Source of the DNA: Chrysemys picta bellii
Taxonomy: Eukaryota
Length of the DNA: 64,000 nt
Assembly (NCBI RefSeq): GCF_011386835.1
Contig: NC_088807.1
Coordinates: 21,576,001-21,640,000 of the forward strand
Direction of reading: 5' to 3'
Position 1 is the first letter of the stretch; each line of letters opens with the position of its first letter. Under the pieces are notes generated by a model, which was not told the DNA's origin, did no database searches, and saw only the letters and a list, made by a program, of their open reading frames with translations. The translations under genes were made by a program, and so were the position numbers. This document shows, in pieces, positions 1 to 64,000 of the stretch.

Positions 1-164
1 CCTAGCTTTGTAGCTACAATGCCACCCATCCATCTATTCTGTTATCCCCCTGTCCATCCCTGCAGTGAGTCCTATTCATCCAGCCACAGCTCTAGTCTGG
101 ATCCTTCGATGCCCACACCCACCAACTATCCATCTGCCGATACCCCCGCACCCCTGCCCCTCAC

Positions 165-3100
165 CCTTCTCATGAGGCCCGTGGACCCTGTTCTTGTGCC
201 AGTGCAGCTCCTCGTGGCCGTGGTGCGGCTCCTCGTGGCCGTGGTGTTCGGTGGTGTTGAATTTCTCTTGGATCTGATGCTCCAAGATGCTGATTTTCTT
301 CTGCAGGGCGTCACGCAGGGAGATGGAGAACAGGGAACTGTTGTGGCTGTGCTGGGGGGTGGGGGTGGGGGTGGGAGGAGGGGACTGTGAGCGAGACCTT
401 ATCATTCTCTCGGTGCCCATCTACCCTGGTATCCCGCCCTGTCCCTGCTACCCTGGATCGTCCCATGGGCCCATCTACCCTGGTATCCTGCCTCATTTGT
501 ACCACCCTGGATTAGACCCATAGGCCCCTCTAGCCCAGCATCCTACCCCCTGTCCCTGGATCATAGAGTCATCAATCCCAAGGCCAGGAAGGTCCAGTGT
601 GCTCACCTAGTCTGACCTCCTGTATTACACAGGCCAGGCTGAGAAAGCGTCAGCGACGGCGAAACCACCACGCTGCTGGGTAAACGGTGCCAGTGGTTAA
701 TGACGCTCACCGTCACAAACCTACATCTTATTTCCAGTCTGTCAGCTCGGGTTCCACCTTCCTCAGCGAGATGGAAGAGCCCGTGATTAAATATTCGTTC
801 CCCCTACGTACTGGGATCAAGTCCCGCCTTCACCTTCTCGTTGTTGAGCTAAATAGCTGGCGCTCCTGGCGTCTCTCGCTCTAACGCAGGTTTTCTAATC
901 CTCTAATCACCCCTGTGGCTCTTCTCTGCCCCCTCGCCAATCGGGCAACGTCCTCCTTGGATGGGGGGCACCAGAACTGGATGCAGGAGCCCCACATTGT
1001 TGCCCCAGGGCCAAATCACCTCTCTGCTCCTACTCGAGATTCCCCTGGTGACGCTTCCCAGGTTCCCGTTAGCCCTTTTGACCTTCGCATCGCACAGGGT
1101 AGCTCAGGGTTCAACTGATTGGCCACTACGACCCCCCCCTCCAAAAAAAAATCTTTTTCAGAGTTGCTGCTTCCCAGGAGAGAGCCCCCCTGCCCCATCC
1201 TAGGAGTCCAGCCAGCATTTGTTCCTAGATGGATACAGGTACATTTAGCCGCATGAAAACCCACAATGCTTGTGTCCAGTTTACCAAGCGATCCAGCTAG
1301 CTCCGTAGCCATGCCCTGGCCTCTGTGTTATTTACCCCCACCCTCAATTGTCGTGTCCTCTGTAAACATCACCGGTGACGATTTCCCGTTTTCTTCCAGG
1401 TCGAAAACGTTACATCGCCTCGGGACCAGGGCCAAGCCCTGCGGGACCCCAGGAGAAACACGCGTGCTCAGCGGCGACGCCCCGTTTGCAGTTACAGTTT
1501 GAGACCTGGCGTCGGCCAGTTAAAAACTTCCGCGTGGGCCGTGCTGGTTTATAACGGTCGAAATGCCGTGTGCTACCACGTGAAACGCCGCCCAGAAGTG
1601 TCAGTTTATTACATCAACTCGCTTAGCGTTAGCAACCAAACTTGTCATCTCAGCCAAAAGCGAGATCAAGTTAGTTTGACGGGATCTATTTCCCATAAAC
1701 CCCTGCTGATTGGCATTAAGTACATTGCCCTCCTCCAAGTCTTTATTGAGTCCTGTATCAGTCACTCCATTAACTTGCTAGGGATTGATGTCAGACCGAC
1801 AGGCCTGGAACTGCCCCGGGTCATATGCTTTATTCTTTGTAAATAGTGGCACATTAGCTCTCTTCCAGTGCTCCAAGACTTATTGGAAATCAACATTAAT
1901 GGGCCAGTGAGCGTCTCAGCCAGCTCTTTTAAAACTCTTGGTTGCAAGTTATCTGGACCTGCTGATTTTAAAAGTCTAACTGTAGTTGCTGCTGTTTACC
2001 ATCCTCCTGAGACACTAGGGGAATGGAAAGTGTGGTATCGTATGATAGGCCATCATCTATTTTCCCCCAAATACACAACAGAAATATTTGTTGAACAATT
2101 CTACCTTTTCTGCTTTATTGTTCATAATTCTACCATTTCCATCTAGCAATGGACCAATACCATTGTCAGGATTCTTTTTATTTTTAATATACTTAAAAAA
2201 AACCTCCTTCTTATTGTACCTAGCTCTGCTGGACATAGACCCTCTGCTGACCCTTTGCTTCCCATATCAATTTTCTACAAATCATAGTAATGAATATAAA
2301 TCAGAAGCTATCAACTTCCCCTTTGTTTCTGATTTATATTCATTACTATCAACTTCCCCATTGCTTCTGATTTATATTCATTACTATGAGCTTCCCCTAT
2401 CTTCTAGTTGTTATACCTCGTTATCTGCCTTCACTTCCTCTCTAAGGTTGTGTTGTTAACCAGCGCAGCCTTTTCCCTCAGCTGTGGTTTTCGGGTGTCT
2501 GGTATAGCGTTCTTAGGCAATTTCCAATGATCATTCACATTTTTCTGATTAAATTCTTCCTTCCGGCTGATTTGGCTTATCATTGTTTTCATCTTTGTGA
2601 AACTGGCCCTTTTAAAGCACCAAGGAAATAATCTCATCACTCTGGACTTTACTCTCTTTGCACATTATGAATACCATCAAGGCGTGGTCCCTTGTACCAG
2701 AGCCACCATTAATTTCTAGCTCCGTGCTCAGTTCCTCATTCTGTTAGGATGAGTAGAATTCCCCCGTGTCGGTGGCTACAGCGTTTGAGACAGGAACTCG
2801 TCAACTAGCACATTTAGAAATTCCCAGAATGATTTAGTGTTGGCAGCACATGGCCTCCAGCGTACATTATTCAAATTGAAGCCCCAGGGATCACGCCGCT
2901 TTTGTTCCTATACGTTACAGGGGGCATACATTGTTGTTCACTCTGGTCCCTAGTGTGCTTCGAAGGGGCTGTAGCGGACTCCAACTAATAACCCTTCTTG
3001 TTCTTTATCTGTTAGGCCATTGATCCCAAAGCGTAGAGCATTTTCGTCCGTGTCGTCCGTGACGCGGAAACAGGGCGTGCCATTTGTGGCGTGGATTTCC

Positions 3101-6100
3101 CTTTCGCCCACCAGGTTTCAGTGATACCAGCTGAATCACCCGCAAGCAAGTCCAAAGCCTCTTGGTTGTTGCCCAGGGGCCGAGCTTTGCTGTACAGGCA
3201 ACGCGAGGCTTTTCCTCCCCTCACATCCTTTGCTTCCTTGATTCATTTTTTCCCCTCAGAATCCTGATTTTAGGAGAAGCCCTCAGCCTGCTCCTCCACT
3301 CGCCCCACTCCCCTCCCATCACGTTCTGGGGACAGGTCGGCCGGAGCCATCAAGCCAAGATCTAACACAGCCGGACGCAACATTTCCTGAGACCCCTGGG
3401 CCTGTCTGGCCTGGTATTTAGGCCCAGCGCCCTACTGAGGCCCTGATCTCCTCCCCTCATACCCCTGCCCCATGGGGGGGGGGGGAATCTGACCCCGCCC
3501 CCCCCGGCCAGGCGGTTCAGGTTTCCCAGACATGCTGAGAAGGGACAAACAGGAAGGAAGAGGCCAAGGGGGTTTATATTTAGCTGAATGCTCCGGCCAG
3601 GACCCGAGCTGCTCCCGCTAATCCATCCCCCTCCTCCCACAGAGCCGCCAGCGCCAATTAGCGGCGGTGCCACAAACCCACTGATGCCAATGGAGCAGCC
3701 TTTGTATGGTGCTGGAGGGCAGCCTGATCCTCCACTAGCCCACACTCCCCTCCCAGAGCTGGGAGAGAACCCAGGAGTCCTGGCTCCCAGCCCCTTGCTC
3801 TAACCACTAGACCCCACTCCCCTCCCAGAGCTGGGAGAGAACCCAGGAGTCCTGGCTCCTAGCCCCCTTGCTCTAACTACTAGCCCCCACTCCCCTCCCA
3901 GAGCTGGGGAGAGAACCCAGGAGTCCTGGCTCCCAGCCCCCTGCTCTAGCCACTAGCCCCCACTCCCCTCCCAGAACAAGGGACAGAACCCATAAGAACA
4001 GCCATATTGGGTCAGACCAAAGGTCCATCCAGCCCAGTATCCTGTCTGCCGACAGTGGCCAATGCCAGATACTCCCAGAGGGAGTGAACCTAACAGGCAA
4101 TGATCAAGTGATCTCTCTCCTGCCCAGGAGTCCTGGCTCCCAGCTCCCTGCTCTAACCACTAGCCCCCACTCCCTTCCCAGAGCCAGAGACAACTCAGGA
4201 GTCCTGACTCTCAGCTGCTCTTCCTCTACGCAGGGAACAAATACTCAGTAACGGACTCTCCACTGTAGCAGAGGACGGTCGAGCCTGATCCCAGGGCTGG
4301 AAGTTGAAGCGAGACACATTCCCGCGGGAAACAGCGTGAACATTTCTCATGGGAGAGCAATTAACCAGCGGAACAACGGGCCCGGCGCACGGTGGATTCT
4401 CCCTCACCGGCAGCGTGGGGCTCGTTCTCTGAACGCTCGGCCCTGGGAACAGCTGGGGGCCGTCCCCGGGCCTGTGCTGTCCAGGAGCTCAGATCGCCTG
4501 ACCACCACAGTCCCTGCTGGTCTTGGATCTGTGACTCTAACCACTAGACCCCACTCCCGTCGAGTGTGCTTTGAGGCATGGGGCACGGGGCCTTTGCCCT
4601 CTAGGAGGTGCCAGCTCTGATCTGCCCCAGGGCAAGGACTGGCTGGCTCAGGGGGGCAGGGAATGGGGCCTGGGGCCAGTCCCCTCTAGGAGGCGCCGAC
4701 TCCCATTCAGCCCCAGGACGGAGACTGGCTGGCTGTGTCCCAGGACCCTGGGAAACGTTCATCTTCCAGAACCATCCCAGTAATTCAAGGGCAAAGGGGT
4801 CTTAACTGGGGTCTTGGCAGATGGTCTTGAAATAGGATCAATCAGTAATTCCTCCGGGCTGGGATCTGGGGGCTGTTTCTACTTAATTAGTTAAAGCCGG
4901 AGGCAGGGGGCTGGGAATCTGGACTCCTGGGTTCTATCCCTGGCTCTGGGAGGGGAGTGGGGTGTAATGGTTTGGGGGGGGGGGAAGCAGGCCATGAGGT
5001 TCCTAACTGGGTGAGTGATGAGAGAGGTTGAGATGATGGAGGAAGGGGGAGGGGGTAAACTGAGGTAATGGGGGCGGGGCTGGTGGTGTTAGGGGGCAAG
5101 CAATGGCAAAGGATGCAGGGGGATGGGGTAGGGGGGGCCGTGGGGAGCTGACCTGATCCTAGCATAGGGGGAGGGGGGGTGATCCTGCCCCAGGGTGAGA
5201 AGGGAGGTTATGGGAGTGACAGTTGCGGACTGATCGGATGGGGTGTGGGGGGACGGGGTGTGGGGGGACGGGGTGTTGAGGGGATGGGGCCTATAAGGGG
5301 CTGCTCCTTGAGCCATCTCAGCATTTAGGGAGGGGGCGGCTGGGGGGGTGAATGGGGCCCCACAGCATCTGTTGATGCTCCAGCCCCTCCTAGAATGACT
5401 CCAGCGTGAGGAAGGGGGGCACTGGTGGGGGGCGGGTGATGGGGGTCAGTGGGCAAGGGGGAGAGGTTAATAGGCAGGGCATGGGGTCCCTGGGGAGGGG
5501 GTCAATGGTCGGGGTGGGGGGGAAGCTGGGGAGGTCAGTGAGGAGGGGGTCGATGGGAGGGATGTATGGCCAGGGGGGCGGTGGGTCAGTGGGGGGGGGG
5601 TTGATGGCAAGGGGGGGTGTGGGTCAGTGAGGAGGGAGGTTGATGGGAGGGCTGTGGGTCAGTGAGGAGGGGGAGTCGATGGCTGGGGGAGGGTCAGGGA
5701 GGAGGGGGGTTGATGGCAAGGGGGGGCTGTGGGTCAGTGAGAAAGGGGGAGTTGATGGCTGGGGGGGTCAGTGAGGAGGGGGAGTCAATGGCTGGGGGGG
5801 TCAGTGAGGAGGGGGGTTGGGAGGGCTGTGGGTCAGTGAGAAAGGGGGAGTTGATGGCTGGGGGGGGTCAGTGAGGAGGGGGAATCAATGGCTGGGGGGG
5901 TCAGTGAGGAGGGGGGTTGGGAGGGCTGGGGGTCAGTGAGGAGGGTGGGGTCGATAGCTGGGTGGAACAAGCCCCCCCTTACCTGGAGGTGCTCCAGCCT
6001 CTCCTTGAGCGATTCCAGCATGCGCTCCAGTTGGGGGGCGCCGGCGGGTGCCTCCCGGGGCGGGTCCTCCATGGTGTTGGGGGCGGCGCTGGCCTTGCGG

Positions 6101-6534
6101 AAGGCGGCCTCGTGCCCGGCGCCGCCCGGGGGCTCGGGGTGCTCGCGGTGCCCGAAGTGGGGGTACTCGTTCTCCCGACCGACCCCCTCCCGGTGCCCGT
6201 GGCTCAGGTTGTCCTCGTGCCCGCCCGGCCCGTGCTCCCCGCCCGCCCGCCCCTCGCACCGGCTCAGCTTGGCTGTCAGCTCCCGCACCGTCTCCCGCTG
6301 GTCCAGGATGGTCTCCTTCTGGTGCACCACTGTCTCCCGCAGGTGCAGGATGGTCTCTTTGGCCTCCTCCAGTGTGCCCGCCCAGTGCCCCCCGGCCCGC
6401 GGCTGCGGGGCCTGCTGGCAGCCCGTCTCCAGCTCCAGGGGCATGGGGCTGCAGACGAACTTGGGCAGGGCATACTCCCCCCTGCTGCCGGGCACCCAGC
6501 AGAGGGCCCAGAGGAGAGCCCAGGCCAGCCACAT
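165..6534 (-). CDS. Neuronal pentraxin-like secreted protein (NPTX1/NPTX2 paralogue), first two coding exons; pentraxin-domain exons lie beyond the left edge
   Basis: Exon 1 CDS is 6534-5983 (184 codons; donor CAG|GTAAGG). It encodes a signal peptide MWLAWALLWALCWVPGSRG, then PKFVCSPMPLELETGC, the coiled coil EEAKETILHLRETVVHQKETILDQRETVRELTAKLSRCE, and PNTMEDPPR...QLERMLESLKERLEHLQ, all matching the NPTX1/2 N-terminus. Exon 2 is 351-165 (acceptor CCCCCCAG|CAC; donor AAG G|GTGAGG, phase 1) and encodes HSHNSSLFSISLRDALQKKISILEHQIQEKF...HEKG. Confidence 0.88.
410..520 (+). repeat. Two degenerate copies of the ~51-bp 'cccatgggcccatctaccctggtatcctgcctc' repeat family
   Basis: Same unit as the tandem array at 34335-34695; further copies at ~19965-20020 and inverted at ~33040-33180. 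Confidence 0.6.
560..3260 (-). mobile_element. Degraded, internally deleted CR1 LINE (endonuclease and RT remnants plus 3' tail)
   Basis: Minus-strand remnants include SRCLYSKARPLGNNQEALDLL...GITETWW (CR1 endonuclease start, ~3200-3110) and QPRVLKELAETLTGPLMLISNKSW...RPVGLTSIPSKLME (RT, 1947-1762). A CR1-type 3' end (atcatagagtcat...ctagtctgacctcctg) lies at 560-640. Many stops and frameshifts. Confidence 0.88.
3740..4210 (+). repeat. Tandem/dispersed ~70-bp GC-rich repeat 'gggagagaacccaggagtcctggctcccagccccctgctctaaccactagaccccactcccctcccagagc'
   Basis: Four to five tandem copies here. Others, on both strands, at ~4530, 4910, 11540-11630, 17030-17130, 26300-26570, 41530-41700, 42510-42590, 53225-53430, 57950-58125, 61180-61300 and 62630-62920. 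Confidence 0.85.
3991..4123 (-). mobile_element. CR1 3'-end fragment
   Basis: cataagaacagccatattgggtcagaccaaaggtccatccagcccagtatcctgtct resembles the reverse of turtle CR1 3' tails (from memory). Confidence 0.65.
4300..4430 (+). mobile_element. Old CR1 3' fragment
   Basis: ...gagagcaattaaccagcggaacaac...ggtggattctccctcaccggc resembles the CR1 terminal RT/3'UTR segment. Confidence 0.45.
5420..5945 (+). repeat. G-rich ~28-30-bp tandem repeat (gggtcagtgaggaggggggttgatggctggg) next to the NPTX-like exon 1 donor
   Basis: More than 12 visible degenerate copies; explains the spurious Gly-rich ORFs. Confidence 0.85.
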
Positions 6535-6999
6535 CCCGGCACCCGCCGGACCCCTCGCCACCGCCCCAGCCTTCCTCCCACGGAGGCGCCCGGCTGATTT
6601 GTGCCAGCGGCCGGTTGGCTCGGTGAGCAGCTGGGACTTTTCTGTTTCTCGCCGCCCCCCGGCACCATCCCGTCCGGCTCGATTTCCCAAATCCCCTGGT
6701 GATGGGCGGAGGGCGCCCGTCTCCCAGGAGACGGGAGAATTAGACGGGCAGGTTAATGGGCTTAAGGAGTCGTGGCAAAGCTCCCCCACCCACCCCTGGC
6801 AACGGGACCCAGGCGTCCTACAACCAAGCTGGCAGGGATCAGGGGCGTTTGGCAGATGAAAGGATTCTAAGGAACTGGGAGGGATTTAGGGAGGGGAAAT
6901 GACACACCGGGACACCGGGGGGCTTTCCACAGCCACCGGGAATGAGCCCCCCGCACGGCACGGGGGGGGGGGGTGCGCCCAGAGCCAGACATCTTCCCT

Positions 7000-7150
7000 G
7001 GGTCAATCCGGAGTCACCCCTCCCTGCAGTTGGGACAGGGCCGGGTTCTGATCTAAGCTCCTGGGGTCAATCCGGAGTCACCCCTGCCTGCAGTGGGGAC
7101 AGGGCCAGGTTCTGATCTCTGCTATCCCAGGGTCAATCTGGAGTCACCCC
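7000..7150 (+). repeat. ~62-bp repeat containing an imperfect 20-bp palindrome gggtcaatccggagtcaccc
   Basis: Three copies here; also 16100-16240, 53690-53800 and degenerate copies at 58650-58800. Confidence 0.7.
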
Positions 7151-7261
7151 TGATGGCATGGGAGTGAATCCAGATTTGCACCAGGGGGGCCATGGAGTTT
7201 ACAGTTAAGCCCCCCCACCCGAGCCATGGGCTGTTGGATATAACACAGTAAACAATCCAGC

Positions 7262-7267
7262 TTTATT
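7262..7267 (-). terminator. Poly(A) signal AATAAA of the TLR gene
   Basis: tttatt on the + strand, ~160 nt downstream of the TLR stop at 7426. Confidence 0.65.
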
Positions 7268-7300
7268 CTGTAGAGCGCCTATATACACGGCGGCAGGTGT

Positions 7301-7317
7301 CACTGCCCCCTGCTGGC
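7301..7317 (-). promoter_or_regulatory. CTCF-consensus motif (GCCAGCAGGGGGCAGTG)
   Basis: Matches CCASYAGRKGGCRS; an identical 17-mer occurs at 11251-11267. Confidence 0.55.
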
Positions 7318-7425
7318 TGAATAAGCCCCGCTCACCGCTGTGTCATAGTCCTCGTACCGCACCAGGCGGAGGGGGAGTCTGAAGAGGCTGGGGTGTGGTT
7401 CTCTCCCTGCAGCCCCAGGCTGGGG

Positions 7426-10400
7426 TTACTCGACCACGTTGAACTGAACCATCCCCGCGGCTTCCCGGCCGTCCCCCAGGGCCTCCCGCAGCTGGGTCCA
7501 GAACACGTCCTGGGCCTCGGGCTGCTCCGGCCAGTGCAGGTAGCTACGCTGTTTCACCAGCTTCCGCAGGCGGTGGTAGGGGGAGAGGCTGCGGGGGGGA
7601 GAGGCCAAGATCTGAGCCCCAGTACCCACGGCACAGGGCAACCGCGCCCCACAAGCTCCCCCAGAGCCAGCACCACCCCCTGCTCCCCACAGCACCCCCA
7701 GGAGTGCCCCCCAGAGCCAGGGCCACCCCCTGCTCCCCACAGCACCCCCAGGAGCTCGCCCCACAGCCAGAACCCCCCCCCACACACACTCCCCACAGTG
7801 CCCCGGGAGCTCCCCCACAGCCAGTGCCCCCCTGCTCCCGTGGGAGTGCCCCCAAAACCAGCACCACCCCCTGCTCCCCACAGCACCCCCGGGAGCGCCT
7901 CCCACAGCCAGCACCACTCCCGGGAGCACCCCCCACAACCAGCACCACCCCCTGCTCCCCACAGCACCCCCGGGAGCGCCCCCCACAGCCAGCACCATCC
8001 CCTGCTCCTCGCAGCGCCCCTGGGAGTGCCCCCCACAGCCAGCACCATCCCCTGCTCCTCGCAGCGCCCCCCACAGCCAGCACCATCCCCTGCTCCCCAC
8101 AGCGCCCGTGGGAGCGCCCCCAAAACCAGCACCACCCCCTGCTCCCCACAGCACCCCCGGGAGCGCCTCCCACAGCCAGCACCACTCCCGGGAGCACCCC
8201 CCACAACCAGCACCACCCCCTGCTCCCCACAGCGCCCCCGGGAGCGCCCCCCACAGCCAGCACCACCCCCTGCTCCTCACAGCGCCTCCCACAGCCAGCA
8301 CCACCCCCTGCTCCCCGCAGCGCCCCCGGGAGTGCCCCTCACAGCCAGCACCATCCCCTGCTCCTCGCAGCGCCCCCCACAGCCAGCACCATCCCCTGCT
8401 CCCCACAGCACCCCCGGGAGCTCCCCCCACAGCACCCCCGGGATCTCCCCCCTGAGGCAGTGACCCCCCGCCCCGCTACCCCCACCTCACCGGTAGCTGG
8501 GGATGTCCTGGAGGAAGACGACGACCAGCGGGTCGTGGCCCTGGTAGTAGGTGCGGGCGCAGGCCAGCTGGATCTCCAGCGAGCACCACTCGCTCTCCAG
8601 GGCGCGGGCGCTCAGCAGGCACAGGGCCTTACGGCTGCTGCTCACCCCGCGCTGCACGTTGTCCAGGTAATAGGCCCCGGGGGCGAAGTCGCGGGGCCCA
8701 AAGCAGAGCCGGAACCGGGGCTGCCCTTCCTCCTCCAGCTTGGCCAGCAGCGTCCGCACCACCCAGGCCTCGTCCTCGGCGCAGCAGGAGACGTAGGCGT
8801 CGTACTGGTAGCCCCGCCGGTCCCGCCGCAGCCGGCCCCGGCCCCAGGCCCGCACCAGGTAATAGCCGTAGCGCAGGGTCCAGCCCAGCTTGGCCCCGGC
8901 CAGGGACCCCGCCAGCATCAGGAAGGTGGCGGTGAACGACCACGCGAAGAAGACGACGCCCAGGTCCACCCAGCAGAAGGAGAGATCGTGGGCTTGGAAG
9001 AGCCCCTCGCTCACGCCAGGCCCCAGGCAGAGGTAGGAGCCCAGCAGGGCCACCTGGACCCCCGGCTCCGCCGCCGACCAGTTCTGGAACCAGGCGTTCT
9101 CGCAGGAGCAGGCCAAGGGGTTCCCGGCCACGTCCAGGAAGCGCAGCGCGGGCAGGCCAGCCAGCGGGGCCCAGCTCACGTTGCGCAGCCCGTTCTCCCG
9201 CAGCGAGAGCGACTCCAGGGAGGCCAGGCTGGAGAAGACCTCGCCGGGCAGGTCCCGGAGGGAGCTGCCATCCAGCCCGAGCCGCCGGAGGCTGCCCAGG
9301 CCTTGGAAGAGCCCCGGGCGGAGGCTGAAGGGCCCTTCCCGGCTGGGGTAAATGTCGGAGAGATCCAGGTAGAGGAGGCCAGCCAAGGGAGCCAGCGAGA
9401 GGTTGAGGAAGATGCCGCCAGGGTTGTCCCTCAGGTAGAGCTCCTGGAGGTTCCCCAGCCCTTGGAAGAGTTGGGAGGGCAGCCGGACGGGGGGCCGGGC
9501 CTCCTGCGAGCTGAGATCCAGGCACCGCAGGGCCGGCAGGCCGGCGAAGGGGGCGGGCGAGTCGTACTTGCTGTAGGCCAGGAGGCGGTTGCGGCTGAGG
9601 TCCAGGGTCTCCAGGGCCTTCAGGCCCAAGAAGGAGCCCTGGGAGAGTTTGTAGAGACCGTTCTGGGCCAGCGAGAGGTGGCGGAGGGAGGTGAGCCCCT
9701 TGAAGGCCCATTTCTGGAGGGTGAGGATGCGGTTGCTGGAGAGCAGCAAGGTGTGGAGATGGTGGAGGCTCTGGAAGGCGGACGTCTTGATGTACCGGAG
9801 GTTGTTGTCGCTCAGGTCCAGGGTCTCCACCTTGCGGGCGTAGACCAAGGTGTCACGGGTGACAGATGCCAACTGGCAGCCCTGCAGCAGTAGGGTCCTC
9901 AGGGAGGCCATGCCCAGAAAGGTCCCCTTGTAGAGGTAGGTCAGGCGGTTCCTGGACAGGTCCAGGTGGGTCAAGGCGCTGAGGGGCCGGAAGACGCCGT
10001 CTTCCAGCTTGGTGAGGTGGTTGCGCCGCAGGACGAGGACCCGGAGCCGGGGCAGCGACCCGCCCCAGGCGCTCTGCTTCAGCTCCTGGACCTTGCACTT
10101 GTCCAGCGAGAGGGACTCCAGGTGGGGGAACAAGCGGAAGACGCCCCCCTGGAGCCGGCTCAGCGGGGTGGTGGACAGGTCCAGCCAGGTTAGGTTGGTG
10201 CAGGCGCCCAGTTGGGCCAGCCGGGACGGCGGGACCTTGGAGTGTTTGATGTCCAGGCTGGTCAGCGCCGGCAAGCTCTCCAGGACCTGGCAGGCCAGCC
10301 CCAGGTCCGAGTCCAGCGCCGGGCGCATGCTGGACCAGTGCAGGGCTGTAAGGTTGGGCAATGGCAGGCCCAGAAGATGGGAGATGTTGAGGGGGTTTTC

Positions 10401-11174
10401 GTCCAAACTCAGCTTCTCCAGGCCGGGCGCGGCGCGGAAGGAACCGGCCGCCAGCCGGCTCATGTTGTTGCGGGTCAGGTTGAGCGAGCGCAGGCCGGGC
10501 AGGGAGCAGCGGGCGAGATCCAGCCAGGCGATGCTGTTGTTCCGCAGGTTGAGGTCCCGCAGGAAAGGCATGGAGAGCAGGCCGGGGCCAGGGCACGGGG
10601 CGGAGATCCGGTTGGAGTCCAGGTCGAGGATGGAGAGGTTGGCCAATTTCCCGGCGGCCGTGGCCACCTCCTGGAGCCGGGAGAGCTGGTTGTGGGGCAG
10701 GTGGAGCTCCTGCAGGCCGGGCTGGGCCGCCAGGGCGGTGGGGTGGAGGGCGGCCAGGGCGTTGCCCCCCAGAAGCAGCACCCGCAGGCCCGTCAGCTCC
10801 GCCAGCGCCGTGGGGCCCAGGGCCGCCAGCCGGTTCTGACTGAGGTCCAGCAGCTCCAGCTCCCGCAGGCCCCGGAAGGCGCCGGTCTGCAGGGCGCGGA
10901 TGCGGTTGCGGTCGAGCCGCAGCTCCCGCAGGCGGGGCAGGTGGGCGAAGGTGGCGGGCGCCAGGCCCTGCAGGGCGTTCTGGGAGGCGTTGAGCCAGAG
11001 GGTGGAGTTGGGCAGCGGGGCGATGGCCGGGCCCAGCTGGGTGATGCCGCGCCCAGCGCAACTGGCGTAGCCTGGCAGCTCGTTCGGCAGCAGGCACCAG
11101 GTGAAGCCGAAGGCGCCGGCATAGCGGGCACAGGTGGCGGCTGCAAGGAGCCAGAGGGGCAGGGCCAGGGGCAT
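7426..11174 (-). CDS. Toll-like receptor, TLR11 family (TLR13-like; TLR13/21/22 group), 948 aa, 2 coding exons
   Basis: Exon 11174-8491 encodes a signal peptide, FGFTWC LRRNT, many LxxLxLxxN LRRs, LRRCT (GNPLACSCENAWF...YLC), a transmembrane segment and most of the TIR domain. Intron 8490-7589 is phase 2 (TAC CG|GTGAG...CCCCGCAG|C CTC). Exon 7588-7426 encodes LSPYHRLRKLVKQRSYLHWPEQPEAQDVFWTQLREAL...VVE*. The IPSYRLSPYHRLRKL motif is closest, from memory, to TLR13 IPNYKLSSYHRLRKL. Confidence 0.93.
7660..8450 (+). repeat. ~50-bp minisatellite (cacagccagcaccaccccctgctccccacagcacccccgggagcgcccc) filling the TLR TIR intron
   Basis: About 15 degenerate copies seen directly; source of several long low-complexity ORFs. 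Confidence 0.9.
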
Positions 11175-11250
11175 GGCGGGGGGGTGTGTGGGTGTGCTGG
11201 TCTGTGTGTGTGCTGTTCCCTGCTAGTTGTGTGTGTGCGTGTGGGTCTGG

Positions 11251-11267
11251 CACTGCCCCCTGCTGGC
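11251..11267 (-). promoter_or_regulatory. CTCF-consensus motif (GCCAGCAGGGGGCAGTG) just upstream of the TLR ATG
   Basis: Identical to 7301-7317. Confidence 0.55.
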
Positions 11268-11686
11268 ACAGCTCAGAACACGCCCTGCTTACATCCCCTA
11301 CCCCACCCACTGACCCCTGCACGCAGTGACCTCCACCCACTCCCGGCAATGAGTGACCTGGGGCGGGGCGTCTAGCTACATCCCGCCCTCTCACCGTGAT
11401 TGACAGCTCGCCCACTCCCCAATCCGATGGCAGGTGCCTTAAAAGAGCCTCAGTTTCCCGCTCCCGGCTGGGGCTGAGCTGAGCTGAGCGGCCCGGCACA
11501 GAGACACTGCAACGAGAATGTAAATTGCACTCCGGTCACTAGTGGTTAGAGCTGGGGGGGCGGGGAGCCCGGACTCCTGGGTTCTCTCCCCAGCTCTGGG
11601 AGAGCAGTGGGGCTAGTGGTTAGAGGGGGGCTGGACAGCTAACAGCAACTGTCGGTGACCTCCCGGGGCCAGACCTCATTTCTCTG

Positions 11687-11727
11687 CTTCACTTCCCCTT
11701 CGGCAAAGCCGGGCTAAGGAAGTTTCC
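11687..11727 (-). promoter_or_regulatory. Candidate TLR promoter elements: PU.1/IRF composite-like GGGGAAGTGAAG and kB-like GGAAGTTTCC
   Basis: Motif matches 510-550 bp upstream of the TLR ATG; motif-only evidence. Confidence 0.35.
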
Positions 11728-11789
11728 TCTGCAGCCCGGAGGTCTGTGGAATCAGAGCTAATGATCGGAAAGGGCTTAAATCCGGGCTA

Positions 11790-12060
11790 AGCAGGGGCAG
11801 TGTTGGCACCGGCCCCAGGGCAGGGACTGGCTGGCTCAAGGGTGGGGAATGGGGCCCGGGGCCTCTCCCCTCTAGGGGGCACCGGCTCCCACCCAGCCCC
11901 AGGGCAGGGACTGGCTGGCTCAAGGGTGGGGAATGGGGCCCGGGGCCTCTCCCCTCTAGGGGGTGCCGGCTCCCACCAGGCCCCAGAGCAGGGACTGGCT
12001 GGCTCAGGGGGGCAGGGAATGGGGCCCGGGGCCTCTCCCCTCTAGGGGGCGCCGGGTCCC
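11790..12060 (+). repeat. ~80-86-bp repeat (ccagccccagggcagggactggctggctca...cccctctagggggcgccgg) carrying a CTCF-like core
   Basis: Three tandem copies. Others at 4590-4700, 18790-18849, 19510-19765 (three copies, opposite strand), 41120-41270 and 43570-43690. Confidence 0.8.
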
Positions 12061-12660
12061 ACCTGGCAGCAGGTGCCCTACATCGTTTCTATGCATGCCG
12101 AGTTTGTTGGGCCTCAGCCCTGCTCCCAGGTGCCCCTAGGGCATGATTCCCCCCCCCCACACACACACACACACACACACACCCCCACCGGGAGAGAGGC
12201 CAAGGTCCGCATGGGCCTTTGATACAGAGCCCCTTGTGCCCCTGGGGAAGGACTAGGGGGAGCTATGGACTGGGGGGAAGGGGTCTATGGGGGGGGCGGG
12301 GTAGATAATAGCTGTCTCTTGGAGGGGGGGCTGTCTTTGGATGCAGTTGTGGCCCCTAGTGGCAGGAAATTGCAGCTTCTGCCTCCCCCCTCCCCCCCAC
12401 TCTTTGCTCCACCTTTCTTGTGGTAGAGCGAATGAAACCATCTCCGGGAAGTGGGACCCCCCCGCCAGCACCCCAGGGGACAGTGAGTCTCGGGGGGGCT
12501 CTCAGCTGAGGGATGGGCTCCCCAGGGACCTTCATGGTCTGGTTTGGAGCTGTCCCATCCTTGCCCACGGCGGAGGGGGGAGGCGATTGGGGGCAGCTGG
12601 GGGCCTGCAGCAAGTGCATGGGGGCAGGGGTATGTCTATGTGACCAGACCCCCAACTTGG

Positions 12661-13330
12661 CTGGTGCCCCTCACTCCCGACCCGCAGCCCCCTGCTAGCC
12701 CAGCCCTGGGCTCCCCACAGCCCTGCCGGTGCCCCTCACTCCCGACCCGCAGCCCCTGCCAGCCCAGCCCTGGGCTCCCCCCAGCCCTGCCGGTGCCCCT
12801 CACTCCCCACCCGCAGCCCCCTCCTAGCCCAGCCCTGGCCCCCCCATCCCTGCCAATGCCCCTCACTCCCGACCCGCAGCCCCCTGGTAGCCCAGCCCTG
12901 GGCCCCCCATCCCTGCCAATGCCCCTCACTCCCGACCCGCAGCCCCCTGCTAGCCCAGCCCTGGGCTCCCCACAGCCCTGCCGGTGCCCCTCACTCCCGA
13001 CCCACAGCCCCCTGCTAGCCCAGCCCTGCCCCCTCCAGCTCTGCCGGTGCCCCTCACTCCCGACCCACAGCCCCCTGCTAGCCCAGCCCTGCCCCCTCCA
13101 GCTCTGCCAGTGCCCCTCACTCCCGACCCGCAGCCCCCTGCTAGCCCAGCCCTGGGGCCCCCCAGCTCTGCCGGTGCCCCTCACTCCCGACCCGCAGCCC
13201 CCTGCTAGCCCAGCCCTGGGCCCCCCCCAGCTCTGCCGGTGCCCCTCACTCCCGACCCGCAGCCCCCTGCTAGCCCAGCCCTGGGCCCCTCCCAGCCCTG
13301 CCCGTGCCCCTCACTCCCGACCCACAGCCC
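12661..13330 (+). repeat. ~60-bp minisatellite (ccctgccggtgcccctcactcccgacccgcagcccctgctagcccagc...)
   Basis: About 11 copies; same family as 13997-14800 and 25176-25483. Confidence 0.92.
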
Positions 13331-13522
13331 CCGTTAGCCCAGCGCTCGCTCTCACCTGCTACCTCAGAGCTCAGACTTTGGCACCATCCGTCCCCATCTC
13401 CTGGGATGAGTCAAAACTTGTCCCCTGGGCGTTACTGGCGCCACTTCCTCATTGTGCAACACGGCGACGCCGTCGGAAACCTGCTGCGGAAATTACAGCA
13501 CCCGGGTCAATGCGCAGGGTGT

Positions 13523-13682
13523 GCACCAGGGGGCGCCCTCCCCCACAGGGGTCATTGACCCCCACTGAGCCCCCCGCCGAGCCCCCCACAGCCCAGCGCC
13601 CCCTAGCGGCGCGCTGGGGCATTGGGGCAGCCCTGCCTGCTGGGGAGCTGCAGTGGCAGGGGGCGGGCAGCAGGGGGCAGTG
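13523..13682. promoter_or_regulatory. Cluster of three to four CTCF-consensus motifs in a unique island between two minisatellite arrays
   Basis: GCACCAGGGGGCGCC (+, 13523-13537), GCCGCTAGGGGGCGCTG (-, 13594-13610), GCAGCAGGGGGCAGTG (+, 13667-13682), and a weaker TGGCAGGGGGCGG at ~13654. Confidence 0.55.
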
Positions 13683-13996
13683 TGACCCCAGGCTGAGCCG
13701 GAGAAGATCCAACCCCGGGCTGTGAGATTGCTGGGGCGGGGGAGACGCTGGCCGCGGTCCCATGTGAACAGGGAGCCCAGAGCACCATGGACGTGCCTGG
13801 GAGCCCAGCCAGCCCTGGGGGGGAGCTGCGGCTAACGCCCCGGGGGGGGGGGGGAGAAGGGGTCACGCAGACCTGGGGGTGGGGCGGGCGCCAGGAATCC
13901 GGGGAAGTGGAGGCTGCAGTAGACACGTCTTTGCGTCTGGAACCGGGTCTGGGAACCCAGAGAGTGGAGATGGGGGAAGAGAGGGTGAGGGCAGAG

Positions 13997-14800
13997 CCCT
14001 GCCCGTGCCCCTCACTCCCGACCCGCAGCCCCTGCTAGCCCAGCTCTGCCCCCCCAGCCCTGCCGGTGCCCCTCACTCCCGACCCGCAGCCCCTGCTAGC
14101 CCAGCTCTGCCCCCCCCAGCCCTGCCCGTGCCCCTCACTCCCGACCCGCAGCCCCTGCTAGCCCAGCTCTGCCCCCCCCAGCCCTGCCCGTGCCCCTCAC
14201 TCCCGACCCGCAGCCCCTGCTAGCCCAGCTCTGCCCCCCCAGCCCTGCCGGTGCCCCTCACTCCCGACCCGCAGCCCCTGCCCCCCCAGCCCTGCCCGTG
14301 CCCCTCACTCCCGACCCACAGCCCCTGCTAGCCCAGCTCTGCCCCCCCCCAGCCCTGCCCGTGCCCCTCACTCCCGACCCGCAGCCCCTGCCCCCCCAGC
14401 CCTGCCGGTACCCCTCACTCCCGACCCGCAGCCCCTGCTAGCCCAGCTCTGCCCCCAGCTCTGCCGGTGCCCCTCACTCCCGACCCGCAGCCCCTGCTAG
14501 CCCAGCTCTGCCCCCCCCCAGCCCTGCCGGTGCCCCTCACTCCCGACCCGCAGCCCCTGCTAGCCCAGCTCTGCCCCCCCCCAGCCCTGCCGGTGCCCCT
14601 CACTCCCGACCCGCAGCCCCTGCTAGCCCAGCCCTGCCCCCCCAGCCCTGCCGGTGCCCCTCACTCCCGACCCGCAGCCCCTGCTAGCCCAGCTCTGCCC
14701 CCAGCTCTGCCGGTGCCCCTCACTCCCGACCCGCAGCCCCTGCTAGCCCAGCTTTGCCCCCCCCCCAGCCCTGCCCGTGCCCCTCACTCCCGACTCGCAG
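13997..14800 (+). repeat. ~57-60-bp minisatellite, same family as 12661-13330
   Basis: About 14 near-identical copies. Confidence 0.92.
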
Positions 14801-14879
14801 TCCCCATTGCACATCTAAGACTGTTATATTACAATGACTGTTCATATTTGGCTACTGACCTTAGTACTTAGAAGGGAGA

Positions 14880-15680
14880 GTGCCCCCCACCCCGCAGCCC
14901 AGCACCCCCCGCCGCCCCGCTCCCCGCAGCCCAGCACCCCCCGCCGGGCCCCCACCCCGCTTCCCCCAGCCCGGCGCCCCCTGCCGAGCCCCGCAGCCCA
15001 GCGCCCTCTAGCGCCCCCTGCCGAGCCCTGACAGCCAGGGGAGGGCGCCCCTGTAAGACCAGTCCCCGGGTCCATTCATCGGGCTGGTTCCAGCTGAGAC
15101 AACACGTTCCGTCGGGGGGGGGGGGGTTAGTCTCTCTCTTTAAATATGTAAATGAGCCAAAGAGGCCACGCCCATTTCACGCTAAACTGACCCAGATTGG
15201 GAGGGGCGGGGCGGTCGCGGGCGACTCCTGATTGGCTGGAAAGTTTCTTTTCAGGCTGGAGTTTTGGCAGGACCTTTTTGTGTCTGTCTCTTTCACTGGG
15301 TCCTTCCTTCCCCCCCCCCCCCGCACCCCGCCCCCCCAGCGCACCCCTCCCCGAACCTCCCATAACCCCTCCCTCGCAGCACCCCGCCCCCAGAACCCCC
15401 CCCCTCCGCAGCTCCTTCTCCCCCTCCTGGAATCCCCCCGCTTTCTGCGCCCCCACATCCCTCCCCATAAGCTCTGACCCCCAACCCCCACCCACCCCCT
15501 CTTTCCCCAGCTCCCCCAACCCCGCTCCCCTGCCCCCTCCCTTCCTGCCCCCCCAACTCCGCCCTCCCACCCGCTGGTGCTGCCGACCCCGCCCTCCGCC
15601 CCTTCCCTCCCCCCCCAGCCCTCCGGTCCCTGCCTCGGGGCTCGCTGCGTCCCAGCTCCGGCCGGTCCCCGGCGCCAGCA
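14880..15680 (+). promoter_or_regulatory. CpG-rich promoter/5'UTR of the BAIAP2-like gene with CCAAT and GC boxes
   Basis: Two GATTGG (inverted CCAAT) elements at ~15195 and ~15230 flank GGGAGGGGCGGGGCGG; CpG-dense up to the ATG at 15680. Confidence 0.6.
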
Positions 15681-18600
15681 TGTCCCGCTCCGACGAGGTC
15701 AACCGGCTCACGGAGAGTGTCTATAGGGTGAGCCCCGCCGGCTCCCCCCCCCCCGCCATTCTCCCCCCCCCCGCCGGTCTCTTCCCTGTTCCCCCCTCCG
15801 GCTCCCCCGCGCCGGTCCCTTCCCTACCCCCCCGGCCGGCTCCCACCCCCCGCCGGTCCCTTCCTTGCCCCCCCCCCGCCTCCTTCTATGCCCCCCCTCC
15901 GACCCCCCTTGCCTGCGCAGTTGGCCCCGGCCGCGCTTCCCGCCCCCCCCCCCCCCCGCTCCCTCCATCTCTCTCGCCCGGAGCTTTTCTCGGTTTCCCC
16001 CGCTGGAGTCCGGAGCCCCTTTGTTAGCCTGGCAGGGAAGAGTTTGGGGAAGTGTTTTGGGGAGGGGGGGTGACGGTGGAGGGTGCATATGGGGGGCTGG
16101 GTTCTGATCTCAGCGCCCCCCGGGGTCAATCCGGAGTCACCCCTGATTGCAGCGGGGCCAGGTTCTGACCTCAGCCCCCCCCGGGGTCAATCCGGAGTCA
16201 CCCCTGATTACAGCGGGGTCAGGTTCTGACCTCAGCCCCCCAGCTCCATCCCAAGGCTTTTCACTGTGGAGATCAGGATTCCCCCTGGGGTTTTGACCCG
16301 TTCCTGTTCGGCAGGGAAGGAAAGGGGAAAACGAACCCACAAACGCTGGGGCGAGGGAGAGGGTCGGGGGGGTGGTTTCCTGCCCATGTCACTGGCTGGT
16401 TTATTTGGTGTCCACGGGGAGCATCAGGCGCTGGGGTCTCGGCTCCCTTCTATCCATCCAGCCATCCTCCCACACACCCTTCCATCCCCAGCTGCACCCC
16501 TCCATCCCCAATCTAATCGCTCCGTCCTCCCCCCAGTTATGCCAGCCACGGCTCTGGCCCTGGGACCCCTCCTTGCCTCCCCCTCCATGCAGCCCCCAGG
16601 ATGGGATCTGATGCCCAAAGGGCTGGTGTGCTGAGCACTGTGGGAGGGGCTGCACCTTGTGTGGCTCCTGTCCCAGCTGACCAGGAGCCTGGGGGATTAG
16701 ATGGGGGGGGGGGCGCTGCAATTTCTGGCTGGATCAGATTCTTTCAAAAGGCTAATTCGTTCCCGGGGAAACGGCCTGTGGGAGCTGAGAGAAATCGGGC
16801 TGGGCTCCAGACGCCTCTTGGATCCGCTCCCCCCCCCCCCCAGCCTGGGGGCCAGGAAACAGCCCCTGCTCAGGGCCCCCCCGCTACACCCCCTCTGGCT
16901 CCAGTGTTTCCATGAGGCGGATCAGTCCATCTGTCTGTCCTCATCCCTCCGTCTACATGTCTAGCGATAGCTACATGTCCTCGTTTGTTATTGTAGGGCC
17001 TACGTAGGCTGCTTTGCCATTGTAGGGTTGCTTGGGAACCCAGGAGTCCTGGCTCCCAGCCCCCCCAATCACTAGACTCCCTTCCCCTCCCAGAGCCAGG
17101 GAGAAAACCCAGGAGTCCTGGCTCCCCCTCCCCCACGGGGACAGTCTTTGCGCCCGACCCGCTGTCCCCAAAGCCATCGGGCTGAGCCGACTGATCCGGG
17201 CTGAGCCGGCGCTGGGCTCCCGTGTGTCGGGCGGGGAAGGGCTGGCAGCCGGCCGCAGCCCAGCGCCCAGGGCCTCCGCTCCAGCCAGGCGCCCTCCTGC
17301 TGGGGCAGCCAGGCCGGGCCTGGCACTGATATGCCCTCAGCCGGCCCCGTCTGCCACCTGCTGGGGATTAGGGGCGCCAGAGCCCCGGGGCTCAGTATAG
17401 TGTCTGTCCTTCCCCTCTCCGTCCCTCCCTCCCCCCCACCCACCATCATCTGTCCATCCATCTTCACACCCCCCACCCCTCTGTCCATCCGTCCCCCTGC
17501 CCCTCTGTCCATCCGTACGTCCACCCCCCACCCCTCTATCCAGCTGTCCGTCCATCTTCACACCCCCCACCCCTCTGTCCGTCTGTCCCCCCACCCCTCT
17601 GTCCATCCATACGTCCACCCCCCACCCCTCTATCCAGCTGTCCGTCCATCCCTCCCCCCCACCCCCCATCAGCTGTCCATCCATCTTCACACACCCCCAT
17701 CTGTCCGTCCGTCCCCCCACCCCTCTGTCCATCCGTACGTCCACCCCCCACCCCTCTAGCCATCCATCCCCGCACACCTCCTCATTTCTCCCTCTCTCCG
17801 TCCATCCACCTGTCTGTCCATCCCCATACTCATCCCCTCCACCCACTGCTCTGTCTGACCATCCCCATATGTGCTCCATCCATCCGTCCGTCCATCCCCA
17901 TTCCCATCCATCCTGCTCCACACACTCCCTGGATCCGTCCCTCGCTCCCCCTTCTAGCACCCCAGTCACCCCTCCAAGTGTCACTTTGCTTAGGAATAAA
18001 ATGTCTTGGTGTCCTACAATGTAAATCTTCAAAAACAAGGAGTCTGGTGGCACCTTAAAGACTAACCGATTTATTTGGGCAGAAGCTTTCGTGTGTGAAA
18101 AACCCACTTCTTCAAATGCAAATGCGATGTAAATCCTGCCACCCCCAACCCAGGATACCCAGCCCCTGTGCCCCACCACAGAGGGGTCGCATCCTGGTGT
18201 CGGGTGAGGGGTCCCTGTAAACCCAGCCCACGCACCCCACCCTAGAGGGACTGCATCCCGGCACCAGCCAATGGGTTCGTGTATATCCAACCCCCGTGCC
18301 CCACCCCAGAGGGGCCATGTCCCAGCACGGGGCAAGGGGTCCCCGTATACCCAGCCCCTGCACCCCACCCAAGAGGGGCCATGTCCCAGTGCCGGGCGAG
18401 GGGTCCCCGTATACCCAGCCCCCCGCCCCACCCCAGAGGGGCCGGGTCCCAGCATGGGGCGAGGGATATACCCTGCGCCCCACCCCAGAGGGGCTTCGTC
18501 CCAGTGCTAGGCGAGGGGTCACTGGATAACCAGCCCCCTGCCCCAACCCTCCTGGTATCCGCCCTCCCCTTGTGCCCCCCCATGGTATCCTGTCCCCCCT

Positions 18601-21600
18601 GTCCCAGGGGGGTTGGGGCCCCGTCCCAGCGCCGGGTGACAGCACGAGCACTGTGGAGCTGTGATCACCCCCCTGTTTGGTGCAGGTGATTCTGGACCAG
18701 TTCAACCCCGGCCTGAGGAGTTTTGTCACGATGGGGAAGAGTTACCAACGAGCACTCTCAGGTAAACCGTGATTTCCCCACGGACCCCCCAGCCCATCCC
18801 AGCCCTGGGGCCGGATGGGAGCCAGCGCCCCCTAGAGGGGAAAGGCCCCTGTCACGGAGTCCCCGGGCGATGCTCTGGAACTGCTCCCCACAAAGCCAGT
18901 CAGGACTTTGGGGAGCCTCCTCTCCCTCGGAGCAGACTGTCTTCAGGGCAAGAAGCTCACACGGCTTCACCCTCCTGGGTCTCTCCCGGAGCATTCAGCA
19001 TATGCCCCTCCGTGTGCTTCCCACAGCGAGTCCGCCCAGGTGGGGTCCTGGGGAAGCCAGAGGGTCCTGCACCCCCACTTCGCAGTCAGACGTGACTCTC
19101 AGCCAGCCAGTAACACAGAGGTTTATTAGATGACAGGGACATGGTCTAAAACAGAGTTTGTAGGTACAGCGGCGAACGGGACCCCTCGGCCGGGTCCATT
19201 CTGGGGCCCAGCGAGCCAGACACCCACGTCTGCACTCACTCCTAGTCCCCAGCCAGCTCCAAACTGACACCACTTCCAGCCCCTCCTTCTCTGCTGAGTT
19301 CCTGTCCCAGGCCAGGAGGTCACCGGCTCTCTTTGTTCACCTTTAGCTATTCCCTTGCAGGGGGGAAGGGCCCCAGCCATTTGTTGCCACGATACAGAGT
19401 GTCGGCCATTTATGCACACTGGAGACTTAAGAAATGCATAGGGGAAACTGAGGCACCCACACAGTATTCAGAGGAAACATTAAGAACAGTCCCACTTGCG
19501 TCTCAGCCCCGTGCCCCATTTCCCACCCCCCTGAGCCAGCCAGTCCCTGCCCTGGGGCCGGATGGGAGCCGGCGCCCCCTAGAGGGGAAAGGCCCCATGT
19601 CCCATTCCCTGCCCCCCTGAGCCAGCCAGTCCCTGCCCTGGGGCCGGATGGGAGCCGGCGCCCCCTAGAGGGGAAAGGCCCCATGTCCCATTCCCTGCCC
19701 CCCTGAGCCAGCCAGTCCCTGCCCTGGGGCCGGATGGGAGCCGGCGCCCCCTAGAGGGGAAAGGCCCTGTGTCAATCACTCCCTCCTGTGCTCTCTCTCC
19801 CGGCAGGGGTGACCGTAGCGGCCAAGGGTTATTTCGACGCCCTGGTGAAGCTGGGGGAATTGGCCAGCGACAGCCAAGGGTCCAAGGAACTGGGTAGGTG
19901 ATGCCTGGGACAGAGGGCTGGGTGCGGGGAGGGGGCTGGGCCGTCTGCTCGAGGGCAGATCCACGGGCCCATCTACCCCGGTATCCTGCCTCCTCCCTGC
20001 CCCCGGATCAGAGCTATGGGCCCAGGGCCCCTGGCATCCCACCCCCCACCCCACCCCCCAGATCTCCGTGCTGGGGGGTTCCTGCTGCAGGAAGATGTTG
20101 TTTTCCTGCTGGAAGCCAGGATTTCCTCCCATCTCCACTCCCCCATCCGGGGCTGGGCCGGCCTTGGACTGTGTGGGGGCAGGGGAGTGTATCCGTGTCC
20201 TGAGAATTCCCCCCTCCCCCCCACCCCGCCACTACCATAGCTCAAGGCCCAGCCGTCCCCCTTCGCCTTGCCTAGCAACCCCCACCCCCAGGTTCCAGCT
20301 TTAACCCTTCACGGCCTGGGGGGCCAGCTCCCCCCCCACACTCTGCTGCCAGGGCCTAAATGTCCCCTCCCCCAGGGTGTGACCTGCCTGGGGGGTGGGA
20401 AGGGGGAGTTGAGAGGCTGGGGGGGCTCAAAGAGGCGGTGAGGGTGGAGTGAGGGGGGCTGAAGGGGGGATTGTGTCCCTCTGCCTCTGGGGGAGGGGGC
20501 CATGGTGCACATTGGGGTTGTGTGCATGTGGGGCGGTGCATGCAGGGGTGATGAACCGGGGTGGGGGAGTGTAGCAGGTGGTGGGTGTCTGGGAATTTGG
20601 AGAGGGGATTGTGGGTGTGCAAATTGTGGCAGGTGTGTGCAGGTTGTGGGAGGGGTGTGTGTGTGGGGGGTGTGCAGATGGTGGGAACCGGAAGGTGGGT
20701 GTGCGCAGACGGGCAGAGTGCGAGTTGTAGGGCAGTGTGGGGGTGACCGCGGGGAGCCCCCACATTGTGTGACCGGCTGTGGGGGGGAGCCGGCCCCGCT
20801 CGCCAAGGCTAACGTGATAGTGCCGGGCGTGTGCGGGCGATGTGTGTTAACGGGTGGGGGGCCCTGCTCACACGCGTGTGGGAAAGGTGAGCCTGGCCCC
20901 GGGTGAGGGGGGCAGATGGGACCAGGGGATTATGGGATAGATTAACGCCCCCCCCACACACACACCTGTCGTTTCCCCGTCCCCCAGGGGACACCCTGTT
21001 CCAGATGGCCGAGGTGCATCGCCAGATCCAGGTGCAGCTGGAGGAAACGGTGAGTATCTCCCCCCCCCCCCGGCATCACGTTATCCCTCCCCCCCCCGGG
21101 TTACCCTCCCCAGCCCCCAGCTAGCTCCCCACCTCCCCAAAGCCCTGGGGCGCCTCCCACCCGCCCTCGCTGCCTTCTCAGCCCCCCCCACAGGACCCCC
21201 CCACACACACACCCAGAACTGCTCATTCACGGAGAACAGTTGGGGGGGGGGACCCTGGGTTCTTAGCAGGGGGGCGGGATGGGATACCATGGGGGGCACA
21301 AGGGGAGAGGGGATACCGGGAGGTTGGGGTGACATGAGGGGGGGATATCATGGGGGAGATGTACTGGGGGGGGAGGGGATCCCTTGTTCACTGTCCCCCT
21401 CTCGCCCCCCTACTCTGTTCCCCCCCCCCCCGTAGCTGAAGCTTTTCCACTCGGAGCTGCTGGCCCAGCTGGAGCAGAAATTGGAGCTGGATGTGAAGTA
21501 CCTGCTGGTGAGAGGCCCCCGTGCGGTTCCCTCCAGCCCTGTGGGGGGGCCCCGGTCCGGTGCCTGCTGCCCCCCTGCACCCACCAGCGCCCCTGCACCC

Positions 21601-24600
21601 AACCCAGCGCCCCTGACTCTCCTCCAGACCCCCCATGGACCCCCCATTTTCCCCTTTCCAATTTCCCGCCCCCACCAAAGTCTTTGGCCCATTGTGGCTG
21701 TGAAACGGGTTTGCCAGCTCCCTGCCTCAGTTTCTCCAATAGCACCATTCATAAATTCAGACACAGATTGAGGTCCCTGTCACACTGGGTGTTGCGTGCG
21801 CACACACACACACACACACCCGTGACTGAGATGTGGGGGGGTCCCCGTCACGCTGCATAGAACCCCCTCTGACTGAGATCTGGGGCGGGGGTCCCTGTCG
21901 TACTGGACGCTGCACAGACCGAGCTGGTCCTGCTTAGGGTCCTGGGGAGTCCCGTTCTCTCTCCCCCCAGCCCCGTCCCCGGGGCGAGCTGACCCCCCCC
22001 CCCACCGCTCTCCGGCGCCCCCGCAGGCCACCCTGAAGAAGTACCAGAGTGAGCACCGGGCCAAGGCGGAGGCCATTGAGAAGTGCCAGGCCGAGCTGAA
22101 GAAACTGCGCAAGAAATGTCAGAACAGCAAGAACCCCCAGAAATACGGGGACCGCGAGGTGCAGGTGAGGGGGAGTGGGGCTGGGGGGGGCATGAGGTGC
22201 AGGGGACGGGGGGGCTGCAGGGGGAGGGTCTCCCGCGGGGTGGGGACTAGGAGGTGCTGGGGAGGGTAAATCTGGTGGGGGGCACTTAATCTGGGAGCAG
22301 GGTCTGGAATAGAGCCGCCCCGAACATGCCCGCACATGAGCCCAACACGCTAAAACACGGGGAAACGCTAACACGCATGGCGCACACGGTGTTCCTGGGT
22401 TGGAATGAGGTAGGCGTGTAATGTACACGCCAATGCGCAGTACATATGTGACAGACACCCACACCCAGGCACATGCGTGAGCACACAGGCACTGGGAAAA
22501 GCCTCTATACCTCCAGGGCTGGCCGACCGGGGGGAGAGGGGGGCAGAAAGGACCCCAGGCCACAACCCCCCGTCTCCTCAGCCCCCCCAAGGGGCCCCTG
22601 GCAGCGAGGGGCAGAGCTTGGGAAAACAATGGGATCGGCCAGGCTCCCGCAGGAGACACCGGGCCGTCACGTCCGGCCGGAAACCGCAGCAGGATGTCAG
22701 CGCCGGAGGCGGGGGGAGGCCGGGGCAGCTTGGGAGCTCCCCCGCCCCACTCCCTGTGGCGCCCCCGGCGGGTAGAGGCGGGCGTTGCTGTCTTGGGAAT
22801 GGTGGCTCGGGGCGCGGGCGGGATCGGGGCCCCGAGGGGCTCGCGGCTCTGAAGGGTTTTAACATTCTTTGGCCAGCTGGTGCCTGGGACCCTAATCTCC
22901 ATAAGGGGCTTTGGATGGATGGATTGGGGGGGGGCGGGGACATACGCTGGGGGGCACCCACATGGGGTGCAGGGGGAGACACAATTGGGGGATGCGGAGT
23001 GGAATAGTTTCTGGCAGGTGTCTCCTGCCCCTCCCCACGTAGTTCTCTGCCCCCCGCCTCTGCTCAAGGGTCTCCCCCCCCCCCCCGCACTGCCTCCCCT
23101 CCCCCCTCATTAGCATGTCAGGCGCCTGCTCCTTCCCCTCCCCCCCGCCCGCTCCCCGCCTTGGCTCTGGAAGGCCCCCCTTTGTCGGCACCCATTGCCT
23201 GGGGAACCATTACTTCGGGGTCACGGCCCCCATTCTACAGGCTGCCAGGGGGAAGGGGGGAAGTGGGGTTGGCAAGGGGTGGTGGTGGTAACCCTTTCCC
23301 CCCCACCAGGGCCTGCTATGGGGAGGGGGGAAGGGGAGTGTGTGGGGGGGTGTTAACCCTTCCCCCGCCAAATCCAATGTGGAATGTCAGGGTCTGATGT
23401 GGGGGTGTTGGGGTCCAATGGGGCGTGTCAGGGTCTGATGTGGGGGGCTATTTGGGGTTTGATATGGGGTGTCAGGCCAATATGGGGGGATTATCTGTGG
23501 TCAGATGCAGGGTTGGTATCTAGGCCCAGCTCTGAAGTGGTGAGGTCTGATATTGGGGTGATTCCCCCCCCCATGCTCTGATGCCCCCTTGGGACTCTTT
23601 CCCCCCCCCCCCCAGTACGTAGAGGTGATGAGTGCCAAGCAGAGCGAGCTGGACCGTTTTGTGGCGGAGGGATACAAGGCTGCTCTGACCGAGGAGCGCC
23701 GGCGGTACTCATTCCTGGTGGATCGCCAGTGCGCTGTGTCCAAGCACTTCAGTGCCTACTATGCCAAGGTGAACTGCCCGCCCCATATCCCTCCATCCCC
23801 TGGGGAGGGGGCACGCACACCCGTATCCCTCTGCCCTGAATCCTTCCACCTGCTGGGGAGGGGGCCACACGCCCCGTATCCTTCCACCCCACATCCCTCC
23901 GTCCCGTAGCCTTCCATCCATTGGGGAAGGGGCTGCAAACCCCATATCCTTCCACCCCATATCCTTACACCCCATATCCCTCCGCCTGCTGGGTAGAGGT
24001 CACGCACTTCCCGTATCCTTCCATCCTGTATCCCTCCGCCCCCACAAAGAGCCCCCTAGTGGGACGTCACCTGCATCCTTCCATCTTGTGGGCCCCACCA
24101 GAGTGGGGGGGTACCTGGTGGGGGGCAGTGCGGATGAGTCCCCAGAGGGCAGCACAGGCCCCATGTTAGGGGGATGTGGGGGAGTGGTGTAGTTCCTATG
24201 GGGCCCTGGTTGGGGGTCGCGCTGTGGACTGGGTGCGGGGGGAGTGGGAGCCCCGTGGAGGGTGGGGGCTCCCCTGGCTGGGCATGTGGCGCAGTCTAGT
24301 GCCCCCCCTCACCCATCTCTGCCCCCTGCCCCGCAGGTGAAGGAGCTGCTGGGGGCCAAGCTGCCCGGCTGGCAGCAGTCCTGCGTCCAGCCCACCCGCC
24401 TGCCTGACCGCGCTCTGGCCCTGGTGAAGCAGACGGCCAACAACCCTGCCGCGCCCGTCATCTCCGACCCGCTGCCCGCCCCCCAGCCCCTGGAGGTGCC
24501 CCCCGAGCTGGCACCCCTGCTGGGGGGCGGCGGGCTGGCCCTCAACCACGTATGTCTCTGCCCACGGGGGATGGAGAGGGGCGCCATTGGCAGAGGGTGG

Positions 24601-27600
24601 GGCCCCTCGGGAAAGACCCGGACTCCTGGGTCCCCTTCCCAACAGGGATGGTGACTTGGGCACTACGGGAGAGGGGTAGGGTCCCCCTGGCACTGACCCG
24701 GACTCCTGGGTCCAGTCCCAAAGGGCAGAGCCCCTGAAACGGCGACTCAGACACCTGGGTCCATTTTCCAAGGGCAGAGCCCCTGGGAGGGTCACCCGGA
24801 CACCTGGGTCCGTTTTCCAAGGGCAGAGCCCCTGGGAGGGTGACCTGGACACCTGGGTCCCCAAACCCAACTGGGAGGGTGACGCTGATCCCCAGTGAGC
24901 AGAGCCCCTCCCCCCGTCTCTCCCTCCGCAGCGCGTCTCACTGCAGGAAGCGACTCCGCTCCCCAACGGCGACTCTCACCGCACCCGGGGCTCCCGTGAC
25001 CTGGGGCACCCGCCCGCCAGCGAGCTCCTCACCGTCCCGCTAGGCCTGCCGGCCCTGCAGCCCGCACCAGCCACGCAGACCCCCCCTCCGCCCAGGGCCA
25101 GCGACGGCTACTCCTGTACCCTGCCCATCCCCCGCAAAGCCTCCGCGGAGACCCGCCTCGCCACGCTCAGTAAGTGCCCGCCGGTGCCCCTCACTCCCGA
25201 CCCGCAGCCCCTGCTAGCCCAGGCTCTGGGCTCCCCCCAGCCCTGCCGGTGCCCCTCACTCCCGACCCGCAGCCCCTGCTAGCCCAGCCCTGGGCTTCCC
25301 CCAGCCCTACCGGTGCCCCTGACTCCCGACCCGCAGCCCCTGCTAGCCCAGCCCTGGGCTCCCCCCAGCCCTACCGGTGCCCCTCACTCCCGACCCGCAG
25401 CCCCTGCTAGCCCAGCCCTGGGCTCCCCCCAGCCCTGCTGGTGCCCCTCACTCCCGACCTGCAGCCCCTGCTAGCCCAGCCCTGGTCTGTGCTGGCCAGC
25501 TCCGACATGTTTACTGCTGGAGCTGAGCCTGGCTGGCTCGTCCCATGTGTGACCCCAGATGGGGGCGTCCCAGCCCTCACTACTTTCCAGCCTCCCTGGC
25601 ACATGGTGCAGGCTCTGTGGGGGATATTTTGGGGGGGAGTGTGACCCCATTCTGGGGGGAAGCTGCCCCCCCACCCCTCCAGGTCTGGGCGACTTGCCCA
25701 GCCTAAGCCAATTAAGAGTCCAGCGCTGAGCGGCTTGTTCCAATTTCGTATCCTGGACTGACCCGGCCGGGGCTGGGACGGGATTGGGGGAGGGGGGGGG
25801 GCTCTGCGAGTTCCTGGCCAGTCACACAGAACCCCCCCCCCCCGAGATCTCCTCTCCCCCCCCAATCCAGCTTTCATCTCTACCGCTGGTTCCCCTCCTC
25901 TGAGCTCCCGCAGGCCCTCTCATGTGTACCCCCGGGACACCCCAAGCCCCCCCCCCGATGCCCTCCTCTAAGATCCCCCCCCACATATCCCCCGTGTGCC
26001 CCTTTCTCAGTCTCTTGGCCCCTCTCCAGGGGCAGGGAGGGGGGGCAATCCCCAGCCTGACTCTCCCTTCTCTTCCCCCACCCCCCAGCAGAGAACAGGA
26101 CCCTGCCGCGGGTCGGGGCGCTGGCCGAGCGGCGCCGGGTCCAGGCCGTGTTCTCCCACGCCGCCGGCGAGAGCAGCACCTTGCTCAACTTCCAGGAGGG
26201 CGACGTCATCGCGCTGCTGGTGGCCGAGGCCCGGGACGGCTGGCACTACGGGGAGAATGAGGCCACGTGCATGTGAGCCCCTCCTGCTTGTGCTAACGAC
26301 TAGCCCCCCCCCTCTCCCACAGCTGGGAGAGAACCCAGGAGTCCTGGCTCCCACCCCCTCTCCTCTCCCCTCCTCTCCTCTCCTCTCCACCCCTTCCACA
26401 GCCGGGGAGAGAACCCAGGAGTCCTGACTCCCGTCCCCCCTCTCCTTTCCTCCCCCAGCAGGGGAGAGAACCCAGGAATCCTGGCTCTCAGCCCCTCCTC
26501 CCCTCCTCTCCCACAGCCAGGGAGAGAACCCAGGAGTCCTGGCTCCCAGCCCTCCTCCCCCACTAGACCCCCCCTCCTCTCTCAGAGCCGGGCATGATGG
26601 ATCCGGGCTCCTGGGTTCCAAGTCCCCGGTCCAGATCTGTGAACTCAGCTGCCCCCTGGGGGGAGGGTCTGTGCGTGTCTCCATCCTGCCTGACCTCTGC
26701 TCCCCCCACCCCCAGGAAAGGCTGGTTCCCCTTCTCGTACACCCGGCCCGTCCCCCCTGCCGAGACCGCCGAGAAACCCCACGGCAGGTGAGCTGGGGGC
26801 TGGGCGTGCCACATGGTGGGAGGGGGGAGGAGGAATAGGGGTGACAGATGGAGGAGGCGGGGCTGGGACTGGGGGAGGCAGGGGGCTGGGAGAGGATGGG
26901 GGGGCCAGGCAGTGGTACTGAGTTGCGGGGAAGGGGTGGGGGAATGGGGCAAGGTAGAGGGAGGGGAGCAGAGCGGGATGGGGGGTGCTGAGCTGGTGGC
27001 AAGATGTGGGGCACAGAGAGGGGGAGATTGGGGCCAGGGTGGGGGGAGTATGGGGGGGCACTGTGTAGCTCCAGGGCCTCGTTTTAACCCCATCTCTCCC
27101 CCCCCACCCCAGTTTTCCCCTGAGCAAACTCAACAGCAGCAGCACGGGGACCCTGGACAAAGTGGGGTGCGTGGCCCCCAGCCCGGAGGGGGGTCACGGG
27201 GGGGCCACCTTGCGCTACGCCCCCTCCCCCCGCTCCAGCACCTTCCGCCAGCGCCCCTATAGCATGATGAACCCCGACCTGTCACAGGTGAGTTGGGGGA
27301 GGAGCTTCCAGGCGAGCGCCTCCCCACTTCTCTGGGCACAGCTCCTCCCCCCACCATCTCTCCTCCTGAGGCCTGGAGCCTGCTGCCCAGCCCTGGGCGC
27401 GCCCCGACCCTCGAGACTCCCCACCCACCCCCCAGCACCCAGCCACGCCTCCAGGGTGCTAGCCCAGCCGGGGGGCCCGTAGCCTCGGGAGCAGTTCCAT
27501 TGCAGTGGCCGGGCACTTCACGTCGATGACCCTCCGTTGGTGGCGCTTTGCCTGCCCACCCCCGGGGTGCCAGGCTGGCCGGGGGCACAGGGGCCAGCAG

Positions 27601-28174
27601 CATGGCACGGAGACAGGGAGCGAATTGGTCGGTTGTCCAGTGCCCCCAAATTACCACCAAGGGGGCCCCACTGAGGAACCCCCCACCCCGTCCTCCTGCA
27701 ATCCCCACCACCAGCTGCCACCTGGGGGCAAGTGTGAGCATTGCAGGGCCAGCCTGGTGATTGCCACGTGCCCCACCCCCTGTGCCCCCCGCCCCATCTC
27801 ACCCTCCGGCTAATGTGATTCTCTCCTTCCTCTTCCCAGTTAGCGAACGAATTTGGGAGCCCCCCGAACTCCTCCCCATCCAGGTGAGAGCAGCGAGGTC
27901 CGCGCCCTGGGGCCCCCACCCCGGGGCTCTAAACCTAGGATTCTCCCCCCTCAATGGCCCTAGTGCCACATTCACCCCCCCCAACCCTCCACCTATCAGG
28001 ATAACCTCCCCCCCGGGCACTAGCACCCAGATTTATGTCCCCCCCCCCCTTCAGCTCCCACTGAGGCTCCATGACCCGTGCCCTCTCTCTCCCCCCCCCA
28101 GGTCTAACCCCTTCGCTCACGTCAGGCTGAAGAGGACGGTGACCAACGACCGCTCGGCCCCGCTGATCCAGTGA
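15680..28174 (+). CDS. BAIAP2/IRSp53-like protein (I-BAR/IMD, partial CRIB, SH3, WH2-like C-terminus), 544 aa, 14 coding exons
   Basis: Exons are 15680-15727, 18686-18761, 19807-19893, 20988-21049, 21436-21507, 22027-22164, 23616-23768, 24337-24549, 24932-25169, 26089-26272, 26716-26787, 27113-27287, 27840-27883 and 28102-28174. All junctions are GT-AG, phases are consistent and the total is 1635 nt. The protein reads MSRSDEVNRLTESVYR-VILDQFNPGLRSFVTMGKSYQRALSGVTVAAKGYFDALVKLGELAS..., with VISDPLP (CRIB-like), SH3 RVQAVFSHAAGESSTLLNFQEGD...GWHYGE...GWFPFSYT, RQRPYS, and SNPFAHVRLKRTVTNDRSAPLIQ*. Confidence 0.95.
17400..17900 (+). repeat. C/T-rich low-complexity repeat (ctgtccatccgtcccccacccct)
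   Basis: Degenerate tandem copies in BAIAP2-like intron 1. Confidence 0.75.
18031..18120 (-). mobile_element. Penelope-like element terminal fragment
   Basis: ggcaccttaaagactaaccgatttatttgggcagaagctttcgtg is the reverse complement of the terminus seen at ~63850-63925. Confidence 0.75.
18150..18550 (+). repeat. ~60-bp repeat (cccgtatacccagcccc...caccccagaggggccatgtcccagc)
   Basis: About six copies; related copies at 40650-40760, 43030-43150, 45760-45820 and 57310-57440. Confidence 0.7.
18850..19505 (-). mobile_element. Solo LTR (656 bp) with TG...CA ends and 5-bp target-site duplication GCCCC
   Basis: Starts tgtcacggagt and ends gcgtctca. GCCCC occurs at both 18845-18849 and 19506-19510. 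Internal AATAAA on the minus strand (19122-19127). It splits a copy of the ~86-bp repeat. Confidence 0.85.
19510..19765 (-). repeat. Three tandem copies of the ~86-bp CTCF-like repeat
   Basis: Unit cctgagccagccagtccctgccctggggccggatgggagccggcgccccctagaggggaaaggcccc...; period 86. Confidence 0.85.
25176..25483 (+). repeat. ~60-bp minisatellite (same family as 12661-14800) abutting the BAIAP2-like exon 9 donor
   Basis: Five copies. Confidence 0.9.
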
Positions 28175-29349
28175 GGCCCCGGGCACCCGCCGATCGCCCC
28201 CTGGGGGAGAGATGCCAGGAGCCCCCCGCTCGGGAAGGACTGGGGAACTGGCGGGGGGCCTCCCCCCTATGCAGCCCGCAGCTCCGTCTAGTGGCTGCTT
28301 TGCAGAAGAGCATCTCAACAGCCGGGCTCGGGCCGTATCACGCAGCGGGAGGGTTCGGGGTTCGAATCCTGCCGGCGATGCCTGGAGTGGGGGGAGCGGG
28401 AATGGAGCTGGGCCCCGGGGAGCCACAGGGTGGGGGAAGGGAGGGGGAGAGGCTGACCCCCGAGATAGAAATGCCTCCTGAGGGCTCTGCTATGGGTTAC
28501 GTGTGTATCTGTCCGTCCCCCCTTGCACCCCTCTGTCATCTCCCTACACACATCCATCCCCTCTGCACTCCTCTGTCTGCCCCCAGGCCCCCCTCTATCC
28601 GTCTGTCCTGTGCACACATCCGTTCCCCTGCCCACCCCTCTACCCATCGGTCCCAGCTCCCCCAGGGGGGCTGCTACGCCCTAGCATTTCACCAGGCCTT
28701 CGGAGGAGCCCGAGGCCCTGCCCTTCCCCCCTGGGCTCCAGCCCCCCTGCTTCCACCTGGGAGCTCTGCCCAGCCGACCCGCCAGAGCCAGCCGCCTGGG
28801 GGAGCCCCTCACCCCCTGCAGGGCCCCCCGGTAGCGCTGCCCGGATGTGGGGAGCCCAGAGGTTCGCCATCCACCACTGCCTCGGGCCATTGTCCCTGCA
28901 GGGTTCCCGGCCGGAGCGTCCCTCCTCAGGGAGGTGAATTGCCCCGCGGCAGGTGGCATGTAACCGGGGGCAGGTGGCTAACAGGAGGCCGGTTTTTAAG
29001 CCCGGCTTCCGTGCCAGGCCAACGGGGTGAAAGTCGAGGGCAGAGCAGAAGGCGTCCAGAGGTGGGTGAAGGCGGGTCGGTGGGGAAGGGAAATCCCTGT
29101 CTCGCCCAGCGGCTGGAATCCGAGGGGACAACCGACGTGTGGCCAAGGGGGTGGGTGGGTCTAGCGTCCTTGAACAAGGCTCTGAAGCAAAGCCGGACGG
29201 GTCCAGGGGGAAGGGGGTGGTTAAAAGACAGGGGACAAAGCGGAAAGGGGCAGTTTTCAGACCGGAGAGCGGTAGATGGGGGGGCCCCTAGGGTCTGGGC
29301 TGGGCAGCGTACTCAGAAAGGCAAACGGGGCGAACGCTGAGCAAACACT

Positions 29350-30020
29350 TGCAGACGAGACAAACTGACTCCGGCTCGTTAAGTCCAAAGCACCCGGCGA
29401 AGTGCCCCCAAAAGATCTCCTCGAACAGGGGCACTGGGCCATGAAACGTGGGGTTGAGAAACATGACACTGGAAACCGTCATCCCAGACGGACCTACGCC
29501 AGGAAGGGATCTAGATGAGCAGGTACCACCCGAGACCGAGATGGCGGAGTCGGGATCGTTCGCTGCAAACGGCAGGTAACAGGAGGTTAGGAACCGTGAG
29601 GAAACGGGGGAAGAATCGGACAGACAACACCCTAGTGCCGCTCTATCAACCCAGGGCGCGCCCACCCCTTGAGTACGGCGGGCGGTTCGGGTCGCCCCAG
29701 CTCCAAACAGAGCTGTTGGCGTTGGGAAAGGTGTGGAGAAGGTCAGAGAAATGATGCGGGGGTGGAACAGCTTCTGCTGAGGAGAGACGAAAAGGACGGA
29801 CACCGTTCAGAGACGGTGAAGGGGGATGTGAGAGAGGGCTGTGAAATCGGGACGGGGATGGAGACGGGGAACGGGGAAGTGCTAGTTACCCCTTCACGTG
29901 AGGTGAGAACCAGGGCTCAGCCGATGAAATGAAAACAAACCGACGGCAGCACCGTCAACCTGAGGAACTCCCTGCCGGGGGATGCTGGGAAGGGCGAAAG
30001 TCGAACGGGGTTCGAGAGTG
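29350..30020 (+). mobile_element. Degraded CR1 RT 3' fragment
   Basis: Remnant translation (e.g. RKRGKNRTDNTLVPLYQPRARPPLEYGGRFGSPQLQTELLALGKVWRR) resembles the CR1 C-terminal IRKGIENKTENIILPLYKSMVRPHLEYCVQFWSPHLKKDILELEKVQRR (from memory). Confidence 0.75.
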
Positions 30021-30494
30021 GGTCCAGCACTGGTGGTCACGGGGGCAACCCAGGCTCTGGGTGTCCCTAAACCTCTGCCTGCCCAAAGCCGAGAGCGGCC
30101 GATGGGGGCGCTCATGCGACAGTCGCCCTGTTCTGTTCATTCTCCATGACGCAGTGGGTCCTGGCCACTGGCGGCGACAAGCCACTGGGCCGGCGGGACC
30201 CTTGGTTGGCCCCAGCGCGACTGTTCTTCCCTGGTCCTCAGGGGCCCGTTGGCTGTGTGGTTCCTCCGTCAATCAGGGTCGCTTCCAGCTGCCCCTTTAA
30301 CACCCTGTTCATCCCACCCCCCGCGGTCCATGGCCCCACCCCCATGGCACCAGCTCTGTCCCGAGAGCAGCTTTGTAACCCTTCAGCCCCCACGGGGGAG
30401 CCGCGCAAATCACAGAGGGAAACTGAGGCAAACATGGGCCTCAAAAATATTACAGCAAATTTCCACTTCCTCATGCCATCCATCAATACGATTT

Positions 30495-31030
30495 TAGGTA
30501 TGCGTCCATCCATCCCTCCACATCCCCTCTATCCATCCATCCAGCCCCCAACCCTTGTATCTATCCATCCATCTTCCCCCCGTACCCCCTCCATCCATCC
30601 CCCAAGCCCTGTATCTATCCATCCATCTTCCCCCCGTACCCCCTCCATCCATCCCCCAAGCCCTGTATCTATCCATCCATCTTCCCCCCCATACCCCCTC
30701 CATCCATCCCCCAAGCCCTGTATCTATCCATCCATCTTCCCCCCGTACCCCCTCTATCCATCCCCCAACCCCTCTGTCTATCTATCTGTTCATCCCCTGC
30801 CCCTCTCTCCATCCATCCATCTTCCCCCACACCACCTGTATATATTTAACCAGCCATCCCCCAACCCCTGTATCTAACTATCCATCCATCCCTTCTTCCA
30901 CACCCCCTCTATCCATCTTACCCCCATCCATCCCCCAACCTCTGTATCTATCCATTCCTTCTTCCACACCCCCCTCTATCCATCCCTCCCAGCACACCCC
31001 GAACAGCTGTCTGTCTGTCCACCACCCATA
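30495..31030 (+). repeat. ~53-bp C/T-rich tandem repeat (tatccatccatcttccccccgtaccccctccatccatcccccaagccctg)
   Basis: Four clear copies plus degenerate flanks. Confidence 0.85.
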
Positions 31031-31435
31031 GCTCTGTCCATTATGTGTCCACCTTTGCTCTATGTCCGGCCCTCTCCTGCTGACACAAGTTGCCTGGGAT
31101 GGGAACAACCCCGGACACCCTGAAAAGTGCCTTGTCTGTCCCCAGCCCCACAGCTGGGCTACCTGCCGGGGGTGCGCTGAACTCTATGACCCCTCTTCTC
31201 TCCCCCACCCCGCCAGACTATGGCTGGAGGACGCTGTATTCAGAACTGCATCAAATAGAACCATGGATGCCCCCCCCAGGGGAGTGCAGCACCCCCTGCT
31301 GGGCACATGGGGGGGGGCAGCACCAGGCTGTGAGCTGGGGGGGGGGGAGGGCTCTGTTACAGCCTTGGTGTGACGGTGGGAATTACACCTAGACTGATAC
31401 TAAACTGTGTGTGTGTGTGTGTGTGTGTGCAGCTG

Positions 31436-32390
31436 TCTGTGGCGCCCCCTGCTGGAGGGGCCGGGCCCTGCGCTCTGTGTGTGTCCCTGGCGCCCCCTGC
31501 TGGAGGGGCCGGGCCCTGCGCTGTGTGTCCCTGGCGCCCCCTGCTGGAGGGGCTGGGCCCTGCGCTCTGTGTGTGTGTCCCTGGCGCCCCCTGCTGGAGG
31601 GGCCGGGCCCTGCGCTGTGTGTGTGTGTCCCTGGCGCCCCCTGCTGGAGGGGCCGGGCCCTGCGCTGTGTGTGTGTCCCTGGCGCCCCCTGCTGGAGGGG
31701 CCGGGCCCCGCGCTCTGTGTGTGTGTCCCCCTGGCGCCCCCTGCTGGAGGGGCCGGGCCCTGCGCTCTGTGTGTGTCCCTGGCGCCCCCTGCTGGAGGGG
31801 CCGTGCCCCGCGCTGTGTGTGTGTCCCTGGCGCCCCCTGCTGGAGGGGCCGGGCCCTGCGCTCTGTGTGTCCCTGGCGCCCCCTGCTGGAGGGGCCGGGC
31901 CCTGCACTGTGTGTGTGTCTCTGGCGCCCCCTGCTGGAGGGGCCGGGCCCTGCGCTGTGTGTGTCCCCCTGGCGCCCCCTGCTGGAGGGGCCGGGCCCTG
32001 CGCTGTGTGTGTCCCCCTGGCGCCCCCTGCTGGAGGGGCCGGGCCCTGCGCTGTGTGTGTCCCCCTGGCGCCCCCTGCTGGAGGGGCCGGGCCCTGCGCT
32101 GTGTGTGTCCCCCTGGCGCCCCCTGCTGGAGGGGCCGGGCCCTGCGCTCTGTGTGTGTGTCCCTGGCGCCCCCTGCTGGAGGGGCCGGGCCCTGCGCTCT
32201 GTGTGTGTCCCTGGCGCCCCCTGCTGGAGGAGCCGGGCCCTGTCCTCTGTGTGTGTCCCTGGCGCCCCCTGCTGGAGGGGCCGGGCCCTGCGCTGTGTGT
32301 GTGTGTCCCTGGCACCCCCTGCTGGAGGGGCCGGGCCCTGCGTTCTGTATATGTCCCTGGCGCCCCCTGCTGGAGGGACGGGCCCTGCGT
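31436..32390 (-). repeat. Minisatellite of 20 x ~48 bp, each unit containing a CTCF-consensus motif CCAGCAGGGGGCGCC and a variable (GT)n spacer
   Basis: Motif starts (ggcgccccctgctgg on +) counted at about 31441, 31489, 31533, 31583, 31633, 31681, 31733, 31781, 31829, 31875, 31923, 31971, 32019, 32067, 32115, 32165, 32213, 32261, 32311 (variant ggcac) and 32359. Confidence 0.95.
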
Positions 32391-32463
32391 TCTGGGTGGG
32401 TACAGGGGGTGATGGGGCAAGCCCTTCTGTAGCTTGGACAATGCTGCCTCTGACCCCAATATT

Positions 32464-32469
32464 AATAAA
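32464..32469 (+). terminator. Candidate poly(A) signal AATAAA of the BAIAP2-like gene
   Basis: First AATAAA/ATTAAA I could find on the + strand after the stop at 28174. Confidence 0.45.
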
Positions 32470-32765
32470 GTTTAATTTAAATCCCTCCCTGAGGCCTCAC
32501 TGAATACGGGGGGAGCCTGTCTCGTCCCTTCTACCCGCTCTGTTTGTCGCTGCATGCATCCTTCCAGCCATCCCCCCCATGTACCCCACACCTCCCCCCA
32601 CGTACCCGCTCCATCCCGCTAGCCCATACAACACAGCACTCGACCCCTCCATCTGTCGCCCCACATCCTCCCCCCTCACACACCTCGCTCCCCCAAACCC
32701 CACCGCCATCCATGTGTCCAGCCTCCCCCATGACTCGCTGGCTCGCGGGTAGAAGACACTTGCGT

Positions 32766-32788
32766 TTTAATATTCACTCTTTTTTAAT
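32766..32788 (-). terminator. Candidate LMTK3 poly(A) signals (two ATTAAA)
   Basis: tttaat at 32766-32771 and 32783-32788 on +, in an AT-rich patch ~1.5 kb after the LMTK3 stop. Confidence 0.45.
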
Positions 32789-34263
32789 CTCTTTGTTCAT
32801 TTTGGCAAATCAGGAGCAGGCCGAAGGCGGCGCCGGGCGAGACGCCAGACGTCTCCCCGTGCCCACGTATTTACAGACCTGGCCTTGTTTGGCAGCTGCC
32901 TTGGGGGGAGGGGCTTGGTTCTTGGGGGGGCAGGTGGATTTCCCCCCCCCCCAATGACAAACTGATCCAGAAACGTGTGCTGGAGGATGCCGGTGAAATC
33001 CAGGCCCACTTCTGACACAGGCTAGATAGGGCTGGGCAAGGGGGCGGGACACCGGGGTAGAGGGACCCATGGATCTGATCCAGGTGGGCAGGGAGGGGGG
33101 CTGGACACTGGGGTAGAGGGACCCATAGGTCTGATCTGGGAGGGAGGGGGCAGGATACTGGGTAGATGGGCCCCCTATGTTCCATTCCCTGCCCCACTGA
33201 GTGAGCCAGTCCCTCATCCTGGGCCCAGATGGGAGCTGGTAGTCCCTAGAGGGGAAAGGCCCCTTGCTTAACCCCATGTAACCCCAATGGGCCAAAGGCA
33301 GGGGGTGGGCCCCCAGGACTAGAAAATACACCCAGTGACCCTCCCCTGCAACAGGCTCTGTAACCCCCCCCCCCCCCCGACTCCATCAGGTTCCCAGTAT
33401 AAACTAGTGATGCCCCCCCTCCAGTGCCGGTAATAACCCAGCAGCCGCCTGCACCAGCCCAGGGTCTCCGCTCAGCCCCCAGTACCAACCAGTGAGCGTC
33501 AGACCTTTTAGACAAACCTTCTTCCTGTCCCCCGCCCACCTTCATTCCCCCTCCCTGCTGAATCCCGGGGCCCCAGCTGATCGCCAGCTGCAGGTGGTGG
33601 GGGCTCCATCCTCAGTGCACATCCTGGGGGGGGCACAAAGGTGTCTGTATAACGCCCCCCCCTTCTCCATCTGTCCATCCGTCAGGCGGCGTCTGGTGCC
33701 AAGAGGGGGAAGCGGGTGGCAGCTTTGGGGCCTACATTCCACAGCGGGGGGGGGGCCCCATTGCTGATGAGTTATGGGGCTTTCCCCCCCTTTGTTTGAG
33801 ACACAGAGTTAAACCGGTAGGGGGACCAATCCCAGCCCCCCCTGCTCTGGGGGGGGCAGTCTGAGCCCCCCATCCCGATACATAGCTCGCTGCCCCTTGA
33901 GGTTGGATTTGGCACAAGACAGTTTTGACAGCAAACTCCCGCGTGGGGGGAAGGGGGCAGAGAGGGGCACGGGGGGGGGGGCGGGTACATTCAGCAGCCT
34001 GGCTGCCCCCATCAGCTGAGTCACTGTAAAAAAATTGTCCAGAGAAGCGAGTCCTTGTGGGGACGCTCGGGGGGGGAGGGATCCCCAAAACGCTGGTCAT
34101 GCCGCCCCCCTCCGGCCGGGCGCCAAAAAGGAGTCTCTGTGTCCCCCAGAACATGCCTGGCGCATGCGTCTCCCAGTCAGGCCAGGGGGTGAGGGTGCGG
34201 GGGGGGGGCAATGGCCCAGCGCCATCCCATGGAGTTCCTGATTGCTGGGGGCAGGTCCCCGCC

Positions 34264-37200
34264 TCAGTTCTCAATGGGGTCTGGAAGAGAAGGAGAGAGG
34301 AGCAGAAGGACAGAGCAAAAAGACCTGGATCAGCCCCATGGACCCATCACCCCAGTTCCCTGCCCCCAGATCACCCCCATGGGCCCATCTACCCTGGTGT
34401 CCTGCCTCCTCCCTGCCCCCAGATCACCCCCATGGGCCCATCTACCCTGGTATCCTGCCTCCTCCCTGCCCCCAGATCAACCCCATGGACCCATCTACCC
34501 TGGTATCCTGCCTCCTCCCTGCCCCCAGATCAACCCCATGGACCCATCTACCCTGGTATCCTGCCTCCTCCCTGCCCCCGGATCAGCTCCATGGGCCCAT
34601 CTACCCTGGTATCCTGCCTCCTCCCTGCCCCCAGATCACCCCCATGGGCCCATCTACCCTGGTATCCTGCCTCCTCCCTGCCCCCGGATCAGGGCCCATC
34701 ACCCAGGTCTCCCGTCTCACTCACTGGCTGTGGGCACCAGCTCGGTCTCGCGGGGGGCCAGGTGGGGCTCGAGGGCAGGGGAGACGGTGAAGCGGGAGAA
34801 GCGCAGGGCGTCCATCAGGCTGGGCTCCGCCCCCTTGGCCGGGAGTAGCGCGGGGGGTGGCGTTGGGGGGGCCCCCGAGCTGGGGTCCGTCACCATTGAG
34901 ACGAAGGACGGGTTCTGGGCCATCAGTGGGAAGTCGTCGTCCCATTCGAAGCTGCCACCTGGGGGCAGGGGGAGGGTGAGAGGGGGCGTGGCCAGCCCCA
35001 CCCCACTGCCAATGCCCCTTCCCCCACTGGTCGGCACAGCCAACGCCCCCTTCCCTTGGGGATATCTGGCTTGTATCTAGCCCCTCCCATCTCCTCTTGA
35101 GCCCCCACCTCCCTCTGGCTCAGCTCCCTCCTCCCCCCACCTTGGGGCACCATGGCAAGGGGGCGTCGACCAGCAGCTGCTGTTTATGGTGTATGCAAAC
35201 GAGCATTTTAAAATATGCAAAACGAGCCCATGAAATAATTGGTGATGGCTTGGCCCTGCCCACCCCCCGGTAGCCACTCCCACCCCCCGTGGCGTGGGGC
35301 TCACTGAATCCGTCGGCGGGTGGGAAGGCCTCGAGGGCAGGCTGCCCCGCGGGGCCCTGGGTGGTGCCGCCCTCGCCCTCTGGGCCGCTCTGCGAGCTCA
35401 GCTCGTTGGTGGGCGTCTCCTAGGAGCAGATGGGGGAGAATTAGTGTGTTGGCCCCGCCCCCCTGGCCTGGCCCCACCCCCTTCCCATCACCCCCACACC
35501 CTGGGTTCCTCCCTATTCTTTGTCCCCGCCTTCCTACACCAGACTCCACCCCCTGCTCTCTTGGCCCCGCCCTCCATCCCCCAGGCCCCGCCCTTGTCCC
35601 CCAGTCCCCACCCTCACCTGTTCAAAGAGGTAGACGGTGACGCAATCAAACAAGGACACGACCTTGCGGTTCTGGTCCACCCCCTGTCCCCTGGTGCCCG
35701 CCCCATGCCCCAGGCCCCGCCCTCACCTGGTCGAAGTGGTAGACGGTAACGTCGTTGAAGAAGGTCACCATCTTACGTTTCCATTCCCCGTTCCTGGGCC
35801 TTGACCCATCCCTCAGGCCCCGCCCCCATCCCACAGGCCCCGCCCCCATCCCACAGGCCCCGCCCCAGGCCCCGCCCTCACCTGGTCGAAGAGGTAGACG
35901 GTAACGTCGTCGAAGAAGGACACCATCTTGCGTTTCCGGTCCAGCTCGGCAGCCTCCTCGGCCGAGCGCGGGGACTTGAGCAGCCCGCGCAGGTTGCGCC
36001 CATCATCCGAGTCGCTGACCACAATGGGGACGCCCCCGACACCCGGTGCCTCCTCATCCTCCTCCTCCTCGCCCGGCCCCGGCGCCCCCCGCCCGGCCCC
36101 CTCCTCCTCCGGCGCCAGCCCCCCACAGCCCTTCCGCCCCCCCGAGCCGGCGAAGGGCTGCAGGCTCAGCGGGGGCAGCGCCAGCGACAGGCGCGAGACC
36201 TTGGCTGCAGGCGGAGACGGGACAGGGGGAGAGAATGAGGGGGCAAAGGTCAGGGTAGAGAGGCAAAGGGAGAGAAGGGTGGAGGTGAAAGTTCAAGGGT
36301 CAGAGGGGGTGAGCACCCCTGTCCCCCATCCCTGCCGCCGTCCCCGTCTCCCCCACATCCTCTGTCCATCCATCCCCCCCATCTCCCGGCCTCCATCATC
36401 ATCACCCACATGCTCCATCCATCCCTGCCACTGTCCCCACCGCTCCCCTATCCTCTGTCCATCCACCCCCAGTCCTCTGTCCATCCCCGCACATCCCCAG
36501 TCCTCCATCCATCCCTCCGTTCACCCCCCACACACACATACCTCCCGGTCTCCATCCATCCCTCCATCCATCCCCCACACCTCCTGGCCTCCATCTGTCC
36601 CCACCCCCATCCTCCATCCATCCCTGCCACTGTCCCCACTGCCCCCCCATCCTCAGTCCATCCACCCCCAGTCCTCCATCCATCCCTCTGTCCATCCCCC
36701 CACATGTCCCTTCCTCTGTCCGCAGAGGATACCCCTCTCCCTGGACGATCCCTCTCCTGTCCTTCCGACAGCCCCTCCTCTCCCCAGATGGTCCCCAACT
36801 CTTCCCCAGATGGCTCCCCCTCCTCCCAGTTGGTCCCCAATCCTTCCCCCAGACGGCTCCCCCTGCCCCCAGATGGTCCCTGCCCCCTCCCTCCGATGGC
36901 ACCCCCGACCCCTGGCATCTCCCTACCTTTGATGTCCTCACTGCCTGGGCTCCCTGCCGTGCTGAAGTCCAGGTGGGGCTGCGGCTGCTCAGAGGCTGGG
37001 TTGGCCCCCTCGGGGCTGGGGACAGGGGCCTCCCCGCTCGGCTCCGGCACCCCCTGGCCGTCCAGCTGCCCTTCCTCGCTCTCTGCCCCCTCCTCCTCTT
37101 CCTGGGGCGGCCCATCTGCCACCTCCCCGCCGCCCCCTTCCTGCTCGTCTCCAGAGCCCCGGGCCCCCTCGGGCTCCAGGGCCCAGAGCCGGATCACGGC

Positions 37201-40200
37201 CTCCTCCTTGGCAGCTGGGGCCCCGGACGCCAGGGTCCCCAGGTCCCGGTGGTTGCAGAGCAGGTTGCGGGTGATGTTCTCCCGCAGCGACACCAGCAGC
37301 TGCTCCTTGGACACCTGCACCACGAAGCCGGCCTCCAACTTGGCCGGCGCCGGCTGCCCCCCGCCTTGCCCCGCCGCCGGCTCCTCCTCCTCCCCCCGGC
37401 CCCCCTCCGCCTCGCCGTCCGAAAAATAGGCCGAGTCCCGGTGGGTCGTGGCCAACCCCCGCCCTGTGCCCGCTTCCTCCTCGGCCCCCGGCGTCTCCTC
37501 CGACAGTGTCAGGTCGCTGGTGGACTCCGAGATGGGCGTGGGGGGCAGCTGGGCGGCATCTCCTTGCCCGGGCGGCTCCCCGTCCTCTTCCTCCTCGGGC
37601 TCCCGGACGAGGAGCTCCGGGGAGAAGGTGCTCTCCGTCTCGTAGCCGCTGTCGGGGAACTTCTGGCCCGGCGAGGAGAAGCGGGAGGCTGGGCTGCAGC
37701 CCTCGGAGGAGCTGGTGTTGGAGGGGAGATCCAGCGAGTCCCCGGAGTCCAGCGGGCCCCTCCGCCGGCCCACTGGGGCTGGGCCAATCTCCAGCCTGGC
37801 CGCGAAGCCGTCTGCGGCCTCGGGCACGATGGCGATGGTCTCCTCGTCGGCGCTCTCCGCCAGCGTGGCCAGGGGCGGGATCTCCACCGGCACAATGACG
37901 CTGCAGCAGGTGGCGGTCAGGCCGGGGAAGGGCGAGCCCGGCGGCCGCCCGGCCGCCCCCCGCTTGGGGTAGTCCTGGAGTTCGTAGCTCACCACGGCCG
38001 TGCCCATCAGTGGGTCGTAGAACGCCGAGGGAGGGGGCGGCACCCCGGCCAAAGGGGGTGGGGCGAGCGGCCCGGCCCCGCCCTCTCCGGCCCCGGCGGG
38101 GCCCTCTCCCAACAGGATGGGGCAGTCGGACAGGGAACCCCGCTCCACCTTGAGGGAGGAGTCGTCCTCGGTGCCATAGCTGTCGCGGTGGGGCCGGGGG
38201 ATGGGGGCGTGGTTGCTCCAGCCACTCACAACCTCCCCCCGGCCCGGGGCGCAGCGGCAGCGCCCGCCCCGGCTGCAGAGCGGGCAGAGCAGGGGGTTGC
38301 GGCGCCCGTCCCCGCCGCTGCTGGCGTCCTCCCCGTCCGTGCTGCCGGCCGAGCTCTGCTCCTCCATCAGGGAGGGCTCCCGGTCCCAGGGGGGCGAGGG
38401 GCGGAACTCCGAGGGGTCCCCCGCCAGCGTCTCCCCGGCCCCCCGCTCCTCCAGCCCCTCGCAGTCCCAGCCACGCTGCTGTTCCTCCAGCTCCTGGTAC
38501 ACGTGGAGCAGGGACTCCCCCAGGAAGATGCCCCCCGGCGCCGGATCCGTCAGCGAGGTCTCCTGGATCTCAGCCCGGAAGGGGTTGGCGCTGCGCCGGG
38601 CTGGCTCCCGAGACACCGAGATGAAGGGGTTGGTGGCACCAGGGGCCCAGCTGGCCGGCCCCTCCGGCAGGAGGTGGGGGAGGTGGTGGTGGGCCGGGGG
38701 CGGGGGGCTGCCCCGGATCTCTTCGATGGGGTCCCAGTCGGAAGGGAAGAGGGGCTCTGGCGGGGAGCCGGGCACCCCGTATTGGCGCTCGTAGACGGGG
38801 CTTGGGGTGCCGACGGTGCCCTCGGGCCCTTCCCCCTCGCCGTGCTCCTCCAGCCGGATGTAGTACTCGCTGCTGACCGAGGGGCTGCGGGCGCTAATCA
38901 CTGGGACCACGCTGGGCGTCTCCAGGCTCTGCCGTGCTGGCGCCTCGTAGAAGGGGTTGGCGCCAGGCACGGCCAGGCCGCCGTTGCTGGAGGGGGTGGC
39001 CCCGGGGGCCGGGCCGGCCTTCCAGCGCCCCAGCCGGGCCTTCTCCCACATGTACTCGAAGTTGAGCCCCCGGCTGCTCTCGGTGACAGTGAGGACGTCG
39101 TCCAGATCGGCCCCCTGGAAGCCATCCAGCAGCGGGTAAGCCGAGATCTCCTCCGAGCGGCGCCGGTGTGGGGGGGAGGCGGCCGGCGAGCGCTTGGGCT
39201 TCAGGGCGTTCCAGCGCCACTCAAAACTTTCCTCCGCCTGCGCGTGGCAGCGCTCCGTCAGCAGGTAGGTCAGCTGCAGGTGCAGCTCCTCCAGTGTGGG
39301 GCGCTGTGGCGCCGGCAGCCAGCATGACTGCATCACCTCGTACCTGCAATGGGAGGGAGAGGGGGCGGTCAGGGCAGGGAGGGACAGAACAGTCAGAGAA
39401 CAACAGTCGGAAAAAGAACAGCTGGAGAAGTGGAATAACCACCGGAGAGATAGAGACAAGAGTCGGGAATAAGGCAGCTGTAGAGACTGAAGAACAGCCA
39501 GAGAGACACAGAAGGACCAGCAGAAAACAACAGCCGGAGAGACAGAGAAACAGCTGGAGAGAGGTGAAAGAACAGTCTGAAAACAACTGCCAGAAAGAGA
39601 CAGAACAATCGGTAAACAGACAGAACAGTCAGAAAGTAACAGCCAAAGATACAGAAGAACTGTCAGAAAGAGGCAGAAGAACATCCAGAAAAAAAATCAG
39701 AGAGAGACAGACGAACAGTCAGGGGGAAAAAAACAGCCTGTCAGAGAGAGAGAGAAGAACTGCTGGAGAGAGAGAAAACAGTCAGGAAATAACAGCCAGA
39801 GAGAACAGCTGGAGAGAGAGGCAGAAGAACAGTAAGAAAATAACAGCTGTAGAGACAGAAGACCAGTTGGTGACAGAAGACAGAAAAAATCAAGAGAGAC
39901 AGAAAAAAACAGTCCGAAAATAACAGCCAAAGAGACAGAGAAGAACAGTCAGAAGCATCAGCTGGAGAAACAGAAGTCAGAAAGAGCAAGAGGGGAAAAA
40001 ACAGCCAGAGACAGAAGAACAGCCAGAAAAAAACCCCAAGAAAAGTAGAAAATAACATCTGTAGAGACAGAAAAACAGTCGGAAATGGAAGAACAGTCAG
40101 AAAAAAACACTCAGAGAGAGGGAGGCAGAGGACCAGTTGGAAAACAACAGTCAGAGAGAAAGAAGAACGGTCAGAAGAGAACAGCCGGAGACACAGAGCA

Positions 40201-42168
40201 AAGCAGGACAAGACGAATGGGAGAAAAGGACCAGTGACGGGCCCCAGTGACAACCCAGCCAGGAACCACCTGCCGCTGTCAGCGATGGAAGAGCCCGTCA
40301 GGCGCACACCGAGTCCGGTGGTCCTCAGCCCTACCAGGCTAGGGTCGTGGCCAGCCAGCTCCCCACTGGGACCTGCCGGGGAGGTGGGGCAGCTGTGGGA
40401 CAGCTGTGGGACAGGGACCCAGCACTCACCAGTAGTCAGAGTAAGGCAGCTTCAGGCGCGGCTTGGCCAGCTTCATCTGCTGCTCTTTGATGACGAAGGC
40501 GAGAACCTCCTCGTCCGACAGGTGCCGGTAGGGCTGGCTGCCGAATTCAAACAGCTCCCACATCGTCACCCCCAGGGACCTGGGCAGAGCAGGGTTACGG
40601 GGTGAGTGCAGGGACCCTTGCCCGGCCCTGAGATGCAGCAGCTCTGGGGTGGGGCGCGGGGGCTGGGTATATGGGGACCCCTCACCCGGCACTGAGATGC
40701 AGCCACCTCTGGGGTGGGGCTGGGTATACGGGGACTCCTCGCCCGATGCTGGGACGCGGCCCATCTGGCGTGGGTGCGGGGGCTGGTTAACAGCCATGTA
40801 GAACAGGTAGCTCTGGGACAGCGATCCCCCCAAAGCTTCCCCCTCACTGACCCTTTGCCCCTGAGGCTGGGGGCGGTCCCGGCTGCCCGGGGGCTTAGCA
40901 GGGTGCAGAAGGCGCCAGGACACAGTGCGGGACTCACCAGACGTTGCTCTCCTTGCTCTGATCCACCACCACGAGCGTCCCGTGAACTTCGTCCAGCAGC
41001 TCCGGCGCCACCCAGCGCAGCGGTATCCACAGCCGGTCGGGGGTGATGTAATAATCCTCCTGCGTGGTGGGGAGGGGTCAGCACTGGGCAGGAAACCCCC
41101 CCACCCCGCCCCCGAGTCCCCAGTGCCAGCCAGTCCCTGCCCTGGGGCCGGATGGGAGCCAGTGCCCCCTAGAGGGGACAGGCCCCGTGCCCCAGCCCCA
41201 CACCCCTGAGCCAGCCAGTCCCTGCCCTGGGTCCGGGTGGGAGCCGACGCCCCCTAGAGGGGAAAGGCCCCATGCCCCATCCCCACCCCAGGGCTCTCAC
41301 CTTGTAGTTGTTGTGCGAGAGGCCATAGTCACCGACACGGACGGTGAGGTCGGAGGTCAGCAGACAATTCCGCAGGGCCAGGTCGCTGTGGGGGAACGTG
41401 GGGAGACCCCAGTCAGCCGCAGGCAGCATCCCCATGGGACACCCCGTCTGTGTCCCACCTGCCCTGGGGAGAGCTCTGCCTCCCAGACACCCCCCGCTCT
41501 AACCCCGCCACCCCCCTCCCCTTCCAAAGGTGGGCAAGAACCCAGGAGTCCTGGCCCCCAGTCCTCCCTGCTCTAACCACTAGATCCGCCTCCCCTAGCG
41601 GAGGTGGGATAGAACCCAGGAGTCCTGGCGCCCAGGCCCCCCTCCTGGCTCTAACCTCCCAAATCCCCTCCCCTCCCGCGGCCGGGAGAGAACCCAGGCG
41701 TCCGGGCACTCACCTGTGGATGTAGTTGTTCTTGTGCAGGTGCAGCAGCCCGAGGGTGAGCTCATAGGCCATGCGCTGCAGCGTGCCGAGGTCGCGGGTC
41801 AGCAGGTCGGGGGTCAGCCCGTCTGCCTGGCACTGGGCTCGCAGGTAGCGCTTCAAGTCGCCCTGGGGCGACGGGGGAGGGATGGGGGGGGAGGTCAGGC
41901 AGGCCGGGGCACGGATGGGGGCACCGGGGACCCCGCAGGGGCCACTGTACCCCTCCAGCAATCGGGAGCAACGTCGGAGCCCCCAGCTTCGTTAGCACCA
42001 GCCACGGCAGCTGGTGGAGACTCCCCACCCAGCTTCCGGCATTGTGGGGCTATGACACACAGGTCGGCAGTGTGCGCTGCTCTCAGGAGAGGGCACACTC
42101 CCCTTCTCGGACACACACACAGTGGGGAATTCTGATCCCAGCCATCAGGGGGCAGCAGGACACTCACA

Positions 42169-42218
<50 letters not shown>

Positions 42219-45200
42219 CACACGGCAGTTCTAAACCCAGCCACCAGGGAGCAGCGGGACACACACACACAGAGCAGTTCTGAGCCCAGCCACTAGGGGG
42301 CAGCGCTCCCCCCCATCCCCACGGCAGCCCCCGCCCGCGCTCACCAGCTGGCAGAACTCCATGATGAGCAAGAAGGGGATGGTCTCCGTGCACAGCCCCA
42401 GACACTGCAGGATGTTGGGGTGCTGAAGGCTTCTTCAAAGCGGGGGGCGGGGGAAGGAGAGAGAGAGAAAGCACTGTCATTCCTCATGGCCACAGCAGCA
42501 CCCGGACGCCTGGGTTCTATCCCAGCATTCTATGTGGTGGTTAGAGTGGGGAGGGGGCTGGGAGCCAGGACTCCTGGGTTCTCTCGGCAGCTCTGAAAAT
42601 GACTTGGTCTGGGCAAGCCCCACCCCTGTGTGCCTCGATTTCCCCCTCCGCAACGTTGGGGGGGAGGCTCCTGCCCTTTCCGCAAGGGGCAGGAACTTTC
42701 CCGAACGGCTGAAAGATACTGTGGGATCCTCAGCGGAGGGGAGCGGGGGACGATCCCAGTGACTAGATCCCCCAAATCCCGTCCGGCCTCAGTCCCTTCC
42801 CAGATCTTCCCGTACTGCCGGGCTGGGGAAGGAGGGGTCAGGCGGGGGAGGGTGATTTTTAGCTGTGGGACTTTTATCTCGACCCTGTGGCTTTAAACAC
42901 GGGTGTGGCAAGCCCCGCCCGCAATCTCAGTACATCTGGGTCCAAGCAGGACCACCGTGGGCTGCTTTCACGCCACTGCGTTTCCTCCTCTTATCTTTGT
43001 GCTTTAAGGATGCTGAGATGTGGCTGATTCTGGGGTGGGGCATGAGGGCTGGGTATGCGGGAACTCCTTGCCCGGTGCTCAGATGCAGCCACCTCTGGGG
43101 TGGGGCATGGGGGCTGGGTATACAGGGACCCCTCACCCAGTGCTGAGATGCAGTCACTTCTGGGGTGCCCCCATCCCCTAATTACCGATAGGGCTGAGCC
43201 TCCGACAGGAACTTCCTCTGCTCCAGGGGTCCGGCGCTGACCCGGAGCTCCTTCACCACCACCTGGGCTGGGGTGAAGTCTGAGAAGACCTCCCCCAGGA
43301 TCACCTAGGAGACAGAGCTGACAGCCATACTGCAGGGTCTGTGCCTCAATGGGTCCCCATCCTCCCCCCATGCCTCCACCTGTGCTGGGGACCCCCCCGT
43401 CAGAGGGCAGATTGGAGTGCAGTCTCTGAAGCCCCTCCAGCCCTCGACCTCTCTGGAACGGGGGCTGCAGAGACCCAGCAAACTTGTTTCACATGGGGGC
43501 CACAAATTGGGGTGTCAGATGAGAACAGCTCCCTGTCACTAGAGGGGAAAGGCCCTTTGCCGCATTCCCCACCCCCCTGAGCCAGCCAGTCCCTGCCCTG
43601 GGGCTGGATGGGAGCCGGCGCCTCCTAGAGGAGAAAGGCCCGTGACCCATTCCCCACCTCCCTGAGCCAGCCAGTCCCTGCTCTGGGGACGGGTGGGAGC
43701 AGGCACTCCCTGGATGTGACATCTGTAGAGGCCGGGGCGGCAGATAGTGAAGTGGCAGGGGAGACGCACTCACCTTCCCAAACCAGCCGTTCCCGATCTC
43801 CTGCAGGTAGCTGAGGTGCTGCCGGCTCAAGCCCAGATGCTTCACTAGGTCTGGAAGGGGACACAGGAGGGTGAGGAGGGGGTTGAACTCTGCCAGCGGC
43901 TCCACCAGGGAGAAGGGAGCTCCCGTGAGGGCTCCCTACCCACCTTCATCCTATCCCTCCTCCCAGCAGGAAAGGGTTGGGACCAGGAGGTCGCGATACT
44001 CCTTCAGGCCCCCCCAGGAAGCTGGGCCATCAGCTCATTCACAATGCAGCTTCCAGAATCACTAGCTAATCTAGAACCATGTTCCCAGAGTAACTGCATC
44101 CTCATTGGGTCATCTAGAACATGGCTTCTAATGGAACAGGCACCTCAACTGCTAGTCTAGAATGTGCATTCTAGAGTGGCGTCATCTGCATTTGCTCCTC
44201 TAGAACCTCAATGGTTTAGAATTGGGTTGCAAGAGTCATTGCGCCTCAGAACATTTTTTTCTAATGAAACCCTAGTGTCATAGACTAATCTAGAACACTG
44301 TGTCCAGAGCTGCTTTGTCCACACTAGTTAGTCTAGAATATTACTTGTGTATTAAGAGATTTCCAGAGTGTCTGCATCCAGGATAACTAAGCTAGAACAT
44401 CATTAGTCTAGACCCTCTTTCCAGCATCTGGTTAGTCTAAGCCTGCTTTATAGTGTCACTGCTGCCTCATTGGTTAGTCTAGAACCCGATTTCTTGATTT
44501 GCTGCATCTACACTGGCTACTCTAGATCCCAACCTCCAGTCTCTGAATCTTCATTGGTTAGTGTTGAATGTGGTTACCAGAATCTCTGCATTCTCATTGG
44601 GTAGTCTAGAACATGGTTCTGTGGTCTTTTGCCCTATCTGCTGATCCTGAGTGTGGTATCTAATGTCATTGTGTCTCAGATGCTAGTTCAAGGGTGCAGC
44701 CATTTCAGCTCTTTTGTCTGGTCTAGTTTTGACCTAATAAATCATCAGTGGCTGATCTAGATCCTGATTTCTAGAGTAATTTTATCCACAGTGGTGGGTC
44801 TACAAATAGTCTCTCGACTCTCACTGGGTAGCTTATAACCCTATTTCCAGAGTCACGCCATCCCCACTGGCTAGCCTGGAAACAGAGTCCGTCCATCTCC
44901 ATTGACCAGAATCACTTCTTCCATGTTGATTAGCCTAGAACCAGAGCTTTCTCATCCCTGTCAACTACCTAAAACAAGAGTCACCACATCCCAGTTGAGT
45001 AGTCTAGAACCAGTGCCTCCCCATGGACTAGTTTAGAACCAGTACCACCAATCCCACTGACTAGCCTAGAACCAGAGCCTCCCTGCCTACATAGACTAGT
45101 CTAGAACCAGGACTTCCCCTTGTCCGTTGACTAACCAAGAACCAGAGCCACCCAGTCCCCATTGACTAGCCTAGAACCAAGCTAACATAGCCCATTCCCA

Positions 45201-48111
45201 CTGGATAACCTAGAATCTGATTTTCCAATCCACCCGATCCCCACAGTCCGGGAATGTGTCACACCCAGTTGGGAGACAAGCATGTCCCCTACCTGTCTTG
45301 GGCATCTGCTGGTTGGGAGTCGGGAGCGAGACCTCAGAGAGTGGCAGGATGTAGACATCTGGGATGGACTGGGACGATGAGGTCTCCTCGGCAGGTGGCG
45401 TGTATTCCCCTGAATACTCCTCCCCATCTGGGTTCTCGAACTCCTGCAGGGCGCAGACGGACAGGGATGCATGAGGACCTGGGATATCCATTCTAGGGTC
45501 TATGTCTCTCTAGGCATATGGCCTGGGAACCACAAATCCAAACACCCAGCTGTGCTCCTCCCCAGCCGCCTCTCACCTTGAAGCCGACATCGCCCCGTTT
45601 ACAGCACAGGCAGGTGAGGAGGAGGAAGATGAAGGCCAGGAGACCCGAACAGGAGATCAAGACCACGGCATACGGGGGGGCAAGAGGGAACCGGCCTTGG
45701 GACAGACCATCTAGGGGAGAGAGAAATGAGAGTAAGAACCCGCCCAGCACGGAGATGCAGCCTCTCTGGGGCAGGGCATGGGGGTTGGTTATATAGGGAT
45801 CCCTTGTGTGGTGCTGAGATGACTGTCTTGATTGAGCTCTGTGAGGAAAACCCCATCGGAACAGCGACCAGTTCTGGGCATTATAGGGCAAATAACGCCC
45901 AGCCCCAATTGAAATGGTAATTCGTGGCAAATGCACGATTTGGGGACTCCTCTGAATTCACCCATCAGGAACTGGGCCAAGACCCCTCCCCAAATCACTG
46001 AGTAGGAATTGAGCTTTGACCCCCAACTGCCCCACTAGTAACCAGGCCGAGAGACTGCCTGCAACTCACCCACCGGGCATCAAGCCGACAGCTGTTGCAC
46101 CCCATTACCTCTCCTGAAACTTGGCCCAGAACCGCCCCCAAACATCTGCTCCGAGGACTGGACCCACACCGTCCCCTCAACCAACTTGCTGGGAACCAGA
46201 CCCAAGCCCCACAAACTCTAGTCATCCCAGGGCTCCATGGATCAGTGGTCCAACAGGCCCAGCCACCAGAAACGTGGACCTCTTCCCTCCCCCTAAAACC
46301 ATAGCGCCCCTCCCCAGCGCCCCAACACCCCATCCCCCACCCTCCTGCAGTCACACAACACATGTCACTAGCCCGGGACTGACTAATCCGCTGTGTGGAG
46401 GGGATGGGCCCGGCCACCTAAGGAGAGAAACTTACAACCCAGCTGTGGGGGAGGAAAACCCCCATCCCAACCCAACTACCCAAACGACACTCGAAGTGAC
46501 GGGGTTGGTTTCGGCAGAAGGGAAGGGCGCACAAACAGGTGGTGCCCCATGGAGGGGTGGAAAGCAGGTGGAATAGAGCTAAGGAAGGAGAAATGGGACA
46601 CAGCATGGAGGGAGCGAAGGAAGGGATGGAGGAAGAAGGGGACGGCGGAGGGAGGGAGCAAAGGAAGGGATGAAGGAGGAAGGGGACGGCGGAGGGATGA
46701 AATGAAGGAAGGGATGGAGGAGGAAGGGGACGGCGGAGGGAGTGAAGGAAGGGATGAAGGAGTAAGGGGATGGCGGAGGGAGGGAGCGAAGGAAGGGATG
46801 AAGGAGGAAGGGGATGGCGGAGGAAGGGAGCGAAGGAAGGGATGAAGGAGGAAGGGGACGGTGGATGGAGGGAATGAAGGAAGGGATGGAGGAGGAAGGG
46901 GACGGCAGAGGAAGGGAGCGAAGGAAGGGATGAAGGAGGAAGGGGACGGCGGAGGGAGGGAGCGAAGGAAGGGATGAAAGAGGAAGGGGACAGTGGAGGG
47001 AGGGAACGAAGGAAGGGATGAAGGAAGTACGGCGGATGGAGGGAGCGAAGGAAGGGATGAAGGAGGAAGGGGACGGCGGAGGGAGGGAGCGAAGGAAGGG
47101 ATGAAGGAGGAAGGGGACGGCGGAGGGAGGGAGCGAAGGAAGGGATGAAGGAGGAAGGGGACAGTGGAGGGAGGGAACGAAGGAAGGGATGAAGGAAGTA
47201 CGGCGGATGGAGGGAGCGAAGGAAGGGATGAAGGAGGAAGGGGACGGCGGAGGGAGGGAGCGAAGGAAGGGATGAAGGAGGAAGGGGACAGTGGAGGGAG
47301 GGAATGAAGGAAGGGATGGAGGAAGTATGGCGGATGGAGGGAGCGAAGGAAGGGATGGAGGAGGAAGGGGACGGCGGAGATAGGGAGTGAAGGAAGGGAT
47401 GAAGGAAGAAGGGGACGGTGGAGGGAGGAAGCGAAGGAAGGGATGAAGGAGGAAGGGGATGGTGGAGGGAGGGAATGAAGGAAGGGATGGAGGAAGTATG
47501 GCGGATGAAGGGAGCGAAGGAAGGGATGGAGGAGGAAGGGGACAGCGGATGGAGGGAGCAAAGGAAGGGATGAAGGAAGAAGGGGACAGCGAAGAGAGGA
47601 GAGAGCGAAGGAAGGGATGAAGGAGGAAGGGGACGGTGGAGATAGGGAGCGAAGGAAGGGATGAAGGAAGAAGGGGACAGCGGAGGGAGGGAGCGAAGGA
47701 AGGGATGAAGGAAGAAGGGGACAGCGGAGAGAGGGATGAAGGAGGAAGGGGACAGAGGATGGAGGAAAGGGACGGTCAGGGATGGAGAAAGAAGGGGATG
47801 GCTGAGAGAGGGAGCGAAGGAAGAGATGAAAGAGGAATGAAAAGCAGGTTAGAGCGAAGGAAGGGATTGTGGAGGAACGGTAAGCCGGTTACAGTGACGG
47901 AAGGGATGAAGGAAGCAGAGGAGGGATGGAGAGGTGGAAGGATCGGAGGGGGGGATCCGCCAGGGGACCTGTCCCCTCCACGTGCCCAGACTCCAGAGAG
48001 GCCGTCCAGGCCCGGGTGCTCACCGTTCTCCAGCGGCGCTGCTAACGCTCTGTCCGGGTTGAAATACGACATCGAGGCGGCCAGCAGGACGACGGGCCCC
48101 TGCCTTAGCAT
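34264..48111 (-). CDS. LMTK3: Lemur tyrosine kinase 3 (serine/threonine kinase), 1422 aa, 15 coding exons
   Basis: Exons are 48111-48024, 45710-45577, 45443-45293, 43850-43774, 43304-43186, 42432-42345, 41862-41714, 41385-41301, 41059-40938, 40579-40430, 39343-36927, 36204-35882, 35419-35305, 34958-34725 and 34280-34264. The total is 4269 nt with the frame intact. LMTK3-specific peptides include [143 protein letters not shown] and terminal PIEN* (human PVEN*). Confidence 0.97.
34335..34695 (+). repeat. 51-bp minisatellite, about seven copies, in the last LMTK3 intron
   Basis: Unit cccatgggcccatctaccctggtatcctgcctcctccctgcccccagatca. Confidence 0.9.
35618..35790 (-). other. Two degenerate duplicates of the 3' end of LMTK3 exon 12 including the splice donor
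   Basis: Copy 2 reads [19 protein letters not shown]|GTGAGG (ends 35727). Copy 3 reads [20 protein letters not shown]|GTGAGG (ends 35618). The original is [19 protein letters not shown]|GTGAGG (ends 35882). Confidence 0.9.
39370..40215 (+). repeat. Purine-rich degenerate repeat (gagacagaagaacagtcagaaa) in LMTK3 intron 10
   Basis: A/G-dominated recurring motif; source of hydrophobic and basic pseudo-ORFs. Confidence 0.8.
44060..45190 (+). repeat. Old degenerate ~33-45-bp tandem repeat with core (T/G)ACTAGTCTAGAACC in LMTK3 intron 3
   Basis: About 20 recurring tagtctagaac/tagcctagaac cores; most regular at 44920-45190. Confidence 0.7.
46600..47900 (+). repeat. ~44-bp polypurine minisatellite (ggaaggggacggcggagggagggagcgaaggaagggatgaagga) in LMTK3 intron 1
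   Basis: About 25-30 copies, nearly all purines on the + strand. Confidence 0.92.
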
Positions 48112-48900
48112 TGTCGGGGCTCGACGGGCATCGATCGGCGGGGGCCACCGGCGGGGAGACGGCCTAGGTCCGGGGGGGGAGCAGGGGGGACCCGGGGGAG
48201 GGAAGCCAGGCACGGGCCACGCCACCTGAAACGGGGCAGGTGCGCGGGACAGGGGGGGCACACCCGGTGGCTTTCACGCATCCGAAGGGGCGAGGGGGAC
48301 CCGGGCCGGAGGGCACCCCGGCTTCGCATCGCCGGGAAGATGGGCCGGCCTGGCCTCGGCTGCTACCTGCTTTTCATCCCGAAGCATCTTCCTTCCTTCC
48401 TCCGCCTCAGGGCCCCAAGGGGAAGGAGGGAAGGGGCCAATCCGCCCAGCAGAGGGCTGGCAGGGGCCAAGCAGGAGAACGGATCAGACGCGGGTTATGC
48501 CCATGCCAACAATAGACGGGGGGAGGAGGAGAATTGGGGAGGGTGGGATGCAGGGTGGAAAGGAAGACTGGGGGGGGAGATCCGGGCAGACGTCTGGGTT
48601 TCCCCCCCACTTTGCCAGGGGTGGGGGGGGGCGGGGAAGTGGAAGGGGGGGAAGGGGAGAAGAAAAGGAGGATCAAATCCAATGGGAGGCTGGCTGGTTT
48701 CGGCATCCGCCTGGCTGGGGAGCTCGGCTGCTGGAATTGATGGAGACAAGACCCACCCCCTCGGACAGACACCCCCCCGCCCTGCCGCCGGGCTCGCCAA
48801 TTGGGCCCGGGAGCTGTCCGTCAGGGCCAGAAGCCCAAAGAAAGGAGAGAGGAAGGGAGAGGGGGAGGGCGGAGAGATGCAGGAGATGGAGGGGGGGAGC

Positions 48901-48914
48901 GTCTCCATGGTTAC
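48901..48914 (-). promoter_or_regulatory. RFX X-box-like element GTAACCATGGAGAC upstream of LMTK3
   Basis: Matches GTNRCCATGG-half-site pattern ~800 bp upstream of the ATG; it also overlaps a possible donor (GAAG|GTAACC). Confidence 0.3.
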
Positions 48915-49099
48915 CTTCTCCCTGGTACCAGCCTCAACAGCAGTAGGGCACTGTGGGAGAGGGATGGGGAGGGAGGGTGTGTGTGTGTGTGTGGGGATTT
49001 TGGGGAGAGGGTGGAGTTTGGGGGTGCAGGGTGTGGGGGGAGCTGCCAGGGGATTCCCCAAGCCAAGGTGGGGAAAAAGGGCTGGGTAGAGGTGTCATG

Positions 49100-50677
49100 C
49101 GCAAACACGCACAGTGTCACATACACAATGGGACACACACACACACACAAACGGCTCGCACACACCCTGACAGTGTCACATACACACACGGCTCGCATAC
49201 ATCCTGACTATCACACACACAGCTTGCACACACCCTGACGGTGTCACATAAACACACAGCTCGCACACACACTGTCACACACACAGCTCATACGCACACT
49301 GACTGTCACATACCCACATGGCTCGCACACACCCTGACAGTGTCAGATACACACATGGCTTGCACACACACTGTCACACACACAGCTCACACACATACAG
49401 ACTGTCACATACCCACATGGCTCACACACACCCTGACAGTGTCAGGTACACACATGGCTCATACACACACTGACAGTTTCATACACACACACACGGCTTG
49501 CACATACACTGACAGTGTCACACACACATGGCTGGCACACACACAGCTCATACATACCCTGTCACACACACACACACACACACACGACTTGCACACATAC
49601 TGACTGTCACACATATGCGGCTCACACACACACTGACAGTGTCACACACACACAAAGCTTGCACATATACTGACTGTCACACATACACACGCAGCTCATA
49701 CACACACTGACAGTGTCACACACCCGGCTTGTACACATCCCGACAGTGTCACATACACACACAGCTCATACAATGAGAGTGTCACACACACAGCTCATAC
49801 ACACCCTGACAGTGTCACATACACGGCTCATACACTAACTGAGTGTTACGCACACTTGGCTCATACATACACAGAGTGTCACATACGCAGCTCATACACA
49901 CACTGACACTCTCACACGTAGACATGTCCATGTGATGTCTCCTATACACACAGAGCATCACACACAAAGACTGTCTCCTGCACACAGAATGTCACAACAC
50001 CGTGTCTCCTACACACTCACAATGGCTCCCACACAAACCCATGCTGCCACATGTGCCCGTGAGGTCTCACACACAGTGTATCACATACACACGTCTCACA
50101 CACAGGAATACAGTGAGGTGTGTGTGTACGTCACAAAAACACATATTTATTGTTTTTGTTGCAGTCTTGTCCAGCGGCCCCAGGCAGGGACCAGACCCCA
50201 TCGTGCGGGGTGCTGTATAGCTCCATAGACCGAAATGCCGGCATGTGCCCTAAAGAAATTACAACCTAAGTACACAATTATACACAATGCCATGTGCACA
50301 GACACACACAGTGTCACAGACATCCTCAGTTTCCCACACACACAGTTTCATACACAGTAGCATGTACCCAGACACACAATATCATGCAAACACAGCCACA
50401 CACAGTATCGCGTACCTGGACACACACACATTGTCACACACGGACACACAGTCACACACACAACACATACACACTCACACAAAGACACAGTCTCACATAC
50501 CCAGGCGCACACAGTGTCACACAAACACAGTTACACACACAATGTCACACATGGACACACACACAAAGGCACTGTCACACACACAGTCACACACAGAATC
50601 TCACAAATCCAGACTCACAGTTCCTCATGCACACACACAGCGTCACATGCAGTCACAGAGTTTCACATACCTGGACA

Positions 50678-50711
<34 letters not shown>

Positions 50712-51156
50712 GTCATGCACACAGTGTCATACATAGACACACACAGGTATTGTCACACATACCCAGACACAGTCTCTCTCTCCTTCACACACACACACAC
50801 AGTCACATGTGCACACAGTGTCACACAAACATAATCAGTCACACACAGTCACACTGTCATAGTGTCACACACACACAGTTTCACATACCCAGACACAATC
50901 TCTCTCTCTCTCTCTCTCACACACACAGTTACACACACACGCAAAGTTTCACATACCCAGATATAGTCTCTCTCTCTTTCACACACACACCCAGTCTAAC
51001 ACACACACACACGCACCGAATCACATGTGCAGTGTCACACAAACATAATTAATCACACACACGCAGTTTCACATACCCAGTCTCTCTCTCACACACACAC
51101 ACGTGAAGTTTCACATACCCAGACACACAGTCTCGCTTTCTCACACACACCCAGTC

Positions 51157-51213
<57 letters not shown>

Positions 51214-51260
51214 GTCACACACAGTGTCATACCCACAAACACACACACAGTATATCACAC
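49100..51260 (+). repeat. (CA)n-rich low-complexity tract (cacacac/tgtcacac)
   Basis: Direct inspection; His/Thr pseudo-ORFs. Confidence 0.9.
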
Positions 51261-51711
51261 TAGCTAACGGAGAGGCCTCCAAATGCCCCTGAAAACAGGC
51301 ACCCTTCTCAAGCGGGTGTGTTTCTGGGATGGGGGTTGGGGGCACCAGGTTCGGGTTCTTGGCCATTTTTATTATCAATGACCCGGGAGCAAACAGAGCA
51401 CCCCGCGCCGATAACACTAACGACCCGCTGATGGGGGCTGCGGTAAATTGAGACAGAGCGACCAGGCTCGCTGGGGGCAAAGTCCTCCACCCAGGAGCAA
51501 GGAACCAAGGCCCGTGCTTTTGGGCTGGGTGGGGGCTCGGTGCCAGGACGTGGCGTCCGGAAAAGATCTGGGGTCGTGTTGGAGAATCAGCTGACCACAC
51601 GGGCACTACGGCCCAAAGGGGTAAGGCCAGATCTCAAAGAGTTTATTTCACCTCTAGGTTTGGCCTTGGTGCGACCGCGGCTGGACCGCAAGGAGGACAG
51701 TGCTCAATCGA

Positions 51712-51960
51712 TAGGGCCCTACCAAATTCACCACCGTGAAAAACGTGGCACGGACCGTGAACTCTGGTCTCCCCCGTGAAATCTGTATATTGCCCTATGC
51801 TATACAGATTTCATGGGGGAGACCAACATTTCTCCAACTGCGGGGCCTGAGTCAAAAAGGGGTCATGGGGGGATCACAAGGTTGGGGGTCGCGGTATTGC
51901 CACCCTTACTTCTGCGCTGCCTTCAGAGCTGGGCGGCCGGACAGCGGCGGCTTAGTGCAA
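51712..51960 (+). mobile_element. Probable non-autonomous DNA-transposon (hAT-like) fragment
   Basis: tagggccctaccaaattcaccaccgtgaaaaacgtggcacggaccgtgaa... with repeated ccgtgaa subterminal motifs resembles turtle hAT-type ends (from memory). Confidence 0.45.
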
Positions 51961-52559
51961 CAAAAAGACGGTGAAGGGGGGGACTTTATTTAATCTGAAC
52001 CAGGCAAGGGCGGAGTCCCAGGCCAGTAGTCACTGTGGTGGGGGGCGCAGGTTGTGTCGGATGCAGTGGAAACCCCCTCCCACCCCACACAGGGAACCAG
52101 CGCCGAATTTGAGCAGAAACCTCTCGTCCACCAGCACCCCTATGCTGGGATCCCCCCTCACCCCACAGTCCCCCCCCACGCTGGGATCCTGATCCCCTTA
52201 CAGCCCCCCCCCCCCCGCTGGGATCCACCCACCCCTCCATCCCACAGCCTTCCCTGACGGGATCCTCCCCTCCCAGCCCCCTCCCCCCCGCTGGGATCCC
52301 CCTCCACCCCACAGCCCTCCTCCCCTCCACAGCTCCCCTCTGCTAGGGTCCCACTTTGCCCCCCTGGCCCCTATCACAGCCCCCCCCCCCATGATGTTGC
52401 GAGGGTAGCACAGAACCTGCAGCCCCACTGCTCAGCCCCTCAGGGTGCCACCCCAGGGGATCGCTGAGCTGAGACACCCCGGGGAGCTGAATTGGAGAGA
52501 TGGGGAGCGGCGGGGGTGGGGGGGAGGGAGATGAGAGGAATGTGATGTCATCATTGTCA

Positions 52560-53180
52560 CAGACAGACTCGCGCACACACACAGTCTAGACACACACATC
52601 CCCAACCACAAAGAGACACACAACCCCAACCACACAGACACCCACCCCAACCACACACACATCCCCAACCAACTACACAGACACACAACCCCAAACACAC
52701 AGACACACAGACAAGCCCAAACACACAGATATAACCCCAAACACACAGAAATATAGAAACAACCCCAAACACAGACACATACAACCCCAAACACAAAGAT
52801 ACAGATACAACCCCACACAGACACATTCACACACACATACAATCCCAAACACACACACACCAACTCATAATCCCAAACACCCAGACACACACAACCCCAC
52901 ATACTCATGTACACATGCACAACCAAAACACACACACACACGTGTATGCATGGACCTACACCCCAAATACACACCCAGAGACACACCCAAACACACACAG
53001 ATGCACCCCGCAGACCCGAGCGCACACAGTCACAGAGATGCCCACACACAGAGCCACAAACATTCCCACACATGTAGGAGACACACAACCCCCCCCCCCT
53101 CACCCCAGGTGCACATGAAGAAAACAGCTGCCACAAACAAACATCCCCCAACATACATAGACACTCCTCCACACTGACTG
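52560..53180 (+). repeat. CA-rich low-complexity tract (acaaccccaaacacacag)
   Basis: Direct inspection. Confidence 0.8.
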
Positions 53181-54779
53181 CCCACAGACAAATACCACCT
53201 GCTACTGCCTGTCTGCATCTCACTCCACTCCTGGCTCTGGGAGGGGAGTGGGGTCTAGTGGTTAGAGCAGGGGAGCTGGGAGCCAGGATTCCTGGGTTCT
53301 CTCCCCAGCTCTGGGAGGGGAGTGGGGTCTAGTGGTTAGAGCAGGGTGCTTGGAGCCAGGACTCATGGGTTCTCTCCCTGGCTCTGGGAGGGGAGGGGTG
53401 TCTAGTGGTTAGAGCGGGGAGGCTGGGAGTTCAGCACAGTCGGCATCTCACACAAACACCAGGTTAGGAGAAAAACACCCAATAAATCAACAGCTTAATT
53501 CTCCGCCATTTGCGGCGGCTGGGCACTTTACGGCTTCCCCTGTGAAAGTGTCCAATGAAAAGGGAGATTTACTGGCTACCGGCTCAGCCTGGACTGCCAG
53601 CCATGGGCTGTGTCTGGGATGGGGGAGCAGGCCAAGGGGAACAGGCCAGACCTCAAAGGGCCACAGACGCATGGCCTTTCAGACTAGTCACCCCTGACTG
53701 CACTGGGGGCAGGGCTGGGTTCTGAACTCAGCCCCCTGGGGTCAATCCAGAGTCACCCCTCATTTCAATGGGGGCAGGGCTGGGTTCTGATCTCAGCTAG
53801 ACCAGTATAAAGTCCACGCAATCAGACTCAGGCCTGGGGCGGAGGATTCGTTAACATTATTCTCTCCACTCCGGTTCCGCTGTCCATTTCCATTGAGATG
53901 GTCCCTCTCTCTCCACCTTTCTGCTGCCTTTTTCCTCCTGCTTTTTTTTCCTCCTAAACTTCTCTAAGACAGACACAAACCCTGCGAAAGGTTTGGCGTG
54001 AGATGGGGGGGTGGGAGGGATCCGGTGTTTGCAACCCCTCTCTGCCTTTTATCATACACTCAATGGCTTCCAACGTTTTCTTTGGAAGTTGATCTCAATC
54101 CCACCCCAAGGGTGGCCGTGCCAGGGTCCCCACCACACACTGGGCATCTCGCACGTGATGCCAGGCGCCCTGGCCTCCCACCGGCTGCGGCTTGTAGTGG
54201 ATGGAGCACGTCTACGATCTACAGCCCATGGTCAGTGGCAATTAAAATAAACCAGCCCGGACTCATCCCATCCCTGGTACTGCTCCATCGACTCCACTTC
54301 ACTTCCTGCAGGGATCAGACTGCCCCGCGTGCGCCGAGCACCAATTAATTCAACCAAGGTCCCCATGCAATGCCCACCGAAATCAGCGGGTAAACGCCCA
54401 TTGATGGGTCAGTTCTCCAGCTGGTGACTTCTCTGGAGCTAGGCCGATTTACCCCAGCCGGGGACCTGGTCGCGCTCTGGTTTGCGAGGTCTCACCCTGC
54501 TCCCACTGAATTCAAGAGCAAAACTCCTGTGGGTTTCATGGGAAGCAGGACTAGCTCCAGTCTGGGGAGAGACGCATGGGCCATACAGAGGCTGCATTAT
54601 CTAGGGAATCGTTTCCCAAACAAGGGCGGGTCGCAGGGAGATTCTAGATGGGTTGCCTCAGTGAAAAGTCGGGGAAGCGCTGCTCCGCTGGCCAGGGAAC
54701 TGGCTTGGGATAGGAGTCATGGGATCTATTCCCTGCTCTTGCCTCTGTTTCCCCCGGCACAACAGGGCAGGGATCTCAG

Positions 54780-54980
54780 CTGGACAGGGCCTGTCTCTCG
54801 CTGTGTCTATGCCAGCGCCTGGCACAATTGGCCCCTGATCTCCGCTGGGCAGGGCCTGTCTCTCACTGGGTCTGTGCAGCGCCTGACACGACAGGGCCCT
54901 GATCTCAGCCTGGGCAAGGACTGTCTACATCTTCATCTGTGCAGCGCCTGACGCCGCTATAACACACATAATAGTAACAA
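54780..54980 (+). mobile_element. MIR/CORE-SINE-like 3' end fragments in tandem
   Basis: Repeated cagcgcctg(g/a)cac...ggccc(c)tgatctc followed by a taatagtaacaa tail. Confidence 0.4.
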
Positions 54981-55301
54981 GCAGTATTACTGCAATGCCT
55001 TTTCCGCTGTACTGACTTGTACAAGATCCACATTGTATCCCCCTTCACCCTCAACTACCTGTCTGTCTGTCTGTCTGTGTGTCCTTTGACTGTGACTTCC
55101 CGTCTCTCCTCGACTGTCCGGAAAGGACCTAGCACCGCGCGGGCTTTGTCACTGACACAGAAATATTAGCAATAACAGCCCTGCGAAGCCTGGATCGGAC
55201 CCGGAGGAACGACACACTGGAGCCAGCCCCAGTGGAAACGGCACCTGGAGACTGAAGTTAGGAGGCAAGCAAACAGCAGAGACACCGAGACTGGGCATGT
55301 T

Positions 55302-55502
55302 GGGGAGGGATAGCTCAGTGGTTTGAGCATTGGTCTGCTAAACCCAGGGTTGTGAGTTCAATCCTTGAGGGGGCCACTTAGGGATCTGGGGCAAAAATCA
55401 GTACTTGGTCCTGCTAGTGAAGGCAGGGGGCTGGACTGGATGACCTTTCAAGGTCCCTTCCAGTTCTAGGAGATGGGATATCTCAATTAATTTATTTATT
55501 TA
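55302..55502 (+). mobile_element. tRNA-derived turtle SINE (polIII/Cry-type) with CR1-derived 3' tail
   Basis: 5' tRNA-like head ggggagggatagctcagtggtttgagcattgg...gtgagttcaatcc (A and B boxes), then ggactggatgacctttcaaggtcccttccagttct (CR1 tail) and a (ttta)n end. Confidence 0.88.
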
Positions 55503-55809
55503 TATTGACCTACAGCAATGGACGCTGGGCAGCAAAAGGGGACAGATGTCAGTGTGTGTGTGTGTGTGTGTGTGTGGTGGGGGGGTTGAGTTATCCCCAC
55601 TGTTGATGGCCACGGCCCCTGTGCCAATATAATGGTGCTTCCCCACTGGGATGGGAAGGGGGTTCACCCCCACACAGCAATGGCCGCCACTCCCCCACTG
55701 GGACGGGAAGGGGATTCACCCCCACACAGCGATGGCCGCCCCCAGCCACTCTGCCACGCGCGTCCGACGCTCTAGGCGTCTCTCTCGATGACCCCGGGAG
55801 CGTTCAGTC

Positions 55810-55980
55810 ATTGGCCAGCGGGCGGCGCGAGGCGCCTCCCTTCCATTGGCCAGCGGGACCCGGCGGCGCCCTGCCATTGGCTGAAGCTTCCGAGGGCGGA
55901 GCCTTTCCTGTGCCGTATATAAGGCGGCCCCAGAGTCCCTCGCTCTCTTTTTTTCAACCGCCATCGCTGGGGCAGTTAGG
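55810..55980 (+). promoter_or_regulatory. RPS9: RPS9 promoter and non-coding exon 1: three inverted CCAAT boxes, TATA box, TCT/TOP initiator
   Basis: ATTGG at 55810, 55845 and 55876; TATATAA at 55916-55922; polypyrimidine CTCTCTTTTTTTC at 55943-55955; donor GTGAGG at 55981. Confidence 0.85.
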
Positions 55981-56685
55981 GTGAGGTGAGGGCAGAGCCG
56001 GGCGCGGGCCGGGGATCGAACGGCCGCGGAGGAGGGCGGGGCTGATGGGCGAGCGCGCGGCAGAGGCAGGGCGCGCGGGGCCGGCTCGGGCGCGGGGCTA
56101 TGGGGCTAGGCGGCTTCCCGCGGGCGCGCGCATGCGCAGAGGCGGGCGGCGCGCTAGGGCCTGTGGCGCGTGCGGCCCCTGGGCCTGGCGCGCGCGCCGC
56201 TGCTGCGGGGGGGGCACAGCACGTGGCCCGGGAGCCGCCCCCCCAGCCCCGTGTATTGGGAGGTGGGGTTCGTCTCCCGCCTGCTGCAGCAGGGCCGGGC
56301 GTCGGGCAAGTGCGCCCCCCCCCCCGCTGTGCCTCAGTTTCCCCGTCTGCAAAGCGCCCGGAGAGCTGCGCCCCCGCCCCCCTTCCTGCACCCAGCACCC
56401 GCCCTACACCAATACCCCCCCACCCCAGTGCCCCTGTCGGTTCTGGCCTGGCTGGGGCGCTGAACTCTGCTGCCTGCACGGGCCCGGGCCCTCGCCCCGG
56501 GGGCCTGTCACGCGGCTCAGGCCGCTCTGGGTCGGTGGCACCGCGCAGTGGGTTGGTTGTGTAACTGCTGCGCTCGGTGCTGTACAGACCCACCGCAAAG
56601 ACGGGCCCCTCTGAGTGCTAGTGACTCATAGCTTGTGTGGGCTGATCCCACTGCACCCACCAGGGGCTCCTGGCAGGGGGTGTGA

Positions 56686-59195
<2,510 letters not shown>

Positions 59196-59243
59196 AGGCC
59201 TGGCAGCCCCCCCTGCTGGGCAGCCTGCACTGCTGTATCTCTC

Positions 59244-59249
59244 AATAAA
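59244..59249 (+). terminator. RPS9: RPS9 poly(A) signal AATAAA
   Basis: 49 nt after the stop codon. Confidence 0.85.

Positions 59250-64000: not shown

Follow-up and report, generated by a model that had tools for sequence, protein, structure and literature searches.

Does a cluster of pentraxin, BAIAP2, and kinase genes in a turtle contain copies that humans no longer have, or are these familiar genes in an unfamiliar place? Mammals have three pentraxins and one IRSp53 proper, and fourth copies that were lost in mammals are common. To our knowledge, neuronal pentraxins and IRSp53 have been studied almost only in mammals. We analysed 64,000 nucleotides from Chrysemys picta bellii (the window; contig NC_088807.1, positions 21,576,001 to 21,640,000), in which a neuronal pentraxin-like (NPTX-like) gene and a BAIAP2-like gene are found with an LMTK-type kinase gene. 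We propose, with fair confidence, that the window corresponds to the human CYTH2-LMTK3 interval and that it holds old paralogues that therians lost and that probably arose in the early vertebrate genome duplications.

Gene content of the window

The gene order is NPTX-like (-), Toll-like receptor (-), BAIAP2-like (+), LMTK-type kinase (-), RPS9 (+), and SOCS3-like (-). An earlier note on this DNA had placed the NPTX-like (-), BAIAP2-like (+), and kinase (-) genes in the order and on the strands that we find. The features are:

164-351, minus strand: NPTX-like exon 2, approximate borders (stop-free stretch 79-420, read against the Natator protein P0003)
5983-6534, minus strand: NPTX-like exon 1, with the start codon, a short signal-peptide-like N-terminus, and a coiled-coil region (stop-free stretch 5836-6885)
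8487-11174, minus strand: Toll-like receptor open reading frame, with LRR ectodomain and TIR (Pfam LRR_8, E 5.6e-91; TIR, E 7e-11)
15680-28174, plus strand: BAIAP2-like gene including the stop codon (splice borders and phases, Pfam IMD and SH3, tblastn to Chelonia P0413)
15680-15727, 18686-18760, 19809-19892, 20990-21049, 21436-21507, plus strand: BAIAP2-like in-frame parts 1-5
22027-22164, 23616-23768, 24337-24549 (alternative donor near 24495), plus strand: BAIAP2-like in-frame parts 6-8
24932-25168, 26094-26270, 26717-26785, 27114-27287, plus strand: BAIAP2-like in-frame parts 9-12
a small exon within 27822-27884, and 28103-28171 followed by the stop codon, plus strand: BAIAP2-like in-frame parts 13-14
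about 34720-48111, minus strand: coding sequence of the LMTK-type kinase gene, read as LMTK3, with the start codon at 48111 (stop-free stretches, Pfam)
inside 45496-45957, minus strand: transmembrane exon of the kinase gene
inside 43492-43935, 42234-42434, 41713-41991, 41172-41498, 40937-41077, and 40429-41253, minus strand: kinase domain exons
inside 36451-39696, minus strand: large tail exon of the kinase gene (1082-aa stop-free stretch, without a Pfam match)
inside 35816-36292, 35123-35419, and 34720-35076, minus strand: last exons of the kinase gene
57460-59192, plus strand: RPS9 exons, a synteny marker (stop-free stretches; Pfam S4, E 3.4e-6)
61561-62482, minus strand: SOCS3-like gene, probably SOCS3b (SH2 Pfam, E 8.9e-12; open reading frame 61622-62482)

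Each exon in the window was searched separately, and in our trees the window genes are represented by their database orthologues.

Both paralogues had been described as having intact frames. This holds for the BAIAP2-like gene, which is complete: its 14 coding exons at 15680-28171 (+) have AG/GT borders, matching phases, and consistent splicing. For the NPTX-like gene, exons 1 and 2 alone are inside the window. Exons 3-5, with the pentraxin domain, lie outside it, to the left of position 1, and there is no pentraxin-coding stretch on the minus strand at 1-5900.

The kinase has the layout of a lemur kinase: an N-terminal membrane segment, a Tyr/Ser-Thr kinase domain (PK_Tyr_Ser-Thr, PF07714, matches three exons), and a very long tail. 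The earlier note called it unambiguous LMTK3. It is an LMTK-type kinase, but the evidence for LMTK3 instead of AATK or LMTK2 is indirect: a cytohesin-2 neighbour, a peptide of human LMTK3 from the literature (residues 22-36) that can be aligned by eye with the transmembrane exon, and an apparent resemblance to the human LMTK3 sequence. No LMTK3 chain was matched by a kinase exon in the PDB, and the tail exon had no usable match in the Atlas search.

The BAIAP2-like gene

In the BAIAP2-like gene, IMD (Pfam PF08397) matches the exon at 23616-23768 (E 1e-11; 45.2 bits, cut-off 26.2), with a second match on the stretch that contains the exon at 22027-22164 (E 2.1e-10). The stretch at 26061-26273 matches SH3_2 (22.6 bits, cut-off 21.8) and SH3_9 (29.6 bits, cut-off 30; the next exon has the remainder of the domain), and SH3 Pfam matches are present in the full-length orthologues. 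By tblastn, the annotated protein P0413 of Chelonia mydas is 81-100% identical to the window gene in each exon. From these domains, we predict that the protein is a membrane-bending I-BAR/SH3 adaptor.

The window gene shares an N-terminal IMD (I-BAR), an SH3, and a C-terminal WH2-like end with canonical BAIAP2 (IRSp53, at human 17q25.3), and both have a convergent LMTK-family kinase gene at their 3' end. Across matching exons, it is about 60-63% identical to mammalian and teleost BAIAP2. Unlike canonical BAIAP2, it adjoins the putative LMTK3, not AATK; it is also compact (the coding sequence spans 12.5 kb), and its DNA is very GC-rich.

These genes might simply be the turtle's BAIAP2 and NPTX1 (or NPTX2), orthologous to the human genes but moved beside LMTK3. 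The IMD exon is far closer to human BAIAP2 than to BAIAP2L2 (61 bits for the human BAIAP2 IMD in the PDB vs 18.8 bits), 'BAIAP2' and 'neuronal pentraxin-1' are the NCBI names of the Chelonia and alligator genes, respectively, and no canonical turtle BAIAP2 or NPTX1 was among the matches listed, all of which would fit such a translocation. The family tree does not. In a careful maximum-likelihood tree (BAIAP2L2 left out; 200 bootstrap trees checked), the canonical genes (clade A) and the window-type genes (clade B) each form a clade with support of 100/99, and all 200 bootstrap trees contain each clade. The window gene's turtle orthologues fall in clade B instead of grouping with mammalian BAIAP2. 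Clade B includes Heterodontus, Latimeria, bichir, paddlefish, eel, a flatfish, amphibians, squamates, and three turtles; among the matches listed, it lacks mammals and birds, though clade A has many mammals. In each of Crotalus, Spea, Leptobrachium, and Xenopus laevis, both clades are represented by one gene, so the BAIAP2-like gene is neither translocated nor a recent duplicate. Support is weak (81/69 and 83/79) for the deep branches that join clades A and B, the lamprey genes, and BAIAP2L1.

Search scores agree with this placement. When proteins were compared to the window by tblastn, the totals were 747-1014 bits for clade-B proteins and about 680 bits or less for all others (human BAIAP2, P0188, was present in one batch and left out of later ones). 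The 51-aa IMD exon had no match above 71% identity among all cluster representatives, and its matches were mostly exon-sized fragments.

The NPTX-like gene

Turtle proteins annotated 'neuronal pentraxin-1-like', which have the Pfam Pentaxin domain (PF00354), are 95-98% identical to exon 1 of the NPTX-like gene. Among the matches listed, a search with this exon (286 hits) found only neuronal-pentraxin-type proteins, and the best 120 of the 286 hits included no mammal or bird. The window gene has a signal-peptide-like start and a coiled-coil N-terminal half, as NPTX1 and NPTX2 do, and it is likewise near, and divergent from, a BAIAP2-family gene. Its database orthologues share the C-terminal pentraxin domain (PF00354) with NPTX1 and NPTX2 but have a histidine-rich insert ahead of it, and the teleost members of the window-type clade differ in having clone-style names only (si:dkey-283b15.2, si:dkey-14o18.2). 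Judging from the domains, the product is predicted to be a secreted, coiled-coil-linked pentraxin.

The turtle orthologue P0003 scores 343 bits against human NPTX1 and 325.5 bits against NPTX2; these scores are below the NPTX1-NPTX2 cross score. Lizard NPTX1 scores 462 bits against human NPTX1 and 360 bits against NPTX2. In a careful tree (NPTX2 and NPTXR left out), the NPTX-like clade is apart from canonical NPTX1 with support of 100/100. Score and tree together contradict the idea that the window gene is the NPTX1 orthologue, and NPTX2 is excluded by the scores only. A translocation of both genes is thus very improbable: window-type clades are separate from canonical BAIAP2 and from NPTX1, squamates and amphibians have both types of BAIAP2, P0003 is about 120 bits below lizard NPTX1 against human NPTX1, and alligator has the same order of genes, as does a teleost in part.

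The window-type NPTX clade includes bichir, bowfin, teleosts, and a platypus fragment (F7EAL8), so the platypus probably has a copy; no therian or bird is in the clade. With bichir, bowfin, and teleosts here, and shark, coelacanth, and ray-finned fishes in clade B of BAIAP2, these are almost certainly not recent duplicates specific to reptiles or tetrapods. The closest relatives are all annotated '-like', a naming that is also given to young duplicates, but a teleost has the NPTX and BAIAP2 genes as a head-to-head pair. The earlier note had raised both translocation and recent lineage-specific duplication as threats to its reading, and neither survives the comparison of clades. Where it was too narrow was in describing the genes as kept in turtles: crocodilians, squamates, amphibians, and fishes have these genes as well. 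The two paralogues are not turtle-specific and are already automatically named "-like" in many vertebrates.

Another reading accepts the BAIAP2-like gene as a true old paralogue but takes the NPTX-like gene to be the NPTXR orthologue, so that there would be no fourth NPTX. Our NPTX tree did not include NPTXR, and the length limit of one sequence search excluded proteins of NPTXR's size. There was no NPTXR chain among the PDB matches, and NPTXR would also account for the platypus fragment, a match to neither NPTX1 nor NPTX2. The arguments against NPTXR are only those of position, naming, and the signal-peptide-like N-terminus. The window gene is between cytohesin-2 and the clade-B BAIAP2 gene, while human NPTXR is beside BAIAP2L2 and CYTH4. 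The best 120 of the 286 hits for exon 1, in a search that allowed NPTXR sizes, included no mammal or bird and nothing with 'receptor' in its name. By eye, the N-terminus resembles a short cleavable signal and not a membrane anchor. On balance, we consider the NPTXR reading unlikely and prefer a separate, fourth pentraxin.

Neighbouring genes and the origin of the block

In Mauremys and alligator, the order is cytohesin-2, NPTX-like, Toll-like receptor, and BAIAP2-like (IMD/SH3). Colinearity with the window extends along the Mauremys locus, with about 76-89% identity in DNA, and the last cytohesin exon corresponds to ARNO residues 375-400 at 25/25 positions. In Cynoglossus, a Pentaxin gene is head to head with the clade-B BAIAP2 gene, 5.4 kb apart, and beyond this pair are genes with NDUFA3, TFPT, and CNOT3 domains. 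In Crotalus, the clade-B BAIAP2 gene is followed by a convergent gene of 1489 aa; the end of this locus had no tblastx matches in the window.

Human CYTH2 is directly beside LMTK3 at 19q13.33, with RPS9 and genes of the NDUFA3/TFPT/CNOT3 type on the same chromosome arm. The position of the turtle genes between cytohesin-2 and LMTK3 fits this interval: the turtle locus is likewise flanked by cytohesin-2 and an LMTK-type kinase, with RPS9 nearby (between the kinase and the SOCS3-like gene), but it has three extra genes in between (NPTX-like, Toll-like receptor, and BAIAP2-like). The turtle locus would then retain genes that therians no longer have there, namely a fourth NPTX paralogue, a Toll-like receptor, a clade-B BAIAP2, and a SOCS3b-type gene. 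The claim that humans lost the two paralogues agrees with the lack of any therian in either new clade, as read from ranked lists of the best 120 matches, with the qualification that a platypus fragment is within the NPTX clade. Both copies seem to have disappeared in placentals and marsupials.

For NPTX and for BAIAP2, each clade of the pair has both ray-finned fishes and tetrapods, and cartilaginous fishes are present in BAIAP2 clade B and in the canonical NPTX1 clade. Given this species range, neither duplication is younger than the jawed vertebrates, if the root is outside the pair. The NPTX and BAIAP2 duplications may well derive from the early vertebrate genome duplications, because the same five families (cytohesin, NPTX, BAIAP2, LMTK, and SOCS3) recur together on human 17q25, 7q22, and 22q13, the pattern expected from duplication of one ancestral block, and their adjacency in the turtle would be a retained old arrangement. 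The earlier note had called these genes the missing fourth copies from two rounds of genome duplication. That they are old, separate paralogues stands, but a strict date at the two rounds does not follow from trees without NPTX2, NPTXR, BAIAP2L2, AATK, and LMTK2.

Duplication of a local segment, early in jawed vertebrates, could also have produced old paralogues, and the trees, which give a minimum age only and have weak support for deep branches, are compatible with this. Against it, cytohesin, NPTX, BAIAP2, LMTK, and SOCS3 are unrelated families that all have copies in one set of human regions, and the three published LMTK genes and the a/b pairs of SOCS1-3 are consistent with two rounds of duplication. 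We give segmental duplication little credence and favour the genome duplications.

The block is not a new kind of system. What speaks for its description as a synaptic module is gene adjacency. It is quite doubtful that the NPTX-like gene, the BAIAP2-like gene, and LMTK3 have been co-regulated in neurons as one unit, linked for more than 400 million years, and that their break-up in therians altered the organisation of excitatory synapses.

The evidence does suggest that the ancestor of jawed vertebrates had one more pentraxin and a second IRSp53-type gene. In fish, frogs, and reptiles, the extra copy may compensate when 'the' orthologue is knocked out, and orthology tables are wrong where they list window-type genes as BAIAP2 or NPTX1. 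The locus is also a clean case of neighbouring genes, between CYTH2 and LMTK3, that were apparently lost together towards therian mammals. Our literature search found no paper on extra NPTX or BAIAP2 copies beside LMTK3, none on the history of NPTX or BAIAP2 paralogues, and none that uses the teleost names si:dkey-283b15.2 or si:dkey-14o18.2. A zebrafish study treated baiap2a and baiap2b as fish duplicates.

The SOCS3-like gene, which the earlier note put 13 kb away as a further member of the block, is 13.5 kb from the kinase start and is probably the SOCS3b that was already published (Wang et al. 2019, PMC6368001). Coelacanth, amphibians, and reptiles are known to have SOCS3b, which mammals and birds lack; linkage to LMTK or BAIAP2 has 0 occurrences in that paper. 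The window's open reading frame has a SOCS3-type SH2, as SOCS3b of 2R vertebrates does, and SOCS3 is its best but distant match in the PDB (115 bits, vs 65.5 for SOCS2 and 62.7 for SOCS1). Unlike in SOCS3b, the SOCS-box-like end is in another frame than the SH2 domain.

We also note that the Toll-like receptor between the NPTX-like and BAIAP2-like genes was absent from the block as first described. Mauremys (952 aa) and alligator (997 aa) have a Toll-like receptor gene with the same Pfam domains at the same position.

Genes of the window

To find genes, stop-to-stop stretches were read on both strands and the candidates were then tested with Pfam. The window contains no runs of N, and its GC content is 0.60-0.73 across most of 4-44 kb. 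Because the DNA is so GC-rich, long stop-free stretches are common and are uninformative on their own. The features are:

6534-5983 (exon 1) and about 351-164 (exon 2), minus strand: NPTX-like gene
8487-11174, minus strand: Toll-like receptor ORF (895 aa stop-free; LRR_8, E 5.6e-91; TIR, E 7e-11)
15680-28171, plus strand: BAIAP2-like gene
48111 (start codon) to near 34720 (end of the final coding stretch), minus strand: LMTK-type kinase gene
57.46-59.19 kb, plus strand: RPS9
61622-62482, minus strand: SOCS3-like ORF

Our best reading is that the window holds most of an old block, cytohesin-2/NPTX/(TLR)/BAIAP2/LMTK3, that was retained in many non-mammalian vertebrates and reduced in therians. 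We infer that the block likely derives from genome duplications. The earlier note had suggested that the NPTX-like and BAIAP2-like genes are missing fourth 2R copies; the two outcomes set beforehand as counting against this, recent duplicates and plain translocated orthologues, are both excluded. Its description of the genes as a "synaptic module" is speculation.

An ancient BAIAP2 paralogue

The BAIAP2-like gene is complete in the window. Its exon borders were set from the DNA: every exon is flanked by AG and GT (one GT lies within GTAAGT), and phases agree between neighbours. The phases of the final two exons did not fit each other, which implied a missing small exon; this exon is present in P0413, an annotated BAIAP2-like protein from Chelonia mydas, and tblastn places it within 27822-27884. 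Identity to P0413 is 81-100% per exon. One and the same proline-rich minisatellite unit recurs upstream of the gene (12500-14900, plus strand) and in one of its introns (25050-25500, plus strand), and the corresponding locus in Mauremys has arrays that match it (many DNA matches).

The IMD exon scores 61 bits against human BAIAP2 and 18.8 bits against BAIAP2L2. At roughly two thirds, its identity to BAIAP2 is lower than expected of an orthologue. When all cluster representatives were searched with this exon, nothing exceeded 71% identity, though the search did yield backbone proteins. A lamprey protein is nearer to the window gene than to other jawed-vertebrate proteins, so we chose the lamprey IMD as an approximately equidistant query, and this search recovered canonical as well as "-like" proteins across many classes. 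By tblastn against the window, these fell into a high set of 747-1014 bits, from turtles, squamates, amphibians, and coelacanth, and a low set of about 680 bits or less, made up of mammalian proteins, teleost baiap2a, and the canonical genes of squamates and amphibians.

In a careful maximum-likelihood tree of 45 proteins (a quick version had 81 rows), with database orthologues standing in for the window gene, canonical BAIAP2 (clade A) and the window type (clade B) each had support of 100/99 and were present in 200/200 bootstrap trees checked. Clade A comprises the canonical BAIAP2 proteins of teleosts, amphibians, squamates, and mammals. Clade B contains Heterodontus, Latimeria, bichir, paddlefish, eel, a flatfish, salamanders, frogs, squamates, and three turtles, and no mammal or bird in this tree. 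Both types occur in Crotalus, Spea, Leptobrachium, and Xenopus laevis. Support is weak (81/69 and 83/79) for the deeper branches (amphioxus, the BAIAP2L1 group, and the genes of lamprey and hagfish), so the tree gives a minimum age and not the order of duplications.

A probable fourth neuronal pentraxin

The NPTX-like gene is only partly inside the window. The start codon, a short hydrophobic N-terminal stretch, and the coiled-coil region all fall in exon 1; intron 1 contains CR1-like LINE reverse-transcriptase fragments (1000-3200, minus strand). The earlier note began the block at 165, which is close to the end of exon 2 (about 164). The pentraxin domain lies outside the window. Proteins from Platysternon, Mauremys, and Natator (455-467 aa, Pfam Pentaxin) are 95-98% identical to exon 1. 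Searching with exon 1 also found "neuronal pentraxin-1-like" or "-2-like" proteins from turtles, alligator, squamates, amphibians, and bichir, as well as teleost si:dkey-283b15.2 and si:dkey-14o18.2; there were no mammals or birds among the best 120 matches.

We used the Natator protein's pentraxin half to reach the canonical NPTX proteins, with length limits that admitted NPTX1/NPTX2-sized proteins and excluded most full-length proteins belonging to the new clade. In the careful tree (made alongside a quick version), the window type (tetrapods and ray-finned fishes) was split from canonical NPTX1 (sharks, rays, chimaera, a lizard, birds, and mammals) at 100/100. Against the solved human domains of NPTX1 and NPTX2, lizard NPTX1 scores 462 and 360 bits, and the turtle window-type protein scores 343 and 325.5 bits, so the window type is orthologous to neither. 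The gene could instead be NPTXR, but its position, naming, and signal-like N-terminus argue otherwise.

A fourth pentraxin may persist in monotremes, judging from a platypus sequence, F7EAL8 (203 aa, pentraxin domain). This fragment corresponds to neither NPTX1 (306 bits) nor NPTX2 (302 bits), sits on a long branch among the tetrapod members of the window-type clade in the careful tree, and by eye has a distinctive C-terminal end in common with the turtle protein. Given this placement, the loss of the gene may be therian rather than pan-mammalian.

Public annotation already names clade-B BAIAP2 and window-type NPTX automatically; our literature search found no paper on either. The names are mutually inconsistent: clade-B genes are BAIAP2 (Chelonia, Pogona, Bombina, Anguilla) or "BAIAP2-like protein 1" (Erpetoichthys), and the fourth NPTX is neuronal pentraxin-1 (alligator, Polypterus) or -2 or "-2-like" (several fishes, frogs).

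Neighbours and the kinase

The DNA of the Mauremys locus aligns colinearly with that of the window at about 76-89% identity, and the gene order there is an IMD/SH3 gene (552 aa), a TLR (952 aa), an NPTX-like gene (455 aa), and a Sec7/PH gene (399 aa). Alligator has the same four genes in identical order. The final exon of this Mauremys cytohesin agrees with residues 375-400 of ARNO (cytohesin-2) at 25/25 positions, and no other cytohesin matched; a Sec7 exon did not discriminate among cytohesins. The window's Toll-like receptor ORF sits between the NPTX-like and BAIAP2-like genes, as does a gene with the same domains in Mauremys and alligator, and in Nanorana the NPTX-like gene has a 945-aa gene ahead of it in the same orientation. 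Human CYTH2 directly adjoins LMTK3 on 19q13.33. If the shared placement holds, the Toll-like receptor would be a third gene absent from that human interval.

In tongue sole, the clade-B gene and a Pentaxin gene are arranged head to head, 5.4 kb apart, and the locus continues with NDUFA3, TFPT-type, and CNOT3 domain genes. In human, RPS9, NDUFA3, TFPT, and CNOT3 map to 19q13.42. In rattlesnake a convergent gene (1489-aa product) follows the clade-B gene. For Emydura, Carettochelys, Ambystoma, Gastrophryne, and Nanorana, the longest contig listed is equally long for both paralogues, which are therefore probably on one contig.

Pfam identified a Tyr/Ser-Thr type kinase spread over several exons, whose contents agree with those of human LMTK3. 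A PDB search with a kinase exon found no LMTK3 chain. Residues 22-36 of human LMTK3 (a published peptide) align by eye just before the membrane segment in 45496-45957. According to published work, jawed vertebrates have three LMTK genes, and birds reportedly lack LMTK3. Taking the cytohesin-2 neighbour into account, the kinase is best read as a putative LMTK3.

Most of its intron 1 is a long minisatellite (46400-47900, minus strand) that keeps all three minus-strand frames open for 398-476 codons, so the long ORFs there are not genes. At 35537-36050 (minus strand), three successive stretches each encode a close copy of a short conserved motif with which the exon inside 35816-36292 ends, and a GT follows each copy. 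The pattern suggests that a small exon was triplicated or that these are alternative exons; in this region Tandem Repeats Finder listed 20-bp arrays only.

The SOCS3-like ORF is closest to SOCS3, though distantly (115 bits; SOCS2, 65.5; SOCS1, 62.7). It is probably the published SOCS3b, and hence already known; SOCS3b is reported from coelacanth, amphibians, and reptiles and as lacking in mammals and birds, and its origin has been attributed to early genome duplications (PMC6368001). In the window gene, the SH2 part and the SOCS-box-like end (61561-62482, minus strand) are in different frames, which could reflect a real frameshift, a homopolymer assembly error, or an intron of the sort reported for some fish SOCS3b genes.

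What the first reader, a model, noticed from the sequence alone, without database searches (positions are those of the whole stretch)
31436..32390. Tandem array of 20 same-orientation CTCF consensus sites between two convergent genes
Seen: 20 units of ~48 bp, 19 with the exact core CCAGCAGGGGGCGCC (minus strand) and one variant. Almost all unit variation is in the (GT)n spacer while the motif is nearly invariant. The array ends ~75 bp before the candidate BAIAP2-like AATAAA (32464) and ~380 bp from the candidate LMTK3 ATTAAA signals. Established: this is a top-scoring CTCF core containing a CpG, and clustered CTCF repeats (DXZ4, FIRRE, H19 ICR) act as strong, methylation-sensitive boundaries. 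Inference: a compact VNTR 'super-anchor' that could block cohesin, separate the two genes, aid termination of convergent transcripts, and vary in strength with copy number or methylation. I know of no description of such an element in turtles.
Basis: partly seen in the sequence, partly recalled or inferred. Interest (0 to 1): 0.8.

Follow-up and report, generated by a model that had tools for sequence, protein, structure and literature searches.

The report
Ancient CTCF-motif minisatellite in turtle 3'UTR
Twenty head-to-tail copies of a 48-base unit, each holding a near-perfect docking site for the genome-folding protein CTCF, lie in the tail of a turtle gene. Hard-shelled turtles have kept 15-21 copies, probably for about 100 million years, which suggests but does not prove a role as a one-directional chromatin barrier.

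Summary
Window 31440-32398 is a 48-bp x 19.9 minisatellite with 19 exact copies and one variant of CCAGCAGGGGGCGCC, all on the minus strand.

- The array is not intergenic. It lies in the transcribed last exon (3'UTR) of the plus-strand BAIAP2-family gene, 66 bp before that gene's only canonical AATAAA and about 370 bp beyond the LMTK3 poly(A) signals.
- The core CpG is at core position 12, where methylation barely affects CTCF. CpG decay shows the array is germline-methylated.
- Copy-number polymorphism within the species is untested.

New findings:
- The window matches Chrysemys picta. The array is orthologous in Malaclemys, Gopherus, Mauremys, Caretta and Dermochelys (15-21 units).
- Carettochelys and Emydura carry only about 2 degenerate units, so the array expanded in Durocryptodira.
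- Across 108 units, a 14-bp block (CCCTCCAGCAGGGG) varies 5-25 times less than the flanks.
- That pattern does not track CTCF information content, and a neighbouring non-CTCF minisatellite has the same phylogenetic distribution.

Verdict: an old, constrained minisatellite that is most likely a multi-site CTCF platform. Binding and insulation are unproven. The scan's first readers flagged at least 8 similar arrays elsewhere in this genome; none has been checked.

The parts
31440..32398 (-). 48-bp minisatellite of 20 units. On the minus strand each unit reads (AC)n-AG(AG)CGCAGGGCCCGGCCCCT-CCAGCAGGGGGCGCC-AGGG. The CTCF-type core is on the minus strand.
31287..31305 (-). Single-copy, co-oriented CTCF-like site (TGCCCAGCAGGGGGTGCTG, 18.2 bits), about 135 bp beyond the array. 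It is present in all six durocryptodiran species.
31406..31429 (+). (TG)12 microsatellite abutting the array edge, the same dinucleotide as the unit's variable spacer.
28102..32490 (+). Last exon of the BAIAP2-family (IMD+SH3) gene. The acceptor AG is at 28100-28101 and the stop TGA at 28171-28173. The 3'UTR runs through the array. The end coordinate is inferred from the poly(A) signal.
   Evidence: Spliced RNA contigs in 4 runs. Contigs are continuous from 28098 to 31469.
32464..32469 (+). AATAAA, the only canonical plus-strand poly(A) signal between 18000 and 44736. It lies 66 bp after the array and is conserved in Emydura as TTTATT in the LMTK3 orientation.
32766..32788 (-). Two ATTAAA poly(A) signals of LMTK3. 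One RNA contig ends at 32734.
36448..39684 (-). ORF containing the large LMTK3 exon.
   Evidence: 94% identity to Malaclemys LMTK3
30536..31000 (+). Neighbouring TCCATCCATC-type minisatellites in the same 3'UTR. They have no CTCF motif and were used as a control.

Best explanation
This is an old minisatellite in the distal 3'UTR of a BAIAP2-family gene. It grew from a roughly two-copy proto-repeat beside an (AC)n microsatellite in the ancestor of hard-shelled cryptodiran turtles, and it has been kept at 15-21 units since.

Each unit is a high-scoring CTCF site, and all point the same way (minus strand, the LMTK3 sense strand). The most likely function is a dense multi-site platform for CTCF, and possibly its paralogue CTCFL. 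Adjacent motifs are 48 bp apart, which falls in the under-100 bp class known to be co-occupied.

By the convergent-motif rule, minus-strand sites stall cohesin arriving from lower coordinates. The array would then be the downstream anchor of loops that enclose the BAIAP2-family gene. It would also be a roadblock about 350 bp past the LMTK3 cleavage site, keeping the two convergent transcription units apart.

Shown: the array, its motif strength and orientation, its 3'UTR position, its age, its copy-number stability, and constraint on a 14-bp block.

Inferred: CTCF occupancy, cohesin stalling, and any effect on termination or insulation.
For: - Motif: 19 units score 21.2 of 26.0 bits and one scores 17.8, all co-oriented.
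- Orthology: arrays of 17, 21, 17, 15 and 18 units occur in Malaclemys, Gopherus, Mauremys, Caretta and Dermochelys, with alignable flanks. Carettochelys and Emydura have only about 2 degenerate units at the same place.
- Motif retention: of 108 units, 91 score at least 17 bits and 107 at least 14.
- Constraint: the block CCCTCCAGCAGGGG differs from consensus in 0.4-1.7% of cells per species. Unique flanks differ in 3-13%, and upstream non-CpG unit columns in up to 20%. Core non-CpG columns average 1.25 variant events against 4.47 for non-core columns (Mann-Whitney p = 0.0003).
- Ongoing turnover: species-specific higher-order duplications have periods of 381, 388, 352 and 174 bp, yet copy number stays within 15-21.
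- Spacing: adjacent motifs under 100 bp apart are co-occupied by CTCF/CTCFL (PMC5973138). CTCFL orthologues are reported in turtles (PMC7471279).
- Persistence of the selecting factor: a factor with unchanged specificity over about 100 million years fits CTCF.
Against: - No binding, cohesin or Hi-C data were available for any turtle.
- Variability per position does not follow CTCF information content (Spearman rho -0.13 to -0.19, p > 0.4). Low-information positions 1-3 and 8 are invariant, while informative positions 14-15 vary. Observed variants are only slightly milder than random ones (P = 0.07).
- About half of the Gopherus array carries weaker cores of 14-18 bits.
- CpG decay indicates germline methylation, and the array lies in a transcribed gene body, where methylation and elongating polymerase tend to exclude CTCF (PMC12408068).
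- The adjacent non-CTCF minisatellite has the same distribution (Durocryptodira only), so persistence alone is not special.
- The window holds dozens of GC-rich minisatellites.
Confidence: 0.45

Rival explanations
1. This is a neutral GC-rich minisatellite. It was seeded by slippage next to an (AC)n tract and persists because turtles evolve slowly and arrays homogenise. The CTCF match is a by-product of a GC-rich unit and has no selected function, even if some protein binds.
For: - The window is crowded with GC-rich minisatellites (114 TRF rows).
- The neighbouring GGATGGATAGATACAGGG array arose in the same lineage and also persists.
- CpG columns decay as expected for methylated, unprotected DNA, and CpG o/e equals the window average.
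- Variability does not correlate with CTCF information content.
- Weaker core variants have spread through half of the Gopherus array.
Against: - The 14-bp block varies 5-25 times less than the unique flanks in every lineage, and less than the other non-CpG columns of the same units. Mutation context alone does not give such a gap.
- Copy number stays at 15-21 despite lineage-specific block duplications.
- The control array is more decayed than this one: 63-79% matches against 77-90% in Gopherus and Caretta.
Confidence: 0.3
2. The selected function is at the RNA level. The array is part of the mRNA's 3'UTR just before the poly(A) signal, and it offers about 20 repeats of C-rich/YGCY (CUGCUGG, CGCU) and (UG)n elements. 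These could bind RNA-binding proteins that control stability, localisation or 3'-end processing.
For: - The array is transcribed. Spliced RNA contigs run from the last-exon acceptor to the array edge at unchanged depth. The only canonical poly(A) signal lies 66 bp after the array.
- The conserved block extends over positions that carry little information for CTCF.
Against: - Three units fold no better than shuffled sequence (z = 0.31).
- The (UG)n part is the most length-variable part of the unit, about 4 to 24 repeats in Dermochelys.
- No RNA-binding motif was tested. The protein assignments come from memory only.
Confidence: 0.12
3. The conserved block serves another DNA-level process. One option is a different conserved zinc-finger factor with a CAGCAGGGG-type site (ZIC-like). 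Another is a recombination-promoting minisatellite core (GCTGGAGG resembles the classical 33.6 core) that propagates itself by biased conversion.
For: - The invariant block, CCCTCCAGCAGGGG, is shifted 5' relative to the CTCF core and excludes its 3' third.
- Block duplications show active unequal exchange.
- Both motif resemblances are recalled from memory, not tested.
Against: - A PRDM9-type hotspot motif would not stay constant for about 100 million years, because PRDM9 specificity turns over fast (established knowledge).
- No ZIC matrix or recombination data were available here.
- The full 19-bp window scores close to the best CTCF sites in the window.
Confidence: 0.08

Closest known systems
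DXZ4, FIRRE and ICCE CTCF-binding macrosatellites of the mammalian X (PMC3491370, PMC6125249, PMC5899087)
   Same: Tandem arrays in which every unit carries a co-oriented CTCF motif. The orientation of the array sets the direction of long-range contacts. Units diverge quickly while the CTCF motif is retained.
   Different: Those units are kilobases long, the arrays span tens to hundreds of kb, and CTCF binding is specific to the inactive X. Here the unit is 48 bp, the array is 1 kb, it sits on a small GC-rich autosomal region inside a 3'UTR, and occupancy is unknown.
Clustered CTCF sites (2xCTS) co-bound by CTCF and CTCFL/BORIS (PMC5973138)
   Same: Adjacent motifs are less than 100 bp apart, a spacing that lets two 11-zinc-finger proteins bind side by side and exclude a nucleosome.
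   Different: 2xCTS elements have two motifs, usually at promoters or enhancers with active marks. Here 20 motifs lie in a gene tail, and there are no chromatin data.
Human VNTRs whose units contain CTCF motifs, e.g. the HRNR repeat (PMC10234305)
   Same: [quoted passage not shown]
   Different: The HRNR repeat is coding, its motifs match a weaker two-core model (P < 1e-4), and its length is polymorphic. The turtle array is non-coding, near-consensus, and stable in length across species.
Classical GC-rich minisatellites
   Same: A 48-bp GC-rich unit (76% GC) with strand asymmetry, head-to-tail copies, degenerate edge units, higher-order duplications, and an embedded dinucleotide tract.
   Different: Such loci usually turn over fast and are rarely orthologous across families. 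This one is orthologous across three turtle superfamilies and has a strongly conserved 14-bp block.
CTCF sites that control poly(A) site choice and are switched by gene-body methylation (PMC12162027)
   Same: CTCF motifs inside the 3' part of a transcription unit, close to a poly(A) signal.
   Different: That mechanism needs a proximal and a distal poly(A) site flanking the CTCF site. Here no canonical signal lies upstream of the array in the 3'UTR, and the core CpG is at the methylation-insensitive position.

Membership tests
CTCF binding site (sequence level) | High-scoring match to the 19-bp vertebrate CTCF matrix, including the invariant C5, A9, G10 and G13 | tested here: met
   Exact units score 21.2 of 26.0 bits, using the matrix recalled from memory. 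107 of 108 units in six species score at least 14 bits.
CTCF binding site (sequence level) | Upstream 10-bp motif (CTGCAGTTCC-like) about 8 bp before the core, found at strong insulator sites | tested here: inconclusive
   GCAGGGCC sits at the canonical distance but matches only 6 of 10 positions, and it is no more conserved than the flanks.
CTCF binding site (functional) | Occupancy by CTCF and cohesin in vivo | not testable with these tools
   No turtle CTCF or RAD21 data were found in the literature search.
CTCF-site tandem arrays acting as directional anchors (DXZ4/FIRRE type) | Every unit carries a CTCF motif in one orientation | tested here: met
   All 20 units are on the minus strand. 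The same holds in the five other species.
CTCF-site tandem arrays acting as directional anchors (DXZ4/FIRRE type) | The motif is retained while the rest of the unit diverges | tested here: inconclusive
   The 5' two-thirds of the core plus 4 upstream bases are nearly invariant, but the 3' third varies. The pattern does not follow CTCF information content.
CTCF-site tandem arrays acting as directional anchors (DXZ4/FIRRE type) | Long-range contacts or an insulation boundary at the array | not testable with these tools
   No contact maps could be read here.
Methylation-sensitive CTCF boundary (H19 ICR type) | A CpG at a core position where methylation blocks binding (position 2) | tested here: not met
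   Core position 2 is followed by A. The only core CpG is at position 12, where methylation has at most a marginal effect (PMC6222495).
CpG island / germline-unmethylated element | CpG observed/expected above about 0.6 | tested here: not met
   The array is 0.41 against 0.43 for the whole window. In sea turtles it is 0.21-0.26.
2xCTS clustered CTCF/CTCFL sites | Adjacent motifs less than 100 bp apart | tested here: met
   Spacing is 44-52 bp in the window and 41-88 bp in the other species (definition).
VNTR (copy-number polymorphic minisatellite) | Different copy numbers among individuals of one species | not tested
   Only one assembly of this species was available (L009 is identical to the window). 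RNA contigs show a one-unit skip and a two-unit back-joint, but these may be assembly artefacts.
Minisatellite | Head-to-tail units of 10-100 bp, far beyond chance | tested here: met
   TRF score 1530, 19.9 copies, period 48.

The most novel reading that the evidence does not exclude
Turtle genomes may hold a class of selectively maintained 'CTCF minisatellites': kilobase arrays of 40-60-bp units, each a consensus CTCF site in one orientation, acting as high-occupancy, directional cohesin barriers at gene ends. On this reading the present array is one member, kept at 15-21 copies since the durocryptodiran ancestor. Array length would be under stabilising selection as a way of setting boundary strength.
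Probability: 0.25. Interest if true: 0.8.

Novelty: new variant of a known kind. Interest (0 to 1): 0.55.

Why it matters
Tandem CTCF arrays are known as large X-linked macrosatellites in mammals and as pairs of sites. A compact 1-kb array of 20 consensus sites is a different scale. This one is orthologous across turtle families that split about 100 million years ago, and part of its motif is under measurable constraint.

If the array is bound, it offers a natural system for asking how barrier strength depends on the number and spacing of CTCF sites. It could also show how CTCF coexists with transcription through a 3'UTR, and how convergent genes are kept apart.

The scan's unchecked notes list several similar arrays in the same genome. 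The phenomenon may therefore be genome-wide, and it could be tested with public assemblies and Hi-C data.

Tried and rejected
- RNA secondary structure: three units fold no better than shuffles (z = 0.31), so I dropped a structured-RNA reading.
- CpG island or protected unmethylated element: rejected, because CpG o/e is 0.41, the same as the window.
- Methylation switch at the core: rejected on motif grounds, because the CpG is at position 12.
- CTCF-mediated choice between proximal and distal poly(A) sites: unlikely, because there is no canonical signal upstream of the array in the 3'UTR.
- PRDM9 hotspot motif: rejected, because a fast-evolving specificity cannot explain a block that stays constant across six species.
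- Upstream CTCF motif: only 6 of 10 positions match and it is not conserved.
- CTCF-shaped selection test (variability against information content, and score loss of observed against possible substitutions): no clear signal.
- Ascertainment check: anchoring units on the non-core part gave the same unit counts, give or take one. All long spacings are explained by (AC)n length, so no core-less units were hidden.
- Alligator LMTK3 look-up found no record, so there is no archosaur outgroup.
- In Platysternon the expected place appears to fall in an assembly gap (2295 N in the scanned stretch). I left it unfilled.
- Pfam on long ORFs near the array gave nothing relevant.
- No paper on CTCF binding or CTCF-motif repeats in turtles was found.

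Full report
**Observation.**
- Tandem Repeats Finder reports 31440-32398, period 48, 19.9 copies, 91% matches, score 1530.
- The 15-mer CCAGCAGGGGGCGCC occurs 19 times exactly and once with one mismatch. All copies are on the minus strand, 44-52 bp apart. With up to 2 mismatches the window has 26 matches against 1.7 expected.
That is as good as the best single sites in the 64-kb window.
- A 21st co-oriented site (18.2 bits) lies about 135 bp beyond the array at 31287.
The neighbouring 19-mer carries substitutions in 7 of 20 units and an indel in one more.
- The window as a whole is 63% GC and crowded with GC-rich minisatellites (114 TRF rows). A tandem repeat here is not unusual in itself.

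**Genes and transcripts.**
- The 1078-codon minus-strand ORF at 36448-39684 is the large exon of LMTK3, 94% identical to Malaclemys LMTK3.
- In every turtle locus fetched, LMTK3 is followed tail-to-tail by a gene of about 544 codons with IMD and SH3 domains, a BAIAP2-family gene.
- I laid contigs of four transcriptome-like runs of a closely related sample on 28000-33900. In all four runs a contig carries upstream sequence that matches window 27855-27879 exactly.
- That sequence is followed in the genome by a GT donor at 27884. It joins to an acceptor AG at 28100-28101. The runs are therefore RNA, and 28102 starts the last exon.
- The reading frame ends at TGA 28171-28173. Contigs then continue at similar depth to 31469, the edge of the array.
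- The only canonical plus-strand poly(A) signal between 18000 and 44736 is AATAAA at 32464-32469, 66 bp after the array. In one run depth stays at 15.6 up to 32530 and then falls to about zero.
- The array is therefore the last quarter of a roughly 4.3-kb 3'UTR, not intergenic DNA.
- The LMTK3 ATTAAA signals lie at 32766-32771 and 32783-32788 on the minus strand, and one RNA contig ends at 32734. The two convergent cleavage sites are only about 250 bp apart. The array begins about 350 bp past the LMTK3 cleavage site.

**Comparative evidence.**
- I fetched orthologous loci through exact LMTK3 proteins. The Chrysemys picta record has an array identical in unit number and spacing to the window, so the window is this species.
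- Malaclemys has 17 units, Gopherus evgoodei 21, Mauremys mutica 17, Caretta 15 and Dermochelys 18. All are co-oriented, sit at the same place, and have alignable flanks.
- In Platysternon the expected place appears to fall in an assembly gap, which I left as it is.
- Carettochelys (Trionychia) and Emydura (Pleurodira) have no array. Between the same flanks they carry about two degenerate units.
- In Carettochelys one of these is a strong site (CCACCAGCAGGGGGCGCAG, 20.2 bits). In Emydura neither reaches 11 bits, for example CCTCCAGCGAGGGGCAGCA.
- The array therefore grew from a short proto-repeat beside an (AC)n tract, after Trionychia split off and before sea turtles and testudinoids separated. 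From recalled turtle time trees this is of the order of 100 million years. I did not compute a date.
- Species-specific higher-order duplications (periods 381, 388, 352 and 174 bp) show that turnover continues, yet copy number stays at 15-21.
- One control weakens the argument from persistence. The neighbouring GGATGGATAGATACAGGG minisatellite has no CTCF motif, but it is likewise present in all durocryptodirans and absent from the two outgroups. It is, however, more decayed.

**Constraint.**
- I aligned 108 units from six species in register. Checks with a non-core anchor and with spacings showed that no core-less units were missed.
- A 14-bp block, CCCTCCAGCAGGGG, is almost invariant: 0.4-1.7% of cells differ from consensus per species.
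- By comparison, 400 bp of unique flank on either side differ from the six-species consensus in 3-6% of positions in emydids, 7-10% in Gopherus and Mauremys, and 11-13% in sea turtles. Non-CpG columns upstream in the same units differ in up to 15-20% in sea turtles.
- Counting each species-by-state variant once, core non-CpG columns have 1.25 events per column against 4.47 for non-core columns (Mann-Whitney p = 0.0003).
- The pattern is not shaped like the CTCF matrix. Low-information positions 1-3 and 8 are invariant, while informative positions 14 and 15 vary: GGGGTCGCC and GGGGTTGCC fill half the Gopherus array and GGGGGCTCC a third of the Caretta array.
- The correlation of variability with information content is nil (rho -0.13 to -0.19, p > 0.4). 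Observed substitutions cost only slightly less score than random ones (-2.5 against -3.5 bits, P = 0.07).
- Something conserved reads or needs this block. CTCF is the best candidate but is not singled out by the data.

**Methylation.**
- The most variable columns are the CpGs, changing to TG or CA. This includes the core CpG, which is altered in 14-24% of units.
- The single-copy flanking site shows the same TG/CA split between lineages.
- CpG observed/expected is 0.41 in the array, the same as the window (0.43), and 0.21-0.26 in sea turtles. The array has behaved as germline-methylated DNA, not as a protected island.
- The core CpG is at position 12 of the 15-bp core. Methylation there changes CTCF binding only marginally, whereas position 2, which is not a CpG here, is the sensitive one (PMC6222495).
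Methylation also does not argue against binding.

**Likely mechanism.**
- The most economical reading is a dense, one-directional CTCF platform. Motifs less than 100 bp apart are known to be co-occupied by two CTCF/CTCFL molecules (PMC5973138), and CTCFL orthologues are reported in turtles (PMC7471279).
- Cohesin retention depends on the CTCF N-terminus and hence on motif orientation (PMC6995019). By the convergent rule (established knowledge), minus-strand motifs form the right-hand anchor of loops.
- The array should therefore stall cohesin coming from the BAIAP2-family gene side. Plus-strand partner candidates in the window are at 13520 and 13664.
- Lying just past the LMTK3 cleavage site, it could also act as a roadblock that limits read-through into the partner gene.
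- These steps are inference. A caution applies: genic methylation and transcription are reported to keep CTCF out of gene bodies (PMC12408068).

**Rivals.**
- A neutral minisatellite with an incidental motif remains plausible (0.30), for the reasons above.
- An RNA-level role (0.12) is possible because the repeat is part of the mRNA. However, it shows no special fold (z = 0.31), and its (UG)n part is the least conserved.
- Another conserved DNA-binding factor or a self-propagating recombination core (0.08) cannot be excluded. A PRDM9-type motif is unlikely to stay fixed for this long.

**Relation to known systems.** The nearest known things are:
- the DXZ4, FIRRE and ICCE macrosatellites (PMC3491370, PMC6125249, PMC5899087);
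- 2xCTS elements (PMC5973138);
- human VNTRs whose CTCF-site count scales with length (PMC10234305).

The turtle array shares co-oriented motif-per-unit architecture with the first, the spacing with the second, and the minisatellite scale with the third. It differs in its 48-bp unit size, its position in a 3'UTR, its age and its copy-number stability. I found no description of CTCF-motif minisatellites or of CTCF binding maps in turtles. I class it as a new variant of a known kind, with function unproven.

**Other arrays in this genome.** First-stage notes of this scan list at least eight other co-oriented CTCF-motif arrays elsewhere in the same genome. These are unchecked AI notes that I could not test. 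If they are real, the phenomenon is genome-wide, and a census would be more informative than this single locus.

Noticed in passing
window 11812-12063(+), 19506-19767(-), 41118-41286(-), 43539-43704(-); singles near 4595, 4680, 18823; also L001 14147-14287 and 16599-16756, L002 19108-19276, L003 18659-18790 and 21482-21639: A dispersed repeat of about 85 bp forms 2-3-copy tandems. It carries a second CTCF-like core, CCCCTCTAGGGGGCGCCGG (13-17 bits). Copies lie in LMTK3 introns of other turtles, so it looks like a turtle-wide interspersed element that spreads CTCF-like sites.
   Followed up: partly
window 8487-11174 (-): An 895-codon single-exon ORF with many LRR_8 repeats and a C-terminal TIR domain. 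It is a Toll-like receptor gene.
   Followed up: no
window 46607-47743: A purine-rich 44-bp minisatellite of about 26 copies with a 127/171-bp higher order. It is the highest-scoring tandem repeat in the window.
   Followed up: no
L002 about 24000-31800 and 32158-33935, against window 36326-36721 and 35574-35945: In Gopherus evgoodei two short repeats within the LMTK3 gene span are greatly expanded. They have 3-4 copies in the window but span roughly 7.5 kb and 1.8 kb in Gopherus. This roughly doubles the gene span to 25 kb.
   Followed up: no
window 30536-31000 and the orthologous places in L001, L002, L003, L006, L007, L008: TCCATCCATC/GGATGGATAG-type minisatellites occupy the same 3'UTR in all durocryptodirans and are absent in Carettochelys and Emydura. 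Two unrelated arrays therefore expanded in one UTR in the same lineage.
   Followed up: partly
L001-L009 (whole loci): The order RPS9-like gene, LMTK3, then a convergent BAIAP2-family gene is conserved in most turtle loci fetched. From memory, the human paralogues AATK-BAIAP2 and LMTK2-BAIAP2L1 are also neighbours. If so, the tail-to-tail pairing may predate the vertebrate genome duplications.
   Followed up: no
window 28000-33900 against RNA contigs of runs X1, X2, X10, X13: All four runs share the same roughly 2% of base differences from the window in the 3'UTR (for example 28132 G>A and 28755 A>C). The sampled animals appear to differ consistently from the assembled individual, as a subspecies or a close relative would.
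   Followed up: no
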